Part shown: positions 1 to 64,000 of the stretch, one piece after another
Numbering within the stretch: position 1 is the first letter of the stretch
How the letters are laid out: each line of letters starts with the position of its first letter
Source: Candidatus Bathyarchaeota archaeon
GTDB taxonomy: Archaea > Thermoproteota > Bathyarchaeia > Bathyarchaeales > Bathycorpusculaceae
Assembly (NCBI GenBank): GCA_963811105.1
Contig: CAWEPZ010000011.1
Coordinates: 896,001 to 960,000 of the forward strand
Direction of reading: 5' to 3'
DNA: 64,000 bases
The notes under the pieces: generated by a model
Databases searched by the model: none
Told to the model about the DNA's origin: nothing
The model's input: the letters and a program-made list of their open reading frames with translations, nothing else
Program-made: the position numbers and the translations under genes

Positions 1-1138
1 AGATTTCAAAGGCTTGATTTCGTTGGTCTTCTTGCAGATTTGCAATTTGCTTGTTTATGCTCAAGTTGTTCTCGATTAATCGCTGTTCTAACTTTTCCAT
101 GTGATTTCTCAGTGCTTCATTCTGGGTTTCCAAGTTGGTTATTTTTATCTGGCTGTCAACTAAGGCATCTTCTAATTCCATCAGTTTTCTTGTTCTTGCG
201 CCATTGCCGTTAATCAACAAATCCTTCATTGCCCTTCCAAAAACCCCTCTGAGTTGGTCGGTGCTTAGGTATGCGCCTTCACCTATTGCTTTGCCTACGA
301 TTTGTTTCCAACTTGATTCGCCACAGTAAGCACTCAAACGGTCAATCAAGAATTTACGCAAGCAATGAAAGCGAATTCGTTTGCCGTGAACCGTTCCGTG
401 TTCATCAATTTCCATCCCTGCCTTTTTCGCTAAAGTTTGCAAAACCACGCTTAGGTTATCCTCTGTATCATCGAGAATTCTATCAGAATCTTTTGCTTCT
501 TTGTGGCTGTCTAACCACGCCTTAACAATTGGCACAGCGTCACTGTCTAAAAATGGGAATGCCTTCACGGATTCCTTTTTTGTGTTGATTTGCCCTAAAC
601 TTAACGGTGCTTCATTTTCTAATGTGAGGCTTCTAAATGTTCCATAGGTTAGGCTAACAAAGTCACTTGCTCGAAGTCCAAGAGATTTCCCAACAAGCAA
701 AACGTAGCGTTCCTTGAGGTTTCCGCAAAGAGCCATTTTTGCAAGGTCTTCTTTGTCGAAAAGATAATCTGTTGTAGTGCGGCTTTTAGCAGTCAATTTG
801 CGTGAATCATTTTTTCTAAACATAAGCGGCATTCGATAATAACTGTAGAACCCTCTTATCGTCATTATTGAGCCTACAGCGTAATTCTCTGATTTGTGTT
901 TTCCATTTTTTCCTAATAAACTCAAAATGTGCTTTCGATAATTTAGCATCGAGTTTTCTACTTGAAAAGTCGTGTCGGCTTTTTTGATGTCTAAAAGTTC
1001 TTGCCCTGTTTTCTGAGTATATTCGAGATATTGCTTCATCACAGTTTTGTAACTTTTGAAAGTTCCTGCTTTTGTTTGGCTGTTTAAAAATTCATCAACT
1101 ACAGGGTCATTCAGGTTTGATTTCATATCATAGCTCAT
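1..1138 (-). CDS. Tyrosine recombinase/integrase, 3' end beyond the window start; absent from the ORF track
   Basis: Manual translation of the minus strand from ATG 1138 (or 1126) is open to base 1: MSYDMKSNLNDPVVDEFLNSQTKAGTFKSYK... It has box I GKSLGLRASDF, box II RIRFHCLRKF, a candidate catalytic Tyr in IGEGAYL and a coiled-coil tail. Confidence 0.88.
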   Translation of the reverse strand, partial: MSYDMKSNLNDPVVDEFLNSQTKAGTFKSYKTVMKQYLEYTQKTGQELLDIKKADTTFQVENSMLNYRKHILSLLGKNGKHKSENYAVGSIMTIRGFYSYYRMPLMFRKNDSRKLTAKSRTTTDYLFDKEDLAKMALCGNLKERYVLLVGKSLGLRASDFVSLTYGTFRSLTLENEAPLSLGQINTKKESVKAFPFLDSDAVPIVKAWLDSHKEAKDSDRILDDTEDNLSVVLQTLAKKAGMEIDEHGTVHGKRIRFHCLRKFLIDRLSAYCGESSWKQIVGKAIGEGAYLSTDQLRGVFGRAMKDLLINGNGARTRKLMELEDALVDSQIKITNLETQNEALRNHMEKLEQRLIENNLSINKQIANLQEDQRNQAFEI

Positions 1139-1219
1139 TTTATGTTCAAATCCATTTATGGTTTATGAATTTGAACTAACTGCAAAAAACCGCAATCATT
1201 CAGGGCTAATTAAAATTTA
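1134..1219 (-). repeat. Conserved non-coding element, copy 1, immediately upstream of the integrase
   Basis: Minus strand reads TAAATTTTAATTAGCCCTGAATGATTGCGG-ttttttgcag-TTAGTTCAAATTCATAAACCATAAATGGATTTGAACATAAAATGAG. It aligns with copies at 33651, 34191 and 35343 and contains the inverted repeat GTTCAAAT...ATTTGAAC. Confidence 0.8.
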
Positions 1220-1742
1220 ACCTAACTCTTTTTAAAGCATTAAAGCACTTTGGAATGGGGAAAGATTAATCGGCTTAACATTATTCTTCGTATTTGAAGG
1301 GTAATGCGTCATTTTTAAGCCAATGCTTGTCCGACCTACTTCTGAACCTTTTCGAGCAAGTTAGGATTTTTGAGATTAACTGGTGATGGCTTCAGAGCTC
1401 GGATTGACCCAGAATTTGTTTGCGAAGTAATCTACCAAGATGTCACCCGAGATTGTAAGTTAAGGGCATCCTGCCTCCATATGCTAAGGACTTAGGAGTA
1501 ATTTGAGGAATGCTGCTCGAGCTTATTTACTTCGTCTATTTTCTTTTCAAATTCTTCACCCATAATTGTTTTTCACCTTTAGCGAGTTAGCTTTCTCTGT
1601 CTCTAAGTTAACGCTTACAAAATTTTCGCGCTCATTTTTGGTCGAAAATAGCGATTGAAAAGTTCCGTCAAAACTAAAACTTTAGGTTCTTTCTTCGGCT
1701 AAGCAAAATAAGTTCCATTTTCTAAAAACAGGTTTTGGCCCA

Positions 1743-1976
1743 CTATTTTTTTTCCGTGTCGGAGGATCGGTTCAATTTCAAAACAATTAACATTAAGGAT
1801 ACGAAAATCAAAGCAATTAATGAACCTGCGATGCTCCTTTCAATTGAACTTTGTGCTTTGCAAAACCAAATTGCAAAAAGAACTTCTGCAACTAAAAGCA
1901 TTACGGTAAGGAGCGGATATGGTCCAGATATTTTGGCTGGGTTTATTCTGTTTTTCTCCAACATGATTCTTGGCAA
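1743..1976 (-). CDS. Small two-TM membrane protein, unknown function
   Basis: GGTGA RBS before TTG, two hydrophobic stretches and a basic tail. Confidence 0.6.
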   Translation of the reverse strand: MPRIMLEKNRINPAKISGPYPLLTVMLLVAEVLFAIWFCKAQSSIERSIAGSLIALIFVSLMLIVLKLNRSSDTEKK

Positions 1977-2648
1977 CTGGTTTCACCACAAGAGAAGCAG
2001 TCTCAAAAACTTGCTTATTACATTAATTGAGGGCAAAACTGCCGGTTTGATCCGTGGCAAAATTCTTCGGTATGCAGAAACATCATGGGCAAAATTTTGT
2101 GGAAGACCCTATTTATGCAAAATTTTTGTTCTCACGGAACAAGTGAAGAGACCAAGGAGTTTCTTTAGGTATTTTGTTAGGGTGCTTTTTGCATGCCGAA
2201 ATGTTTTATCGGTCACATTTCTACCTTACGAAATTAAAAAATTGTGCATCGATATTTATTGCGGCGGGCGTCTTCTCACTAGAACAGTCTCGAAACTTTT
2301 GTGGTAATCAAGGTGCCGACTTTCAGACAATGAAAAAGTTAAACTTTCGTTGTTTCTCAGAACATATATTATTAGTTCCTTATTTTGAAGAGGTTTAAGC
2401 AAATCAGGATATTCTCTATGAAAAACAAGCGTTTACCAGAAAGATGCCGCCGGAATGCCGGATGCGGCTAGCGAACGAATTGTTGAATTGGTGAGAAATG
2501 GTTTGAAGCATGCAGATAAGAAAGCGGAAATAATTTCAGGAAAAGATAGTTGCCCCTTTTTACCCTAAATCATATAAGCGTTTGTTCAAGAATAAACTAC
2601 CCTGCGAAGCTTTTCGAGCTTAGCATAAAACACAAGGGGAAAATAAAA

Positions 2649-5096
2649 ATATCAACAAATAAGAAACTTGCTGCAATTTTGGCTTTTCTAATGATTTCTG
2701 TTATTATAATAGCAATACCGGTTGTGCCGGTTAAAGCTCAACTTGCTACACAACAACCAATCGTTGGACCATTACCCTCCGGTATTACTACTAATGCAAC
2801 GACTAATCCTGACATCAAAGCTTTCCTTAGCTTTAGACCTAATCCTGTAGGTGTTGGTCAGACTGTCCTAGTTAACGTTTGGACTACTCCTGCACCTGGA
2901 GCGGGTAGAATGCACCGAGACTACACTGTTACGATTACCAAGCCTGATGGAAGTACTGATGTAAGAAAGCTTAACACTTATCCTAACGATGGAACCGCCT
3001 GGTTTGAGTTTGTGCCTGATGTTGCAGGAAAATGGACACTCAAGTTTGACTTCCTTGGCGACTACTTCCCAGCTGGCTACTATATTGATGGCAATGTTGT
3101 CACAAGCTCTGCTGGCGCTACACAGTACACCGAGTCAGTTTATTACCCGCCGGCTTCAACTCCAGTTCAATCACTTGACGTACAGCAAGGTTTGCTGGTG
3201 GCTTCTTGGCCTCTATCACCCCTCCCGACAGACTATTGGACGCGCCCAGTAACAGCAATGAATAGAGAGTGGGCTGCAGTTGCAGGCAACTATCCATGGC
3301 CATATGGAAATGACGGCTATGACTACGCCGGACCGTTTGTAACCGCTCCGAATAGTGCGCACATAGTTTGGAAAAAACAACAGAACCTTAATGGTCTTGT
3401 AGGCGGCGAAATGGGTTCACGGTTCGTGGGCAGCAGAGAAACAACTGGCTATGGCTATCCAACCGTAATTTACTTTGGTAGAGGCTATCAGACAATGACA
3501 TTGCCGATCGATGGAGTACCTACAAGTTGTGCAGTTTCATATGACATTAGAACCGGCGAGATCTACTATTCAAGACCTGGCGGCGAAACACCAACAATTC
3601 TTTCATATACTCCTGATCCTCCAACTGCGGCAGAATTACTATCGATAGGCGCTCGGTTATTGAAGATTGATCCTTGGACAGGCGCTGTGACAACTAACGT
3701 TACCGGGATGACAGGAACATTCCACAGCGGACATTACGTATTAAGCGTTCAAACAAACAATACCGCTGCTGGCTACCGGTTGATCAACTGGACTACTAGC
3801 GGAACCAGCACTGACTTTCGTTCGAGAATAATAAGCAACATTTCATGGCCGTGGACTAATCTCGGCACAGTTCAAGATTTCAACGCGGGCATAGCAGTGC
3901 AAATATCAAACGTCGTTTCAGGAGGAGCTTATGTTGGGCAGACTTTAAGGGCTGAAAACTTGGTGACAGGGCAGTCGCTCTGGAATAAGTCGATCAGTGA
4001 ACCTTTATTCAGCGGGTCATGCAACGTAGCAGACAACGGAATGGTAGCTGTGCACTCAGATAGAGGCTATTTCTTAGCTTTCAATCTTAACACTGGACAG
4101 CAGGTATGGCAGAGTGAAACATTTGATTATCCATGGGATGAACCTGGGTTTGGAGCTTATGATATTGCTTCAGCATACGGTTTGATAATCAGGTCGGCTT
4201 ACACAGGCGTTTACGCTGTAAATTGGACGAATGGTAAAATAGCTTGGAAGTACGAAGCCCCAGCTGGATCACCGTACGAAACCCCATATGTTGATACTAA
4301 TGGTACAACTGTTAATTCTTGGAACGGCGGAATCCTTGTTGCTGACGGCAAAGTCTATGATTACAATACTGAGCATTCGCCATCACAACCTATCACTAGA
4401 GGGTGGAAACTGCATGCGATCAATGCAACAACAGGTGAGGGCATTTGGAGTATCTTAGGATTGTCAACTTCAAGAAACTTCGGAGGGTCGGCTGCTGACG
4501 GTTATCTCGCATTTGATAACTTATACGATGCGTACTTGTATGTCTTTGGCAAGGGTAAAACCGCGACAACGGTAACTGCACCCGACGTTGTAGTAGCTAA
4601 AGGAAACGGAGTAGTGATCAAAGGCACAGTGCTTGATATGTCTCCAGCTCAACCCAACACGCCATGCGTTTCCAAGGCATCAATGGAAACACAAATGGAA
4701 TACTTACATATGCAGATGCCGATCGGCGGACTTTGGGGCAACGCAACAATAGCTGGCATACCAGTAACACTAACAGCAATTGATCCAAATGGAAATACAG
4801 TCAATATTGGCACAGTTACAACAAACGGATACTACGGAACCTTCTCTAAGTCATGGACTCCAGATATAGAAGGCGACTACCAAATCATTGCATCATTTGC
4901 AGGAGACGACTCGTATGGCAGCTCTTCAGCGTCAACAGGCATTTCAATAAGCGAAACTGTAGCAACGACCACGCCACAACCTGCAGCAGCAATTCCAGAC
5001 TACACAATGACAATCATAGCCGGAGTAATCGCCATAATAATTGCAGTCCTAATCGTAGGCGTAGCCATCGTGCTGATACTAAGAAAACGAGCATAA
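2649..5096 (+). CDS. Secreted, membrane-anchored PQQ-like beta-propeller protein (paralog 1)
   Basis: Signal peptide, LSFRPNPVGVGQ, PTDYWTRP, ADGKVY, KGTVLDMSPAQP and a C-terminal TM ending LRKRA. The start is placed at ATA 2649 by alignment with paralog 2; the ORF track uses TTG 2550. Confidence 0.85.
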   Translation: MSTNKKLAAILAFLMISVIIIAIPVVPVKAQLATQQPIVGPLPSGITTNATTNPDIKAFLSFRPNPVGVGQTVLVNVWTTPAPGAGRMHRDYTVTITKPDGSTDVRKLNTYPNDGTAWFEFVPDVAGKWTLKFDFLGDYFPAGYYIDGNVVTSSAGATQYTESVYYPPASTPVQSLDVQQGLLVASWPLSPLPTDYWTRPVTAMNREWAAVAGNYPWPYGNDGYDYAGPFVTAPNSAHIVWKKQQNLNGLVGGEMGSRFVGSRETTGYGYPTVIYFGRGYQTMTLPIDGVPTSCAVSYDIRTGEIYYSRPGGETPTILSYTPDPPTAAELLSIGARLLKIDPWTGAVTTNVTGMTGTFHSGHYVLSVQTNNTAAGYRLINWTTSGTSTDFRSRIISNISWPWTNLGTVQDFNAGIAVQISNVVSGGAYVGQTLRAENLVTGQSLWNKSISEPLFSGSCNVADNGMVAVHSDRGYFLAFNLNTGQQVWQSETFDYPWDEPGFGAYDIASAYGLIIRSAYTGVYAVNWTNGKIAWKYEAPAGSPYETPYVDTNGTTVNSWNGGILVADGKVYDYNTEHSPSQPITRGWKLHAINATTGEGIWSILGLSTSRNFGGSAADGYLAFDNLYDAYLYVFGKGKTATTVTAPDVVVAKGNGVVIKGTVLDMSPAQPNTPCVSKASMETQMEYLHMQMPIGGLWGNATIAGIPVTLTAIDPNGNTVNIGTVTTNGYYGTFSKSWTPDIEGDYQIIASFAGDDSYGSSSASTGISISETVATTTPQPAAAIPDYTMTIIAGVIAIIIAVLIVGVAIVLILRKRA

Positions 5097-5196
5097 CTCG
5101 GAATAAAACAGCAACTACTTCCCTTTTTCTTTACTCTTAACTATTATTATTACAAGTAAGAAGCTGAGTAGGCTCTATTAGCAAGCAATTAAGAAA
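5082..5196 (+). repeat. 3' flank shared with 14455-14571: T-rich terminator-like tract plus small hairpin
   Basis: AGAAAACGAGCATAA..CTCG..AAAACAGC..TTCCCTTTTTCTTTA..GCTGAG(T/C)AGGCTCTATTAGC follows both paralogs 1 and 2. Confidence 0.75.
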
Positions 5197-5349
5197 GATT
5201 TCCAAGATTTGATTAACAAAGCGTTCCTTGTTGCCACTCTGGGAGAAATACACTGTGGACATAGTCAGCTATAATTGAGAAATACTTCTTCCAACTTAAA
5301 CCTGTTTCCAAATATGTCCACGCCTAGGTCTCACAAACTTATCGTTGGG

Positions 5350-5698
5350 TCGTTAAATGTAAGATACATAGAAACTAGAGTAATGGATAAGTTCATGCAG
5401 ACAGAAATAACACAAGCGCTTAAGACTATAGTTTTCAAACTTTTGAAAATGAATGTGATCTAGGATTTAGTGACGAGAAAAAATACTCAGATCACATGGA
5501 AATGTGTTTCCAGGCAAGCACTTATTGTATGACGGCTCAACGCTACTTGACTTAGATAGGAACATTCATTCGGGTCTGGCGGAGGACTATGTTTTAGCAA
5601 TTGACACTAAAACTGACGCACGTCTCCCAGCAGACTATAATTTGAGACATAAAGATGTAATAAAAATCCAAACACATGCTATGAAAAAAAGTGCTTAA
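5350..5698 (+). pseudogene. 3' remnant of an archaeal YchF/Obg-family GTPase (TGS domain)
   Basis: Broken frames read TQALKTIVFKLLKMNVI / SDEKKYSDH / GNVFP / DGSTLLDL..NIHSGLAEDYVLAID..RLPADYNLRHKDVIKI. There is no G domain. Confidence 0.65.
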
Positions 5699-5702
5699 GA
5701 AA

Positions 5703-7271
5703 TTAAGAGCGTCTCAGATATTCAATGCAGGCTTTGTAACCCGTTACTAGTGCCTCGCCACTTGCCTTGAGAATGTTGTACGACAATCCCTGTGAAGACC
5801 ATGGGTTGCCGTGGACTGATATACTGACGTTCGCCCTGACCCTGGATTTGGTACCCTTGCTTATGTCTACTACGTCCACATAGAAGTCAGTAAGTTCCAT
5901 GTCACTTAACTCGGGATGAGTCTTCCTTAGGCATCTCCTCAATGCCTTGTCGAATGAATTGACGGGACCTTTCCCGAATTCAATAAAGGCCTCTGTCTTT
6001 GCACCAAGATCCATTGCCACAAGTCCATATGAAACAGGACGTTCCTTACCTTCCCAAGCTGAAGCCATCTCGCATGAAGTAACATTGAAGGGGTCCGCCC
6101 AATCGTTCTTAGACTCGAGCATCATGATATAGAGGTTCGCATCCGCCTTCTCGAACTGGTAGCCCATCCTGGATTTTCTCTTGACATTCCCCATGACTAA
6201 TCCCGCTTCCTCCATGCTCAGGTCGATCCCAAACTCCTTTGCCTTCGCAATGAAGCTGTGTCTTCCGGACATCTCTGATCCATAGAGTTTCATAAAATTA
6301 CCCACGTCCTCGGGCCTGAAATGGAGGTACATCTCAGGGTGCTTGGAATGAGTACCCGCCTTAGTTGCAGTTGCATCATCTCCGACATAAGGTCGGTCTT
6401 CGCGGACAGGTAGATGAAGCAGTGCATTTGTAGTATCAGAAATATTTTTCAGCTTTGTCAGGTCCCTAGACTTTACAGTAACGTAGCCCATCTTCAACTC
6501 CAAGTTCGGAATGATCTCCATAAGGTCCGCGTTGCCCGTCCTCTCGCCCACTCCATTGACCGTTCCCTGCACGTGGGTCACTCCTGCCTCGACGGCGGCA
6601 AGGGTGTTTGCAACTGCAAGCCCGCAGTCGTTATGAGCATGTATTCCCATGGGCACTCCTGACCTCTTGAATTCCTTCATGACGTATTCGACAGTTTCCC
6701 TAAGCTGAGTCATCATCGTTCCGCCGTCTGTGTCGCAAAGCACCAAAGGGTACGCTCCTGCAGATTCTGCCATCCTGAGGCATTCCATTGCGTAGTTACA
6801 ATCACGTCTGAATCCTTTGAAGAAATGCTCGGCGTCGAAGATGACCTGCTTTATGTTAGGCTGCTTCTTGAGGTAGTTAATCGAGTCGTAAATCATGTTC
6901 AAGTTTTCTTTAGGTTTCGCGCCTAGTTCGGCCGTCACATGCAAGGGGTCAGTCTTTCCGAAAAGTGTGACTACTTCTGCCTGGGTTTCAACTAGGCATG
7001 CGAGGTTAGGGTCCTTATCGACGCTGATTCCCTTCCTCTTTGTCATGCCGAACGCTGAGATCTTTGAATTCTTCAAGCTCAGATTTCGAGCGTCTTTGAA
7101 CGCCTTCATGTCCTTTGAAGATCGGGATGGAAAGCCTAGCTCGATTATTTGAACACCAAGGTCATCTAGCATCTTTACGAGTTCCATCATGTCCGGCTCT
7201 GAGATGTTGGCTCTTATGTTCTGTCTTCCATCCCTGAGGGTTGTATCTAAAATCTCAACTTGTCTATTCAT
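5703..7271 (-). CDS. cimA: Citramalate synthase / alpha-isopropylmalate synthase family (DRE-TIM with LeuA-type regulatory domain)
   Basis: LDTTLRDG.Q, IFDAEHFF, LCDTDGG, GIHAHND.G.AVAN, QGTVNGVGERTGNA and C-terminal GKGPVNSFDKALR. Confidence 0.8.
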   Translation of the reverse strand: MNRQVEILDTTLRDGRQNIRANISEPDMMELVKMLDDLGVQIIELGFPSRSSKDMKAFKDARNLSLKNSKISAFGMTKRKGISVDKDPNLACLVETQAEVVTLFGKTDPLHVTAELGAKPKENLNMIYDSINYLKKQPNIKQVIFDAEHFFKGFRRDCNYAMECLRMAESAGAYPLVLCDTDGGTMMTQLRETVEYVMKEFKRSGVPMGIHAHNDCGLAVANTLAAVEAGVTHVQGTVNGVGERTGNADLMEIIPNLELKMGYVTVKSRDLTKLKNISDTTNALLHLPVREDRPYVGDDATATKAGTHSKHPEMYLHFRPEDVGNFMKLYGSEMSGRHSFIAKAKEFGIDLSMEEAGLVMGNVKRKSRMGYQFEKADANLYIMMLESKNDWADPFNVTSCEMASAWEGKERPVSYGLVAMDLGAKTEAFIEFGKGPVNSFDKALRRCLRKTHPELSDMELTDFYVDVVDISKGTKSRVRANVSISVHGNPWSSQGLSYNILKASGEALVTGYKACIEYLRRS

Positions 7272-7687
7272 CTATGCACCTCTACTGAAATAAGAGGATA
7301 AGAATAAGAATTCATTCGATTTGGCTTTTCGTTTTTTTTCATAAGTTATGCTATAATGTATCGTTGTCTGTTCATAACATTTTCGTCGTCTAAATTCAAG
7401 TTGGTACAATCGGAACTATTTGTGTACGACCTTACTCGCTAACTCATCTTTTATAATATTTAAAAGATGATTGAAGAAATGATTTCTAAGACTGCTTTCA
7501 GTGACTATAAGATCGAGGGAAAAGTATACTTGACCTACAATTGTGGCAAGAGGTAAAAGTTGAGTGATGCAGAATTTAACATTGCATAAATGTAGACTAA
7601 TATGCAATGTATTCGCTATTACTCTATGAGTTTCGCAGTTTTCCTATTTTGGACCTCTGTGACGCTTTTTGGACGGCTTCGACTTTG

Positions 7688-7999
7688 TCAAGCTGTTATA
7701 TTTACTTGGATCTCGCTGAGTTTTCTTTGTGTTCTGTGTAGTTTTTTTGCTTTGAAGGCGCCGCACGCGATACCAGGTCTGTGGTCTTTGGCACAAATTG
7801 GGATGCCATCTACGTTCTCAAAATTTGAGCATTTTAGGCAGAAGGTGTTGTAAAGATTGTTTGCTTTGGCTTTTCTGTTGCGGGGTTTAAACTCGGGGCA
7901 GCATACTGATGGCCCGTGGTGCATGGCGCATAATGCCACTCTTTCTATGTCTCTTCGATCTTCGAAGTTTGCGCAATCTCTGCAGCTTTCAATGACCAT
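7688..7999 (-). CDS. Small Cys/His-rich protein with two tandem putative Zn-binding repeats
   Basis: CRDCANFE...LCAMHHGPSVCCPEFK and CLKCSNFE...ICAKDHRPGIACGAFK. Start taken at MVIES. Confidence 0.7.
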   Translation of the reverse strand: MVIESCRDCANFEDRRDIERVALCAMHHGPSVCCPEFKPRNRKAKANNLYNTFCLKCSNFENVDGIPICAKDHRPGIACGAFKAKKLHRTQRKLSEIQVNITA

Positions 8000-8190
8000 A
8001 TTTTGCCTCATAATTAACATGCTGTGACCTAATGAAAAGCATTTCTCACATTTAACTGAACAAATGTCCACACCAAAACGGCACTTATGTTCGCATGAGA
8101 AAAAACAGTCCAAACGAGAATATTCCTCTGAGAGAGAAACTTTATGCTATCGAGAACAAGAGTGGTGCACTACGATTAGTCTTTCTAAGC

Positions 8191-8316
8191 CTATCTTGAC
8201 TTTTGTCTTTCAACTCGGTCAAGTTTCTTCTTTTTGCGGGCATCTTTACGCTCTTTCTTTTTTCGAGGCTGAGGCTTTCCTCGGTCTTGTTCTCCTGTCT
8301 CCCCTCTCTTACTCAT
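8191..8316 (-). CDS. 41-aa Lys/Arg-rich peptide coupled to TFB
   Basis: MSKRGETGEQDRGKPQPRKKKERKDARKKKKLDRVERQKSR*. Its ATG overlaps the TFB stop (ATGA). It is below the ORF-track cutoff. Confidence 0.5.
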   Translation of the reverse strand: MSKRGETGEQDRGKPQPRKKKERKDARKKKKLDRVERQKSR

Positions 8317-9363
8317 CTCATAGTCTCCAATTTAGATAAAAGGAACGAATCATTCTCATTTGTAAAGATGTGCTTTGCCGTCATACAATTCAGCTGAAGC
8401 TTTTGATCGGGTGTTTTGAGGTTTAGCTGAATCTTTAGTGCTTTGTATCTGTTTCTTACTGTGACTTCTGTGACTCCGGCTGCGTCTGCGAGGTCTCTTT
8501 GCGTTATCTTTTCGTTGTTCTGTAGACAAGCAATGTAGAGTGCGGCTGCTGCCATGCCCATTGGGTCTTTTCCTGCTCCAACTCGTCTTCGTTTAGCCTC
8601 TCTGAGTATTGCAATTGCAGAACCCTGTGTTTTGCCCGAAGTCTGCTGTTTTTTCTGCAATTTTAGAAACATACGTTAGCGGGTCAGAGATTGGCATTTG
8701 AAAATTGAGTTCTTGCAGCAGCATTCGATAGCATCTTGCAACGTCTTTTTTGTCTACTAGGCTTGCGTTGGCGATTTCGCGTAGGCTTCTGGGTGATCCG
8801 CTTTTGCGGCAAGCAGCGTATAGTGCTGCGGCGGCGATGGAGTTGATTGATCTTCCGCGGACTAGGGCTTTGTCTAATGCTTTGCGGTATATTACTGCGG
8901 CTTTTTCTTTTATTGGTGGGGAAATGTTTACTTTGCTTGATAGTCGTTCAAGTTCTGCCATGGCTTGTGCGAGGTTTCGGTCGCTGGATGAGTGTACTCG
9001 GCTTCGTATTTGCCATTTTCTTAGGCGCCACATTTGTAGTCTTGTTGATAGGGGTAGTTTTCTTCCGAAGGCGTCTCTGTCGACTTGGCTGATGGTTGTG
9101 GATAATCCTTTGTCGTGAATTGAGTAGGATGTTGGCATGCCGACGCGGCTTTTTGATGTGTGCTCTTCTTGGGTGAAAGCGCGCCATTCCGGGCCTTTGT
9201 CTAGCATTTGCTCGTATAAGACAAGGCCGCAGTCGCCGCAGATGGATTCGCCTGTGTCGTAGTCGTGTACGAGATTATTGCTTGAACATTCAGGACAAAT
9301 TTCAGCTAAGCGCTGATGCATTTTCGGAACTTCTTTAGTTGTAATAATTTGGGTTAAACTCAT
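8313..9363 (-). CDS. tfb: Transcription initiation factor IIB, with one frameshift near 8645
   Basis: Zn ribbon CPEC..CGDCG, B-reader GPEWRAF, cyclin repeats (LVRGRSI, GKDPMGMAAAALY, GVTEVTVRNRYK). Split between ORFs 8593-9450 and 8313-8672. Confidence 0.93.
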
Positions 9364-9828
9364 TTTACCTACTCCATTCATTGCCCAGAACGTCACTAAA
9401 TCATAAAATCCCGATTTAAGGTAAAGAAAATGATAATGCGATCCGCGCAATATAAGTAAGAAGAACGCGGGTAGTTATTATACATGATTTGCTAAAACCA
9501 TTAAATTCATGTACAATATGCCGTGTCCGCGAACGTTGTCCAGCAACAGTGTGCTAAAGGCATCCTATGCAATTCAGTGTGTTTATGACAATTAAAGTGG
9601 AGGCTAATTTAAGATTGAAGGCAGACTGCAATTTTAGAGGGTGCTGAAGGCGCAAGATAAAGAATGTATATCTAATCTTGTAATATTCTAGAGCGGTCAG
9701 TCAAAAAGACAGCAGCGGGGATGAGCAAAATTGAAATTTGGCACCCTAAATCTACAGAGGAGCTAACTATTGGCGAAGAGAACCCTACGGACCAAATTTG
9801 CAGAACTTAAATTGAAAGCTGGAGGAGA

Positions 9829-10935
9829 TTGAGTATGTCGGTTTTTGTGTTTGATCAAGATACGATAGATATGATTCGCTACATCCTTGCACTTCAACGT
9901 TTTAAGGAGTATTCAGTTGGACCTCAAAGTCTAGACGAGTATCTTTGTGCAGTATCTTTCAACAGAGTGCTAATCCAGACCGGGCTAAAATTTCCGAAGT
10001 TTCAGAAAGAAAACCCGGTGGAAATGCGAGTGTATGAGGTCATCCGTTTCTTAGAGCAGAAAAGCCACATAAGCCCTACAACGGCCAAGAAACTGAGAGA
10101 ATTCGTGGACTTTCATGACGCCTTAATGCAATCCAGTTCTCAATCCGCTCCAAAAAAGGCTAATCCTGAAGCTCAAGAAATCTTGCGGTTTCTTTGCACC
10201 GAAGCGGGGTTGAACCAAGATGAAGAACTCAAAAATAGGACATTTGAGGACATAGCAACTCTCGGAACAAGGCGATCTCCTGCAAATGAGAAATACGAGA
10301 AGCTTGTTGAATCGGATTTTGACAATTTCGATAAACTTTATGAGAAGTGTCCGGCCTTACAGTTGGAAATCCAAAAAAGATTAACAACCTCGTTACGGGG
10401 TGCTCAAATATCAGGCTTTACTCCCAATACTGGCGGTGTATGGCTGCCTTTTGTGACACTTAGAACACCTGATAATAGAGCACATGTTGAGAGGGCAAGT
10501 GTTGGAGTAACCTTTACTCCTATCGATATTAGGATAGGATTGAATTTCGGAAGTCAAGCTCACAAATATAGGATAAGATATTACGAAATGCTTCTGAATG
10601 GAGAATTAATGAACGAGTTTGAATCTCTCAACCGCAAAGACACGGGATATTGCCTCTGTGACACTTTTTGGCACTATCACATAAGAAATCTTCAATCTCT
10701 TCAATGGTGTCTTACTCTATACAGCAGCACCAAGACAACTATCGAAAGAGCTATTGAAGAGACCAGACAGCTCGAAGGAACGCCCTTGACAGCAAACAAG
10801 TACTTAATTACCAAAGTGATTAAGAGAAGACCAGAAGACTTTGCTTACCTTATTGATGGGATTGTTGATGAGATTTCGAAGACGCTAAATGAACTTTACC
10901 CAACAATAGAACGAATTGATAAAGCTGAAGCCTGA
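9829..10935 (+). CDS. Hypothetical protein (368 aa)
   Basis: Long ORF with a GGAGG RBS before TTG; no confident motif. Confidence 0.75.
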   Translation: MSMSVFVFDQDTIDMIRYILALQRFKEYSVGPQSLDEYLCAVSFNRVLIQTGLKFPKFQKENPVEMRVYEVIRFLEQKSHISPTTAKKLREFVDFHDALMQSSSQSAPKKANPEAQEILRFLCTEAGLNQDEELKNRTFEDIATLGTRRSPANEKYEKLVESDFDNFDKLYEKCPALQLEIQKRLTTSLRGAQISGFTPNTGGVWLPFVTLRTPDNRAHVERASVGVTFTPIDIRIGLNFGSQAHKYRIRYYEMLLNGELMNEFESLNRKDTGYCLCDTFWHYHIRNLQSLQWCLTLYSSTKTTIERAIEETRQLEGTPLTANKYLITKVIKRRPEDFAYLIDGIVDEISKTLNELYPTIERIDKAEA

Positions 10936-11138
10936 ACTCTTGGACGCGGATTTCAACTTACTACAACTTCTCCTTAATCCTCCAGGAAAATTAACCAATT
11001 AAGTAATGTTTTTCTAAATATTGTTTTGCGGATGAAAACGCCAGCAATCGGTGGATTCAAATAGGTAGAAACCGCGTGTGACAATTTGGCATAATTCATA
11101 AAAATCAGAAACACAGGCAGCGAGCTATTCTGAGTTAA

Positions 11139-11666
11139 TCACGGCATGTTTTGAAGAACCCAAATCAGAGTGTCTCTTTCAATTCTTCGTTTCTCGTTTG
11201 TGCGGTCGTTTGGAGATTGCGCAATTAGAGTATTTAATTGATCAAGTTTTTCATCGATTTTGCTTCTTAATTCTTCAAGCTTGACATTATTGTTAACTTC
11301 ACTTTCTGACTTTTCGGAGTGATCAAAGTCGTTGTTTTCTGTTTTCTTTTCTATGTTCTCCGCAGGTTTTTCTTGCCTTCTATTTGGCGTTTCGGGTATT
11401 AAGCTGCCAAGTTTACTTGTTAATGTGTTTGATCTGGAAGTGGTTATTCCCCTTTCAGTTAAATTGAATTTTTTCATAAACCTTCTAATTATACCCGAAA
11501 TTCTATCTGCCCCTTCTTTGTCGTCAACTTTTATGAAGATTTTATTATGTGGGTACCCGAGTTGATAGCCTGCATTATAGCCTCTTTCCTCAAGAATTCT
11601 AACGATAAGTCGAGCAAGATACTCATCGTTTGGTTCAAAAACTTCATAGTCCTTCAGCATATTCAT
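11139..11666 (-). CDS. Hypothetical protein
   Basis: 175-aa ORF with globular N-terminus, charged linker and coiled-coil C-terminus. Confidence 0.7.
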   Translation of the reverse strand: MNMLKDYEVFEPNDEYLARLIVRILEERGYNAGYQLGYPHNKIFIKVDDKEGADRISGIIRRFMKKFNLTERGITTSRSNTLTSKLGSLIPETPNRRQEKPAENIEKKTENNDFDHSEKSESEVNNNVKLEELRSKIDEKLDQLNTLIAQSPNDRTNEKRRIERDTLIWVLQNMP

Positions 11667-11826
11667 TCACAACACGCTTGTTTATTTCTACGTTATGCAG
11701 ATTTAAGACTTGTTAAAAACCCAAAACTCCCGCTAATCTTCCACTTGAAATACTTGATATTTGGCAAATCTTATAAACAAAAGACTGAATAATACAAGCA
11801 CTTTCAAAAAAAAGGAGAATAAAAAA

Positions 11827-14469
11827 ATGCAAATATCAAGGATCAAAGAAAAAACTCTTGTTATCGCTATTGTAGTTCTTTTGATGACTTCTTCTGCACT
11901 ATTAACAATGCCAACCCAAGCCCTTTCAAGCATACATGGCGGAGCATCTGACAGTGAACCAAACGGGTCAATCCCTCTGCCAGCTGGAGTCACTGCCGAC
12001 ACCATAGTCAAGTCAGACATCTATCTCAGCTTCCGACCAAACCCAGTGGGAATCGGTCAACCCATCCTAGTCAACGTATGGCTAGACCCCGGCCCATCCT
12101 ACGTTCGCCACTTCACGGGTTACAAAATAACATTCACGAAGCCAGATGGAACAACCGACGTAGTAACAGTAAACTCTTATCCAGCTGACGGCACCGCATG
12201 GTTCGAGTACACCCCAGATCAAGTAGGCAACTGGAAAGCAAAATTCGAGTTTCCAGGCGGCTACTTCCCTAAAGGTAACTACACAGTACCAATCGGCTCA
12301 GGCACAGCTTACGACGGCTATACCGAAAGCTACAACCAATCAGTATACTACCTCCCTGACGCAACCGGAGACCAAAGTTTGACTGTTCAACAAAACATGG
12401 TTGCATCTTGGCCCGTAATTCCTTCACCGACCGATTACTGGAAGCGCCCAGTTGAACCAGAGAACAGAGAATGGATGTCAACTATCGGCGACTATCCATG
12501 GTATGGACCAGGAGGAGGACCTGACTGGCCAGCAGGAACTAGCACGACATGGAACGCACGGCAAGCTTTCACACCTTATGTAACAGCACCCAACACAGCA
12601 CATATTGCTTGGAAACGACTCGACGCCATTTCCGCAGGCATAATTGGAGGTTCGAATGGGTTCACTACACTTAGTGGAAGCGGCACTGCACCCAGCATCA
12701 TTTACGCAGGGTATGCATACAGCAGCATCACGAAGCCTTTTGACGGAGTAACACAGAGCGTGTGGACATGCACAGATATTCGCACAGGACAAGTGATTTG
12801 GGAACGTACAGGCGTAACTGCGCCGAATGCCATTGAGTACTCTGCAAGCACCGACGTATCGGTACCAGGCGCTACAGAATCAGGCTCTGTTTCTGTCACC
12901 CTTATTGCGATAAGCGGTGGAAGATTAATGAAATATAGCCCCTCAACTGGAGCATTATCACTAAACGTTTCAACCTCCCCATTGTCATCATCTACCTATT
13001 ACATGAATGGATACGCTCTAGGAGTTCAAGATCTAGGAACCAGCCTTCCACTAAACCAACGCTACCGTCTAATCAACTGGACTACACTTGGAACCAGCGC
13101 CACTTTTGCCTCCAGGATAGTTAGCAACATAAGCTTTGCTTTGGACAACATTGGGCAATCCCAAGACTTCGATACCAACGTAGCATTCCTGATTAGAGAA
13201 ATTGACGCATTTGCATCTAATGGCCTTTCTGCAGTAGGAGGATTCCCATTCGTAAACATTGATGAAAGTCAAGGAACAGGCATTAGACTAGGATACCGAT
13301 TGATCGGCGTCAGCTTAACAACTGGTAAAGTACTATACAACCTAACCTATGCAGATGAACCATACAGCGCAGATCAACTACCATATAGCCAGTCATGTCA
13401 CGTCGGGAACAATGGAAAACTAGCCATACTTATGAGAAAAGGCTACTATAATATTCACAATGACTTAACTGGAGCATTATTGTACAAAACCGATGTAGGA
13501 AACTATCCTTGGGATGAACCAGGCTTTAGCGCTTACACTCAAGCATCAGCCTACGGACTAATATACAGACTAGGCTACGGCGGAGTCTATGCATATGACT
13601 GGCAAACAGGCAAAGAAGTCTGGAAATACTCAGCCATTGCTTTTAGCCCCTATGAAACGCCCTATACAAATGAGAACGGAACAACAGTTTACTCTTTCAA
13701 CGGCGCCAACTTAGTTGCTGATGGAAAAATCTACGTGCAGAACACTGAACATACTCCTACCCAGCCCATAACCAGAGGCTGGGGCATCCACTGTCTCAAC
13801 GCTACCACTGGAGTGCTTCTGTGGAAAATCATGGGCAGCATGAGACCTGCTGCTGTTGCAGACGGCTACCTTGCAGCCAGCGACTCCTACGATGGTTACC
13901 TATACGTTTTCGGCAAAGGCATAAGCAAAACTACAATCGAAGCGCCTATGACTTCAATTACTAAAGGCACAGGAATTATGATTAAGGGCACTGTACTTGA
14001 CATGTCGCCAGCACAACCTGACACTCCGTGCGTATCAAAGGATTCAATGACAACACAGATGCAGTATTTGCACAAGCAACAACCAATCGATGGACTTTGG
14101 CATAATGAAACGATAAATGGCGTTCCAGTTTCAATTGATGCAGTAGATCCCAACGGCAACTATATACACATTGCCGATGTCGTCTCTGATGGCTATACCG
14201 GTAGTTTTGGCTACACTTGGCTGCCAGAAAATGCTGGTCAATACACTGTTACAGCGACATTCAAAGGCGATGACTCTTACGGCAGTTCGTTTGCAACCAC
14301 TTATGCCAGCATGAACGAACCGACAGCAGCATCACCGACGCCAACAACAACTTCATTATCAAATATTGCAACAACAACTGACTTGATGACCTACATAACC
14401 GTTGCAGCAATCGCCATAATCATTGCAATCGCCATAGTCGGGGTATTACTCCTCAGAAAACGAGCATAA
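11827..14469 (+). CDS. Secreted, membrane-anchored PQQ-like beta-propeller protein (paralog 2)
   Basis: GGAG RBS with ATG 11827, signal peptide, the same conserved blocks as paralog 1 and a TM ending LRKRA. Confidence 0.88.
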   Translation: MQISRIKEKTLVIAIVVLLMTSSALLTMPTQALSSIHGGASDSEPNGSIPLPAGVTADTIVKSDIYLSFRPNPVGIGQPILVNVWLDPGPSYVRHFTGYKITFTKPDGTTDVVTVNSYPADGTAWFEYTPDQVGNWKAKFEFPGGYFPKGNYTVPIGSGTAYDGYTESYNQSVYYLPDATGDQSLTVQQNMVASWPVIPSPTDYWKRPVEPENREWMSTIGDYPWYGPGGGPDWPAGTSTTWNARQAFTPYVTAPNTAHIAWKRLDAISAGIIGGSNGFTTLSGSGTAPSIIYAGYAYSSITKPFDGVTQSVWTCTDIRTGQVIWERTGVTAPNAIEYSASTDVSVPGATESGSVSVTLIAISGGRLMKYSPSTGALSLNVSTSPLSSSTYYMNGYALGVQDLGTSLPLNQRYRLINWTTLGTSATFASRIVSNISFALDNIGQSQDFDTNVAFLIREIDAFASNGLSAVGGFPFVNIDESQGTGIRLGYRLIGVSLTTGKVLYNLTYADEPYSADQLPYSQSCHVGNNGKLAILMRKGYYNIHNDLTGALLYKTDVGNYPWDEPGFSAYTQASAYGLIYRLGYGGVYAYDWQTGKEVWKYSAIAFSPYETPYTNENGTTVYSFNGANLVADGKIYVQNTEHTPTQPITRGWGIHCLNATTGVLLWKIMGSMRPAAVADGYLAASDSYDGYLYVFGKGISKTTIEAPMTSITKGTGIMIKGTVLDMSPAQPDTPCVSKDSMTTQMQYLHKQQPIDGLWHNETINGVPVSIDAVDPNGNYIHIADVVSDGYTGSFGYTWLPENAGQYTVTATFKGDDSYGSSFATTYASMNEPTAASPTPTTTSLSNIATTTDLMTYITVAAIAIIIAIAIVGVLLLRKRA

Positions 14470-14571
14470 ACTCGAAAAAAAACAGCCACTATTTCCCTTT
14501 TTCTTTATTTTTAGTCAAACAATTACTAAACAAGAGGCTGAGCAGGCTCTATTAGCCAATAAATAAAGAAA
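14455..14571 (+). repeat. 3' flank shared with 5082-5196
   Basis: Direct visual alignment, including TTCCCTTTTTCTTTA and GCTGAGCAGGCTCTATTAGC. Confidence 0.75.
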
Positions 14572-14690
14572 TAATCGCGAGATTCCCCGTTTCTCCTTCG
14601 TGACTTTCAGAGTCTCAGCAAACCCAAACACCAGACCAAATCTTAGAGACATTCTATTTCCCAAAGAAGCATGTTTTTTGGTTTGCGTTT

Positions 14691-15891
14691 TTATGATTTA
14701 TGAAGCCTGAGTTGTCCTTTTCTTTTTATGTTGATTATACTCAAGGAAAGTAACCCAATAACAAGTATTAAAGTCAGCAAAGAGGGAAACTCTGGTACTG
14801 TTGGAGTAGGTGAAAGGGTAGCATTTGGGCTATTACTTGGTTTAGCTGTTGGGTTTTGAGTTGAGGTTGTAGTTGGATGTGATGGTGGGACTGGTGTGGT
14901 AGTTGGTGTAGGGTTAGGATTGTTTGTTGGTGTTGGGTTGGGCGAAGATGTAGGGGTTGTAGTTGGATTAGATGTAGGAGTTGGGTTTGGACTAGGAGAG
15001 GAAGTTGGGCTTGGAGAAGGGGTAGGTGTTGGTATTTGGGTTGCAGAGTTTAGGGAAAAGACTATTGTCCCGTAATTAGTAAGTGCCATATGTGATTATG
15101 CTGTTACTTGTTAGTATGTCAAGTGTTTGTTGAGTGGGATGCCCATAGGGATTATTAATTCCAGCACTGATAACGGCGTAAGTGGGGGTAACAGCACTTA
15201 GAAAAGGTTGAGATGTGCTTGTGCTGCTGCCATGATGACCTACTTTTAACACTTGGCTATGAAGATTAAAGCCAGAGGAAATGAGGCTTTGTTCGGTATC
15301 AAATTGTGCATCTCCTGTCAAAAGGACACTTGTGTTGCCAACTTGAAGTTTCATAACAATGCTCTCAGCGTTTATGTCACTAAATTGAAGTGGATTGGTT
15401 GGACTTAAAACTGTGAAGTTTATTGTTGGTGACATTGCATAGACTTGATTTCTGCTGGCTTGAGTTAAGTTATGTCCCAAGGCCAATGTTTTCCAAGTGT
15501 TGAAGGTTTGGGTAGTAGTGTAGTTATACCCATTATAAATAATATCTTGAATTGGTATTGTTGACTGCAAAACAGCTACTAAGCCACCTATATGGTCTGC
15601 ATGGGGGTGAGTAGCAACCATCAAATCAATCTTTGTTACATGATAAGCATTCAAGTCATTAAGTACTGTAGTACCTGCACCGGTTGGTCCTCCATCAATC
15701 AATATGTTCTTAGAGGGAGTCTTGACCAGAATTGAATCGCCTTGACCAACATCCAAAAAGTAAATGGTTACATTGTCTGGGCAAGAGGTTGTTAATACTG
15801 TAGGTGCAATTGCAGACGCGGATTGGGTATATGTCTGGTAAAAGACAGAAAGAAGAAGGACAGTTAGGATGATTATGGATAATTTTTTCAA
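14691..15891 (-). CDS. Secreted ComEC/Rec2-type metallo-beta-lactamase-fold nuclease with Pro/Thr linker and PEF-CTERM-like anchor; frameshift near 15085
   Basis: FLDVGQGDS, THPHADHIGG, LLTGDA, LKVGHHGS and NPYGHP. The second ORF supplies the (PT)n linker, VPEFP, a TM segment and KRK. Confidence 0.85.
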
Positions 15892-16446
15892 TGCTGTATG
15901 CCCAAATTGAGTTCCATCTTAGTACTTAAAAGTTTAAACCATTATAGATGTTGTGAAGCACAAATAAGCAGGGCAAATTAGTAGTGGAATTGGATGAAAA
16001 TGAAAGATAAATGCTTGTTGAGGGTTCTTCACATCTGAGTAATAAGCCATATTACCCAAACTGAAACATCAAAAACCAGATTAATTTTGCAAGATAATGA
16101 CGGGAGTTACCAGCTAAAACAGTATCAAACTTGACAAGTCTTAGTTACATTTACCACTGAAGAGATTAGGGTAATCGGTCAATCGTACCTGATTTCATAT
16201 ATGTTGGAACCTATGTGGCTCTAAGTGAGAAGTTTGTTTCAGTTTGCTTTTTTGAATCAGAGTTTGCTGCGTTCGCAGGTTAATACATTTTTGACATAAT
16301 TTGACGTTGTCCGACAAAATCGGGTAATTCTAAAGTCAAAGCCCCAAAAAGAAGCAATAAAGAAGGGGTCAGGCAAGTTACTGAAGCCCCATTGGTTGAA
16401 TGGAAAATAATGAAAAAAGAACAGGAGATAGCTTTCTTGAAGTTCT

Positions 16447-17697
16447 TCAAAGCAGGGAGTTATAGATTTTTAGAGTCTCGTCTGCAGCTTTGTGCCATGT
16501 GAAGTATTCTATTACTCTTTTGCGTCCGTTCTCACCCCAGTTTCTGGCTTTTTCGGGGTTTCGTAGAGTCTCTTTTATTCCCCAAGCTATGTCGAGAGGG
16601 TCTTCGCCGTTTATGTGCACGCCGTTCTGGTCGGGGCCTGAGTTTAGTACTTGTTCTCTAAAACCTACTACACCGTGTGCGCCTACGACGACTGGTTTTT
16701 CCATTGCCATAGCCTCTAAGGAAACAATTCCAAACGGTTCGTAAACTGATGGGAATACGCATACGTCGGAAGCGGCGTAATGCAAGATTCTTTCGGGTTC
16801 AGAAACAAAATCAAAGCGGCACACTACGTTATTTGTAATGTTTAACCTGTACGCTGCTTCAGTTATTATTTGTTCGTCCCCTTTGCCTAGAATTACTAGT
16901 TTGGTGTTAGGATATTCCTTTAAGACAGAGGGCATTGCTAGCACAAGGTTTCTGGCGCCTTTTACCCAAGATAGCCTTCCTACGAACAGAAGCATGTTCC
17001 AATTTTTTGGGACCCCATACTTTTCGCGAATTGCTGCTATATCATCGGGGTTGCATTTTGCCATGTTGTAACGGTCAGGGTCAACTCCGTTCCAAACTAC
17101 GCTTACTTTTGATGATGGCCAACCATGCTTTACTAGGTCCTGTTGCATGGCGTAGCTGACGGTGATTATCCTGTCTGAGTTGTGAGCCATCGCATCTTCA
17201 AAATGCGACACTACTTCCGATCCCTGACCCTCGCTTCTTCCCCACTCTGTACTGTGTGTATGAAACACCACTGGAATTTTTGTTTCATTCTTTATCACCA
17301 GACCGGAAATACTGCTTAGCCAATCGTGTACGCATACAACGTCAAAATGATACTGCTCCTTTTTTATCAAGCCATTGATGAATTTAGTTGCGCTGAGAAT
17401 ATTGTAAATAAAAATGTCATTGAAGAATTTTATGTTAGTTCCCCATTTCTTTAGATCGTCAACCACGAAAAATGGAAAAATATTGCTCGCATCGGCAATT
17501 AAGGGTCGATGAACCTCCACGCCTCTTACAATTTCTCTGGTTTTCAAATTTCCCCCAAAATTTAGCGTGAAGACTGAAACGTCATGTCCCATGTCAACAT
17601 ATTCCTGCGTAACATTTTCAGCATACGTCCCTAAACCACCAACAATCGCCGGAGGATATTCATAAACAAAAAAGCCGATTCGCATAATGTTCACCAA
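16447..17697 (-). CDS. Glycosyltransferase family 4 (glycogen synthase-like)
   Basis: YEYPP..VGGLG, HDW, FVGRL..KG and PSVYEPFGIVSLEAMA; adjacent to a branching enzyme. Confidence 0.9.
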   Translation of the reverse strand: MVNIMRIGFFVYEYPPAIVGGLGTYAENVTQEYVDMGHDVSVFTLNFGGNLKTREIVRGVEVHRPLIADASNIFPFFVVDDLKKWGTNIKFFNDIFIYNILSATKFINGLIKKEQYHFDVVCVHDWLSSISGLVIKNETKIPVVFHTHSTEWGRSEGQGSEVVSHFEDAMAHNSDRIITVSYAMQQDLVKHGWPSSKVSVVWNGVDPDRYNMAKCNPDDIAAIREKYGVPKNWNMLLFVGRLSWVKGARNLVLAMPSVLKEYPNTKLVILGKGDEQIITEAAYRLNITNNVVCRFDFVSEPERILHYAASDVCVFPSVYEPFGIVSLEAMAMEKPVVVGAHGVVGFREQVLNSGPDQNGVHINGEDPLDIAWGIKETLRNPEKARNWGENGRKRVIEYFTWHKAADETLKIYNSLL

Positions 17698-17865
17698 GTT
17701 AGAGTTCCAAACTATTTTCGAATTCTATTTTATATGGAAACTAATACTTAAGTTAACCAGAGAAATTAGAAGCCCATGCCCCATGTTCAACACTGCATGA
17801 AATACTTCGCAAGATTGGCAACTACTTTCTTTTTCTCTGTTTGTGGAATGTTATGGTTGTTGGTC

Positions 17866-19890
17866 TTATGTGGTCGGGCAGAGGACAAAAGCGGAGCGAG
17901 CTGGCAGATAGAGGCTGAGCACATTTTGATTTCTTCCTTCATTATTGTTTACAATTGTGAAGTGGGCTTGCAGTGGATCCAATCGACCGTGCCCCCCGTA
18001 CTTTGGAGCATCACAGTCTAGATATCATCCGGTATTTTCCAGGAGGAGCTTCAAATCGATAATCAGTAAAGGATTGATGGGGATTAAAATTGAAGACAAA
18101 AATCAGATCAGCCCTCTTGAATGCTATTACTTTTTTTGTGGAATCCTCATGCAGTAGTTGCGGGACGGATGTTTCAAGTAGGTCGGTGTGTCTTGGCTAG
18201 TGCAATCATGTCGCGATCGAATCTGGCTAGTAAATGATATTTTAGGTGTGTGTCGTCTGCGAGATGCCATTGTCGACGTGCATGCTTGAAGGACCAGTTG
18301 TTTCCTTCGCGGGGAAAATCTATCCAGTCGGGGTGGCCGAATTCGTTGCCCATGAAGTTTAGATAACCGTTGCTGGCTGTGCTTAAGGTTATCAGGCGGA
18401 TCATCTTGTGCAACGCTATTCCCCGGGCGACCTTTGCATTGTCATCATCGATCCCCATATGGTGGTACATGTCTTCGCCGATCAGTCGGAAAATAAGTGT
18501 TTGGTCTCCTACCAATGCTTGGTCGTGAGATTCGGCGTAACTAATGGTTTTCTCATTTGTCCTGCTGTTGGTAAGTTCGAACCAAAGATGACCGGTGGGC
18601 CAGTCTTCATCTGGGTAATCTTTTATTAGACGGATCCAGTAATCGGGCACTCCCATTGCGAAGCGATAGTCAAAACCGAACCCGCCTTCTGATTGGGAAA
18701 CGGCTAAGCCGGGCATGCCGCTGACATCTTCCGCTATGGTAATGGCGTCGGGACGGATATCATGAATCACTTTGTTGGCTAAAGCCAGATAGGTGAGGGC
18801 ATCTTCATCCACGCTGCTATCAAAGTAATCGTTGTATGAAGTGAATACTCTCTTCAGACCGTGTTCAAGGTAAAGCATGCTGGTGACGCCGTCGAACCGA
18901 AAGCCGTCAAAGTGGAATTCGTCTAGCCAGTAGCGGCAATTGGATAGTAAGAAATGCAGAACTTGAGGTTTGCCGTAATCAAAGACACGTGAATCCCATG
19001 CCTTGTGTGTTCCGCGTGGACCGCTATGAAAATACTGAAATAGTGTTCCGTCGAAGCGACTTAATCCTTCCACCTCGTTGGACACGGCGTGGGAGTGGAT
19101 TAAATCCATGCAAACGGTGAGCCCCTTGGCGTGAGCGGTGTCGATTAGGAATTTCAAATCCTCAGGCGTTCCGTACCGTGATGAAGCGGCGAAAAAGCTT
19201 GATACTTGATATCCAAATGATCCGTAGTAAGGATGTTCTTGAATAGCCATCAGCTGTAACGTGTTGTAGCCCGCATGTACGATTCGAGGAATCACCCCCA
19301 GAGTAAATTCTCGGAAGGTCCCGATTTTTTCTTCTTCCTGAGCCATACCGATATGCGCTTCGTAAATAATAGGGGGCTCTTCAGGTCGCTTGAAATCTGG
19401 TTCTTTCCAACAGATATGTTTCTGGCGGTGACCATACTTGGGCGTTGAAAATCAATGTTTTTGGATCTTGCACAACCCGTCGAGCGTAGGCTGGAATGCG
19501 ATCGCCTTCGCCCCCTTCCCACTGAACATAGAGCCGATACAAGTCCCCATGAACCATTTTGTCGGCGGTCAGGTGAATTTCCCAGACGCCGAAATCGTTG
19601 ATCTTTTCTAGCTCAAATTCTGGGCGCACTTGCCATTTACTCATATCTCCTATTAGGTAAATTGCCGTTGCGTTTGGCGCCCATTCACGAAATACCCAGA
19701 CGCCTCGTTGGAAATGCAGACCGAAATATTCGTGGCCGGATGCAAACTCTGCAAGGCTTTCCTTATTCTGTGTTAGGCGGTGTTCTGTTTCTTCGATATG
19801 TTCCAATCGATATCGAATCTGATCAGAAAACGGACCGAGGTACGAATCACTTCTCAGCAGGCGGGTTAATTTGTTTTCAAGACCACTCAT
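17866..19890 (-). CDS. glgB: 1,4-alpha-glucan branching enzyme (GH13), several frameshifts
   Basis: FREWAPNA, QEHPYYGSFGYQV, FDGFRFDGVTSMLY, IAEDVSGMP, YAESHDQALVGD and FMGNEFGHPDWIDFPR. The C-terminus IAFKRADLIFVFNFNP...SLYLPARSAFVL* is read in shifted frames down to 17866. Confidence 0.9.
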
Positions 19891-20447
19891 CAAAATACAA
19901 CATTATAATTTAACACATAAGTAATTTAATTCTTTTCCAGAATAACCAAGAGCCTAACAAGCTACGCGTTAGAAGTAATATTGAACCAGCACGAACAAAC
20001 CGACAATTAAAAGAGGTTAACATAATCAAGGCAAAATGTCCATTTCTGAATCAAGTTCCTTAGACTAAAGTTCTGTCAAATTGGTTCGATCTGCAGTTCT
20101 ACGAATTTGCTTTTGAACTGGCGGTTACATTTTGTTTATTTGAGGCGGAACCTTGAATCAAAAAACATCAGAAGCAGCCTAAGCCGAAAACACATAACCG
20201 TATCCATGCAATATGTAAAAAGATGCTGAATCCAGATTAGAAAAAATTGAATTCTTGCCAAACTTATTAAAAATTCAAAGATATCTTGGATTAATTTGTA
20301 GTTGCTATCTTGTAGTCACACAGGCTTAAGAGACCGAAATAACTCTGAGATATTTGTGAACATTTTGAAATTTCAAATTTTAAGTAAAGACATAAACTTT
20401 GTTGCTTCGCACCGAGGGAATCCTTATCCTTCAGCTGGTGTCAGGAT

Positions 20448-21302
20448 TTGGCTGGCGTAGAGGAAATTCAAGATCGGTTCAAGATGACCGACGGATTCGG
20501 CATTTTCTACAGACGTTGGAGACCTCAAGGTGAAATCAAAAGGGTTTTGCTTGGGCTCCACGGCGCAGGTGGCCATTCTGGAGGTTTTCTTTTCTTAGGC
20601 AACCGATTGGCAGAAGAGCAGGGTACAGATGTTTACGCAATTGACCGCAGAGGTTTCGGAAACTCGGTCGAAATGGGATTTGAGAGAGGAAACATATCGA
20701 ATTTCAAAAGGTATGTTAAAGACATCGATGATACATGCAATCTGCTAAGAACTAATAATCCTGGAAAGAAGTTTTTCATCTACGGACATAGCGAAGGAGC
20801 ACTCCACGCACTTCATTACGCAGCGATTAACCCAGGATCAGTAGACGGATTGATACTGGCGTCTCCTGGCATTAAGCCGAAAGCTAAGCCATCGCCAAGT
20901 CTGGTTTTACGTGTTCTCTTGCTCCGAGCTCTTTCTCCTAATACACTCATTGATTCGCTAAAATATTCGCCCAAAGACCAGAGGGAGAGCAAGGAGATTA
21001 AGGTGACTATGGAAGATCCCCTAGTGACTCTCAAGTTCAGCGCCAGATACCTCTATGGCGCGTCATTTTTTTCAGGTACTGCACTGTCTAATGCCAAGGC
21101 CGTTCAAGATCCAACTCTCATACTTCAGGGTGATTCAGACAATGCGGCGATGCCGGAGGGTGCCCAGATACTTATGGAAACCCTCGCGGCAAAAGACAAG
21201 ACCCTTACAATTGTCCCGGGAGCTGGCCACCTTTTAATGTATGAACCCTCGAAAAGGGATCAAGTAATCTCAGCAGTTAGAGACTGGCTGGAAGCTCATT
21301 AA
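20448..21302 (+). CDS. Alpha/beta hydrolase (lysophospholipase/monoglyceride lipase type)
   Basis: LHGAGGHS, DRRGFG, nucleophile elbow GHSEG, LQGDSD and GAGHLL. Confidence 0.9.
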   Translation: MAGVEEIQDRFKMTDGFGIFYRRWRPQGEIKRVLLGLHGAGGHSGGFLFLGNRLAEEQGTDVYAIDRRGFGNSVEMGFERGNISNFKRYVKDIDDTCNLLRTNNPGKKFFIYGHSEGALHALHYAAINPGSVDGLILASPGIKPKAKPSPSLVLRVLLLRALSPNTLIDSLKYSPKDQRESKEIKVTMEDPLVTLKFSARYLYGASFFSGTALSNAKAVQDPTLILQGDSDNAAMPEGAQILMETLAAKDKTLTIVPGAGHLLMYEPSKRDQVISAVRDWLEAH

Positions 21303-21463
21303 TTAAATTAAACAATGCCAAAAAGCTAAAAAGAACTCTAAGAAACGGTGTAATTGTCCAATATTCTTCCCTGTTTTCCTCCACGGATCAGAGCTTTCCA
21401 AGATCTGATTTTTCTTCATGTTTTTCGTGTCCGAATACGGGCAAATTCACAAAAATTTCTCTC

Positions 21464-21613
21464 CTACATTAGATCGTCAAATATGCTGTCGGATTCTTCT
21501 GTTAATTGGTCATCCCAGCATTCCCAGCACAAATCCTCAAAGTCTTCTCTATCATGCTTGCCGATTGCTTTTCCACAAACCTTGCATTTTCTGACATTTT
21601 GTTCTTCAGTCAC
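21464..21613 (-). CDS. 49-aa Zn-finger microprotein
   Basis: MTEEQNVRKCKVCGKAIGKHDREDFEDLCWECWDDQLTEESDSIFDDLM* with CxxC...CxxC and a GTG start. Not in the ORF track. Confidence 0.6.
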   Translation of the reverse strand: MTEEQNVRKCKVCGKAIGKHDREDFEDLCWECWDDQLTEESDSIFDDLM

Positions 21614-21773
21614 TCAAGTCTCGCTCCAATTACATTTTAATATCTCAGAGGTTAGCATCGTGTGGTTTATTTCCTCTTGGAGATTACGCATATTAAGACC
21701 TCATTGTTACTAATTTTTTCGATAATTTAAGAATTTGTGGCTGTAATCCGTAGACAAGTTGCGTAACTGATTT

Positions 21774-22033
21774 TCAGAGGTAGGCTTGGTCATGGTGGGT
21801 ATGCTTTATGATTTGGACGGTAGGCGGGGTTTCTATTGTTCGGTATATGAGCACGAATGGTCCGATGTGAACTCTTCTAAGCCCTTCTAGTGGATGTTTA
21901 ATGGTTTAAACTGGTAGGGGTCTGTTGGAATCTGCTGAATTTTCTTATTCACTGCTTCTAGCTGTTTTCTATCTTTCTTGAGAAGCTTTCTAAATGTCTT
22001 TGAAGTTTCTTCTTCAATTTCAAGGCTGTACAA
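21774..22033 (-). CDS. RelE/StbE-family toxin, 1-nt frameshift near 21900
   Basis: MYSLEIEEETSKTFRKLLKKD...DPYQFKPL / HPLEGLRRVHIGPFVLIY...HHDQAYL*. Lies directly behind the antitoxin. Confidence 0.8.
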
Positions 22034-22037
22034 GAGA

Positions 22038-22274
22038 TCACTTTAGGCCAAACTCTTGGGCAAAATCCTTGACTTTAACAAATTTCCCTTTTTTGAGAGT
22101 ATCTTCTACGTCTTTTGCAAATTCAGGTCTAAGTTGGGGTTCAAGCTCACATTCTTCATACCGCTTGATTATTACGCTTAAGGCTTGGCTTCTGTCTTTG
22201 AGGCCATATTTTGCTTTGACTATGTTGATTACTCGGCTTTCCCTTTCATCCAAATTGATTACATTCTTTACCAT
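22038..22274 (-). CDS. Antitoxin, DUF2683-like
   Basis: INIVKAKYGLKDRSQAL...LEPQLRPEF; upstream of a RelE toxin. Confidence 0.75.
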   Translation of the reverse strand: MVKNVINLDERESRVINIVKAKYGLKDRSQALSVIIKRYEECELEPQLRPEFAKDVEDTLKKGKFVKVKDFAQEFGLK

Positions 22275-22393
22275 CGAAGCCCCTCTAGCAATTACGTCGA
22301 ATAATACAGAATAATAGGATGTTATTTTAGGTATTGCGCCTTCTAAGAACATATTAATCAGACGTCAACTCACAGCTATTTGAGGAAGAATGT

Positions 22394-22597
22394 TTGCCGA
22401 TTGTTCAAGTTTCTGTTTGGGAAGGGATAACACCTGAAAACAAAAAGAAAACAGTTGAAGGAATAACTAAGGTCTTTGAAGATATGGGCGTTCCTAAAGA
22501 TGCAGTCCATATAGTGATTTATGAAGCGCCAAAGAGTAATTGGGCAACGGGCGGAAAGTTACATTCAGAAAAACACGCCCAAACACCCTCACTCTAA
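22394..22597 (+). CDS. 4-oxalocrotonate tautomerase family protein (intact copy)
   Basis: M-P start giving catalytic Pro-1, VHIVIYE.PK.NWATGG, 67 aa. Confidence 0.92.
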   Translation: MPIVQVSVWEGITPENKKKTVEGITKVFEDMGVPKDAVHIVIYEAPKSNWATGGKLHSEKHAQTPSL

Positions 22598-22965
22598 CAC
22601 GAATAATTAGAGCGCTGCCTTGTCTCGAGATTAAGCATTGAAATAATAACTTTCAATTAGATTTTGCATCCATAATTTCTGCACATTTAAGCTCTGATCG
22701 GAGGAAAACAAAAAAGGCGCGCTTTCCCGATAACCACCAAAGCGGATTTATCGTTGACGCTTAGCATTAATCGATGCATTAACTTCAGATAGAAGAAAAC
22801 CCATTTTTTGGAAGCGGTTTAATTAACCTTTTAGAAGGGTTTTCCTTAAATGTTTAAATGTGTTGCTGAAGAAAGATGGGTTAATGAAAAAAGGACTTTT
22901 GTCTTTTGCTTTTCTGAAAAAACAAAAAGAAAGAAAAGTAAGGAATCAATTTATTTTAGTAAACA

Positions 22966-23580
22966 TTGGTGCTAATGAAAGTGCAGCTGATTTCTTTAAT
23001 TTATGAGCTTTTCTGGTTTAGCTTTTTTGCGTTTACGTTAGGATATTCTGTAAAAAGGCAAGGGTTTAAGCAATCGTCGGTTTTCTTTTTGCCTGCAGTA
23101 GTTTGGGGTCTTTTACTCGAATATGCTACTCAAGAAGTCTTTCACAGGTATCATTACGGTGGAGGTTTTGTGGTTAACATTGTAAATGTTCCCTTATGCA
23201 TCGCGTTGGCTTGGGCGGCTTTGATGTACATCTGCTATTATGTTTTTACTCAAAAGCTCAAGTTGAAAAATTCAATAGCTGTTGCATTGACTGCAAGTGT
23301 TCCTTTGCTATTGGTGGACGCTTTTATTTTGGAGCCGACAGCTAAGCTATTTGGTTTTTGGGTTTGGACGCCTCAAGGTTTATGGTTTGGCGCCTCTTTA
23401 GGCAATTTTTATGGCTGGTTTTGGGTAATCACGCTATACCTGTCTTTTTACAATTTCTTGCATTGGAAAACAAACGACTGGAGAAAAGCACTTTTGATAA
23501 ATCTTGGACTTATTATAGTAAGAGTCATCATTCTAATCGCTTTACTTCAAGCATATAAAATGGCATTCGGAAACCTTTAA
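22966..23580 (+). CDS. Polytopic membrane protein, CruF/DUF422-like
   Basis: LLE...YHY, VPL.I..AW, D.FILEP..GFWVW and GNFYGW. Confidence 0.65.
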   Translation: MVLMKVQLISLIYELFWFSFFAFTLGYSVKRQGFKQSSVFFLPAVVWGLLLEYATQEVFHRYHYGGGFVVNIVNVPLCIALAWAALMYICYYVFTQKLKLKNSIAVALTASVPLLLVDAFILEPTAKLFGFWVWTPQGLWFGASLGNFYGWFWVITLYLSFYNFLHWKTNDWRKALLINLGLIIVRVIILIALLQAYKMAFGNL

Positions 23581-23714
23581 CAGCTGTTAGTAACTTTTAT
23601 GTTAAAATGGATCTTTAAGTTAGATTTGTTTTAATAAAAAAGGTTGTCAGCTAGCTTGAGTTTGTTAGCTTAATGTTGTTTGTTTCAATGTGTTCTTCTT
23701 TTGAGATTGGATTG

Positions 23715-24134
23715 TTAGATGAACATTGAAACGTCTGCGCCGGCAGCGATGTCAAGGAATGTTGCAGCGCCAACCATGCTATCTACTTCAGGAATAAGGT
23801 CTTCTCTTTTGATTCCAAACATTTCCATCGTTGGTGTGCAGGCGTAGATTGTACATTTGCCGGATTGTTTCATTCGTTTGAGCATATCGTAAGGTGAGGG
23901 ATATTTCATGCGTTCTAGGTTCTTTCGCATTGCTTCTTCAAGATGCTTGTAGTCTCCGGGCAAAACTGCTTTTTCCATGGCGCCTTTTGCTAGACTTTGT
24001 AGCCCCCAGAATGTGAAGTATAGGTGTGCTTCCCAACCCATGGCTACAGATGTCGATGCTAAAATAAAAGCGCAGTAGAGTTTGTCGATTGTTCCGCTTT
24101 GAACAACTAATGCTATTTTTTTGGTTTGATTCAT
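23715..24134 (-). CDS. DsrE/DsrF/DsrH-like (DsrE2 type) sulfurtransferase
   Basis: AFILASTS..MGWEAHLYFTFWGL, IYACTPTMEMFG and VGAATFL. Start at MNQTKK. Confidence 0.88.
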   Translation of the reverse strand: MNQTKKIALVVQSGTIDKLYCAFILASTSVAMGWEAHLYFTFWGLQSLAKGAMEKAVLPGDYKHLEEAMRKNLERMKYPSPYDMLKRMKQSGKCTIYACTPTMEMFGIKREDLIPEVDSMVGAATFLDIAAGADVSMFI

Positions 24135-24286
24135 TTTTTTATCACCTTCTTTTCTTGTGGTGCACAATTTTGGCAGCAAAAACTGACTTTTTTTCCGTCT
24201 ATTTCGGTGGTGAAAGCTGCAAGTTGGCAAGGTTCTTTAGTGATTTCCGTGCCACAGCAATTACATTTGGATGTTTCTTTTTTCAT
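24131..24286 (-). CDS. TRASH/YHS-like metal-binding microprotein (51 aa)
   Basis: MKKETSKCNCCGTEI...IDGKKVSFCCQNC. Overlaps the iscU stop (TAATG) and the dsrE start (ATGA). Confidence 0.75.
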   Translation of the reverse strand: MKKETSKCNCCGTEITKEPCQLAAFTTEIDGKKVSFCCQNCAPQEKKVIKK

Positions 24287-24669
24287 TATTCCACCCCTTT
24301 GTTTTTCTGCTTTTTTTGGTAGTCTTCGATAGCGGCGTGGAGTGCATCGGCTGCTAGGTTTGAGCAGTGCATTTTCACTGGGGGGAGACCTCCAAGTGAT
24401 TCGGCTACACTTGCGCGAGTGATATTCATGGCTTCGTCGATTGTTTTTCCTTTTGCAAGTTCTGTTGTCATGCTGCTTGTTGCAATAGCTGCTCCGCAAC
24501 CGTAGGTTTTGAATTTAACGTCTTCAATGCGGTTGTCTTTAACTTTTATATACATCGTCATTAGATCTCCGCAGGTGGGGTTTCCAACTGAACCCACTCC
24601 GTCGGCATCAGGGATTTCTCCCATGTTTTGAGGATTCTTAAAATGTTGCATCACTTTTTCAGAATACAT
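24286..24669 (-). CDS. iscU: Fe-S cluster scaffold IscU/NifU
   Basis: YSEKVMQHF.NP.N.G, GNPTCGD, FKTYGCGAAIA and LPPVKMHCSNLA. Confidence 0.96.
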   Translation of the reverse strand: MYSEKVMQHFKNPQNMGEIPDADGVGSVGNPTCGDLMTMYIKVKDNRIEDVKFKTYGCGAAIATSSMTTELAKGKTIDEAMNITRASVAESLGGLPPVKMHCSNLAADALHAAIEDYQKKQKNKGVE

Positions 24670-24670
24670 A

Positions 24671-25858
24671 TTATTTCAACTCCTTAGGAGTTAGAGGAGA
24701 CATATCTCTTAGTCTCTTAACAATATCTGGCATTAAACTTTTTACTTTGTCCACGTCTTCTTGAGTGTTTTCTTTTCCCAAAGTGGCCATTAAGGAACCA
24801 TGTGCATCTTCAGGTTGTAAGCCTAGAGCTAGCAGAACATGTGATGGCTGTAGTGTTTTTGCGGCGCAAGCTGATCCAGATGATGCATAGACGCCCATGA
24901 TATCTAAGCTTAAAAGTATTGATTCGCCTTCGATGAAGCTGTATCTAACTGATACATTGTTGGGTAATCTTTGGGTTGGATGTCCGTTTAAGTATGAATA
25001 TGATATCGGTTCGATGAGACCTTTAATTAGGTTGTTTCGCAACAAAGTTAGTCTTTGGCTTTCGTTTGCCATTTCGTTTTTGGCAATTTCAGCAGCTTTA
25101 GCAAACCCGACAATGCCGGGTATGTTTTCGGTTCCAGAACGTAATCCGCGTTCTTGGCCGCCCCCTTGATTTACAGGTTCTATTGTAGTGCCGGGTTTGA
25201 TGTAGAGTGCTCCTACGCCTTTTGGTCCATACATGTCGTTGCTTGACATTGTGAGCAGGTCAATATTTTCAGTTTGGACATCAATTGGGACTTGACCACA
25301 GGCAGCTGTAGCGTCAACGTGAAGAAAAGCCTTTTTTGAATGCACAATTTTGCTGATTTCTTTAATTGGTTCAATGGTTCCTATTTCGGGGTTTGCGTAA
25401 ACGATTGAAACAAGCGTAGTTTGATCATCTAATTCAGCTTCTAGCTTTTCTAAATCTAAAACCCCAAACTTGTCAACGGGTAGGAAAATGACTTGAAATC
25501 CGTTTCGAATCATCAACTTACAAGGGTTGACAATTGACATGTGCTCAACGCTTGATGTTATAATTTTGTTTCCGCGGCTTTTGTTTCGTCCTGCGATGCC
25601 CCTGATGGCTAAATTGTTGCTCTCCGTTGCGCCTGAAGTGAAAACTATAGCTTCTGGGGTTTCTGCGTTGATTAATTTCGCGATAACTACTCTGCTATTT
25701 TGCAATGTCTGCTTGGCTTCCTGTCCCAAAGTATGCACTGAGGAAGGATTCCCAAAGCTTGAAGTAAAGAAAGGCAACATCGCATCAGTTACAAGTTGGG
25801 CAACTGGTTTTCCGGCTGAATAATCCATGTAAATTCTTCTTGGACTATCGTTTTCCAA
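24671..25858 (-). CDS. iscS: Cysteine desulfurase IscS/NifS
   Basis: FGNPSS.H, FTSGATESNN, GGGQERGLRSGTEN and SSGSAC. The PLP-lysine motif reads SSNDMYGPKG instead of SxHKxxGPKG. Confidence 0.92.
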   Translation of the reverse strand: MENDSPRRIYMDYSAGKPVAQLVTDAMLPFFTSSFGNPSSVHTLGQEAKQTLQNSRVVIAKLINAETPEAIVFTSGATESNNLAIRGIAGRNKSRGNKIITSSVEHMSIVNPCKLMIRNGFQVIFLPVDKFGVLDLEKLEAELDDQTTLVSIVYANPEIGTIEPIKEISKIVHSKKAFLHVDATAACGQVPIDVQTENIDLLTMSSNDMYGPKGVGALYIKPGTTIEPVNQGGGQERGLRSGTENIPGIVGFAKAAEIAKNEMANESQRLTLLRNNLIKGLIEPISYSYLNGHPTQRLPNNVSVRYSFIEGESILLSLDIMGVYASSGSACAAKTLQPSHVLLALGLQPEDAHGSLMATLGKENTQEDVDKVKSLMPDIVKRLRDMSPLTPKELK

Positions 25859-25878
25859 AATTATGTCCCTTCGTTTGA

Positions 25879-26109
25879 CTATTTCAACTTCTTAATTATT
25901 ATTCGAGTTACGCCGTCTTCCTGTTTGCTTTCCAGAACTTGGTCGCCTAAGTTTTTAGCAAGGTTTTCGATATCAGATTTTGCTGCCGGATCATCCGCTG
26001 TGACTTCCAGAGTTTCTCCAACCTTCATTTCATCCAACTGCAATCTAGTGTTAAAGACCGGTTCGGGACAGAACAAACCTAAGCAATCTAGCGATTTATC
26101 AGCTTTTAT
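25879..26109 (-). CDS. tusA: Sulfur carrier TusA/SirA
   Basis: LDCLGLFCPEP and LEVTADDPAA..DI. Probable start at ATA (IKADKSLD) behind GAGG. Confidence 0.9.
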   Translation of the reverse strand: MKADKSLDCLGLFCPEPVFNTRLQLDEMKVGETLEVTADDPAAKSDIENLAKNLGDQVLESKQEDGVTRIIIKKLK

Positions 26110-26263
26110 AAAAATAACCTCACATAGATTGAGAAAAAAGCAAACAATAAATGTTTTGCACAAAGTACCAAAATAATCTGTGTAAGAGCTTTACCAAAAA
26201 AGGATGATTGGTTAACTTGAGCATTTTCGGGCGGCATAATTTTCGTTTAACTTCGAAAGATGA

Positions 26264-26375
26264 AACAAGCGGAAAGCGGCATTCAGAAAAACACGCCAAA
26301 CACCCTTCACTATAAATACGCATAAATAGTAACGCACGGTTTCACCTTTTGGCATAAATTCAGAAAACATAATCG
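26264..26375 (+). pseudogene. Tautomerase 3'-end remnant plus downstream flank
   Basis: GCGGAAAG..CATTCAGAAAAACACGCCAAACACCCTTCACTATAA matches 22551-22597. The whole stretch is a near direct repeat of 27469-27560. Confidence 0.8.
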
Positions 26376-26456
26376 CTCAGAGTCTTGTCATCCGCACTTG
26401 GAAGTTAATCATAACCCTTATGTATTACATTGTATTCTGGCTCATTATGATGACTA

Positions 26457-26759
26457 ATGTCTGAGCAAAGTAACGTAGTTACTCTACGTCTTTCAAAACG
26501 TGCCCTACAAAGACTTGAAGCTATACGAACCATTGAGAAAACTGACCGCTCAACATTGTTTAAGGAATTCATTGAAGATGGGTTGCGCAAAAGAACGGTA
26601 AAACTCTACAGCGCGGGCAAATTAAGTGCTGGACGCGCAGCAGAGATCTTGGATATTTCGCTACGGGAGTTTCTTGAACTGCTTGAGCAGGAATGCGTAT
26701 CGGTTAGCTGGGATTCTGCAAGTGTTAAGGAGTACTTGAAGGTAAAATACGGAGAATAA
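26457..26759 (+). CDS. UPF0175-family antitoxin (RHH + HTH)
   Basis: VVTLRLS and VKLYSAGKLSAGRAAEILDISLREFLELL. Confidence 0.82.
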   Translation: MSEQSNVVTLRLSKRALQRLEAIRTIEKTDRSTLFKEFIEDGLRKRTVKLYSAGKLSAGRAAEILDISLREFLELLEQECVSVSWDSASVKEYLKVKYGE

Positions 26760-26763
26760 CCTT

Positions 26764-27306
26764 TTGCGAATCGTGGTTTCTGATGCAGGACCGCTAATTC
26801 ATCTTGCCCAAATAGGTCAGCTTCAACTTTTGAAGAATCTATTTAAACACGTATCTATAACCGCCAAAGTTAAGAATGAAACAGTTGATGAAGGAATTAA
26901 TCATGGCTTTGTTGACGCCCAGATTATCGGCAAAGCTATTCAAGATGGATGGATAACGGTTGATAATGTTTGTGAGCATCTATCTGGATCAATAGAGCGG
27001 CTAGTGATAGGTGAAAATATTTCACGAGCAGATGCAGAAACTCTTCTGATGGCTAAAAACAAAAATGCAGAACTACTTGTTGACGACAAAGTTGTTGCAG
27101 ATCTCGCAAAAATGTACGGACTCAGAATTTGGAACACATGGACGATATTGCTGGAAAGCCTTAGTGAAGGCTTCATTGAAGTACAAGTTATTAAAAATGC
27201 AATAGACGAACTTGGCAAAAAACGACATAAACTACGTGAAAAACAAGCAGAGGAAATACTAAAAGCAACAAACGCAATAGTAACATGCAAGAAGAAAACT
27301 GACTAA
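26764..27306 (+). CDS. PIN-domain toxin, DUF3368-like
   Basis: IVVSDAGPLIHLAQIG, ADAETL and LLVDD. Confidence 0.85.
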   Translation: MRIVVSDAGPLIHLAQIGQLQLLKNLFKHVSITAKVKNETVDEGINHGFVDAQIIGKAIQDGWITVDNVCEHLSGSIERLVIGENISRADAETLLMAKNKNAELLVDDKVVADLAKMYGLRIWNTWTILLESLSEGFIEVQVIKNAIDELGKKRHKLREKQAEEILKATNAIVTCKKKTD

Positions 27307-27344
27307 CTAACAACGACTTTTTAAACAGCCGTATCAAGCTATCC

Positions 27345-27560
27345 ATGACTTCTGAAAACAATAAGAAAACCGTTGAAGGAATAACTAGAGTCTTTGAAGA
27401 AATGGGCGTTCCTAAAGATGCAGTCCATATAGTGATTTATGAAGCTCCAAAAAGCAATTGGGCAACGGGCGGAAAGTTGCATTAAGAAAATCACGCCAAA
27501 CACCCTTCACTATAAATATGCATAAATAGTGACGCATGGTCAAAGTCAGAAAACATAATA
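27345..27560 (+). pseudogene. N-terminally truncated tautomerase copy (lacks Pro-1) plus downstream flank
   Basis: 27345-27485 reads MTSENNKKTVEGITRVFEEMGVPKDAVHIVIYEAPKSNWATGGKLH*, nearly identical to the intact gene. Confidence 0.9.
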
Positions 27561-27706
27561 GCTTCTACATTGAAAGCCCTTGTATGCTATTGAGGCAGTA
27601 AAAAGTTTGTGCAACATAATATCTTGCCTATAGCCAAAATCTCTTAAAAAGCAAGCCAACAAATTATCCCGCCTCTCAGCACCGAGGCTCCGTCTCAAAT
27701 TGATAA

Positions 27707-27965
27707 TCACTTGTATATGGTTCTTCTGGGACCTATAGCTATAACATATACTCTTTTGTCTTTCTCAGAAACTGCATATATTATACGCAGTTTTCCGACA
27801 CGAAAACCAAAGTTTTCTTTTAAGTCTCCATGAAGGCTTTTTTCAGCGTTAGGATCCTGTTCTAAACCAATTAAGCATTCCTGCAGAGTCGCTTTTCTTT
27901 TCCTTCTAACTTTTGTAGAAACGCTCAGTTTGCCTCGACAAAACAACAGTGAACTTAGGCTTCAA
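27707..27965 (-). CDS. RelE/ParE-family toxin, frameshifted near the 5' end
   Basis: The TTG frame MKPKFTVVLSRQTERFYK joins LEQDP..KSLHGDLK..FRVGKLRIIY..VYVIAIGPRRTIYK. Confidence 0.82.
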
Positions 27966-28179
27966 CGTGCTCTTCCTTCAGAAGGGAACGCAAATCCTTG
28001 ACTCTTCCAGCCTTAATGTCATCTTGACCTCGCTTGATAACTTTCATCATTTCTGGATCACTTAAAACGTCGATCGTTTCCATAAGTTCACCCATAAGTT
28101 TAGTAGCTTCCTCCAGCTTTTGCCTGGTTTCACAAAGAAGCTTACGATCGTCCTCATCTAAATATTCAGTCTTAGCCAT
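27955..28179 (-). CDS. Antitoxin of the RelE toxin
   Basis: LMETIDVLSDPEMMKVIKRGQDDIKAGR, a typical RelB/Phd-like C-terminus; overlaps the toxin start. Confidence 0.8.
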   Translation of the reverse strand: MAKTEYLDEDDRKLLCETRQKLEEATKLMGELMETIDVLSDPEMMKVIKRGQDDIKAGRVKDLRSLLKEEHVEA

Positions 28180-28264
28180 CAACCCACCAAACTAACATTA
28201 TAAAGATGTCTAAGGCAACTAATAAATTTGAAAAAGTCAAACTATTCTTAGATTTGTTGTCTAA

Positions 28265-28323
28265 GCAGTTCACATAGTAATCATTGAAGCTCTCAAAATC
28301 AACTGGCAACAGGCGGAAAAGCT
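28265..28323 (+). pseudogene. Diverged internal tautomerase fragment
   Basis: GCAGTTCACATAGTAATCATTGAAGCTCTCAAAATCAACTGGCAACAGGCGGAAAA reads AVHIVIIEALKINW/TGGK against intact AVHIVIYEAPKSNWATGGK. Confidence 0.75.
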
Positions 28324-28343
28324 CCCTGACTACCACTTAAAAA

Positions 28344-28733
28344 TTATTCTATCATCACAGCGTCTTTGATGTTCTTGAAGTGTAAATCTCCCGTTAAAAC
28401 TTTAGCGTTTAATCTCCTAGCAGTAGCTAAGACATAAGCGTCCGCTAGACCAAAATCTTTCAGGGTCTTTCTCATTTCACAATGCAGAAGCCCCGCCTGC
28501 ACAGAGAGTTCTTTATCTACATTCACAATTTGTGAGTTGCTGGACACAACGCTACTTGCCGCTTCGATATCTCGTCTTTCTCGGGCGACTTTGCTAATGA
28601 TTTCTGCAAGCGTTATGGCACATGTGTAAACTTCGTTATTATTCTCATCTAAGATCTTGTTAAGCTTAGCACCGTGTTCACTGCCAACTAGATACTCAAC
28701 CCATGCCCAAGCATCAATTACGTAGTTACTCAA
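28344..28733 (-). CDS. vapC: VapC PIN-domain toxin
   Basis: YVIDAWAWVEY, TLAEI, GLADAYVLATA and LTGDLHF. Confidence 0.9.
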   Translation of the reverse strand: MSNYVIDAWAWVEYLVGSEHGAKLNKILDENNNEVYTCAITLAEIISKVARERRDIEAASSVVSSNSQIVNVDKELSVQAGLLHCEMRKTLKDFGLADAYVLATARRLNAKVLTGDLHFKNIKDAVMIE

Positions 28734-28938
28734 GCGAAGATTTCAACTCGTCTTCAACTGTGAAGGGAGCCATACCTTTTAAGATACCGAAGCCGTCTTT
28801 TCGGCATTTTTTAACTGTGATTTCGACATACTCGTTTTCCTTTATTTGTTGGAGGTCGACTACTTCTTTGGGAAGAGTAACAACGATGGAGCCGCCGACT
28901 TTTCTGGTCTTGGTTAAGCATTGATGCATATTAATCAC
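28726..28938 (-). CDS. vapB: AbrB/MazE-fold antitoxin
   Basis: KTRKVGGSIVVTLPKEVV; overlaps vapC. Confidence 0.85.
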   Translation of the reverse strand: MINMHQCLTKTRKVGGSIVVTLPKEVVDLQQIKENEYVEITVKKCRKDGFGILKGMAPFTVEDELKSSLE

Positions 28939-29106
28939 TGTTATATTTAATTATACTTTTGTTATACTTAAGGATTTTTCTGTGATTATACCTCAAGATT
29001 TTTGTGAATTGAACAGCCATTGCCAGATCTTCGAGTTGCTCTCGATACAAACGTCTTTGTAAGCGCAATTATTCTTGGATTTTTGCGCTTTCTAAAAAAT
29101 ATTGCT

Positions 29107-29200
29107 CAGACGACAACTCAAAACTATCGAGATAGAATGTTTGCCGATTGTTCAAGTTTCTGTTTGGGAAGGAATAACTCCTGAGAATAAGAAGAAAACA
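29107..29200 (+). pseudogene. Tautomerase 5' remnant including its leader
   Basis: TCAGACGACAACTCA..AGAATGTTTGCCGATTGTTCAAGTTTCTGTTTGGGAAGGAATAACTCCTGAGAATAAGAAGAAAACA matches 22358-22453 (MPIVQVSVWEGITPENKKKT), then stops. Confidence 0.9.
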
Positions 29201-29921
29201 TTTCATGTAATGATAAGCAAAGGAAAATGTATTCGGGTTCAATGTCTATGCTTTTAAAACCTTTGCAAAAGTCAATTGATAAGTTAAATGGAAAAATGGC
29301 TTTAGTAATCAGCTTCCTTAAATCTAAAAACTCAGATTTTCCCATTCAGTCTCTCTGGAGAAATCGATGGCATAGTCAATTCAACAGTCAGTTATCTAAC
29401 TGCATAGCTTATAAGCAATACTTGAACAAATTTTGGTCACCAAAGTTTCTTCTTCTTGGGTTCCTCTCCTGAAAGAGGATACTTTTTTGGTCTGCAACTG
29501 GGCTTGCTGCAGTGTTGCTATTTCTTATTCGTACAAGCATGTTCTGAGGCATTGACTACGTAAACGAAATTCCTTTTATTGTTGCGATTGTGATTGCTGT
29601 TTTCGTAATTCCCGTTCCTCTCATGCGCTATAATATTAACCTGACAAGAAGAAAAATTATAGAGGAATTTGGCAGGTTCGCAGAATTATCACCATATCTA
29701 ATTGATTCTTCAAAGAATGGAAAATGAGAAGCTGTTGTTAAAATTGAAATGTAAAATTGGTTATTAGAGATCTTAATTCAGAATAAGCTCTGTTTGTACC
29801 AAGATAACTATTCCAGAAAAAGCTTTACATCCCGTCTTCCCAGACCATCGCGATAGTATAAAAACCAACGACTACATATCGTCACACAGAAGGCATTTAT
29901 ATTGGATACTCTTCTCTCTTA

Positions 29922-30491
29922 ATGGAGACTTTTGACATGATTATTGATAGAGATGAGAGATGGACTTTTGGTCACGCACTTCATCTTGAAGTTGACCCGA
30001 CCCCAACATCAACTTGGGGTTCTTTTATGCGTAATACACTATATTCTAAAATTACATTAAACGGAGGTACGAGTAATTGGGTATTGGCTTCTATACCAAC
30101 TCCAAATGTAACTAAAGGCTGGAAAATCTCTTCTACAATGCTCAGATTTGCTATCAGAGGGACGGGACCGGAATTCGGAATTATTGATAAAATTGGAGTA
30201 CGAGATGGCCCCGAAACTGTTTTCGATACTGAAGTGAATGTAGACAGGCTATGGGGTGGAATTGTAGAATGGAAACTCCTTGTACTAGATTACCCACAAC
30301 CTATGCCATTCAAAAATGGTTTAGGTGTTTCAATACACGTAAACTATCCCGTCAAACCAACTGACCCTTCGTGGCCTTCTTTTCCACCAACAGAATTTCT
30401 CTTTGCCAGCGTTGGATTAGGATTTGTTAAAGAATCGGTCATAGTGCCACCTATAGAAACAGCACCAACTACAGCGACAACTAGTAGATAA
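29922..30491 (+). CDS. Hypothetical beta-rich protein (possibly DUF6623-like)
   Basis: GHALHLE, NWV..SIPTP, MLRF, VRDG and GLGVSI. The family name is from memory only. Confidence 0.6.
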   Translation: METFDMIIDRDERWTFGHALHLEVDPTPTSTWGSFMRNTLYSKITLNGGTSNWVLASIPTPNVTKGWKISSTMLRFAIRGTGPEFGIIDKIGVRDGPETVFDTEVNVDRLWGGIVEWKLLVLDYPQPMPFKNGLGVSIHVNYPVKPTDPSWPSFPPTEFLFASVGLGFVKESVIVPPIETAPTTATTSR

Positions 30492-30923
30492 GATTACTTT
30501 CCTCCCCCTCTTATTTTCTATAAGAACGTCAGGTTTGGGGTAAGGCGCTTGCTAAACCAGCCAAACGAATAGAGAATCACGTTTTCAGCAGTGAGAGTTA
30601 CAAGTGGGACAATTGCAAAACCAGTTTCAAACACATATTTGCTCTCACAACCTATTCTATCTGAAAGGGTTGAAAAGGTTTTTCATATTTCCCCAACGGA
30701 AATCCCCCACTTGTTTGTGACCTTCTGCACCGGACAAAAACGGCTCATAAACTACAGGGGAAATCAATCTTTGGGGTAGTGGATGTCGTTTCTTCAGCTA
30801 AAGTTGCTATAAATCCGGAGCTTTCCGATTCAGCTTTTGAACCTTCAAACTATTTTTTTTCCTTTTCTTATTTTACTTTCTATTTAAATACTAAAAAAAA
30901 GAAAAAAGGATTATTTGTTGTTT

Positions 30924-33482
30924 TTATGGCCGTTTTCTTAATATGAGAACTGTGGCTATTGCGACTGCTATTATCACAGCGATTCCGGTTCCGATGATAG
31001 TCAGTGTGTAGTCAGTTGACGATTGAGCACCAGTGGCTGGGGTTGATGTCGGATTTGCTGTTGCTACTGACACGCTTAATCCCGTTTCTGCGTATGAACC
31101 ATAATATGAGCCGCTTCCGTCAAAGGTAGCGTAAACTGTGTATGTTCCTTGGGTTGTTGGAGTCCATGATGATTTGAATGATCCCGATCCGTCGCTTGTT
31201 GCTGTCCCTATATTTATAGCGTTGCCGTTAGGATCGACTGCGGTTAAGGTTACTGGGACGCCGATGCATTGTGGCGGGGCATTTAGCAACGTAGAGTTTT
31301 GCATATGAAGGTAATCCATCAACTCACTCATGTTTTCATCAGCAACAGCAGGAACTCCGTTCGGGAACTGTACTTGAGAGGCGTAGTCTTGTGAGGCAGG
31401 AGACATATCAATAACTGAACCTTCAATCAATACACTTGATCCTTGTGCAGAAATTTTTGGTGATGCGATTACAGTTGTTTTGGTTGGACCTTTGCCGACG
31501 CAATAGACGTTTCCATCGTACATTCCCAAACCTATGATATAACCATCAGCAGCAGCTTCGGGGAAAACTCCACCGTTTAAGGTATAGGTGATATTTCCTG
31601 TAGTAGCGTTAATACATGTCATCATTGCAAACCTTGGAATAGGGTTGATTTGATATGAAATGGAGTAGCCTGCGTATCCGTAGATATTGCCACCCACCAT
31701 CAGCATGCCAATAACGTAGGGCACTGCATTAGCGGTGTACTCAGTTGAAGGAATAGCCGTATTATGCCAAACTAAGTTTCCCGTTGCCAAACTTAAAGCA
31801 GCCATTGTGCCGTCAGGGAACATAAGATACAAGTTATTGTAATCATTGGTCTCAGAGGTGTAAACGGTCCATGTTGAAGCCCACGGAAAACTTGAGAAGC
31901 TGGGACTTGTCCATAGCAAAGCGCCTGTAGTCATGGAGTAGCATTTGAACGTTGTAGCAGTTGGATCAAAGATGATAAAGTCGTTCACGCCGTATAAACT
32001 GATTTCCTCGTTTTGCGCGACCGGATATGTTAGGGTAAGGTTCCATATTGATGCCCCGTTTTTTGTGCTGTAACCCCAATACTGGTTGGGGGTCTTTAAC
32101 ACAATCGTAGATCCATCCGCTGATATTCCAAGGATACTTTGGCTTCCTAAGAATGATGAGGTTCCACTTATTAGTGGAACTGGTAGTGTATGTGTCCATG
32201 TGATTCCTGCTGGCCAATTGCCAATAGCCGTAGAAGGTCCAGCGAGAGAAGTCAAAAGATTGTTCGCGATAACATTCCCCAGGTTCCAAGCAACCAGCTG
32301 ACCGGTATATGTAACTGCATAGGCAAGGTTGGTGCCGTCAACAAGCGCATAGCTGCTTAAACTAGCATTAACGATTGACATCATAAGTGCTCCAGTAAAG
32401 GGATCATAGTAATTCCATGTAGTGCCAGGGGCAAGTACACTGCCACCGGCTGAAAACAGGTACGATGTTGGCGAGCTTCCATAAGAACTATTGAGAACTA
32501 CTGCCGCTTGACCTGGTATGCCAAGAATGCTCTGAGCATATGGGTTTCCAGGTAGGTGTACACCAGCGGTAATCTGACCAGGCGCTGTATAGGTTACTTT
32601 TCCCGTTGTCAAATCGATGCATTCAAAGTTGTTTTCATTGGGTATATTTCTGAATATTTTGCCATCCATGACTGTAGCACCAGGAAAATTTATAGCAGAT
32701 GCATAGCTAAGGCTGCCATAATCTCCGCCTATGATCCCTCCTGCTTTAAGCGGTATGCTCCAAACTATGTGCGCAGTGCTAGGTCCTGAACCATAGGGCT
32801 GCCATAAACGACAAGTGGCACCGTAAACCGGAAGGCCAAAACTGCTACTGCCAAGCCAGTCGCCTGAGATTGCGCTCCATTCTCTGTTGTTGCTGTTTAT
32901 CGGGTAGCTCCAGTAAACATTTGAATTCGGCAGTTGAGAGAACGGATAACCATTGAGCAGACCAGCCAGTACTGGATCAGTCTGTACTGTAAAATACGCA
33001 GTATTACTATTGCACGCTGAATACTGTACCGTTCCACTATAGTCAGTTATGTTCTGCGTTGGCATCGTGAAGGATACACTCCAGTTACCCGCCGTATCAG
33101 GAGCATAAGTGAAGTATAATGAGCCGGTTGCCTCTGTTTCTCCCGCAACATATTGCCCTGTTCCATCGACCGGTTGGAACGAGTCTTTTGTTCCGTCAGG
33201 TTTTACGAAGGTCACCGTTATTCCGTAAAAGCCGTTATCGTATGTCCCATAAAGATAGTCTGTAGGTAAAGGAAGGACCCATAGGTTTACAGTTGCTTTT
33301 TGGCCGACTCCGACAAGTGTTGGTGCGACGCTGATGTAACCTGCAGTTTTCTCAGGCTGAGGAACACCAACTTGAGCTAAGCCAGGCTGAGCAAAAGCCA
33401 TAATCATCGAGACAGTTAATATCAGAATCAACGAAAGCGACCAGAATGCTTTTTTGTTTCTAATAATAAAATTTACATTCAT
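30924..33482 (-). CDS. Secreted, membrane-anchored PQQ-like beta-propeller protein (paralog 3, more divergent)
   Basis: Signal peptide, PTLVGVGQ, PINSNNREW, AHIVW, GVPVTLTAVDPNGN and a TM ending LRKRP. Confidence 0.88.
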   Translation of the reverse strand: MNVNFIIRNKKAFWSLSLILILTVSMIMAFAQPGLAQVGVPQPEKTAGYISVAPTLVGVGQKATVNLWVLPLPTDYLYGTYDNGFYGITVTFVKPDGTKDSFQPVDGTGQYVAGETEATGSLYFTYAPDTAGNWSVSFTMPTQNITDYSGTVQYSACNSNTAYFTVQTDPVLAGLLNGYPFSQLPNSNVYWSYPINSNNREWSAISGDWLGSSSFGLPVYGATCRLWQPYGSGPSTAHIVWSIPLKAGGIIGGDYGSLSYASAINFPGATVMDGKIFRNIPNENNFECIDLTTGKVTYTAPGQITAGVHLPGNPYAQSILGIPGQAAVVLNSSYGSSPTSYLFSAGGSVLAPGTTWNYYDPFTGALMMSIVNASLSSYALVDGTNLAYAVTYTGQLVAWNLGNVIANNLLTSLAGPSTAIGNWPAGITWTHTLPVPLISGTSSFLGSQSILGISADGSTIVLKTPNQYWGYSTKNGASIWNLTLTYPVAQNEEISLYGVNDFIIFDPTATTFKCYSMTTGALLWTSPSFSSFPWASTWTVYTSETNDYNNLYLMFPDGTMAALSLATGNLVWHNTAIPSTEYTANAVPYVIGMLMVGGNIYGYAGYSISYQINPIPRFAMMTCINATTGNITYTLNGGVFPEAAADGYIIGLGMYDGNVYCVGKGPTKTTVIASPKISAQGSSVLIEGSVIDMSPASQDYASQVQFPNGVPAVADENMSELMDYLHMQNSTLLNAPPQCIGVPVTLTAVDPNGNAINIGTATSDGSGSFKSSWTPTTQGTYTVYATFDGSGSYYGSYAETGLSVSVATANPTSTPATGAQSSTDYTLTIIGTGIAVIIAVAIATVLILRKRP

Positions 33483-33650
33483 TTTCCCTGATTCTCCTTG
33501 ATAATTTCTGGAGAATTTCTAGCTTATATTCTTTTAGTAAATTATACCTAAGCATAAAAAGAGACATGTTGGGCACCATAATCACTAAAGAGGAGTTTTT
33601 TTTCCTTTGAAAATAGAAGCAGGTAATTATTCGTTGTTTTATGTTTGTAT

Positions 33651-33706
33651 TAAATTTTAATTTCGCCGTTAAAATTGCGGTAATCTTGTGTTTAGTTCAA
33701 ACTCTA
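33651..33706 (+). repeat. Conserved non-coding element, copy 2
   Basis: TAAATTTTAATTTCGCCGTTAAAATTGCGG-taatcttgtgt-TTAGTTCAAACTCTA; 41/56 ungapped identity to copy 3 by manual count. Confidence 0.8.
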
Positions 33707-33790
33707 ATTACATATTGTTTTTTGGAGCCGCCAAAATAGAAATAAGGAAAGGATGTTTGCATCCACCCACAAAAACTTTTCTAAGTCGCT

Positions 33791-34027
33791 TCAGACTCGC
33801 GTAAAACGTCCTCCAAACATTTTTTCTAACTCCTGACGGGCACCTTCACTTCCTCCGCGAAGTCTTGCCATGTTCAACTTGTACACTGGGCAAGAAGTGT
33901 ATTGATACCCTTTTGGGTTGGAGCATCGTACAACAATCCCTCCATCAGGGGGAACACACATTCTGTCCTCGTTGAAAAATTGACAACCATAACCGCCATA
34001 GCTCCTGTCTCCTTCAATTGTATCCAT
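33791..34027 (-). CDS. Small Cys-containing hypothetical protein between repeat copies 2 and 3
   Basis: AGGTGA RBS, MDTIEGD...CQFF...MCVP...RCSNP...SCPVY. Confidence 0.7.
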   Translation of the reverse strand: MDTIEGDRSYGGYGCQFFNEDRMCVPPDGGIVVRCSNPKGYQYTSCPVYKLNMARLRGGSEGARQELEKMFGGRFTRV

Positions 34028-34190
34028 AACAAAATCACCTCCCCCTAACAATTTTGAGATAAAAAGCCTATTCGAGTTCCTCTTTAAATTACTTGCCCTA
34101 TTTACAGTCACGCATGTTAATATGGAGACTTTTCCATGAGATTCTTAATAAATATGCGTTTTTGTAGTCAATTGACCATTTTTTTTAAAT

Positions 34191-34246
34191 TAAACTTTGA
34201 TTTCACCGCTTAAGTTGTGGCTTTCGGTTTGTTAGTTCAAACTCTA
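34191..34246 (+). repeat. Conserved non-coding element, copy 3
   Basis: TAAACTTTGATTTCACCGCTTAAGTTGTGG-ctttcggtttg-TTAGTTCAAACTCTA; a direct repeat 540 bp after copy 2. Confidence 0.8.
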
Positions 34247-34426
34247 TTTTAGAATTAATTACACAGTTGCCTAAAAAGAATATTCTATTGAGTATTTTTC
34301 TCTATAAAAAAAGACATATTTTAACTTATGCCCTAACCCTAATTGTAGTGTTGTGTTCTATGACCGAGAATACGATGAAGCAATAGAAGCCTAATGTGCC
34401 CTCTCTTTTTTCTTGCGGTTTGTGGA

Positions 34427-35209
34427 TTAATCGACTTTCTTGATTTGATTGTTTTCAGGTTCTTTTCTTTCCATCATAATTGTATTATAAAGCCATTTCT
34501 CAAAAGCTTCCTCTGAAGTCAAGTCTGCTTGAGCACCATTGATTTTCAGTTTGTGATTTCGAAATTTGCCCTTCCGTTTCCTTTCCTTCAGCTTCTCTTT
34601 CAGCCAATCATACAAAAAAGACGAAAACAAACTAAGTGCCACGTTGGGCAATACAGTATTCCCGAAATAACCTATTGCGGTGATAATTAGAGAGGAATCT
34701 TGTTTGTCTAGATTTTCATAGTGTAGCTCAATCGTAACTTCTTCTTTAAGTTCAATTATGACTCCTGCTTTTGTGTAGTATATCTCTTTGACAGCTTTTT
34801 TGTCATCAGTATGAGCAACATATGCAGTGGGCAGACTGAGGGACGTAAACTTGTCGATTGTAGCTACGAACGTAGACTTATCTGTTGGAGCAATTTCAAT
34901 TTGTATAGCTTTTTGTGTTATCATTCTTCGGTTTTGCATGTTGTAAGAGGTGGGCGCTTGTTGAACATATGCGGATGGAAATCTTTGCTGAGGGTTGGGC
35001 TGTACGTTTGGAGTAGGGAATACTGATGTAACTGCTAAGATGACAAAAGCTGTAGCCTTTCCAAAGGTTAGGGCTACTTTTGCTAAATATTTATTTCGAG
35101 CCTTTTTTTGAACAAGCTTGGAGCAACGTGGACAAAACTCGGATTCTTCATCATGCACTAATTCGCCACAAATAGAGCATTTCAAAGGAAAACCATCCTC
35201 AACTTGCAT
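34427..35209 (-). CDS. Hypothetical protein with N-terminal Zn finger and hydrophobic segment, between repeat copies 3 and 4
   Basis: CSICG...FCPRC, a TM-like segment and C-terminal FSSFLYDWLKEK..KLKING. Confidence 0.7.
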   Translation of the reverse strand: MQVEDGFPLKCSICGELVHDEESEFCPRCSKLVQKKARNKYLAKVALTFGKATAFVILAVTSVFPTPNVQPNPQQRFPSAYVQQAPTSYNMQNRRMITQKAIQIEIAPTDKSTFVATIDKFTSLSLPTAYVAHTDDKKAVKEIYYTKAGVIIELKEEVTIELHYENLDKQDSSLIITAIGYFGNTVLPNVALSLFSSFLYDWLKEKLKERKRKGKFRNHKLKINGAQADLTSEEAFEKWLYNTIMMERKEPENNQIKKVD

Positions 35210-35342
35210 AGATGTATTTGCTTTTTCTCGACTATTAACAATTCCTATTTAGTTTTATTCAATCATTTAACTAGTTCCATATATTTGTTTGAGTCATCAT
35301 ACATTCTGGTTTTCTAACCTATTTCTATTCTATGCATTCAAA

Positions 35343-35426
35343 CTCATTTTGTTTTCGAATCCTTTTATGGTTACTGAATTTGAACTAAGTTACGAAATGC
35401 CGCAACCTTAACGGCTAATTTTTAAT
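35343..35426 (-). repeat. Conserved non-coding element, copy 4 (long form, matching the integrase leader up to its ATGAG)
   Basis: Minus strand reads AATTAGCCGTTAAGGTTGCGG-catttcgtaac-TTAGTTCAAATTCAGTAACCATAAAAGGATTCGAAAACAAAATGAG. The ORF after the ATG is only MSLNA*. Confidence 0.82.
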
Positions 35427-35634
35427 CTTTCTCTCTCTCTCTCTCTTCTCTCTCTCTCGCGAACTCATACGACTACGAACTCTCTAACTCTCATTCACTC
35501 ACACACCCGTGCGCGTGCTAACGTCTGTCAGTCTGTCAGTCTGTCTCTCTTAGTGTCACCCTGTTACTCTGTTACTCTTACTCGCTGTCTTTGTCAGACT
35601 CTCTGCCATTGTCAACCTGTCACTTTCTGTCACT
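35427..35634 (+). repeat. (CT)n microsatellite followed by about a dozen YTGTYA-like hexamers
   Basis: CTCTCTCTCTCTCTCTTCTCTCTCTCTC, then CTGTCAGTCTGTCAGTCTGTC, CTGTTACTCTGTTACTC, TTGTCA and CTGTCACTTTCTGTCAC. Confidence 0.8.
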
Positions 35635-36520
35635 CAATCTGGCGTTTGCGTTTCTTGAAGTAAACCAACAAAGCAACAACTAAAGTCACGGAAATTATGA
35701 TGCCAGCAGCCACAGGGATAATAGGGAAAGTCTCTGGCACTTGCACATCAAAACTAATTGTTTCTGAGGTTCCAACTTCCCATGCTTCATCCATTGTGTA
35801 AATTGTTAACTTATGCAGACCATTAGACAAGCCAGTAAGAGTGGTATTTCCAGTAATAGTTACATTCTTTCGGTCATCAAGACGTACTTGATTTCTAAAG
35901 CCGGGTTATCCACAGTGAAATTTAAAGGAACATTAGAAACAGCGTAGTTCTCTGCTTTAGGCGACAGAAGCGATATTTGAGTCAGAGTGAGGGTTTGTGT
36001 ATTGCTCCAACTGCTTATTTCACCAGTAAAAACATCGTGATACAATTGCCCTAATGGAAATACATAATCGTCATAAATTCGAGTATAATACCCTATAAGT
36101 GCCTCAACGCAAAAATCTATCTGAACGTTAATGTTTCTTGACTGGATTTAGTCAAATTTTCTTGACCTACTTTTTCAGTATCAAACATTTCCTTGCAGTC
36201 TTTCCTGATTTTAATCAGAACAATTGGTATGGCGAGTAGTAAGGGTAAAATTGTTAACCAAGAAAACTCTGGAACGGAAGAGAAGGTAGAACTGATAAGT
36301 TCATTTAAGGTAATTGTCCACTTGTAGCTTTGATATTATGTATGTTTTTTCTATAGATTGTTATTACAATAACACTAACCAATGTTATTACTAAGGATAC
36401 AAAAGTCGCTCCAAGCAAAATCCCACTATCAAAGTATGATGTTTGTAAACTTGCGTAAGTTAAGTTGCCATATCTGGATGCACCGTGGAACGTTAAGCCG
36501 GAACAAAAGTAGACATTATG
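35630..36520 (-). pseudogene. Patchwork of C-terminal remnants of surface proteins (three anchors)
   Basis: ...SLVITLVSVIVITIYRKKHT*; VPEFSWLTILPLLLAIPIVLIKIRK; QIDFCVEALIGY...SSWSNTQTLTL; VPETFPIIPVAAGIIISVTLVVALLVYFKKRKR. No signal peptides or starts. Confidence 0.7.
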
Positions 36521-36779
36521 ATGGATTATGACTTGCCCTATTCGGTTCTCGGCAAGCTAATCGACAAATGCGGTTCCACAAAGCCATGAGAAGAGCTTTG
36601 ATATAGGTTTGCAAAAACTGAAAGACATGAGGGAGAAATAATAACTCCTAAGGCGCGCTGCGTTAACGCGCTACTTTTTCCTTTTATTATGCGTTGAAGA
36701 ACGTCGGTGAGACTGCTGCTTTGTCGGGTCTTCCAAGGTTTTGAGCTGCTTCTCTGGTTAAGACTAGACAAAGTTAAGA

Positions 36780-39757
36780 TTAATCGCATAGGCATTTGTA
36801 GTCGCAGTAGTTGCATTCCCAGCTTCCTTTTTTGGGTTCAAATGCTGCTGCTTTGATTTTTGATGCCATCTCCGCGATTTCTGTTCGCATTGCTTCAATG
36901 GCTTTGTTTTCGGGTTCAAAAAACACTTTCTCGTTGGATCGTAAGAACCAGTTTCCGACCTTCAAAGGACCATCGCCATATATCTCCTTAACAGCAAGTG
37001 CATAAACCAACAGTTGCATGTCCTTTTTTAGCTCGTTTAGAGACGATGCCTTTTTGCTTGTTTTATAGTCGACAACAGTGTAGCTGGATCCGTCTCGGTC
37101 GATGCGGTCGATTCGTCCTCTTAGCTGTATGTCGCCAATCGAGGTTTCAAACCACCGTTCAATGTCAACAATCTCCGTCTTGCTCTTAGCCTGCTCTTTT
37201 AGGAAAACTTTCAAGATCGCCTTCGCCTCTGCATAATCTCTCTTTTCATCAATCTTTGACTTGTAGCCTTTCGGATCCCAAAACTTCGCAAGAAGCTCAC
37301 CAGCAACATCTTTGTTTATGGCTTTGCCGTCTTTTTGCATCCTAGTTAATTGCTCTGCGATACTGTGCAGTGAGGAGCCGAAGTCAAAGTAGTAGCGGGG
37401 CTTCTCCGGAATCTTCATAACATGGCGATACTGGTAGAGCCTGGGACATTTCTTGTAGCCGACAAATTGCGACACGCTAAAAACGTGGTCTTCGGAGACT
37501 GTAACTGGCGCTTCGTCAGCTTGTTCCAGTGCTGAGTAGTCGGGTTCTTTTATCTTGCCTATTAATTCGGTTTTGATATCCAGGTTTTTGTTTGTTGATT
37601 TGGCGTATAGGAGAACGTTTTCTATGGCTTCGTTGAATTTTCCCGCTGTTAGGTTTGATATTACTTGTTTCATGAGGCGGGTTTGGGTTTGGTTTTCTTT
37701 TGTTGTTGATTCTGGAGAGAGTTCTTGAGGGTCAGCTTGTCGGAAGGTTATGTTTTCGTTTTGTTGATAATCTATTTCGGTTAGGAATCTTGAGGGTTTT
37801 GAGTCTGTTTTGTTTTCACCATAACGCTTTGCATAGGTGATAATTAGCTTCTCTTTGGCTCGGGTTATGGCTACGTAGAAGAGTCTTCGTTCTTCTTGGA
37901 TATGGAGCTCTTTTTCGTCGAATTTGGATTTGATTCCCTTGATTAGGTCTTGGGGGATTGAGAATTTGTCTTTTTGGAATTTTGTTGGCAGCCTATGCTC
38001 GATGACGTCTGGAATTATGACCACGGGGTACTGCATGCCTTTGACGCCATGTATGGTTGAGATGGTTATTGCTTGTTCTTCGAGGTTTTTTTCTTCGATT
38101 TCAAAGTTTGAGGCAAAAGACAGATACTCTGCAAAGTCTTCTACATCATTATTCGGATAGATTCTGTTGAATTCTTCGGCAAACTCAAAAAACTGATTTA
38201 AGAGCTGTATGTTTCGGTTGTTTTGGAGCGCTATTTCGTATTTGTAGAATTCGCGTTCAAAAAGCAGGCTGTGAATGAGGTCAAGTGTTCGAAGTCTCTT
38301 TTTGGAGCCAATTATTTCGGAAAGGGTCTGTTTGACTTGGAGGAACTTGAATTTATCCACATCAATACTCGCTTAAGTGGTCAAAGGCCTCATATAATGA
38401 AATTTCATTTTGATCAGCATAGCAGTTGAATTTGCATATCTCAATCTGCCTAATGCCGTAATTGCTTCGGTTTAGAATCCTTACGATTTCAGCATTGCTT
38501 TCTAATGGGTTACTTATGACTTTTAGGTAAGCTGCAACGTCTTTTATGATAGGTTCTTGGAAGAAGCCTGTCTCGCCAACGAAGTTAAAACGCATGGCCT
38601 GCTTTCTGAATGCTTTGATTATTGGTTCAGCAGTCGACCTTCGCCTGCACAATATCGCTATATCTTGCAAGGGATATTTTTTTAGGAGCTCTTTGACTGT
38701 TTCTAGAATATAGTTTGCTTGCGAAGAATCGCTTGGAGTCTCGACGATCGCTACGTTTTCTCCGTCTGGGTTGGTTGTGAAAAGTTTCTTAATTGTTCTT
38801 TCGGGACTCTTTTCAATTAGCTTGTTAGCGGCTGCTACGATTTTTTTGGTGCTACGGTAATTGTGTTCTAACGTTTTCTCAACGTAGTTAGGGAACATTT
38901 TTTTGAATTCTGCTATGTTTGTTAGGTAGGCGCCTCGGAAACGGTAAATACTTTGATCATCATCGCCTACCACGGTGATGTGGCCATGATTGCTAGCTAT
39001 CAAATGGACTATCTGCAGTTGAATGTAGTTAGTATCTTGGAATTCATCAACGATAATGAACTGGAATTTTTCCCGATATTTTTTTAGGATAAGTGGCTTA
39101 TTTTTTAGTAAGTTGTAGACTGTGCAGAGCATGTCTCCAAAATCAAGCATGTTATTTTTTGCTTTATAATCTTCGTAGGACCTGATAAATTTTTAGTATA
39201 TCCTTTAAATTGTTTAAGTCGTCAAGAGCTTCTTCATCGAGCCCGGTTTTTTCCTGAGTTTCAATGTATTGTTGAATATCCTCTGGCGAGATTGATTCGT
39301 CTTTGCATCTTGAGATGAACTTTTTCATTTCTTCAGCTAAGGTGTAGGGTTCATGGTTGAATTCAAGATGCTCAATACCAAAACTGTTGATGTTCTTGGT
39401 CAAATAGACTTTTTGAGCTGTTTCAGTGATTACCTTAAAGTTAGCATTAAGTTTAGTGTTAAGAATGTTATCTTGAATGACCTGATTGCAGAAAGAGTGA
39501 AAGGTTGATATGTTCAAGTCCTCAGCATTCCCAACCATACCCAGAACTCTATTCTTAAGCTCCTCAGCCGCCTTCTCATTAAAAGCTAAAGCAAGAATAT
39601 TCTCTGTTTTAGCACCCTGCTCCAAAAGATAAGCAATTTTACTTGCCACAGTTAAAGTCTTGCCTGAACCAGCACCTGCTATTATTAGAAGGGGCTTCTC
39701 AATCTCTTTCACAGCTTCCTGCTGCTGAGGATTAAGATTGTCCATGAGATTCATCAT
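36780..39757 (-). CDS. UvrD/PcrA SF1 helicase fused to a RecB-family PD-(D/E)XK nuclease with Fe-S cysteines (AddA/AdnB-like); two frameshifts
   Basis: AGAGSGKT, VDEFQD, VGDDDQSIYRFRGA, STIHGVKG and EERRLFYVAITRAK, then KKCPRL, GRIDRID, VVDYKT and CNYCDYKCLC, across three consecutive ORFs. Confidence 0.9.
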
Positions 39758-40001
39758 CTTGCCGCCTTAGCACTTGTCAACGTCATCATTGACGTTGCGT
39801 AGAGAATTTAACGTTTTGCAACTGCAAAATTTTACCGACGAATTAGAAATATAGCAAACAGAAGCAAGCATAGTCTTTCATACTCTAAGGAACAAATCAG
39901 CCTTCACGGCTCAGACGCTTCTAATCGAAAATAGGAGTATTCGTTACTGAAACCTTCACTTGAAGAAAAAGAATTTCACTCTATAATAAAACAGCCAAGC
40001 G

Positions 40002-40120
40002 AAGTCTCTGTTTGAGGAGCTACAAAAGCAATTGGGCAATATACTGAAAACTGCATTCAGAAAAAAAACGCACAAACATCCTCACTATAAAACACATAAA
40101 CAAAACATTCAGAAACTATG
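40002..40120 (+). pseudogene. Internally deleted tautomerase remnant
   Basis: AAGTCTCTGTTTGAGG (5' part) is fused to AGCTACAAAAGCAATTGGGCAA..CTGCATTCAGAAAAAAAACGCACAAACATCCTCACTATAA (3' part). Confidence 0.75.
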
Positions 40121-40180
40121 CTCAAAATTGAGCATCTTTTTGTAGTTAGTTTTTGCCCTTGATCATGGTTCTTCTACCAT

Positions 40181-43006
40181 TTAAGACCCTTCAGCGCCAT
40201 TACTGATCAGAGAAGATTGGTGCTGTACTACTTGCTTGATGTCTTTTCGTTTTTGGTCCCAATAATTCAGAGTTTCTTCGCTTGTGAAAGGCGCGATTTC
40301 TCTTAGAAACTGGCTTCTTGCTGGTTCCCAAGTGTAAATGGTCAATTCTTCCATAGCTCGAGTTATGGCAACATAAAATAGTCTTCGCTCTTCCTGATTC
40401 TGATCTTGTCGAGGATAATTCTCCCGAGCAGGCTCAAGAATAGAGGAATCTTCAATTTCGCAAGGGAACCCATATGGATCCTTTATTACATTTAGAATGA
40501 AAACGACTTTAGCTTGGAGCCCTTTACATCGATGTACATTCATCAATCGAATTTGATTTTTTTGCGGAGGTTTTCTACCGTTTGAAACTGAAATGCCTAG
40601 TTCCTTAGCTTTTTCAGCAAAACAGTCAACAATTCTTGGGAACCTGTATCTGCTTAAAACCAGAATGTCGTTAGGGGAAACTCCTCCTTGGATGCATTTG
40701 AGTATTTTTTCTGCGCAGTCATCGGACGTTTGTTCATAATAATGTTTCCAGTATTTTTTTAAATGATTGGAGCAGATTACTTTGATTTTTTTACTAACTA
40801 TCTTTTTAGACATCGTTGATTTTGGAATTTGATTTTGACCATTGTTCTTTATGAGGGCTGCTCCCGCGTCAACTATTGTTTTTTGGCTGCGATAATTGGT
40901 TGAAATCGGGGTTACTTCTGGATTTGTGAAGTATTTGTTGAAATTGACGAAGTAATTCAAGTTGGATCCGGAAAAGCCCATTATGCTTTGCCAATCATCG
41001 CCTACACAGAAGAGTTTGCATTTTGGATTTCTTTCTAAAAGAGTTTTTATGAGCCTTTGACGTTGTTCACTTATGTCTTGGTATTCGTCTATCAATATGT
41101 GATCTAATACGTCATAATACAAGTGGCTATCTTGAAGCAAGGCTTCGATTGCTTTGTTAATCATGTCCCCGAAATCTATCTTGTTGGTGTTTTTTAGCCA
41201 TTTTTCGTAGTCGCGGTAAACTTCTAAAGCCATCAAACCGAATGTAGTTTGTTTTAAGTCCCATTTTCCGTTCTTCAGTTTTTCTACTATTCTTTCAGGT
41301 GTTAAATTGTAAGTTTTTGCGTTCTTTATAAATTCAGTTACATTTCTTGAATTTGGGTCTTTGTAAGGCGCCCATGCTATCTCAACGATTTCTTCGTAAC
41401 TCAAAGGAGTAAATACAACGTCGATTTGTTGTTTTTCTTGAAGTTTTTGGATAATTCTATCTTGCAGTATAGTTAAGAATTGTTGGCTTTGGTTTTCGTT
41501 GTATTCATAAGTGAAGGTTTCAACCAGCGATTTTTTGTTTTCCAAGAACCATTTCTTTTTCTTTGCCTTGATTTCTCTATATTTCTCGCCGGATTGATTA
41601 AACCATTTTGGTGGTCTTTCGTCTTTATTCAATCCCCAATGTTCTATGTATAAATCAAACTTGTTTATGTAAAAATCAGGCTTAAACTGGTCTAAGATTG
41701 GCTCATATTGAACTTCGATTTTTTCTCCGTTTATTTTGTGCGTTAGAAGAAAATCCATAATCACCTTTTCAGCTATACTGTTAACTCTGGTATTGTCAAT
41801 GGCGACGTAAACGTCAAATTCTTTTTCTCTTAGAGCAGCATCCTTGTTTTTTGTTGAGGGAGTGTTGTAGAATTTCATGTAATTTAAGAAGAGATGATAA
41901 AAATTGGTGTCGGTGTTTAGTTTATTCTCGTATATTTCTTTGATAGTTCTGTTTGATTCGTTGTCGTTTGCTATATGTTTGTGGAGGATTTTTCGGCCTA
42001 AATGACTCTCATAGATGTCTTTTCCCAATTTATGGAAAGTTCTAACGTTAACCTTATCCACATTGAGGAAATCTGAATTAGATAGTTCCTTAAGTCTTGT
42101 TTTTATTTCATCTTTGGCTTTAGCTTGGAAAGCAATTGCTAAGATTCGATCAGGTTTGATACTGTTCGGTTTTTTTTCTAAAAGATAGGCGATTCTGTTG
42201 ATTAGAACTTCTGTTTTTCCTGACCCGGCGGCGGCAACCACAAGATTATGTTTGTCGTCTTTAATTATCGCGGCTTTTTGATCTTCGTCTAACGAGAATT
42301 TTGCGTTTTTAAAAAGATGAGCATATTCTTCTTTTCTTCTTTCGATAAACTTCGGATTATAACTATCAACAAATTTTTGGTAAGTCACCGATTCTAATTT
42401 AGCCTTGAAATAATAATCATTACCAATTAACCCTGATTGCTTAAAATGGTCCATGTTGTCATTTTGCAATTTCAACTTCAAATTGAAAAGTTCTTTTTCC
42501 GAGAATGTAAGGTACTCTCCATTACAAATTATTCTGGAGATTTCATTGCAAATTAGTTCCTTTCGAAGGTTCAAAAGACCCAATGCTGAATCTGAGAGTA
42601 AATTCAAATAATTTTGATTTGTCTTCGCCAAAATTTCAATCTTATTAAAAGTGAAATAGCTTTCCTTAAGCGCAATCAACCTATCAAACCATTGGTTCAA
42701 GTCCAATTCAGAAATTTCTGAGGCACTGTTTGTGATTTCTCTTATTTGATTTCGAGCGTTTTCAATTTCTTTAAGTTGCTTTTCTATAGAATTGACTATT
42801 GCAGCTTTTTTTACCTTCAAATCGGAAATTTGTTGGTCTAAGTTCTTATTAATTAGGAAATCTAATAGGAAAAATGCAAGTATACGCTTTATGTTTTTCA
42901 AATGTGCTTTTGCCACTATTTCAGTATCAATTCTCTGTAAATCAGCAATAATTGTACCCATCGATATCCCGTTTAAACAACTCAGATAAGAGATACCATT
43001 TTTCAA
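40181..43006 (-). CDS. UvrD-family helicase (helicase IV-like) with inserted PD-(D/E)XK-like domain
   Basis: AAAGSGKT, IDEYQD, CVGDDWQSI.GF.G, NVHRCKGLQA and EERRLFYVAITRA; insert SIAEKVIMDFL...FKPDFYI...YIEHWG. Confidence 0.9.
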   Translation of the reverse strand: MKNGISYLSCLNGISMGTIIADLQRIDTEIVAKAHLKNIKRILAFFLLDFLINKNLDQQISDLKVKKAAIVNSIEKQLKEIENARNQIREITNSASEISELDLNQWFDRLIALKESYFTFNKIEILAKTNQNYLNLLSDSALGLLNLRKELICNEISRIICNGEYLTFSEKELFNLKLKLQNDNMDHFKQSGLIGNDYYFKAKLESVTYQKFVDSYNPKFIERRKEEYAHLFKNAKFSLDEDQKAAIIKDDKHNLVVAAAGSGKTEVLINRIAYLLEKKPNSIKPDRILAIAFQAKAKDEIKTRLKELSNSDFLNVDKVNVRTFHKLGKDIYESHLGRKILHKHIANDNESNRTIKEIYENKLNTDTNFYHLFLNYMKFYNTPSTKNKDAALREKEFDVYVAIDNTRVNSIAEKVIMDFLLTHKINGEKIEVQYEPILDQFKPDFYINKFDLYIEHWGLNKDERPPKWFNQSGEKYREIKAKKKKWFLENKKSLVETFTYEYNENQSQQFLTILQDRIIQKLQEKQQIDVVFTPLSYEEIVEIAWAPYKDPNSRNVTEFIKNAKTYNLTPERIVEKLKNGKWDLKQTTFGLMALEVYRDYEKWLKNTNKIDFGDMINKAIEALLQDSHLYYDVLDHILIDEYQDISEQRQRLIKTLLERNPKCKLFCVGDDWQSIMGFSGSNLNYFVNFNKYFTNPEVTPISTNYRSQKTIVDAGAALIKNNGQNQIPKSTMSKKIVSKKIKVICSNHLKKYWKHYYEQTSDDCAEKILKCIQGGVSPNDILVLSRYRFPRIVDCFAEKAKELGISVSNGRKPPQKNQIRLMNVHRCKGLQAKVVFILNVIKDPYGFPCEIEDSSILEPARENYPRQDQNQEERRLFYVAITRAMEELTIYTWEPARSQFLREIAPFTSEETLNYWDQKRKDIKQVVQHQSSLISNGAEGS

Positions 43007-43208
43007 GTGTTTTCAATATAAAACATTGTTGAATTTGAAATCCTGATTATCAGAATTTTACTTTTCAAAAATTCACCTTTCGCTGTTTAATGTTTGCCGA
43101 AAACGACGGAGCAAAACAAATAGAATTACGATCAAACTCCAAAAAACTTTCCATAAAGTCATTGGAAAAACTACAAGCTGCAAATGTAACTTCTTGTTGG
43201 CTATCAAT

Positions 43209-43606
43209 ATGGTTTTTAATCCTGGTTTGGAAAAAATCAAGTTATCGACAATAATAGGTTATGTTAGATTTTTTTGTGCAGCACTCAAGGTGGAATGAGA
43301 AGAAGCCTCAGAACTAACACGCTGGTCTTAATTAATAACCATACTAAGGCGGTTTATCCAGACCGATGGATTGACGGAGTTCTTCATTATGTTGGCATGG
43401 GTTTGACTGGAGATCAAGACATTAATCATGCTGAGAATATAACATTGTGCCGTTCGCAAACCAACGGTGTTAAAGTACACTTGTTTGAGGTTTTCATTGT
43501 GGGGCAATATAAATACCGTGGCGAAGTAAAAATAGTTGATAGGACCATATCAAAAGTCGGTAGCCGATATCGAAGGAACAACCGATTTGTTGGATCCTAC
43601 AATTAA
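43209..43606 (+). pseudogene. Truncated SRA/YDG-like domain of a modification-dependent restriction enzyme
   Basis: CSTQGGMRRS..TNTLVL, Y.DRW.DGVLHYVGMGLTGDQ and VHLFEVF..GQYKYRGEV. The 5' end is broken and no nuclease domain follows. Confidence 0.7.
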
Positions 43607-43894
43607 GAGTGATATAGCACCTCACTGCCGAAGTGAAAAGATAGGGGTGAGCTGGATGAGTTCTAAGCAAAACCTGAATTGTAAGGTTTCCGTGGAAGTT
43701 ATCACCCAGAGGCTTTCCCGCTTGCCATATAGTCGATGAAAGTTAGGCACGAGGTATTACGGGCTGCTCTTTTAGCCAAAGGATTACTTCTTTGAACTTT
43801 TGGCAGTTTGATGAATCTTTGAGTGCTTCAATTCTAATACTTGGGTATTTGTTCGCAAAGACTTTAGGAATATCGCTGAAAGTAGGTATTTGTA

Positions 43895-44827
43895 TTAACT
43901 TGTTATGGAATTGCTCCAGAGTTTCTTGGGATACTGCCCAAATAGATAACCGAAATCTATCCCCAATCTGCCATCTGTATAAACGGTAAAGGGTGCCACG
44001 GTTCTTCCACCTTTTAAGAAATGTAAGGTGAATGAACCTATTTCTTTTCCTTGGCCAAACCAAATTCTGTCTGCTGTTTCTTTGCTCCAGCTAAACAATT
44101 CCTTAACAATATTAACTAAATCAGAGGGATTTCTCTCTGCGAGAGCTTTTAGGAAGGTTTCTTGATTCCAAGATTTACGTTGACTTACTGTTGTTTTGGT
44201 TGAGTTCCCATGCAAATGCGGGACAAGAATTTCCACGGCATTTGATTGAAATCTGTTCATTTCCAAAGCATGTAAAGAGAATGCAGACTTACCACCGCAT
44301 TCGTTAATGTATCTAATAGTTTGGTTTAGCTCATCGTTGATTTCATCAACTACAATTACAAGGATAAATGAGCCAATTTCTAGGTTCCTGCTGACATTAG
44401 TTCTAAAAAGTTCTTCATCCCATTCACCAACTATAGAGTCAGCCATTAATTCTGCTAAGGGTTTGCCTCTCATTTCTTTAGCTTTTTCGTCGACCCGTTC
44501 ATAACTCATTTGCCACAGGTAGGCGGCATACTCTAAAATTTGCCCGATTACTTTCCGTTTAATTTCCTGATTGGCAGCAAGTTTGCATTCAATCAATGCA
44601 ATATCACCGTGGGCACTAAACGCCAAGATGTCAGTTGCACCTGAACCAGGTAGGCCGAATTCTCCTAATGCTAATAGGAGAGGTGAAGCACCGTCACGGA
44701 TCTCGTCGATCGTTATTAGCGAGGGAGATTCGATGAGTAGTTTTTGAAGTTCAGATTCAGCTTTTGCCTTAATAGCATCGGCAATGAGCCATTTTTTCGA
44801 TTTTTGGTCTCTAATCAGAATTCTCAT
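43895..44827 (-). CDS. NucS/EndoMS-like PD-(D/E)XK endonuclease; C-terminus may continue into ORF 43743-44063 by frameshift
   Basis: ESELQKLL...P, TDILAF..GDIALIECKL and KVIGQILEYAA. Confidence 0.75.
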   Translation of the reverse strand: MRILIRDQKSKKWLIADAIKAKAESELQKLLIESPSLITIDEIRDGASPLLLALGEFGLPGSGATDILAFSAHGDIALIECKLAANQEIKRKVIGQILEYAAYLWQMSYERVDEKAKEMRGKPLAELMADSIVGEWDEELFRTNVSRNLEIGSFILVIVVDEINDELNQTIRYINECGGKSAFSLHALEMNRFQSNAVEILVPHLHGNSTKTTVSQRKSWNQETFLKALAERNPSDLVNIVKELFSWSKETADRIWFGQGKEIGSFTLHFLKGGRTVAPFTVYTDGRLGIDFGYLFGQYPKKLWSNSITS

Positions 44828-45908
44828 TTTTTCCCTCGGCTTACCTCTTGATTCTCAAAACTTTTAGCTATAGTGTCTATTATTGTTGGTTGAATGTGCC
44901 CTTGAAGTCCTTCTACACGTGAAAGCAGCTTGCTTAATTCCTCAAGAGGTATGAATTTACAGTACTCGTTTAAACCGATTTTTTGAAAGGTGGGTCTTGT
45001 TATTTCAGATCTTACTTTGTCTTCGCGATCCTTGGGAGCAACAATGTACAAGTTGATTTTTAGCGATGGCACAACCGAGAGCAAATCAGACATTCGCAGA
45101 AGCCCAGAGAATATTGAAGTGGTTGTTTCAACCTCAAATGCGCAAATTGGCGAATTTCTGAGTATCCAAATTACATCTATTAGGCTTATTTTCCGGACTG
45201 CTTCTTCGTTTAATCCAAAGTTTGGCAAATTTTTTAGGCATTCTTCGCCAAGTTGTTTGCCTTGAATTGTTTTTCCTCTATCATTAGATGCGACATAAAC
45301 TGAGCATCCGGTTGCTTTTCCCAATGTGGCAAGGGCATATTCCGCTTGAGAATGGCGGGAAGTTTCTTCATCGGTTTGAGGTTCTACCATATTATTCAGT
45401 TGGTTCTTTAGTTGTGGTTTCTCGGTTATCTTGGGCTTTTTTGTTTGGTTTTCTCTTTCTTGTTTTGCTTCCTCAAGAAATAAATCAAGCCCGGATTGAA
45501 TTGGGGTAAGATTGTTTTTTTGTTCGAAGATTGTTTTAATCAGAGTTTCAGCTTGTTTGCCTTCAATAATGCTTTGTGTTAGTATACCCCATCCATAGTT
45601 TGGCCCCCAAGCAGAGGTAAGAACTCTCTAACCTCACCTAGAATCGGCACTCGGTTGTCTTTGTCAATACATGAGTAAATTTTATCGGTATCCTATATGG
45701 AAAAACACCGTTGTCCCAAACTGCGTCGGTTGAATGAAAGGGTTTACCTGATACCAGTTGCATAACCAGCCAATGCCTTATCCACAATGAATACCAAGTA
45801 ATCGTTTTCTTGCCAGTCTTTGAATCTGGCAGATTTGCTTCCCCAAAGAGAATACTTAAAGCAAGTTAAGAATTGGTATTCGTCAACTTTTGTAATTCGC
45901 AAACGCAT
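44824..45908 (-). CDS. EVE-domain + PD-(D/E)XK nuclease fusion, frameshifted
   Basis: From ATG 45908: YSLWGSK...ENDYLVFIV...GKPFHSTDAVWDNGVFPYRIPI (EVE-like). The C-terminal ORF has IDVIW...AFEVETTTSIFSGLLRMSDL. Confidence 0.72.
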
Positions 45909-46039
45909 CGATTTCACGATTACTAATTAAGAGGAGTTTTTATTAAAAGACTTGTTATTGTCTTTTCTTAACTTTTCAAATAAAACAAGTCTTTTGGAAT
46001 TAAGGACAAATATTTTCCTCTTTTTCAGCGTTTTATAGC

Positions 46040-49000
46040 TCATAAAGCTTCTTTTAGTCTATTTATTCCTTGTTGAACATTCGCGTAATGAATTGCGAAT
46101 ACTCTGTATCCAAGTGCGCGTATTTTCTTTCGTTTCTCTTCATCATCTTTTTTGACGTAGTCTTCTTCATGTGCGGGGCCGTCTACGAAGAGTGCGATGT
46201 TTTGTTGTTTGTAGTAGAAGTCGGGTTTTGCTATGCGCACGTCTTTGTCGTATATTATGTGTTGAGCTTCGTCTGGCAGAGGCAGCCCTTCATCTGCGAT
46301 CTTTTGCAGAACTGTCCGTTCGAGTTCTGAATCACATGCTTTCAGCAGCTCTTCTAGTTTCTGCTTTTGATTGGCTGGTGGGGTGTGGTTTGTTTTTGCG
46401 TTTTCCAGTAGTCGTAGCGTTGGCAGGATTAGGTTTCTGTCGAGTTTTTCGTGGTCTCGCTGGTTGTAGTAGTTTAGTAGGCATTCGTAGCATGCTTTGT
46501 TGCATCCTGCTTGTTGGGTCGTGTTCATGCAGGAGTTCTCTGGTCTTTTCGATAATATTTGTGAATCCTGGCGTTGTGGTTAGGGCTTTGATGGCGCCTG
46601 TGCCGCCTCCTGCAGTTTCATAGAGGATTATGTCGTATCTTGAGGGGTCGGTTTGTTCTTGGGTTATGAAGCCATCTACTTCGCTTTCGTCTAAGTTGAG
46701 TGCTATTTGCATGCCTTGGAGAAGTGCTTCTTGGAGTGTGAGGTAGTAAGGCTTGTGTTTGGTCTTGTTTGAGGTTTTTGGGTGGTGGAATTTTGAGGGT
46801 TGCTACGTCGTGGGTTCCGACTGTGAAGAGTATCTATGCCTTTGATTATGTCTTCTTCTTGGGCGTTTTTTGGGCAGTGAGAGTTTGATTCTGGGTCGAT
46901 GTGTTCTTCTATTCGGTCGTCGCCAAATAGCCATCGGTTGCAGGCTGAGCAGAGCACAAATCCTGCGTCTTGGCCGTCTTCTTGGTTTCTGGTTGTGCCC
47001 TTGTTTAAGTGGATGATTTGTCCGTTGTGCTCATAGCAGTATTTTTAGTGATAAGTCGTTGTTGGTAGTTATGTCGTATTCTTGGATTTTGTCGCTTGCT
47101 TCATAGTGAGTCGATGTTTGATAGCCTAGTCGCATGCGTTCTTCTTCGTCGCTTGTGATTCTTAGTCTGCGTATTGCGTACATGTCTGGTAGTTGCATGG
47201 CGTTGGGGTTTGGGTGCTCGCCGGTTAGGGGTTTTTGGCATTTTGGACATGCCGCGGCGGTTTTGGCTGTTTCGCCTCTGAGGACGTTTTGGCAGTTGGG
47301 GCAGATTAGCAGGTATTCTCTGACGGGTTTTTGGTTCATTACTTTTGGTCTGGCGTAAGCGACTTGGTATTTGGCGCCTTGGTAAGTAGATGGTGTTTCC
47401 TGGTGCAAATTCTGATAGGGCTATCACGTTGTCTCTTTGGATTTCGTTTTCTGATTCGCTAAGTGACAGGACGATGTTGCTGCTTGGGAAGCCGTAGTTT
47501 GGCAGGAAGCCTTGGGCTGAGAGGTAGCGGTATATGTAGAAGTCTTTTTCGCCTTCTCGCATGTTATTGAGTTTTTGAGCTATGGCTTCGATGCGGTTTC
47601 TGTCTTGGCTTGATGGACCTTCTTTTCTGTTTTTGGCGCTTAAGTCTTGGTGTTCCCTATCAAGGGTTGCGTATTCTTTTCGCCAGTATTCCAGTGCGCT
47701 TTCAAAGTGATCTAAGAAGGAGTCGATGGTTTGGTTGACGAAGGCTTCTGTGAACCATGGATAGCTTGCCATTTCCAAGAGAGAAGGCGCTTTTTGCGGA
47801 CTCGCTTATTCTTTGTTTTGCATCTGCAACTTTTTTTGATAGACTAGTTTTTGTAGTCGGGCATCATGGGGTAGTTTGGTTCTTCAAGGTCTAGGATTTT
47901 GCCTATGCCTGTTTCGAGTTTTGTCTCCATGGTTTCCAAGATGAGTGAGTGCAGGTGTGTTGTGATGAGTTGTTTGTTGTCTAGCATAAATCGTGGGTGA
48001 TGTTATTTTTCCTGAGACTATCTTTTCGGGGAATCGGTAGAAGTATTGGTCGTGTGGTCCTCTTGCAATGCCGCTTCCGCAGAATGTGGTGATTATGGAG
48101 GGTTGGCTTTTTCTTCCTGCGCGTCCTGCTCTTTGGGCGTAGTTGCTTGGGCTTGGGGGAACGTTTCTCATGTATATTGCTGAGAGCTCGCCTATGTCTA
48201 TGCCCAGCTCCATTGTTGGAGTGCAAACAAGCACGTTTAGGGGGTCATTTTGGGAGCGGAATTTTGCTTCAATTTTCTTTCTCTCGTCACCATCTAGTTG
48301 GCCGCTGTGTTCTTGGGCTTGAATGGTAACTGTGTCTTTGAACGGTTGAGAGTAGGCTAATCTGAAATAGTTCTTTTCGAAGTCCCTTTCTTGGAGTTGC
48401 CCACAGTCTGACGCCTGTGCAAAAGTCTATGGTTGTCTGGTGGTGAATTAAGCCACATTTTGGGCAGACTTTATGTTTGGTTTTGTTTAGGGCTTGAAGT
48501 TGAATATATTCGGTGTCAAGCATGTAGACTTCGCCCAAGGGTCATGCCTCTGTATCCTTTAACAGGCACTGGAGTTAGAATGGGCAAAAGTTCTTTGTCG
48601 GATAGGATATCTGATAACTTGAGTTAGCAATTGAGCGGCTTCATCACGGTTTAAGCCTAAGACTCTTTGTGTCCATATCATCAGTCGGCTTTTTGGTCCA
48701 GTTATTCTAAGGACATATTTGGTTCTGTCTCCTTTGCGTGCGGTGTCTGAATAACCCATGATTGTTCCGGGTGCTTCTGCGCCTATGTCAAATTGGCATT
48801 CTTCAGTTAGTTTAGAGATTATTTCGTGTTCTGAATTCTCTTTGATTGAGAATGTCTTTGTGGTTGATTGCACGTTTACTTCTAAAGATGTCTAAGATGC
48901 CTGTCAGGTAGTCTTGTCTTTCTGCTGGTGAGAGAGTTGCAAGGGGTTTGATGTTTTTCCAGACATCGTCATCTTTTGATAAGCCTTCAAGACCGTTATA

Positions 49001-51328
49001 GATTACTTGGACTAATCCGACTTCTTCGAGGTTTCTTTGGTTTTTTCTTGTAGATGAGCCAAGGTCTAAGACCACGTTATATTCTAGATAGCGTTGATAT
49101 GCTTCGTCGGCGTCTGTTGTTTTAACGTATTTACCTCTTGCCCTTGCATAATCTGGGATGACGTCGTTGTTCTCCATGGTTTTGAATATTTTAATTCCAG
49201 TTCTGTTACGTCGAGGGCTTTGTCTGTTCCTTCAATATAGCCGCCGTCTTTGAGGGCATAGTAGAGTGCTTGTCTGAATTGGATTCTTTTTTGCAGGTTA
49301 TTCATGTGAGCTGCTTGTAGGGCTGTGTCTTGGCGGCTGTCTGAGAACGCGATTAATTTTCTTTCGTTGGGTGAGAGTTTTGAAACTATGCTTGAGACCA
49401 GAACGTCTGTTCCGGTGCTTCTGCCGATTGAGCCAAACGTGAATAGTTTGCTGAATTCTCTTGATCTTTTGTCATAGTAGACTCCACATGTGGGGCAGAA
49501 AAGAAACGGTGATGGAACAATGTTACTTCCAAGCTTGTCTTTGCAGCTGCAGGTTGTGTCTATTTTGTTGCAGTCTGGGCAGTAGATTGCTTTTCGGGGT
49601 CTTGCTTCATTATGTTTTGCTTTAAGCTGTTGTTCTTCTTTATCATACCATTCTGCTGGAAACGGAACAGTCTTCTTCATTGAATGTTCCTATTTGTAGG
49701 TAAGCGTTTGTTCCTTGGGTTTCTACCATGTCGATGTCTCTGGGGTAGAGCGTATTATCTTCGGCTATGGTGACGCCGTAGAATTCTTGTCCGCAGGCTC
49801 GGCAGAAGTTGAGGGGGAAGGTGGCTCTTGTTTTCTGGTTTTTAGCGCAGGTTGGGCAGGTGCTTTCTCCTCGTTCGTTTAGGTGTGGTCCATCTTTTGT
49901 TAGGCAAGTTGTGATTGTTTTGCCTTGAGAGAAGAAGGTGTGGATTTTTGGGACGAATTTGGGTTGTTGGCTGCCAAGGATTTCCACTGTTCCAACTGAA
50001 CCTGCGAAGAGTGCCGCTTTTAGTTCCTTTGCAGCAGTCTTCCATCTGAGAAGTTTGGTCGATGTTTTTCCTTGTATTCTTTGAGGATAGTTCCTAGTGA
50101 ATGAGAGTTTTCTGAGAGTTTGTCTTCGAGGAATTGGACTGTTTGCTGGGCGGATAGGATTTTGCCTATGGCTTCTGCTGTTTTGTCTTGGTCGGCTATG
50201 GTGGTTCCTGTTAATGCTTCTGTTAAGACGATGGCTTTTTCGAGGGTTCCGTCAAATTGCTCCAGCATTGCATTGGTGACATGGATTGCTGAGGGCAGTG
50301 GGTTGGCGTTGGGTCTTGATGTTTTGAGGTAATGTTCTCCGATGACGTGGGCTGGCTGGAAGTCTTCGCTAAAGAGCGTTTTTGCAAATTGAGCGATGAG
50401 TTCTTCGCCTTTCTCTCCTTTTTCGCTTTGGACTGTGGCGCTTGTGCCAATGCACCGTAGTTTGCCAATTGTACCTGTTCGTTGTTTTAGTCGTCGGATT
50501 AGGCAGGCGACGTCAGCGCCTTTTTTGCCTGAGTAAGTGTGAATTTCGTCTAGAACAAGGAACTTGAGGCGGCTTTTTGGTCTTTAGGGAAAAGTTTTCT
50601 GTCTTCAAAACGAGTCAGAAGCAGTTCCAGCATGACGTAGTTGGTCATGAGTATGTCAGGCGGATTAGCTTGGATCTCATCTCTGGACAAGAGCTCGCTA
50701 TCATAAGGTTCTTCTCTGCCAGTGGCGGTTTTGAGAGCTGCCCTTGCCTCCTCAGGACTATTCTTAGTATCGCCCGTGTAGAGCCCAATCTTTAACCCAG
50801 ACCCATGCAGCCTCTGCGCAAAATCCTCATACTGACTATTAGCCAAAGCATTCATAGGATAAACAATAATCGCCTTAATCCCGCTTAAGCCCTTGATCAC
50901 GCATCCTAAGGCATTCACTAACAATCGGAATACCAAAGCAGAAGCTCTTCCCTGAACTAGTCCCCGTAGTAACAAGAGTGTTAGCGTTATCTCTTAGAAT
51001 CGAGAGAATAGCTTCACTTTGATGTTTGTAAGGAGTAACTGGGACTACCCGTTAGTTTTCCAGAGGCATCCTTTTTTGAGAAAATTTTTAGAACGTTTTT
51101 ATGAAGAATACCCTCGTCTACTAACTTTTGAAGAGAATCGCCCTGTTCAAAACGACGATTAAGCTGAATATAGGGATCTTTCCAAAGAAGAGTACCTTCA
51201 GCAATCTTGTCCTGAACCCACTTCTCGATTATAGGGCTTCTAATCTTTTGAAAAGTATAGACATAAGTTCTGTAAGTATCCTGAACATATGATAGAGTTT
51301 CAAAGGGGTTCATGTTCTCACCGAGCAC
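46040..51328 (-). CDS. Large YprA-family DEAH helicase with DUF1998 and C-terminal Vsr/DUF559-like nuclease (DrmA+DrmB fusion-like); ten or more frameshifts
   Basis: Motifs occur in order across the fragments: TTGTSSGKS, YPMNALANSQ, TNYVMLELLL, LDEIHTY, IGTSAT, FSDSRQD, CTPTMELGIDIG, NYAQRAGRAGR, GFLPNYGFP, EFAPGN, YETAGGGTG, CNKACYECLLNYYNQ and KPDFYY..FVDGPAH. Confidence 0.88.
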
Positions 51329-51408
51329 TGAAGATGAAATTTAGATATAGTATAGTGCATCTGCACTTAAGGTTTAAGACCAGTCTTTTTTTGTATCCTA
51401 TGTATTCT

Positions 51409-54400
51409 TTAAGGATGCAATTCTACAGAGTATTTGTCATAAAACTCAAGAATAAGCCTTAGAGTTTTAAATTCACCGTTTTTTTCAATATCTCTTCGTT
51501 TAATAATGGAAAACGTTTCCATGACATATTTTACTTCTTCCCGTGATAATCCATATAACACGAAATAAATCGCGTCCAATTCGCATTGAATTATTAACCG
51601 GTGTGAATCATCCCATTTGATTGGGGGTTGGGGGTTGTTCTCTTCTTTTACGTATCTGACGTCAAGGGCCAATCCCCTAAGGTCCCATGCTGAATAAACC
51701 AATTCTAAGACTCGATTTGCAACTAAGTTTAACAGACTAGTATCATATTGTTGCGGAGATAAGATTGGAAGTTGCTTAAGTATAGAATAGGTCAAATGAC
51801 ACCCCCCAATTTTCTGACGCGCTAAATAGTCAAAAACAAACGAGTTAACATTAGCCAAGAAGGCAAGTATTTGAATGGATGAAATATTTTCGAAAAAAAC
51901 CAAAGGCATTTGATGCCCAACTCCGGCAAAAGGAATTATAGAAAAAATGGCTGTACGTTCATTACCAACATTTGTTACATCTCGAAAACCTAGAAGCCAA
52001 GGCTTTTCAGGTAAACGAAGCAATACATCTTTCATATTCACCCAAAATCTAGGCATTGGATAAAAAAATGGGTCTTTCAGTTGTTCAATCTCAGATGAAA
52101 TTACGCCAGATCGTCCTGGAATTATTTTCATGTTGTCGTCCACAGAACTGGCTCGATGGTTAAAAATCCAGATCATTTTTCCCTCATATAACGGCAAGTA
52201 CGTTACTTCGTCTTTCTTGTATGTGTTTCCTTCAAGAACAAACCCCTCGCTCTGAAGTTTCGATGAGGTATTAAATAGATTTGAATCGGTCGCCATATTA
52301 AAAAGACCTTGTTTGAAGCTAACATTCCAAGGGTTACAACAATGCTCATTTTTAAGTACCCCAATTCTCTGGTAAATTAATTTGTTAAGTTCTGCATCTT
52401 GCTTGCTTCTGAATATCGGACAAGTTTTTGTGTTTGGATTCAGCAGTAAAAAGTCCTTTACAGTCAAAGTAAATCTTCTTTCAGGGGCTGAAAGCTGATG
52501 AGGAGATGAAAGAAAGAACATAAAGTCCATTGGGCCTTCACAGGATTGACTTTGCATTGTAAGAAGACAAAACTTGTAACCTCTATGGACATCAGGAAAC
52601 AAGCCTTCCTTGTTTTCAAAATCAAAAAGAGATATCAAACCACCGGCTTGACCAAGATCAGCAAAAAAGTCCTTGTTAGTGTCATCAGTTGCGATGCCCG
52701 TTGGCAGGATCACGCCCGCTCTTCCTTTCTTCCCTAAAATACAGCGGCAATGCTCAGCAAAAACGGAATAGCTATTAGTTCGTCCTAGCCCTGTGAGAGG
52801 AAACCTGCCCGAGTTATGAAGGTATTTTCGTACTGAGTTCAATTTCCTGTTTTCTGATGTAAAAGATTCCCATAAATTAGGATTGGTTTTTTCCAGTTTT
52901 TTTATCTCGATTTTTCTGGCAGTACTTCCTATTTTGGCAATTTCTGGAAGGTGTTGTTCAAAGAACTCGATTTCTTTTAACTCGATTGTTTCCCAAGGTG
53001 GATTCCCCAGAACACAATCAAAACCGTTGTTGTTGCTATAAAACACATCTGGAAATTCAAGGTACCAATGGAAGAAATTGTTCGCTTTAGTCAGTTCACA
53101 AACGGTATCACGTGTTTTATTACCCATTGCAGCTATTCCTTTTGTCTGCAGGAGTCTTAAGGTGCCGTGAGTGGGTGGAAGAGGACTGACTTTTGTCAAA
53201 AGCCAGAAAAAGGCAGCTGTCCATGAATCGGCTATATCTCTCTGACTCTTAAATTCGGAAGAAAACATCAATTCGAAATATTTTTTCTTTTTCTCCTCTA
53301 CATCCTGACTTTCTTTTTCCGCAAATTCGTCTAGCAAAGCAAACTCTCTAATATTGTTCAATGGCTTATCTAGCGAGTATTCTGCAAGTAGTCGGTCCCT
53401 ACGCTGCATAGAATTTTGTATTTTAATTTTTTTAGAATACTCTTTATCATCCATTTCTATAGGCGTAAAGGCTACATCTGGGATACCCATCTTAAGCAAA
53501 TCAGGTGTTGAACCAATTAGTGAATTTCCAGATTTAATATGGTGATCTAAAAAATTTAATGGCATATCTTCAACGCAGGAATTAATCCATAGAGAGACTT
53601 TTGCCAGCTCAGTAGCCATAGGGTTCAAATCAACGCCGTAAATACAGTGTTGCAAGACATCCCTGGTGGCTCTCTTAACTTCTTTATCTGAAGGCTCGGG
53701 TTGATTGGTTCGAAGTTTAGATAGCTCTTTTCCCAAGAAATTATTTGCAGCTATTAGGAAGGCTCCGCTGCCGCAGGCGGGGTCGCATATTTTTATGGAA
53801 AGTAGAGCTTTTTCTTTTTCGTTAGTTTTTGAGACTCTGTCTTCAAAAACTGGCTTTAATGCACTTTTTATCAATTCATCAATCAGACGCGGATTAGTGT
53901 AGTAACTTCCACTTGTTTTCCTAGCCGCACCCCGAGGATCTAAAACAAAAGCATTAGCCGGAATTTTTTGCCCCTCGATTTCTTGTTCGGTAGCAAAAAT
54001 CTTTGGAGAATAGTCAAGCAGGCTCTCGTAAATAGAACCTATTTCGCTGACGCCCAAATCTAAGTAGTTAATTCGTTTTAGGACTCTCTCTTCTTCAATT
54101 AAGGTCAAATTCCTAACTGCTTCAAGGATATCTTCATTCTTGCATGAGAGTTCTGTTAGTATTTGAAGTTCAGAATCGTCGAAGAGACTACCGTTATATC
54201 CGAAGACTTTGAGGGGTGGGCAGCCTTTCTTTAGCATGCGGAAGGTTACTTTCAGCCCCTCCCAAAGGTCAAGGTGATCGTCTTTTCCGTGCCTTATTTC
54301 AGCTATTTCACGTAGTCCGAGTTATGCTGTATTCTTCAATGTAGAGTGAGCCTTTTGTTGGTAACATAGCTCGTTGTTCTGCAAACAATAGGAAGAGTAA

Positions 54401-55342
54401 GCGGTAGACTACTCTTAGTAGTTCAGTGTAATAGGCTTTGCAGAACTCGTCATCCTCAATCATTTTTTTGGTTAGCTCGGGTGTTAAGAAACCGTTGCCT
54501 AATGCTTCAATGGCTTTCTTCACGTTTTGCCGTAGGTTCTCACCAACAGTTACTCCTGCGGCTACACTTTCTTTGTAGAATTGCTCCAGTGGACTGACAC
54601 CATCTTTGTCGGGAAGGAATCTGCTAGCATGTGCCATTCGGTATAGAGCTCGGAAATCGGTGAAGCTTCTTTCGCGGAAAATGTTTTCTAGGTCAAATTC
54701 GACAAAGCCTTTGGTTGTTGTGTGATAGTATTCACGGAGTATTCGGAGCAATATTCCGTTAGTTACAATTCCCCACTTTGAACCTTTGGTGACGTTAAGA
54801 TATGTTTGCATTTCGTCATGTGGACTGCGGGTTCTCCCTCGCCTGACCACTTCCCCTTCGCCGCCATCTCCAGCCTCCTCTAAATCTTGGGAAGGAGCAA
54901 CCATATGCACCATCGGCGCTGAAGCGCTAATCCAGCCTCTGTGAGAGAGCCTAAACCTAAGCTTATCATCGCCATCCACAATGACATCTTCTTTGTTAAA
55001 GCCCGGGTCAAAACCTAACTCCTTGAAAAGGGGAAGCATCCATTTGGTTCTTGCCTCAGAAACAGTCATCTTTTGATAACGAATCGATAGGGCATCCCAA
55101 CGTTCAAGAAGCGCCTTAAACGAGCTATCAATTTGCCTATCAAGCTCTCGTTTGTCCTTTGGCGGTGTCGGCTCGTTGAGGGTAGCAAAGCATTGGGGTT
55201 CAACCCTTGGGTTTTTGGCATTGTCACCGCGAATAGTTTCTAAAAACTCAGAGGTGATGATGCCGCCGTGCGCTGACATGTTAGATAGAGGGTTTTTTCG
55301 CAGCTCAGTTGCCTCCCAAAGAAGGATAGTAAACAGTAACAC
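51409..55342 (-). CDS. Type IIG/Eco57I-like N6-adenine DNA methyltransferase (DrmMI-like); 1-nt frameshift near 54315
   Basis: YNGSLF, IGSIYESLL, RKTSGSYYT, DPACGSGAFL, YGVDLN, FHWYLEFP and FDCVLGNPPW. The N-terminal ORF joins via SITRLREIAE. Confidence 0.9.
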
Positions 55343-58184
55343 AAAGCAAATCTACCGATGCAACTAATAAGTCGTCTATGCCTTGGAGCCACTTCTGCTC
55401 GCCCTGGTTCTGTAGACTCTTTTTTACGGCAGCTCTCTCAACAGCAAGTTCAGCGCAGCGTTCTTGTGCTCTAAGCTTCAAAGCATTTTCCAGATCATCC
55501 TTGGAAATAGCTGATGTTAAGTCCTCACGCATCTCAACCGCCGTTCTGCCGTTAACCATTGGGGTGGAATGGGAAAACGCTTCTATCTCAGCTTGAGACA
55601 ATTTACCGTCACTGTGTACCTCAAAGCCAACTTTCAAAAGCTCCTCAACAATGGAAACTGGCTGAGTGTGGACTGCATACCTTGCAAGGAAGGTGTAGAC
55701 TGCAGAGACTTTAGTGGCTGTTTTTGTTGCTATGCAAGCAGTGCGTCCATATACATCTGATTCTTTTGGCGAAAAGGTAAGTTGTTTGACAAGTTCTATC
55801 AAATTTCGCACTATCTTGTGTCCTAAGTCAATGACTTCCAGCTCAGGATCATCTCTCCCCCTCAACGGATCGAAGGTTGCTCTTGGCAGCACACTCTTCT
55901 CTATTCCCTGCGAAAGGCGATTATCTAGAATCTCAATTCGGAAAGTACCGTCTACATTGGAGGTTACCCGGCAGCCAAACCTATTCAATCCGCTTTTCAC
56001 GAAGTCTTGAATCTTCTCTCTGCTTCCAATTAGATTCTCGGTTTCACTTAGTCTTTTTTGGACTTCAGCTAAATCAATGCGTGATTGCCCATAGAAATTG
56101 TCATTCCTCATTCGTTGAATCGATTCATCAGAGAATGGGTTAACGATTTGCTCAGGCTCAGGAGAGAGGTCTTTGAGGAAAACATCCATGCTTGTCTGCC
56201 CAATTGGTACATCCAACCCTTGCTCTCTGATAAGGTCTAGAACAGAGAGGTCGTCTCCAAAAAATGGTGGCGAGAAACCGAAATCCCTCCGGATTTGAAA
56301 CGCTTTCTTAACTAAGACTTTTAGAATCGCAGCTTCTAGGGTATCATTGACCACCATTGTTCTTATAAAAACGGTTTCTTTAGGTTGTCCGTACCGGTCA
56401 ACGCGTCCATTTCGTTGTTCAAGTCTATTGGGGTTCCAGGGTAACTCATAGTGGATTATTTGAGAAGCTACATATTGAAGGTTGATTCCTTCCGAAATGC
56501 AATCTGTCGCAACTAAAATCGCTTTGGTGGAGTTTTCGAATTCTTTGAATCTGTCTTCTCTCTGAGCTTCATTCATAGAGCCATCAAGGGTTACAATTTT
56601 GGCTTCTTTGAAGTTTCTGTGCTCGGGGATGTTTTTTGCAAGATACTCCAATGTATCTTTATATCTTGTAAAGATAATGACTTTAGGAATTCTTCTTTGC
56701 ATCTCGTTTAGAGTGTTATCGAGTAACATGTTTAGTTTAGCGTCCCTTAAGGCAGTAACTTTTTGTGCTTCCGAAAGGGTTTGTTCCAAGAGTTCTTTTT
56801 CTTTAAGTGTTGAGTCTTTGTCTCCAAATAGGTGGCGGTCCATCCTCGAATCTGTTTCTTCGTCATCTATACGTTCACCAGTGTCATTATCCAAAACTGA
56901 AGCTCGTGCTTCTTCTTCAGTCACTGAAGTCTCTTCGATTTGGGCTTCCTGAGCGGCTATCTTCTTATCAATTGTCTTCAAACGATTTTTTAATGAACAT
57001 ACAAGAGCATAGGGTGAACTCAAAGCTCGCTTATGTAAGTGTGTTACCGTCCACTTGGCAATCCTCATTCTGTAGGTTCGTTCACCGCCAGCTGTCGCAA
57101 GGATATGCCGTCCAAGCTGTTCGACTTCGGTCATAACTTTGGTTTCTAAGGGAGATAGCCGAATGTAAACTTCAAGAGCATCTCGTTGAGGAAATGGGCT
57201 TTTTTCACCAGTTTGGCTCATTTCAGTTTCAACATCTGAGCGTCGTCGCTGACAAACATACAATTTGGCAACCTCCCGATTAATTACGGGGTCGCTATCT
57301 GAACCAGTAACTGCGCCAACATCTAACGTTTTTAGCAAGCTGGCAAAGGTATCAGTGTAGCCATTATGTGGTGTTGCCGTCAACATAATCAGATGGTGCG
57401 TCCTTTTCGAAAGATCACGCAAAAGCTCCCAACGGTCCATCTCCACTTTTTGCCGAGCGTCGGATTGATGTGGTTTAGCCATGTTGTGAGCTTCATCGAC
57501 CAAAATTATGTCCCATTTCTGCTCCAGAACTTGAGCCTTCACTTCAGCCATCTTAGCATAATCCATCGATGCAATTAGGTAGGGATAGTACTCCCATGGA
57601 TTAGAGCCTGGAGGAAGCCTTCTTTCAAGCTTCCTGCGATGCGAGGAAGAGATAATCTCAGCGTCTATGTGAAAGAAGTAATCCAATGCATCCTTCCATT
57701 GTTCTCTCAACATTGCAGGACAAATAACCAGCAGCCGAGAAGCTCTTTGTCTAGAAAACAATTCAGTAACCGTTAAGCCAGCTTCAATCGTTTTACCTAA
57801 GCCAACATCGTCCGCAATTAGCATACGAACTCGCGGCATATCCAAAGACATGACAACTGGAACCATCTGAAAAGCTACCGGAACAACTCGGCTTCGCTGA
57901 AGACTAAGCAGCGGGGCAGCACCATGAATCATGCTGAGACGAAAAGCACTCAAAAGCAAATCTTGCGCAGAGTAATTACCAACAACATCGCTTGAAGGCG
58001 GTTCAATCTTGCCAGGGCGGACTTTTTCAAACGGCAGATAGAACTTTCGACGCTCCACAGGCGCGCCATCGATACTCGTTGCAACGAGAACATCGCCTTG
58101 TAAATCGTCTACTCGCCAGAGCCTTGATCGCAACTCAACAATAGAGCCCAAAGGAAAATCTGATTGTACGGCTTCAAAGGACAT
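55305..58184 (-). CDS. SNF2-family helicase (DrmD-like)
   Basis: LIADDVGLGKTIEAG, VDEAHN, LTATPH, TDCISEGINLQ and PWNPNRLEQRNGRVDRYGQ. Confidence 0.92.
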   Translation of the reverse strand: MSFEAVQSDFPLGSIVELRSRLWRVDDLQGDVLVATSIDGAPVERRKFYLPFEKVRPGKIEPPSSDVVGNYSAQDLLLSAFRLSMIHGAAPLLSLQRSRVVPVAFQMVPVVMSLDMPRVRMLIADDVGLGKTIEAGLTVTELFSRQRASRLLVICPAMLREQWKDALDYFFHIDAEIISSSHRRKLERRLPPGSNPWEYYPYLIASMDYAKMAEVKAQVLEQKWDIILVDEAHNMAKPHQSDARQKVEMDRWELLRDLSKRTHHLIMLTATPHNGYTDTFASLLKTLDVGAVTGSDSDPVINREVAKLYVCQRRRSDVETEMSQTGEKSPFPQRDALEVYIRLSPLETKVMTEVEQLGRHILATAGGERTYRMRIAKWTVTHLHKRALSSPYALVCSLKNRLKTIDKKIAAQEAQIEETSVTEEEARASVLDNDTGERIDDEETDSRMDRHLFGDKDSTLKEKELLEQTLSEAQKVTALRDAKLNMLLDNTLNEMQRRIPKVIIFTRYKDTLEYLAKNIPEHRNFKEAKIVTLDGSMNEAQREDRFKEFENSTKAILVATDCISEGINLQYVASQIIHYELPWNPNRLEQRNGRVDRYGQPKETVFIRTMVVNDTLEAAILKVLVKKAFQIRRDFGFSPPFFGDDLSVLDLIREQGLDVPIGQTSMDVFLKDLSPEPEQIVNPFSDESIQRMRNDNFYGQSRIDLAEVQKRLSETENLIGSREKIQDFVKSGLNRFGCRVTSNVDGTFRIEILDNRLSQGIEKSVLPRATFDPLRGRDDPELEVIDLGHKIVRNLIELVKQLTFSPKESDVYGRTACIATKTATKVSAVYTFLARYAVHTQPVSIVEELLKVGFEVHSDGKLSQAEIEAFSHSTPMVNGRTAVEMREDLTSAISKDDLENALKLRAQERCAELAVERAAVKKSLQNQGEQKWLQGIDDLLVASVDLLCVTVYYPSLGGN

Positions 58185-58558
58185 GAATCAAAGCCTCCAA
58201 ACTGTAACAACTTTCCGATCAAGGTTAGTTCCAACGATTTTTCCATTCATACCAAATCTGTCTCATTGCCGTTTGATAGAAACATTATGTAAACTGACTT
58301 AGCATAAAACACTTATCATATTTTTCAACAAGGACTGACTGAAAAATGTAACCCGGTTAAGCCAAAAAGATAGAATTAACCAATAACTGGAAGAACAACA
58401 GTTGCAAACCGGCGTGTTGTTGTTCTTTCAACTTAGCCGCAATAAGAAGAAGGTTGATGCACTAGCGCTTCTTGTTCTATCAATCAGCTGATGGCAAAAT
58501 AGTCTTTAAGTCAAAAGAAGAAAAAAGCCGCTTCTGGAGAAAACTGATTTTTTCTTCT

Positions 58559-59548
58559 CTAAAGACTGAAAGCCTTTTGGAGATGCCCTTCTCTGTTGTA
58601 TCCAACTGTTTTTTCGTTGAAGTATTTGGTGAAAACTTCTTTTTCTATATTGGCAATTCCTTTGTTTTCTATGTAACGATAAATTTCTTCCCAAGTAGAC
58701 CTAAGAAAAGTCCTTTTCGAGCTTTCTTTGATATGCTTTTTAAAAACTGATTCTATGGTTGTCTCTTTTTCTTGGGGAACCAGATTAACTAGATAAAAGT
58801 CTGTAAGTAAACGGTCGGCTATTTTTGACCCCAGCAACCAAAATCTGAGCAACTCATACTTTCTTTCGGTAACTGCAATTTGGTCGAATTTTGACTGGAA
58901 AACCTTGCGGTACCAGCCTTGGCAGCCATTTTCATACTTTTGCTTTACTGCTGGATTTTTTGAGATAGGAACTGTATTGTTGCTGGCGTTTAGTTTTGCC
59001 TCTATCAAAAACAAGGTATTATTGGATTTGACGATTAGGTCTGGTTCTGACCCTTTGGTTGGGTTAAGTTCAAACTCTTCGCGGACTTGTTGGAGAGGAC
59101 TCCAGCAGCCTCTTCTAGCTTGCGATTGGGAATAAGACCAGTAGATAATCTCACAATCATCAATTGGAGAACCAATTAGACTTGATAGAAAACCGCTTAG
59201 TAATTTTTGTTTCTCAAGGTGCCTAAAGACATTCCAAGTGACGGCGTCCTCGCTATTATCTCTCGCAATCCTTTCTGTTTCACGCTTAACGCCAAAAATG
59301 CCGTTAAAGAGCAAATCTTGATCTACCTCATCTTTCCATAGAAGGTTTTCTGACATGTTCTGATACTCAAAGGTTGAAGGCGAGACGAAAATCCGGTGTT
59401 CTGGACATTTGAATTCTTCTAAACGTTTGAAAACCTTCCTTTGACGGGGAATAAAGTGGTTACAGCCATTGACTGGACATTCCACAGTTGCGTCATTAAC
59501 GGTAATAGCATTCTTCAGGTCTGATAGGCCGTACATTCGAATCAACAT
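58559..59548 (-). CDS. Putative restriction-endonuclease-fold protein with N-terminal Zn motif
   Basis: CPVNGC..CPEH, NSEDAVTWNVF and SEPDLIV...LIEAKL (PD-ExK). Confidence 0.68.
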   Translation of the reverse strand: MLIRMYGLSDLKNAITVNDATVECPVNGCNHFIPRQRKVFKRLEEFKCPEHRIFVSPSTFEYQNMSENLLWKDEVDQDLLFNGIFGVKRETERIARDNSEDAVTWNVFRHLEKQKLLSGFLSSLIGSPIDDCEIIYWSYSQSQARRGCWSPLQQVREEFELNPTKGSEPDLIVKSNNTLFLIEAKLNASNNTVPISKNPAVKQKYENGCQGWYRKVFQSKFDQIAVTERKYELLRFWLLGSKIADRLLTDFYLVNLVPQEKETTIESVFKKHIKESSKRTFLRSTWEEIYRYIENKGIANIEKEVFTKYFNEKTVGYNREGHLQKAFSL

Positions 59549-59941
59549 CTTCTTAGCGCTCTATGCTTAAAAGATTTCAAAAAGAATTGAACGGAGCAAC
59601 AGTTTTCAATGGGAAATAGCTATCTTTTCCTTCACTTAGAAGCTATAATTGATTTCTTGATAGAAGAAAAAGAGTTGCTTCTGCAGGGAGCAGTTTTTTC
59701 TTCTTCTACGATTTGGGGTTTTTTCTTTTCATAGTCCATGGGCATTTTATTTCCAATAAAAAAAATTCCTGATTTTTCAACCATATCAATCACTATTTCA
59801 ACAAAACGTTATGCCATACACAATACATTATCACTTACGAGAACGATAAACAACACACACCCAGTCCTTAGTGTTATTCAATTTGGACATCCCGAAAAAG
59901 ATTAGCCTATCTCGTTGAAGACGCCAACTGAATTGTAAGGG

Positions 59942-60403
59942 TTATTCAACTCGGGACCGAGGATTTTCCTTTGATTTGTCGTCTGCTTGATTTAAGCCGA
60001 ATAGTGTTAAGTTGTCTTTTGACTCGTGTAGGAGAGATGAAACTTCGTTTACCAACTTTAAGACCCAGTTATAGCAATTATTCAGGAATTCTTTGTCGGG
60101 AGGTTTCTTTTTATAATCGGATTTTTCACGAAGACTGTCAAAATATTGAGGCTCTAATGGTATCTTTCCATGTTTTGTCACTGAATCAAGGGCTTGATCT
60201 TGCAGCGGCTTCATTTTTTCCTTCAATTCTCTTGGAAGAGTCGTCATAAAAGCAGTGAATTCAAGCAACGCTTCGTCGGGGTAAGCATAACAAGACTTAA
60301 GCCCATTTGCCATATTGCATATCGCTTCTAATTTCTTGAAAGCGTTGGAATAGAAAGTGTCACTAAAACTTAGTTTCTGAACGACTTTTGCATCATTAGC
60401 CAT
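59942..60403 (-). CDS. Hypothetical protein
   Basis: 153-aa ORF with ATG start; no motif recognised. Confidence 0.6.
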   Translation of the reverse strand: MANDAKVVQKLSFSDTFYSNAFKKLEAICNMANGLKSCYAYPDEALLEFTAFMTTLPRELKEKMKPLQDQALDSVTKHGKIPLEPQYFDSLREKSDYKKKPPDKEFLNNCYNWVLKLVNEVSSLLHESKDNLTLFGLNQADDKSKENPRSRVE

Positions 60404-60556
60404 TAGAGAATCAAGCTTTTTTGGATTAGAACTTGCAAGCCCAACAAAACTGACATTGTTCGGAAACTTTATGATCTGGAAATCAGGAACCTTTCTCTTT
60501 TCAACTTTCGCAAGCCATCGGTAGAACCTGGTTCTTACAGTGCCCGGATTCTCATC

Positions 60557-61473
60557 TTGGCTGGAGCATCTGAAGACAATTTATCGAAGGCGGGTAACAC
60601 CTGTGATAACAGTTACCATCCAAGCTCGGGTTTTAGTGTGGAAGAGCGAGTGCTAAAATTAATTGATGAAAGCGAAATTGAGCTTGCACCATACGAGATA
60701 GCTAAGAAAGCCCATGCTAAACGATCATCTGTTAGAGTTATTTTGCGGAAATTACTTGACCGAGGCCTGATTTTGCAGCCTTATCCTGGAACATACTGTA
60801 ACAAAATCACCTACGGGATGCGGTTCGTGCCGTTGTGCGTGCACAATGTTAGCTTGCGGTTTTTTGCTGGCACGGTGGCTCATTGGGAGAAGGATGAGTT
60901 TGTGGGTGGGGTGAAGATTCATGTTTGTTTCGGGCAGGAGCGGCGCAAGGTTAGCGGCTATATTGCCTGTGACGTCGGTGGTATGAGTCATGATGCTTGC
61001 CTTCTGGCCTTGAATCGCTGGTTTGACATCGTTGAGGCCAAGTTGGGACGGTCGGTTGTAGCTTTGGAGCTTCTTACGTTTGAGTGCAACAAGGACTACT
61101 ATGGTGTGCGAATTGACGGAGTTCAATGTGTCACCAAGAAGGATCTGTATGGTATGGTTGAAAGGGTTTACCAGAAAGAAGAAAACTTGGTGCGGAAAGA
61201 ATGGAGGTTTCTCAGCCGATGAGTGTTAACGCTTTTGAAGCTGCAATAAAGAAAGGCATCGGCGAGCATGACCGTATGCAGGCTTCTTTTGAGTTGAAAG
61301 AAGAAGTTAAACGTGTCTCTGAAGCCGTGAAGTTTGCTAACAGCCGATTGTATGAATTGGAGAAGCTGAATACTGCGATGTTTAGCGCACTCACTAAGCT
61401 GGTGGATTTCACTACTAACACTCAAGAAGCATCTAAAGATTCTGAGAAGGGAGGCGCCAGCTATGTCTCCTAG
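60557..61473 (+). CDS. Winged-HTH protein typical of archaeal mobile elements; frameshift near 61205
   Basis: LAPYEIAKKAHAKRSSVRVILRKLLDRGLI (HTH) and VHNVSL. ORF 61201-61473 continues it as a coiled-coil tail. Confidence 0.62.
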
Positions 61474-61862
61474 GCGGGACAACAGTAAAGCTTGAGCTTA
61501 ATTATGCGTGTAAAATGCATGTTAATAGCAGTAAAAACCTGTTCAAAAGCAATTTTAGGGCCATGGTCAGGGCATGGGAAAAGTCCATGCTTTTCAGAAG
61601 TCGCTTTTCTGTAGTTGGTCAGTCCTGATTACCCATTGATAGTTTTGCCACACATTGATGGAGATAAATTCTTGGAGTGAGCACTTTGAGATGAAACAGA
61701 GCAAAAACCATGTTCAAACCCAAAAAAGATAACGCTTTTTTACTTGGTTTTCTATCGGGTTGTCGTTATCTTGTTGTTCAGTTAAGGCCTAAAAGACTTC
61801 TACGAATTCATAGACCGACCGAAAATTTTCCTAAAAATTATCCTCACCGATTCAGCTCTTAA

Positions 61863-62687
61863 TTAAGCCAGAGAAACGGTATACGGTCTATACCTCATAT
61901 CGATAATAAGAAGTCTATTTTTCGTCATCCTTTTGATTTGTTCTCGCACATAATAATACTCCAAAGTTGTATCCTCAGAAATTCCCTTGAATGTGCTGTG
62001 CCCGCTGGCGACTGACTTCAATATTCGGTCTTCAGCCATTTTTTCTTCACAAAGCTTTGTCAATTCTTTTTCTATAGGCGATTTTATTTTGTATTTTGTT
62101 CTTAAGTCAATTAGATTTTGAACTAAGGCATCTTCCCAAAGTTTTCCTGAAATGTCTGACTGGTATCGGCACTCCTCTTTTACTACTTGCCAATCTATCC
62201 CAGATTCCACCAGAAGTCGCATGTCGTTCAAATCAGCTTCGCGCTCGGTAATTCCCTTAAATAGAAAGATGTCTTCTTTGGAGGCGATAGCCAGTTTGAT
62301 GTTTCCTTTTGAGTAAAATTCGATTGCCCTTTGAGACATGTTGGTCGAGAAAGTTAGTTTGTTGCAAATCCTTCCATAAAATATATCCCATCTAAAACCA
62401 TCTTTGTTTTGCATGATTTTTGATGTTTCCATCTTAGCATATTGGTGGGTAATCAGGTCAGCACCCAAAGTTTCGTATTTCATGCGGACCAAGGCATCGA
62501 TTAGAAGTTCAAGATCCTTAGTGCCTAAAACAAAGACGTCTATATCTTTTGTTGCATCTTTTAGACCATGCTGCATCATGGATAGACCGCCAATGATGAA
62601 AATCTTGGTGTGTTTCGTGATTGAAGTGGAGAGTCTTTCTATTTCAGATAGAATGTAGTCTCTATCAAAAGATGGTCTTTTTGTCAA
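61863..62687 (-). CDS. Nucleotidyltransferase, DUF6036/AbiEii-like, with C-terminal HTH
   Basis: IIGGLSM..HGLKDATKDIDV and IFLFKGITEREADLND. Confidence 0.8.
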   Translation of the reverse strand: MTKRPSFDRDYILSEIERLSTSITKHTKIFIIGGLSMMQHGLKDATKDIDVFVLGTKDLELLIDALVRMKYETLGADLITHQYAKMETSKIMQNKDGFRWDIFYGRICNKLTFSTNMSQRAIEFYSKGNIKLAIASKEDIFLFKGITEREADLNDMRLLVESGIDWQVVKEECRYQSDISGKLWEDALVQNLIDLRTKYKIKSPIEKELTKLCEEKMAEDRILKSVASGHSTFKGISEDTTLEYYYVREQIKRMTKNRLLIIDMRYRPYTVSLA

Positions 62688-63664
62688 GCAATTGTTTCCT
62701 CTTTATATTCTTCCATTTTTTCCACGAATTCATTCCATGTGGGTAACCCAGAAAGTCTGCGGACGCCTTTTGTTCTCAGAAATTCTATCATGGCATTGAT
62801 TTGAGAACTTAAGTCGTACCAAACTGCCTCATTCAATAAGTAGTCTTTATCGATATTCTTTAGTTGTCTCTTCAAAAGCAAAAGGCTGTACGTGGTGTAG
62901 CGAACATTCTCTTTTTCGATGAGAAGTGTATGAAGTATTACATCTTCAAGGCCGATGTGCTTGGGTTTCTTAGAATAAAAGTAAACATCGAAGTCTGATA
63001 CTAATTGTATGCCATAATCAGCCAAGCGTGAGGTGGCTGTCAGGGTAAATCTTCTCTGATAGACTTCTTTAGTTTTGGGTACTCTTATCAGAAACTCAAA
63101 ATCCTTCTGCCATAGGGTAACCGCCTGTGAGGAAAAAGAACTGATAATTTTCTCAACTATGAACCTCTGATATTCTTCCAGGAACTCTTTCAAAAGAGAA
63201 AATCGTTCATTTATTTGACAGTGTTTGTCGCCGGATGTAATTATTCCAATCTCCATAAATTGCTTGAGGTATCTCCAGATCGTGACGGGCGATGCAACCT
63301 CCGAAATGTTACCGGAATCTGTTAGCAATTGAAAAAGTAAGTCGATTCTTAGGCCCGACAAAATGCCTTCCCATTTAATATGGGAGTATCTATTTAGAAG
63401 TTCTTTCAAGAGTACAGCATGCTTCGTATCTTGGAAGAAAATGCTTTTTTTAGAGTTTTTGAAGTTCTTTTCAGTTTCATGTGATGTCTTTTCGATTTTT
63501 ATTAGCCCTTTTTCTTGAAGCATTTTAAGGTAATGTGTAAGAAGATTTGGCTTGATTGAGAGGTTCTCTCTTACCGCAGAAAGGCTATGGTTGTCTCGGG
63601 CAATCTCCTTTGCAATTTTTATTTCTGCCTCGCTTAGGGTGTATCTTTCTTTTTTTGTTTTCAC
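62684..63664 (-). CDS. Winged-HTH regulator/antitoxin partner of the nucleotidyltransferase
   Basis: N-terminal HTH (LTHYLKMLQEKGLI), LTATSRLADYGI and LPTWNEF; 4-nt overlap with the NTase gene. Confidence 0.72.
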   Translation of the reverse strand: MKTKKERYTLSEAEIKIAKEIARDNHSLSAVRENLSIKPNLLTHYLKMLQEKGLIKIEKTSHETEKNFKNSKKSIFFQDTKHAVLLKELLNRYSHIKWEGILSGLRIDLLFQLLTDSGNISEVASPVTIWRYLKQFMEIGIITSGDKHCQINERFSLLKEFLEEYQRFIVEKIISSFSSQAVTLWQKDFEFLIRVPKTKEVYQRRFTLTATSRLADYGIQLVSDFDVYFYSKKPKHIGLEDVILHTLLIEKENVRYTTYSLLLLKRQLKNIDKDYLLNEAVWYDLSSQINAMIEFLRTKGVRRLSGLPTWNEFVEKMEEYKEETIA

Positions 63665-64000
63665 GTTATTTAATATAATTGAACTATCTTATAAGTATTT
63701 CAAAAATATGAAATGCTGTTCACTAGATGTAGTTATTATAATAACAACATCAATTGAAACGCCTTTCACATAATTGAAAAACCAAAAAGGGACATATTAT
63801 TATAATAATAAGGCATGATTAATTATGAATCGGTTGCTATCCTTGGCTTAATTCTGACCTTAGGACCTTTTCCAACTTCTTTCAAAACAGGCTTTAAAGT
63901 GTAATAAAAGCTATAGACATAACCCCCCAATGTAGCAATATTCCTCTCTTCAAGCCAATTCTTCTGGTTCTTTTGGTTGAATTCGCTTATTGAGTTAGCG

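Follow-up and report, generated by a model that had tools for sequence, protein, structure and literature searches.

The 64-kb stretch of Bathyarchaeota DNA analyzed here (the window) carries at its left edge a gene predicted to encode a divergent tyrosine recombinase, together with four related units, all within 35 kb according to a profile search. One unit lies directly upstream of the recombinase gene and three are grouped around two small ORFs. The units belong to two types, R and L, which are characterized below; in the following list, the right-hand limits of copies 2 and 3 are approximate.

2..1138, minus strand: tyrosine recombinase gene, from translation; the first 379 of 397 codons are inside the window and the 3' end is off its edge
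1139..1222, minus strand: copy 1, R-like unit directly 5' of the intact recombinase gene, from pattern, profile and alignment
1144..1176, minus strand: 12-bp inverted repeat (hairpin) in copy 1, GTTCAAATTCAT / ATGGATTTGAAC region, just 5' of the ATG, from RNA folding
33648..33745, plus strand: copy 2, diverged L-type unit and direct repeat of copy 3, from profile and alignment
33791..34027, minus strand: 78-aa orphan ORF between copies 2 and 3 (ORF78), with GGAGGTGAT ahead of it, from database searches
34188..34285, plus strand: copy 3, L-type unit of ~97 nt and inverted partner of copy 4, from alignment with three other genomes
34427..35209, minus strand: 260-aa near-orphan ORF (ORF260), cargo of the module formed by copies 3 and 4, from database searches
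35337..35431, minus strand: copy 4, R-type unit without its recombinase gene, from core identity to R units
35426..35614, no strand: (TC)17 microsatellite and C/T-rich low-complexity tract at the outer end of copy 4, from a repeat scan

All four copies of the att-like element claimed in the original prediction are present on the strands it gave, with the refined extents above. The exact 13-mer TTAGTTCAAAYTC occurs in the window solely at these sites, and allowing up to two mismatches yields 12 matches versus 6.96 expected; the composite pattern TTTGAACTAAN{9,12}CCRCAANNNNNNNGGN{2,3}AAT has four window matches versus 0.00 expected (100 shuffles). The profile scan proposed as a check likewise finds only copies 1–4: an nhmmer profile built from the four returns them at E 1.5e-12 to 4.9e-14, with the next window match at E 0.33, and a 13-copy profile again gives them as its sole window matches. 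The predicted geometry largely holds. Copies 2 and 3 are direct repeats 540 bp apart (72% identity over 71 nt) around the 78-aa ORF, copies 3 and 4 are inverted relative to each other around the 260-aa ORF, and copies 1 and 4 are direct repeats 34,209 bp apart (74% identity over 78 nt, as far as ATGAG); repeat families D9 and D7 are the basis of the direct-repeat figures for copies 2/3 and 1/4. Although copies 1 and 4 do match up to ATGAG, the likeness of copy 4 to its family does not end there: compared with recombinase genes in other genomes, it continues up to codon 4 (ATGAGTTTGAA). Copy 4 retains the AT-rich box, AGCCG..CGGC, the TTAGTTCAAATTC box, the leader and ATG AGT TTG AA, then diverges and reaches a stop (mini-ORF 35347-35330). 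It is what remains of the 5' end of a recombinase gene since lost, and the window holds no further recombinase fragments besides this four-codon relic and the gene at 2..1138. The surface-protein gene adjoining copy 4 is broken.

The recombinase is matched at 100% identity by a 397-aa database protein. Its AF2 model (pLDDT 88.9) has 44 PDB matches in Foldseek at E ≤ 0.001, led by archaeal XerA (5hxy, E 2.1e-7; 4a8e) and followed by lambda Int, XerH, Cre, IntI (2a3v) and Tn1549 Int; by this modeled two-domain fold of the lambda Int/Cre/Xer type, the protein is a tyrosine recombinase. PHROG family phrog_216, annotated as "integrase", matches at E 3.4e-5. Searches against Pfam and NCBIfam gave no match, PF00589 (Phage_integrase) being unreached at both E ≤ 0.01 and E ≤ 10, and a precomputed PF00589 domain is present in 2 of the 120 homologues listed. 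Across 63 aligned homologues, R156, K188, R261 and Y290 do not vary and H258 hardly does, in the contexts GLRASD, HCLRKF and EGAY. We read these residues as putative members of the catalytic R-K-H-R-(H/W)-Y set, whose fifth position may be taken by K283. At its C-terminus the model extends into a long coiled coil (residues 313-385). At least 350 relatives of this family occur in public data, and most of those named by their source are labeled "hypothetical protein".

Applied elsewhere, the window pattern recovered nine more copies in six Bathyarchaeota genomes, along with two chance matches. The resulting sample is small, 13 copies of which nine were found via a pattern derived from the first four, and it splits into eight R units (copies 1 and 4 and six others) and five L units (copies 2 and 3 and three others). 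The R unit is the conserved region upstream of the divergent recombinase gene: four of the eight lie directly 5' of an intact gene (copy 1, L003, L007 and L001; 73-83% amino acid identity) and two precede a remnant (45 codons in L006, four in copy 4), so the proposed link between site and recombinase extends beyond the window. L units are ~97 nt long, share their first ~57 nt with R, continue with ~40 conserved nt of their own and have no ORF behind them. The "10-11 variable nt" described in the original prediction proved to be type-specific rather than free, with yTTTCGwAAC in six of the eight R units. Of its CCG-N9-yGG motif, the right-hand part is constant as TTGYGG, whereas the left CCG is absent in three of 13 copies (copy 1, L010_L and OY97_R).

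Conservation of the units exceeds that of their surroundings. Among L003, L007 and L001, the R units are 86-90% identical versus 74-77% for the coding sequence, and the recombinase genes reach 58-61% at third positions of identical residues. The L units of CAWJIN01 and OY970280 share 98% core identity (95% over 96 nt), while the NosD-like cargo proteins beside them are just 33% identical and the flanks are unrelated. Core identities keep L and R as distinct lineages across genomes. Copy 2 is 72-83% identical to other L units, copy 3 (aligned over ~97 nt to L units of three other genomes) 67-88%, and copy 4 86-90% to R units of other genomes that precede recombinase genes, intact or reduced to 45 codons. 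Copy 1 shows 64-71% to R units (64% to copy 4) and 60-72% to L units, which makes it the family's outlier, equidistant from both types. This equidistance, together with L002, which combines an R-type outer half with an L-like inner half, fits past exchange between units. The L units yield no stable or consistent RNA fold (five units, z -2.2 to +1.9; consensus -5.2 kcal/mol), and since they also lack an ORF, a role as DNA sites fits them better than one as genes. Both types share C-poor outer flanks of short-repeat character, which look more like a promoter-upstream feature than like random target DNA. By our reading, short-period repeats such as (GGTT)n, (GT)n, (GA)n and (GGA)n adjoin the outer end in about 8 of 13 units; the (TC)17 tract beside copy 4 is the sole dinucleotide array in the window.

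Pairing of the two types appears to define small modules. For four of the five L units, an R unit in facing orientation lies 1.2-7.7 kb off; these pairs measure 1,244 bp in the window, 1,824 bp in OY970280, 2,795 bp in CAWJIN01 and 7,655 bp in PKYH01. Within a pair, the L core shares 57-69% identity with the R core. In PKYH01 the pair (L010/L007) has an intact recombinase gene at its R end, so that inverted ends surround a recombinase-carrying unit. The main interior ORFs are oriented like R in 8 of 10 cases, and the cargo is unrelated between pairs, mostly orphan and partly fragmentary: a NosD-like protein, a PAPS-reductase piece, a DUF7347 helix-turn-helix protein, membrane proteins and orphans. 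The idea that the element brackets cassettes is thereby borne out as inverted L/R pairs around variable cargo in four genomes. The three complete pairs examined show no target-site duplication, which is not obligatory for tyrosine-recombinase transposons, and the 11 loci include no empty site. Module flanks are unrelated, and no module closely duplicates another. At L003, LSm and L37e genes come immediately after the recombinase gene, and the ~2 kb past the R unit (the gene and ~790 nt) contain no L unit, indicating that the module form is not universal. The longest array, the stretch from copy 2 through copy 3 to copy 4, has two cassettes, and two L units follow each other at one of five loci.

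The two ORFs in this array had both been called orphans, which is accurate for ORF78 and nearly so for ORF260. ORF78 starts at ATG 34027, preceded by GGAGGTGAT (the mechanical ORF, from a GTG, has 106 aa), and has its own TATA-like box and ribosome-binding site; it matched itself alone among 5.8 billion proteins and nothing in Pfam, NCBIfam or PHROG. ORF260, which has an N-terminal zinc ribbon and a hydrophobic stretch and runs in the same direction as copy 4, has one close (97%) and three weak matches among 1.84 billion representatives.

We tentatively favor, with slightly less than even confidence, the explanation that the units mark the inverted ends of recombinase modules and serve there as binding sites, the recombinase itself being gone from some modules. 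Copies 1-4 would then terminate small modules centered on a divergent, Xer-like tyrosine recombinase found in Bathyarchaeia. R is the recombinase's own upstream region, comprising an AT-rich TATA-like box, TTGCGG, the TTAGTTCAAATTC box and a leader whose inverted repeat of that box spans the first ATG; L is the inverted unit at the module's far end. Copy 1, which has the AT-rich box, TTGCGG and then the TTAGTTCAAATTC box, belongs to an intact recombinase gene, and its partner, if any, would lie past the left window edge. A 1,244-bp module would run from copy 4 (R end) to copy 3 (L end); its recombinase gene would have been lost beyond codon 4, with a single orphan gene as the present cargo. 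Copy 2 lacks an R partner and would be a further L end of greater age. The recombinase may bind the core common to both units, and because the R core lies between the TATA-like box and the gene start, binding could also throttle its expression. Bringing the inverted L and R ends together would let the enzyme transfer the whole module or flip it, and modules without a recombinase would rely on a copy encoded elsewhere.

The gene link, pairing, constraint, heterogeneous cargo, distinct L and R lineages, the L units' lack of an ORF and of a stable RNA fold, and the recombinase fold with its invariant residues all speak for these module ends. Against them, a tyrosine recombinase acting on inverted sites flips the DNA between them instead of excising it, and with both units pointing inward a flip would bring no obvious regulatory benefit here. 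Nor is a canonical core of two 11-13-bp arms with 6-8 bp between them conserved, at odds with the dif-like layout originally proposed; the AGCCG/CGGCT arms measure only 3-5 bp, and the left one is missing in 3 of 13 copies. The lack of target-site duplication, the L003 locus without an L unit, the promoter-like flanks and the small sample also weigh against this explanation. Furthermore, the core of copy 1 is 64% identical to that of copy 4 and 60% to that of copy 3, so the window recombinase may not act on the module formed by copies 3 and 4.

Alternatively, the units could be purely regulatory, which we consider possible but on the unlikely side. R would then be the recombinase's promoter, operator and 5' leader, with a hairpin hiding the start codon, and L a co-controlled promoter for a short unstructured antisense RNA whose 5' box UUAGUUCAAACUC would base-pair both with the recombinase start region GAGUUUGAACUA and with the convergent operon's 3' end, all without DNA recombination. 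The AT-rich box stands ~25 nt ahead of the likely transcript start with TTGCGG and AGCCG..CGGCT in between, and archaeal repressors commonly bind between such a box and the transcript start. R units carry a 13-bp inverted repeat over the first ATG, folding in four loci into a 13-bp stem (+5 bp) with z -3.2 to -4.8. The partner of the box sits on codons 1-5 in R units other than copy 1; in copy 1 this codon partner is lost and a new 12-bp partner lies upstream (RNA fold of 1144..1176 -12.1 kcal/mol, z -1.9), a replacement that points to selection for pairing. Codons 1-5 are complementary to the L box over 12 nt without a mismatch, while pairing with R's own box includes one G-U. Codons 1-7 are nucleotide-identical in four loci while later ones vary, the peptides N-terminal of MKSNLND differ in length among homologues, as leader-like sequence might, and C-poor tracts lie 5' of both unit types. 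However, the L RNAs have no conserved fold, the R stem gains no support from covariation (none of 18 pairs changed on both sides), the extended stem would lie partly upstream of the expected transcript start, and GATTAAAWWTT, with 12 window matches versus 18.4 expected, does not recur in the window as a common promoter word would. It is also hard to see in regulatory terms why highly conserved L units persist in modules without a recombinase (copy 3 in the window, CAWJIN01 and OY970280), and module ends recognized by the recombinase remain the reading we prefer.

A more elaborate possibility, which we regard as doubtful, is an undescribed gene-cassette system of Bathyarchaeia in which the Pfam-invisible Xer-like recombinase moves or flips orphan modules bounded by L and R, the R site within its leader hairpin being promoter, translational gate and recombination site at once. 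If so, the outer short-period repeats could be scars or aids of strand exchange.

It is very unlikely that the units form an integron-like platform, in which R would act as an attI-like site whose crossover falls in the inner box on codons 2-5, cassettes would end in attC-like L units, and copy 4, ORF260, copy 3, ORF78 and copy 2 would make up, in that order, a two-cassette array driven by the R promoter. The inner box of copy 4 and the boxes of copies 3 and 2 are indeed direct repeats (TTCAAACTC) with one ORF between each, both ORFs are orphan and directed away from copy 4, the similarity of copy 4 to intact genes stops inside the inner box, and L is conserved on either side of the box, like a site rebuilt in a circular cassette. 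Yet the relics break off at different points (past codon 4, past codon 45, ahead of the ATG and immediately behind the box), which suggests decay rather than precise crossover, and insertion at the inner box would wreck the recombinase gene. Moreover, consecutive L units occur at only one of five loci, L units form no hairpins, the recombinase lacks a PF00589 match, and ORF78 is equipped with a TATA-like box and a ribosome-binding site of its own.

That the units lacking a recombinase are functionless, decaying leftovers from former recombinase genes or elements, kept by chance or recent common descent, is similarly improbable. In its favor, copy 4 and L006 are plainly truncated 5' ends, the gene beside copy 4 is broken and cargo includes gene fragments. 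The relic promoter or operator raised in the original prediction describes copy 4, but copies 2 and 3 are a separate conserved type. Against it, L units are not recognizable as recombinase 5' ends yet are 95-98% identical beside cargo proteins at 33%, R conservation exceeds that of synonymous sites, and the inverted L/R layout recurs in four genomes.

Bathyarchaeia are abundant in sediments and soils and mostly uncultured, and to our knowledge few of their mobile elements have been described. A recombinase family invisible to Pfam and NCBIfam is here tied to two defined DNA units, which makes the substrate testable. If the units are recombination sites, they would offer these archaea a compact route to gain and shuffle orphan genes, and a small recombinase with ~60-100-nt sites would be a candidate tool. 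If they are only regulatory, the start-codon hairpin and matching L box would represent a clear, conserved case of leader control in an archaeon.

Among known systems, integrons, including archaeal ones (PMC9668308), resemble this locus in having a tyrosine recombinase with an adjacent site and, in the stretch from copy 2 to copy 4, orphan single-gene units between repeats. IntI is called by two profiles, PF00589 and an IntI-specific additional domain (PMC9668308). By this comparison the locus has no IntI signature (PF00589 is unreached even at E 10), no attC-like sites and arrays of at most two cassettes, and the integron suggested in the original prediction is not supported. An attI identity is disfavored since the R unit sits in the recombinase's own co-directional leader, not beside a divergent gene, and an attC identity on the fold values of the five L units given above. 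The shufflon suggested alongside it fares no better: whole unrelated ORFs with their own starts are bracketed, with no alternative ends or constant gene.

Systems of the XerS/difSL, XerH/difH and archaeal XerA/dif kind are closer in protein and position. The best fold matches include XerA (5hxy, 4a8e) and XerH, and the site lies directly 5' of the gene; in XerS/difSL, too, the site adjoins the recombinase gene. Unlike these, the present units occur several times, in both orientations and bracketing cargo, and the recombinase has a C-terminal coiled coil and no PF00589 match. A Xer/dif core of ~28 bp (11-bp arms, 6-bp spacer, one per replicon) is not supported, the only conserved palindrome being the 3-5-bp AGCCG/CGGCT around 9 nt, with four units in 35 kb. 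The pdif modules of Acinetobacter plasmids differ in having 28-bp XerC/XerD sites rather than 60-100-nt units of two types, one doubling as recombinase leader, in archaeal chromosomal modules; they are alike in placing inverted recombinase sites around one to few unrelated genes of differing content.

In Clostridioides difficile, one recombinase, RecV, serves several inverted-repeat pairs (invertons), much as the window has one recombinase gene and inverted-repeat pairs occur elsewhere around short segments. Here, however, whole genes are enclosed and the promoter-like boxes face inward, so a flip would bring no obvious expression switch. Tn916/Tn1549-type and recombinase-in-trio elements have the recombinase at one end, imperfect inverted ends and no fixed target duplication. 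Although the present modules are only 1.2-7.7 kb long, have much longer inverted ends and carry no conjugation or excisionase genes, they share these three properties, the Tn1549 integrase is among the fold matches of the window recombinase, and terminal inverted repeats of the transposon type with the recombinase inside are found in PKYH01 (7,655 bp).

The repeat predicted at four places in the window is genuine: read in position and aligned, the copies share a common core of ~57 nt.

Repeat copies and adjoining ORFs in the window
2-1138(-), recombinase ORF
1139-1222(-), copy c1, directly upstream of the recombinase ORF
33648-~33745(+), copy c2
between c2 and c3, 78-aa ORF
34188-~34285(+), copy c3
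between c3 and c4, 260-aa ORF
35337-35431(-), copy c4

Core elements in order, from the alignment of c1 to c4
Element 1, AT-rich box, TTAAAyTTTrATT; in c4 ATTAAAAATT
Element 2, CC-N7-TTGYGG
Element 3, spacer of 10-11 nt
Element 4, invariant TTAGTTCAAAYTC

The predicted arrangement also held: direct repeats are formed by c2 with c3, at a distance of 540 bp, and by c1 with c4, at 34.2 kb and with similarity reaching ATGAG, and c3 is inverted relative to c4. Both bracketed ORFs were near-orphans in database protein searches. Within the window, the exact 13-mer was restricted to the four copy sites, and the composite pattern gave 4 matches versus 0.00 in 100 shuffles. Against the proposed four-copy profile, c1 to c4 scored E 1e-12 to 1e-14 and the runner-up in the window E 0.33; a profile of 13 copies again found c1 to c4 alone. 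A tRNA-derived att site or a known RNA family is out as the identity of the units, with 0 tRNA genes (ARAGORN) and 0 Rfam matches in the window. A generic promoter word was likewise rejected, GATTAAAWWTT not being enriched in the window (12 matches versus 18.4 expected). A transcription-factor regulon ahead of many genes, named in advance by the original prediction as an outcome that would refute it, is rejected: the 13-copy profile finds just 4 copies in 64 kb, and in the genome collection the strict pattern has no more than 9 true matches.

Scanning the strict pattern over the collection of genome contigs returned 11 loci, none of them on the window's own contig. Two were dropped as chance matches (L004 in Bacillus, nhmmer E 0.0019; L011 in Bartonella, E 0.058), leaving 9 distinct further copies in 6 Bathyarchaeota assemblies. 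Copy counts below cover the window and the other assemblies; diverged members are missed in this sample of 13, because 9 copies were found by a pattern derived from the remaining 4.

Alignment of the 13 copies and a table of core identities separated two types, which share the boxes TTGCGG and TTAGTTCAAA. R units (consensus GATTAAAAATTAGCCGTTAAGGTTGCGGCTTTTCGAAACTTAGTTCAAATTCAGAAACCATAAAAGG..AAAATGAGTTTGAACTACGAAATGAAA) run directly into the recombinase gene; six (c4, loci L003, L007, L001 and L006, and the right unit of OY970280) are 79-100% identical to each other, and L002 and c1 are atypical. L units (c2, c3, L005, the left unit of OY970280, and L010; 67-98% identical to each other) carry the common core followed by ..CTCTAATTTAGATATAATTACGCACTTGCTTAAAAAGAATAT, ~97 nt in total, and no ORF was found behind any of the five. 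L002 is a hybrid with an R-type outer half and an L-like inner half, c1 is equally distant from both types in core identity, and c2, an additional L unit, has the same orientation as c3. The predicted link to the recombinase gene was borne out in related genomes: counting from units rather than from recombinase homologues, an intact gene lies directly downstream of 4 of 8 R units, one further R unit is followed by a remnant of 45 codons and c4 by one of 4 codons, and two have neither. In its core, c4 shares 86-90% identity with R units from other genomes and only 64% with c1. With cores only 64% identical, c1 and c4 were rejected as attL and attR of a 34-kb island, and the interval between them carries leuA-like, TFB, NifS/NifU, TusA and glycogen genes. 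What can be said most safely is that R is the conserved upstream unit of the recombinase gene, that c4 is a relic of such a gene, and that L units form a separate, conserved partner type.

The ORF at 2-1138(-), from a recombinase of 397 aa, had no Pfam or NCBIfam match, PF00589 being unreached even at E 10, and a PDB sequence search returned nothing useful. Its AlphaFold model (63-sequence alignment, pLDDT 88.9) has archaeal XerA, lambda Int, XerH, Cre, IntI and Tn1549 Int as best PDB matches, and residues 313-385 form a long C-terminal helix; R156, K188, R261 and Y290 are invariant among the 63 sequences and H258 nearly so. Together with a PHROG integrase match (E 3.4e-5), the modelled fold and invariant residues indicate that the product is a divergent tyrosine recombinase. 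Public data hold at least 350 relatives, and those with organism names are from Bathyarchaeia. The window codes for TFB and ordinary metabolic genes; a viral or plasmid origin was rejected, with 0 tblastn matches to the recombinase in 50,697 phage and 72,556 plasmid records.

Other features of the window include a second repeat family, non-coding or in small ORFs (22427-22597, 27345-27515, 26250-26340, 29129-29211 and 40024-40064; matches of 171 nt at 88%, 77 nt at 88% and 83 nt at 87%), interspersed among UPF0175/PIN toxin-antitoxin-like genes at 26457-28733. At 36780-39757(-), the ORFs 39164-39757, 38362-39150 and 36780-38360 are successive pieces of one UvrD-type helicase and PD-(D/E)XK nuclease and look like a single AddA/AddB-like gene broken by frameshifts or stops; a second UvrD-like gene (40181-43006) is intact. 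Two adjacent ORFs, 18174-19346 and 19381-19893(-), hold a CBM48/GlgB_N piece and a catalytic piece of alpha-amylase and may derive from one branching-enzyme gene that was split.

Four of the five L units face an R unit.

Paired L/R modules
Window, c3/c4: span 1,244 bp; recombinase gone after codon 4
OY970280: span 1,824 bp; no recombinase
CAWJIN01: span 2,795 bp; 45-codon recombinase remnant
PKYH01: span 7,655 bp; intact recombinase at the R end

Main interior ORFs were co-oriented with R in 8 of 10 cases, the PKYH01 module being read without 3.5 kb in its middle. Cargo varies by module (NosD-like proteins, a PAPS-reductase fragment, a DUF7347 helix-turn-helix protein, membrane proteins and orphans), with NosD-like proteins of different modules only 33% identical. 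Module flanks are mutually unrelated, and no target duplication was found around the 3 complete pairs examined. That L/R pairs delimit modules with variable cargo is again among the safest statements, and the form is not universal, since the recombinase gene at L003 runs straight into LSm and L37e genes immediately downstream, and the ~2 kb past the R unit, made up of the gene and a further ~790 nt, contain no L unit. In OY970280 (loci L008 and L009), two small paralogous ORFs lie outside the module, one on either side, and contain the arms of a 132-nt inverted repeat at 70% identity (761-891 and 3917-4048 in merged coordinates); neither ORF had a Pfam match.

Orthology of the flanking surface-protein genes, considered as a sign of inversion between genomes, was rejected: at 36-39% identity they look like paralogues, so no inversion can be inferred. 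The one outside c4 (35630-36130(-)) can be read only across two frames, so a pseudogene is probable; it ends in a C-terminal anchor, ...LLVYFKKRKR, similar to the anchor of the gene lying outside the L010 L unit. A tie between the units and three PQQ/beta-propeller surface paralogues was also dropped, the third having no nearby unit and 29% identity to the first. The 3' ends and ~110 nt downstream of two of these (genes 2550-5096 and 11761-14469; stretches 5079-5192 and 14452-14566) are 80-87% alike, and their proteins are much more diverged.

The ~103-nt upstream units of L003, L007 and L001 are 86-90% identical, compared with 74-77% for the recombinase coding sequences and 58-61% at third positions of conserved residues, and the CAWJIN01 and OY970280 L units are 95% identical over 96 nt. 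Both unit types are under selection, or exchanged between elements. Concerted evolution of L and R inside a pair was not observed; units group with others of their own type rather than with their pair partner. Short-period repeats adjoin the outer ends of ~8 of 13 units, and (TC)17 beside c4 is the sole dinucleotide array of the window. These outer-flank repeats (window 35426-35614; L003, L007, L002, L008, L010 and L001) comprise (TC)17, (GGTT)3, (GT)4-5, (GA)n and (GGA)3; C-poor low-complexity tracts likewise lie directly outside the AT-rich end in ~8 of 13 units. A 100-nt stretch shared by L005 (1896-1995) and L010 (607-707) at 81% identity includes GGTTGGATTAAATTTTG, resembling a unit reduced to its outer ~17 nt; the L005 copy is separated from the outer side of the L unit by ~65 nt and faces away from it.

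Our preferred reading, put forward tentatively, is that the common core of R and L is a recombinase-binding site, acting both as an autoregulatory operator and as the end of a module able to move or invert. The recombinase would bind this core, the bound cores would form the ends of the module that moves or inverts, and binding would double as control of the recombinase's own gene. On this reading c3 and c4 would bound a derived module whose recombinase has been lost, and any left partner of c1 would lie outside the window.

Alternatively, though we think this rather unlikely, the units may be purely regulatory, with R forming a leader hairpin and L encoding an antisense RNA. In R units, TAGTTCAAATTCA is complementary to TGAGTTTGAACTA on codons 1-5 across a gap of 25-28 nt, and an outer TTTCG/CGAAA pair lengthens the stem, which as RNA has -15 to -17 kcal/mol and z -3.2 to -4.8 at four loci; the L box (…AAACTC) is perfectly complementary to GAGTTTGAACTA. 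RNA folding found no stable fold of L units, and c1 lacks the codon 1-5 partner because its protein begins with MSYD in place of MSLNYE, a 12-bp partner 5' of the ATG being its alternative. No stem pair shows compensatory change, so the RNA and DNA readings are indistinguishable on this evidence.

An integron-like cassette platform, as originally suggested, is improbable: units and recombinase fall outside integrons by the criteria of PMC9668308. That the units are relics without function, as the truncated gene at c4 might imply, is similarly doubtful given the conservation of both types. The system likewise failed the tests for a shufflon and for dif, both raised in the original prediction. 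The available portions of the literature on Bathyarchaeia integrases and mobile elements, archaeal integrons, and archaeal tyrosine recombinases with terminal inverted repeats yielded no description of the recombinase family or the units. In their working, the closest known systems are Xer-type modules, pdif modules, or tyrosine-recombinase transposons with imperfect inverted ends.

Follow-up and report, generated by a model that had tools for sequence, protein, structure and literature searches.

Fragments of a 4-oxalocrotonate tautomerase family gene bound toxin-antitoxin modules and other gene blocks that vary between close strains of Bathyarchaeia

How does a small enzyme-coding gene come to be repeated, whole and in pieces, between blocks of unrelated genes? 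The question is raised by the 64-kb stretch of a Bathyarchaeota contig analysed here (hereafter the window), in which a tautomerase gene is present as one intact and five partial copies (A to E), every one of them on the + strand and inside 18 kb, with three type II toxin-antitoxin (TA) pairs alternating one-for-one with copies A, B, C and D. The initial annotation had proposed that the gene is either a recurrent site-specific integration target or a homology anchor through which different TA alleles are captured in tandem. We examined the copies, the intervening cargo and the equivalent loci of relatives to weigh these and other explanations.

The tautomerase copies and the blocks between them

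The repeated gene belongs to the 4-oxalocrotonate tautomerase family and its product is predicted to be an enzyme: the intact copy matches PF01361 over residues 2-56 (Pfam, E 8.5e-12) and the NCBIfam 4-OT models (best E 5e-17, under their equivalog cut-offs), and Pro2 is invariant across 31 aligned tautomerase proteins. The protein is 99% identical to other Bathyarchaeia proteins. Full copies share 87-94% nucleotide identity with mostly synonymous changes (e.g. 13:2 and 24:2 synonymous to non-synonymous between the intact gene and full-length copies in relatives), and when 2996 locus pairs were compared the alignments most commonly started between -50 and -10 of the gene.

The number and orientation of the copies, as first annotated, were borne out by blastn (query 22200-22800 against the window) and by nhmmer with a nucleotide profile built from full-length tautomerase copies (Table 1); with the same query and profile the rest of the 64 kb contains no further comparable match. 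Fragment A is not returned by nhmmer at E<=0.01, because ~47 coding nucleotides are all that survive in it. A direct-repeat search of the 20-42 kb portion of the window recovered the tautomerase families as the sole meaningful repeats. The copies do retain different parts of the gene and differ in divergence, as mapping on gene coordinates and blastn identities of 73-91.5% confirm. Fragments were found in only 5 of the 80 sources examined, all from a single clade; thus, fragmentation is not a general property of the tautomerase gene.

Table 1. Features of the tautomerase array (window coordinates; blastn query 22200-22800)
Feature	Position	Strand	Basis
RelE/YafQ-like toxin gene, interrupted (ORFs 21887-22033 and 21774-21854)	21774..22033	-	
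Putative antitoxin of the upstream pair, 104 aa	22038..22352	-	no family match
Conserved promoter region of the tautomerase minigene, about -59 to -1	22334..22393	+	copied in fragment D
Intact 4-oxalocrotonate tautomerase family gene, 67 aa, TTG start, Pro2	22394..22597	+	Pfam PF01361
CruF-like (Caroten_synth) gene	22966..23580	+	Pfam
Operon of DsrE-like, IscU/NifU (NifU_N), cysteine desulfurase (Aminotran_5) and TusA genes	23715..26163	-	Pfam
Fragment A: gene nt ~153/158-204 and ~30 nt downstream flank	26264..26377	+	blastn 26269-26329, 84%, E 2e-10
TA1: UPF0175 antitoxin-like (26457-26759) and PIN nuclease (26764-27306)	26457..27306	+	PF03683, PF20698
Fragment B: gene nt 34-204 and flank	27345..27563	+	blastn 27352-27515, 91.5%, E 6e-62; nhmmer E 5.9e-42
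TA2: ParE/RelE-family toxin (27707-27946), small upstream ORF (27955-28182, presumed antitoxin) and 54-aa ORF (27546-27710)	27546..28182	-	PF05016, E 9.5e-6 (toxin)
Fragment C: gene nt ~106-165, most diverged copy	28263..28324	+	blastn 28265-28319, 73%, E 0.03; nhmmer E 2.6e-6
TA3: VapC (PIN; 28344-28733) and VapB (MazE/AbrB-type; 28726-28938)	28344..28938	-	PF01850, E 9e-18; PF04014
Fragment D: promoter -59 to gene nt 71	29083..29211	+	blastn 29083-29211, 84%, E 1e-33; nhmmer E 1.3e-14
10.8-kb block between D and E	29212..40008		Pfam
Fragment E: gene nt ~125/139-204 and ~10 nt	40009..40099	+	blastn 40024-40099, 76%, E 3e-9; nhmmer E 1.8e-4

The 3' fragments each retain the gene's own downstream flank; all of them overlap at gene nt ~139-165, four of the five reach the stop codon, and their identity is 76-91%. 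Their 5' ends are scattered (nt 34, 52, 106, 109, 125-139 and 153-158), and the shared crossover core that had been envisaged did not emerge from an alignment of the fragments, nor did a common 5' boundary. Two pairs of 5' ends agree within a few nucleotides, namely fragment A with the fragment of the related locus L004 (~nt 153-158) and fragment C with that of L002 (~nt 106-109); such agreement may point to favoured break sites, with about one coincidence of this kind expected by chance among 28 pairs. Fragment A and the 3' part of fragment B constitute the left and right 77-nt repeats of the TA1 cassette, respectively (repeat families D5 and D15 in the case of A). Delimited more tightly, A spans 26264-26340 and B 27345-27540. 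Fragment B has decayed, with an in-frame stop and changed codons that are 8 synonymous against 9 non-synonymous. The tblastn match of fragment C covers aa 37-56, and its orthologue in the related locus L001 (15041-15099) is recovered by nhmmer at E 1.6e-9 and matches L001's own gene at E 6e-9. The positional orthologue of fragment D there (copy 3, 15841-15996) extends to nt 138 or further, the contig breaking off at that point. Fragment E is flanked by two UvrD-family genes on the opposite strand.

Pfam searches also bear out the genes first described between consecutive copies. TA1 and TA3 are type II TA systems by both partners, and NCBIfam VapC and antidote models match TA3 as well; TA2 qualifies by its toxin only, its small upstream ORF and 54-aa ORF having no family in Pfam, PHROGs or NCBIfam. 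In each case the function is predicted. The fourth TA pair proposed directly upstream of the intact gene held up in part: the 48-aa N-terminal piece of the toxin resembles YafQ (TIGR00053, E 7e-4, below cut-off), but the gene is interrupted and the 104-aa putative antitoxin matches nothing in Pfam, PHROGs or NCBIfam. Locus L010 carries a segment homologous to the latter, 5 kb downstream from its tautomerase. The C-terminal piece of the toxin has a RelE-like look by eye.

The 10.8-kb block contains small ORFs without a family, a PQQ/Ig-like surface protein, a zinc-ribbon protein and, at its end, a UvrD/PD-(D/E)XK helicase-nuclease (36780-39757) broken into three ORFs. Searches with its small or uncharacterised ORFs gave no match (eight against PHROGs, four against NCBIfam), and across 79 loci the block has no homologue except for paralogues of the surface protein. 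Tautomerase-bounded blocks also hold glycogen genes, CruF, and flavodiiron (FprA) and Fe-S genes; the FprA gene adjoins the Fe-S operon in relatives and is missing from the window. The cassettes of loci L002 and L003 have no TA domains, and among 33 other loci only five have TA domains within 2.5 kb of the tautomerase gene. Given this range of cargo, the link to TA modules is not general.

Gain, loss and rearrangement of blocks between close strains

We compared the window with a close relative from an independent assembly (loci L001/L006, 92-98% nucleotide identity), which preserves the order Fe-S operon, fragment, TA2, fragment C, TA3 and tautomerase copy. The TA2 block is kept in L001 at 96.3% identity, and window positions 23591-26340 correspond to L001 11572-14322 at 97.9%. 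The TA1 unit (1,200 nt) is absent, and exactly so between the two 77-nt repeats, which are 88% alike: L001 connects window position 26340 to 27464 via one copy of the repeat. The left part of this one repeat resembles A and the right part B, with the switch falling within ~11-21 nt just past the stop codon. The anticipated variation in TA content between relatives is thus realised by TA1, with an occupied site in the window, an empty one in L001 and the junction inside the 77-nt tautomerase repeat. As precisely one block, delimited by pieces of the gene, distinguishes the related strain, the gene marks sites of block gain or loss. A deletion in the L001 lineage and an insertion in the window lineage would give an identical hybrid repeat. 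The crossover maps directly after the stop codon; being one event, it is too few to define a core.

Other blocks are rearranged as well. Window positions 22647-23599 correspond to L001 8882-9837, so that the CruF block lies upstream of a tautomerase copy there and downstream of one here, and a 1.7-kb indel comprising tautomerase#2 and FprA has a microhomology junction. Between 16 and 30 kb of the window, five of the seven synteny breaks relative to L001/L006 remove a tautomerase copy or lie within 50 nt of one: those at 16353 (copy 1, +18 nt) and 22645 (+48 nt), the tautomerase#2-FprA indel, the TA1 indel, and the truncation of D at nt ~71. A rough binomial estimate that takes ~15% of the region as tautomerase-related puts P at about 1e-3. 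Locus L004 becomes syntenic with L001 within a truncated copy, from its gene nt 156 onwards; left of this copy are an intact one and other genes totalling 7.5 kb. The FprA and Fe-S block, whose limits are +16 nt past the stop and 7 nt inside fragment A, recurs in L002 (92% identical) in a different place and with no tautomerase flanks. Taken together, these comparisons show that close strains differ in the presence and arrangement of tautomerase-bounded DNA blocks, and that at least one event crossed over within the 3' repeat of the tautomerase gene.

Explanations for the array

We tentatively favour, with rather less than full conviction, a recombination-driven cassette array anchored on direct repeats of a multicopy tautomerase minigene. 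The minigene would consist of the promoter, the 204-nt gene and a short flank, and its whole or truncated copies would form the junctions. A DNA circle with a 3' piece of the gene and cargo, being either a popped-out cassette or a circularised part of a relative's tautomerase locus, may enter a resident copy by a single (Campbell-type) crossover. This would restore an intact gene at the left, and the copy that ends up right of the incoming cargo would be 5'-truncated, while the reverse crossover between two direct repeats would delete the cassette. Repeated rounds would then stack the cargoes behind the intact gene from newest to oldest, each followed by a fragment, with the fragments presumably decaying after integration. 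Since no dedicated recombinase was seen, host homologous recombination with circular intermediates would be the likeliest engine. Addiction to the TA modules may favour cassette retention and hence accretion, although this is speculation.

Several observations are consistent with such a cassette array, among them the clustering of the copies on one strand and the strain differences set out above. A single crossover in the 3' segment would keep the downstream flank on the 3' fragments, as is observed, and the varied 5' ends are expected if each incoming piece brings its own end. As a homology anchor the gene is well suited, given its high nucleotide identity, mostly synonymous changes and multiple copies in direct orientation, as exemplified by three copies and two fragments per 23 kb of contig CAWHSP010000025 and by the two copies and one fragment of L002. 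On the other hand, the repeats are only 84-91% alike with a longest identical run of at most 27 nt, and are poorly suited to classical homologous recombination; the FprA and Fe-S block does not match a circle bearing tautomerase homology; and the model predicts a 3' end that is missing from fragment C, which calls for an extra deletion. Of the two readings offered initially, homology anchoring fits better than an integration target, but in an amended form: the cargo is not TA-specific, and since all copies and fragments group in one genus-level clade, capture from distant donors is without sign.

The same restriction to one clade fits an explanation in which the gene plays no role in acquiring DNA. 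Here, many full tandem copies existed and some decayed by ordinary deletion, TA and other genes settled in tolerant spacers, and recombination between copies only deletes. Several full copies still lie close together in relatives; the L002 copies and fragment are each other's nearest relatives (94-98%); fragment B is decayed; the TA1 difference is explicable as a simple deletion between direct repeats; and TA domains are as infrequent near the gene in other loci as noted above. Moreover, bacterial clusters of tandem paralogues that vary by recombination in a conserved segment have been described (PMC2568036). What such decay leaves unexplained is the coincidence of strain-specific breakpoints with copies, the survival of all fragments except D as 3' pieces with their own downstream flank, and the swapping of blocks such as CruF from one side of a copy to the other. 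The supposed long-term neighbours have also not been homogenised (83-94% nucleotide identity within a genome). We regard this explanation as somewhat unlikely.

Unlikely to a greater degree is site-specific tandem integration, whereby the 3' end of the tautomerase gene would be the attB of a tyrosine recombinase encoded elsewhere or lost, and the cassettes remnants of integrative elements whose attP carried the 3' end of the gene. An intact gene at the left with 5'-truncated copies to the right of each cargo is the classic signature of repeated 3'-end integration, the starts of fragment A and the L004 fragment lie close together, and archaeal elements are described as using 3'-distal parts of protein genes (14 of 68 Thaumarchaeota elements) and as making tandem arrays (PMC6563490). 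A divergent member of the tyrosine recombinase family is indeed encoded at window positions 2-1138 (PHROG integrase, E 3.3e-5); among the 120 relatives listed for it, JGI calls six XerD or integrase and two have PF00589. However, this gene is 21 kb off, and by tblastn its family is not found within 10 kb of the tautomerase in 79 loci. Pfam detects no integrase or transposase among the 71 window ORFs, and so none in or at the edge of the blocks. Phage_integrase occurs in only 2 of 140 mid-size ORF representatives (L005-L035), one 5 kb away and the other, in L034, in an insertion ~490 nt downstream and outside the gene; a tautomerase-adjacent integrase is absent from the related loci examined. 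The ~1-kb cassettes contain a TA pair only, and instead of being short and identical the repeats have diverged and measure 60-200 nt, with no evident shared core. Direct support for the integration-target half of the initial proposal is accordingly lacking. No tRNA was found at the junctions.

It is very improbable that an assembler merely concatenated strain haplotypes joining the tautomerase to different TA modules. The source is a metagenome-assembled contig (1.5-Mb), several split genes in the window could be sequencing errors, and environmental contigs bearing the tautomerase gene are often short, implying a locus that is hard to assemble. Nevertheless, the truncation points differ and the copies are 76-91% identical, unlike near-identical haplotype repeats; fragments also occur in L002, L003 and L004; and CAWHSP010000025, a separate assembly from another sample, presents fragment A, TA2, fragment C, TA3 and the tautomerase at 96% identity, an independent recurrence of the array that argues against assembly chimeras.

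An integron-like array with tautomerase fragments in place of attC sites is hardly credible: same-strand repeats alternating with small TA-rich cassettes do recall chromosomal integrons, which are reported in Archaea (bioRxiv 10.1101/2022.02.06.479319), but two defining features fail, in that the window lacks an IntI-type integrase (Pfam, with no Phage_integrase match) and attC-like folding is wanting (single-strand DNA folds of the six repeat regions, z -1.95 to +0.25 against shuffles; mean z -0.30 over 51 loci, with controls at -0.75 and +0.17; RNAalifold, zero predicted pairs and no consensus structure for 17 sequences), and the cargo lies on both strands and spans 0.8 to 11 kb. A transposon or insertion sequence was rejected, there being no transposase domain in the window and the 10.8-kb block being without terminal repeats.

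Relation to known systems and implications

The alternation of a shared repeat with cargo recalls the translocatable units of IS26, in which a circle with the repeat and cargo joins a resident copy to build repeat-cargo arrays, and recombination between direct repeats frees the units. In the present case, however, the repeat is a cellular enzyme gene under purifying selection and predicted to be functional, and no transposase is encoded. Additive flexible genomic islands are another comparable system. Chromosomal integrons, including archaeal ones, similarly have same-strand repeats parting small cassettes in which TA modules are frequent, but they differ in possessing IntI, attI and attC structures, of which we find no counterpart here, and the cargo here comprises multi-gene operons in both orientations. 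In tandem paralogue clusters, the changing unit likewise spans from inside one conserved copy to the next and copy number is strain-variable (PMC2568036), whereas the material between the tautomerase copies is unrelated cargo (TA, defence and metabolism) and not the variable parts of paralogues.

The tandem arrays of archaeal iMGEs, described for example from Thaumarchaeota (PMC6563490) and seated at the 3'-distal end of a tRNA or protein-coding gene, share the intact target followed by same-strand partial 3' copies bounding accessory DNA, the re-use of the site and content differing among strains. They are set apart by their short, identical att sites, against repeats of 60-200 nt and 76-91% identity with varying extent here; by the lack of an integrase in or beside the present blocks, which go down to ~1-kb TA pairs or are housekeeping operons; and by fragment D, a 5' piece, and the several full copies of relatives. 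Since that account (PMC6563490) already documents archaeal elements that integrate at protein-gene 3' ends and occupy a single site repeatedly in tandem, the initial suggestion that such an arrangement is undescribed in archaea is limited to the integrase-free, gene-fragment-bounded form. The array is a variation on a known theme, namely tandem accretion at the 3' ends of protein genes.

A bolder proposal, which we consider rather unlikely, is that the ~330-bp minigene acts as a junction module for integrase-free cassette exchange in one lineage of Bathyarchaeia, with TA addiction favouring accretion over replacement. If this were true, circles with a piece of the gene and any cargo would insert into and leave resident copies, and TA, defence and even housekeeping operons would be shuffled and accreted among strains. 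The minigene, derived from a cellular enzyme gene, would then be the functional equivalent in archaea of integron attC sites or of the translocatable units of IS26, and the near-identical copies in an Asgard genome would represent the same module crossing phyla.

The tautomerase gene, its fragments and their surroundings

The intact gene has a TTG start and encodes a 67-aa member of the 4-oxalocrotonate tautomerase family (Pfam, NCBIfam). Searching the window with this gene and its flanks by blastn revealed five further pieces between 26.2 and 40.1 kb, every one on the + strand, and together with a nucleotide profile of full-length copies this bears out the one intact and five partial copies of the initial annotation. 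The profile detects fragment C at an E-value of 2.6e-6 and its orthologue in L001, a locus of a close relative, at 1.6e-9; fragment A is not reported by it because only ~47 coding nt remain. The copies are 76-91% identical, and their truncation points differ from copy to copy. Alignment of the copies revealed neither a common 5' boundary nor a shared crossover core of the kind that had been envisaged for the fragments. Fragments A and B have ~100 nt of mutually similar downstream flank, which also resembles the flank of one L001 copy and is unlike that of the window's intact gene. Fragment B is decaying as a pseudogene: it contains an in-frame stop, and its codon changes are 8 synonymous against 9 non-synonymous; among full-length copies across genomes the changes are nearly all synonymous (13:2, 24:2 and 17:4).

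Features of the tautomerase array and its surroundings (window coordinates; gene positions counted 1-204)
Feature	Position	Strand	Description	Evidence
TFIIB gene	8593-9450			Pfam
GlgB gene	18174-19893	-	split, 2 pieces	
RelE-like toxin gene	21774-22033	-	split	
Intact tautomerase gene	22394-22597	+	full length	Pfam, NCBIfam
Fragment A	26264-26340	+	nt ~153/158-204	blastn E 2e-10
Fragment B	27345-27540	+	nt 34-204	blastn 91.5% identity, E 6e-62
Fragment C	28263-28324	+	nt ~106-165	blastn E 0.03
Fragment D	29083-29211	+	promoter and nt 1-71	blastn 84%, E 1e-33
Direct repeat, 71 nt	33639-33709, 34179-34249		72% identity, 540 nt apart	
UvrD/PD-(D/E)XK helicase-nuclease gene	36780-39757	-	split, 3 pieces	
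Fragment E	40009-40099	+	nt ~125/139-204	blastn E 3e-9
Defence-type island	40181-63664		right of fragment E	
UvrD-family helicase, 941 aa	within 40181-63664			
DUF559/REase-like ORF	within 40181-63664			
DEAD/Helicase_C helicase gene	47884-50975	-	split, several pieces	
Eco57I/N6_Mtase-type methyltransferase	51409-54237			
SNF2/ResIII helicase	55305-58184			
DUF6036 nucleotidyltransferase adjoining HVO_2833-like wHTH protein	61863-63664			

The intact copy (22394) and fragment D (29141) both use a TTG start with an out-of-frame ATG before it, while the copies on the relative's loci L001 and L006 start with ATG. This could reflect a tiny gene-conversion tract or coincidence; as the sole trait common to the two it is too little to uphold gene conversion between them, which we rejected.

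By Pfam, the gene content between the copies matches what had been listed for it. The putative fourth TA pair upstream of the intact gene (TA0) is weak, and its toxin is interrupted (ORF list, NCBIfam). The one-for-one alternation of TA modules with tautomerase copies is real in the window, but TA modules do not define the cargo and the emphasis placed on them was overstated. Of 33 other loci (L005-L038 without L006; 150 of 156 small ORFs scanned), 5 have TA-type domains no more than 2.5 kb from the gene, and no general TA enrichment beside the gene is seen in this set. The fractions of small ORFs upstream and downstream of the gene are alike, and the cassettes of two further loci, L002 and L003, encode small membrane proteins and an FMN reductase, with no recognisable TA pairs.

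The TFIIB gene shows the window to be archaeal, and the names of the proteins closest to its tautomerase point to Bathyarchaeia. The G+C content is 41% over the window, 42.8% left of 21.3 kb and 38-41% in the array and beyond. The split ORFs, among which GlgB is also split in L006, have two explanations: genuine pseudogenes of an island in decay, or indel errors introduced by long-read assembly. The 71-nt direct repeat occupies two intergenic regions of the 10.8-kb block between fragments D and E.

Comparison with close and distant relatives

The contig CAWHSP010000025, which carries both L006 and L001, is a separate assembly of a close relative whose shared DNA is 92-98% identical, and presents the Fe-S operon, a fragment, TA2 (ParE/RelE and a small ORF), fragment C, TA3 (VapBC) and a tautomerase copy in the same order as the window. 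Window 23591-26340 corresponds to L001 11572-14322 (97.9%) and window 27464-29211 to L001 14246-15992 (96.3%); as these L001 intervals overlap by a 77-nt repeat, exactly one 1,200-nt unit, comprising TA1 (UPF0175 and PIN) and one repeat, is absent from L001. The single L001 repeat is a hybrid, A-like on the left and B-like on the right, with the switch falling within 11-21 nt just past the stop codon. Hence, at the species-representative level of this comparison, the TA1 cassette differs between close strains with its junction inside the tautomerase repeat, as the initial annotation had anticipated, and recombination inside the gene's 3' repeat took place in at least one event. In none of the 79 loci retrieved around the gene's relatives does TA1 directly follow an intact tautomerase, as a donor locus would show.

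Tautomerase copies figure in four further strain differences within the same 14 kb. In L006 a full copy ends 18 nt before homology to window 16353 begins, the window DNA there being unrelated. The intact gene and its upstream TA pair stand in the window in place of 6.7 kb of L001, with homology resuming 48 nt past the stop codon. A further full copy with a flavodiiron gene (1.7 kb) lies between CruF and the Fe-S operon in L001 and is missing from the window, where the junction shows 7/9 microhomology. Fragment D is cut at ~nt 71 in the window, while its positional orthologue in L001 continues to the contig end. When the two strains are combined, a pan-array emerges with a copy ahead of each block and every copy oriented alike: copy 1 (glycosyltransferase, GlgB, hydrolase, then TA0), a copy (CruF), copy 2 (FprA, Fe-S operon), A (TA1), B (TA2), C (TA3), D/copy 3 (10.8 kb) and E. 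The copies are real, and the blocks they delimit differ from one close strain to another.

That the repeats might be assembly chimeras of strain haplotypes, a caveat raised at the outset, is countered by the same order in the separate assembly and by fragments in L002-L004; haplotype concatenation appears a very unlikely source of the array because the truncations differ, the copies share only 76-91% identity and the second assembly preserves the order.

Same-strand fragments also follow downstream of the gene in L002, L003 and L004, bringing the fragment-bearing sources to 5 of 80 (the window and L001-L004, among the window and the 79 loci). Synteny between L004 and L001 begins inside a truncated copy, at gene nt 156; to the left of this copy L004 carries 7.5 kb (a Bax1/XPB-like pair, a nucleotidyltransferase and VapBC) and then an intact copy. 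In a tree, all copies and fragments of these genomes group in a single supported clade (11-14 rows) without resolved internal structure, and give no sign of import from distant lineages. A 188-aa ORF directly upstream of the intact tautomerase of L004 (9394-9960, -) matches terminase large-subunit PHROGs (E 2e-12); with the adjoining ABC/AAA-type ATPase ORF (7503-8954, -) it may be a provirus remnant.

Two paralogue types exist across Bathyarchaeia, one of 64 aa with partly conserved neighbours and one of 67 aa, to which the window's gene belongs. Neighbourhoods of the latter nearly all differ by genome (1945 flanking ORFs form 1435 clusters) and often feature ordinary genes, such as those for thermosome, catalase, ferritin and ribosomal proteins. 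In 2996 locus pairs conservation mostly spans ~-50 to the stop codon, one subgroup reaching +64/+86, and no terminal repeats of a mobile unit were seen around the gene. Oxidative-stress genes (flavodiiron protein, catalase, ferritin/Dps, rubrerythrin) often adjoin the 67-aa and 64-aa tautomerases (L001, L002, L004, L011, L015, L020, L048 and L058), which may hint at the physiological role of the enzyme.

The complete Atabeyarchaeia (Asgard) chromosome CP147779.1 has two copies (L014 10001-10204 and L016 10001-10204), one of them inside a ribosomal protein operon between the L5 and S8 genes, that are 98.0-98.5% identical in nucleotides to the Bathyarchaeota copy L019 1610-1813; the conserved unit spans ~-45 to +64/+86. 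From these sequences, it looks like a ~330-bp minigene recently transferred between the phyla; the word 'tautomerase' occurs 0 times in the Asgard mobile-element paper PMC11529989. In two other Bathyarchaeota genomes, on CAVYXL010000012.1 (L057 and L021) and CAWCSI010000002.1 (L037 and L031), two 67-aa-type copies in facing orientation, separated by 12 and 17 kb, bracket a partly shared island with VapBC and UPF0175-like genes. The bracketed region is inverted as a whole between the two contigs, with synteny stopping ~65 nt upstream of one copy.

Recombination machinery and repeat structure

Pfam searches of the 71 window ORFs found no integrase, other recombinase or transposase, and PHROGs and NCBIfam add one weak integrase match only. 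This is ORF 2-1138 (-), a divergent tyrosine recombinase-like protein running past the left window edge (PHROG integrase E 3.3e-5; no Pfam, NCBIfam or PDB match), which belongs to a large Bathyarchaeia family sometimes named XerD or integrase by JGI. It lies 21 kb from the array, and in none of the 79 loci did tblastn find a relative of it within 10 kb of the gene. In the relatives, 140 of 175 mid-size ORF cluster representatives were scanned for integrases, the rest being 18 from L001-L004/L006, several of them covered by another scan, and 17 from L035-L038, set aside for size, two of which were scanned separately. Phage_integrase was detected in 2 of the 140 (L005-L035), one 5 kb off and the other (L034) in what comparison with L033 reveals to be an insertion, ~490 nt downstream of the gene. 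For the representatives scanned, an integrase adjoining the gene was rejected.

A tRNA gene as the real target was likewise rejected, since neither the window nor any of the 8 loci scanned contains one. Rfam returned no family for 21-41 kb, its two sub-threshold matches lying inside helicase genes. Single-strand DNA folds of the 6 copies are no better than those of shuffles, an attC-like structure was rejected, and RNAalifold predicted no pairs in 17 downstream regions. A hairpin over the stop codon of several copies was dropped as a conserved element, its mean z across 51 loci being -0.30 (controls: -0.75 inside the gene, +0.17 downstream). Neither terminal repeats nor an integrase were found in the 10.8-kb D-E block.

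A proposed homology-based route and known arrays

The layout is that of an intact copy at the left followed by cargo blocks, each closed by a copy truncated at the 5' end and retaining its own downstream flank. A circle bearing a 3' piece of the gene and cargo, joining the resident copy by a single crossover, would generate exactly this layout. The 5' end of each fragment would be the end of the incoming piece, and the varied 5' boundaries would follow because each piece ends differently; a reverse crossover between direct repeats would remove a cassette. We favour host homologous recombination over a dedicated enzyme because no recombinase is present, the repeats are long and varied in extent, and the phenomenon is confined to a clade with a multicopy gene in direct orientation. 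The interpretation in the initial annotation is borne out in part: of its two readings, the homology anchor fits better than the site-specific target. Several points weigh against this favoured route: the repeats show low identity (84-91%, no identical run exceeding 27 nt), the TA1 difference could be a gain or a loss, the FprA and Fe-S block is found in L002 without any tautomerase flank, and fragment C is without the expected 3' end. Moreover, two fragment pairs with common 5' limits might point to preferred sites. As TA loci stabilise chromosomal regions, TA addiction might tilt outcomes towards accretion.

Arrays of a common repeat alternating with cargo are known from integrons and IS26 units. 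This locus differs in having no integrase or transposase, in that its repeat is a functional cellular gene, long and diverged, and in cargo that includes housekeeping operons. It lacks the defining features tested for integrons and for transposons; with integrase-driven tandem integration it shares an empty versus an occupied site, but not the integrase. Literature searches found no description of this tautomerase arrangement, and to that extent the claim of novelty stands; it was nevertheless overstated, as a Thaumarchaeota study (PMC6563490) documents archaeal elements that integrate in the 3'-distal parts of protein genes, with one site re-used in tandem.

The gain and loss of accessory genes in uncultured archaea, Bathyarchaeia among them, are poorly understood. 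The locus offers a concrete case of exchangeable blocks bordered neither by a tRNA gene nor by the end of a mobile element but by a conserved cellular gene. If recombination in the gene drives both gain and loss, islands would be built by a simple route relying on homology, which would also account for metagenome assemblies breaking in such regions. If the array merely reflects the decay of a tandem gene family, the locus would still be of use as a marker for a hypervariable TA/defence region of the lineage.
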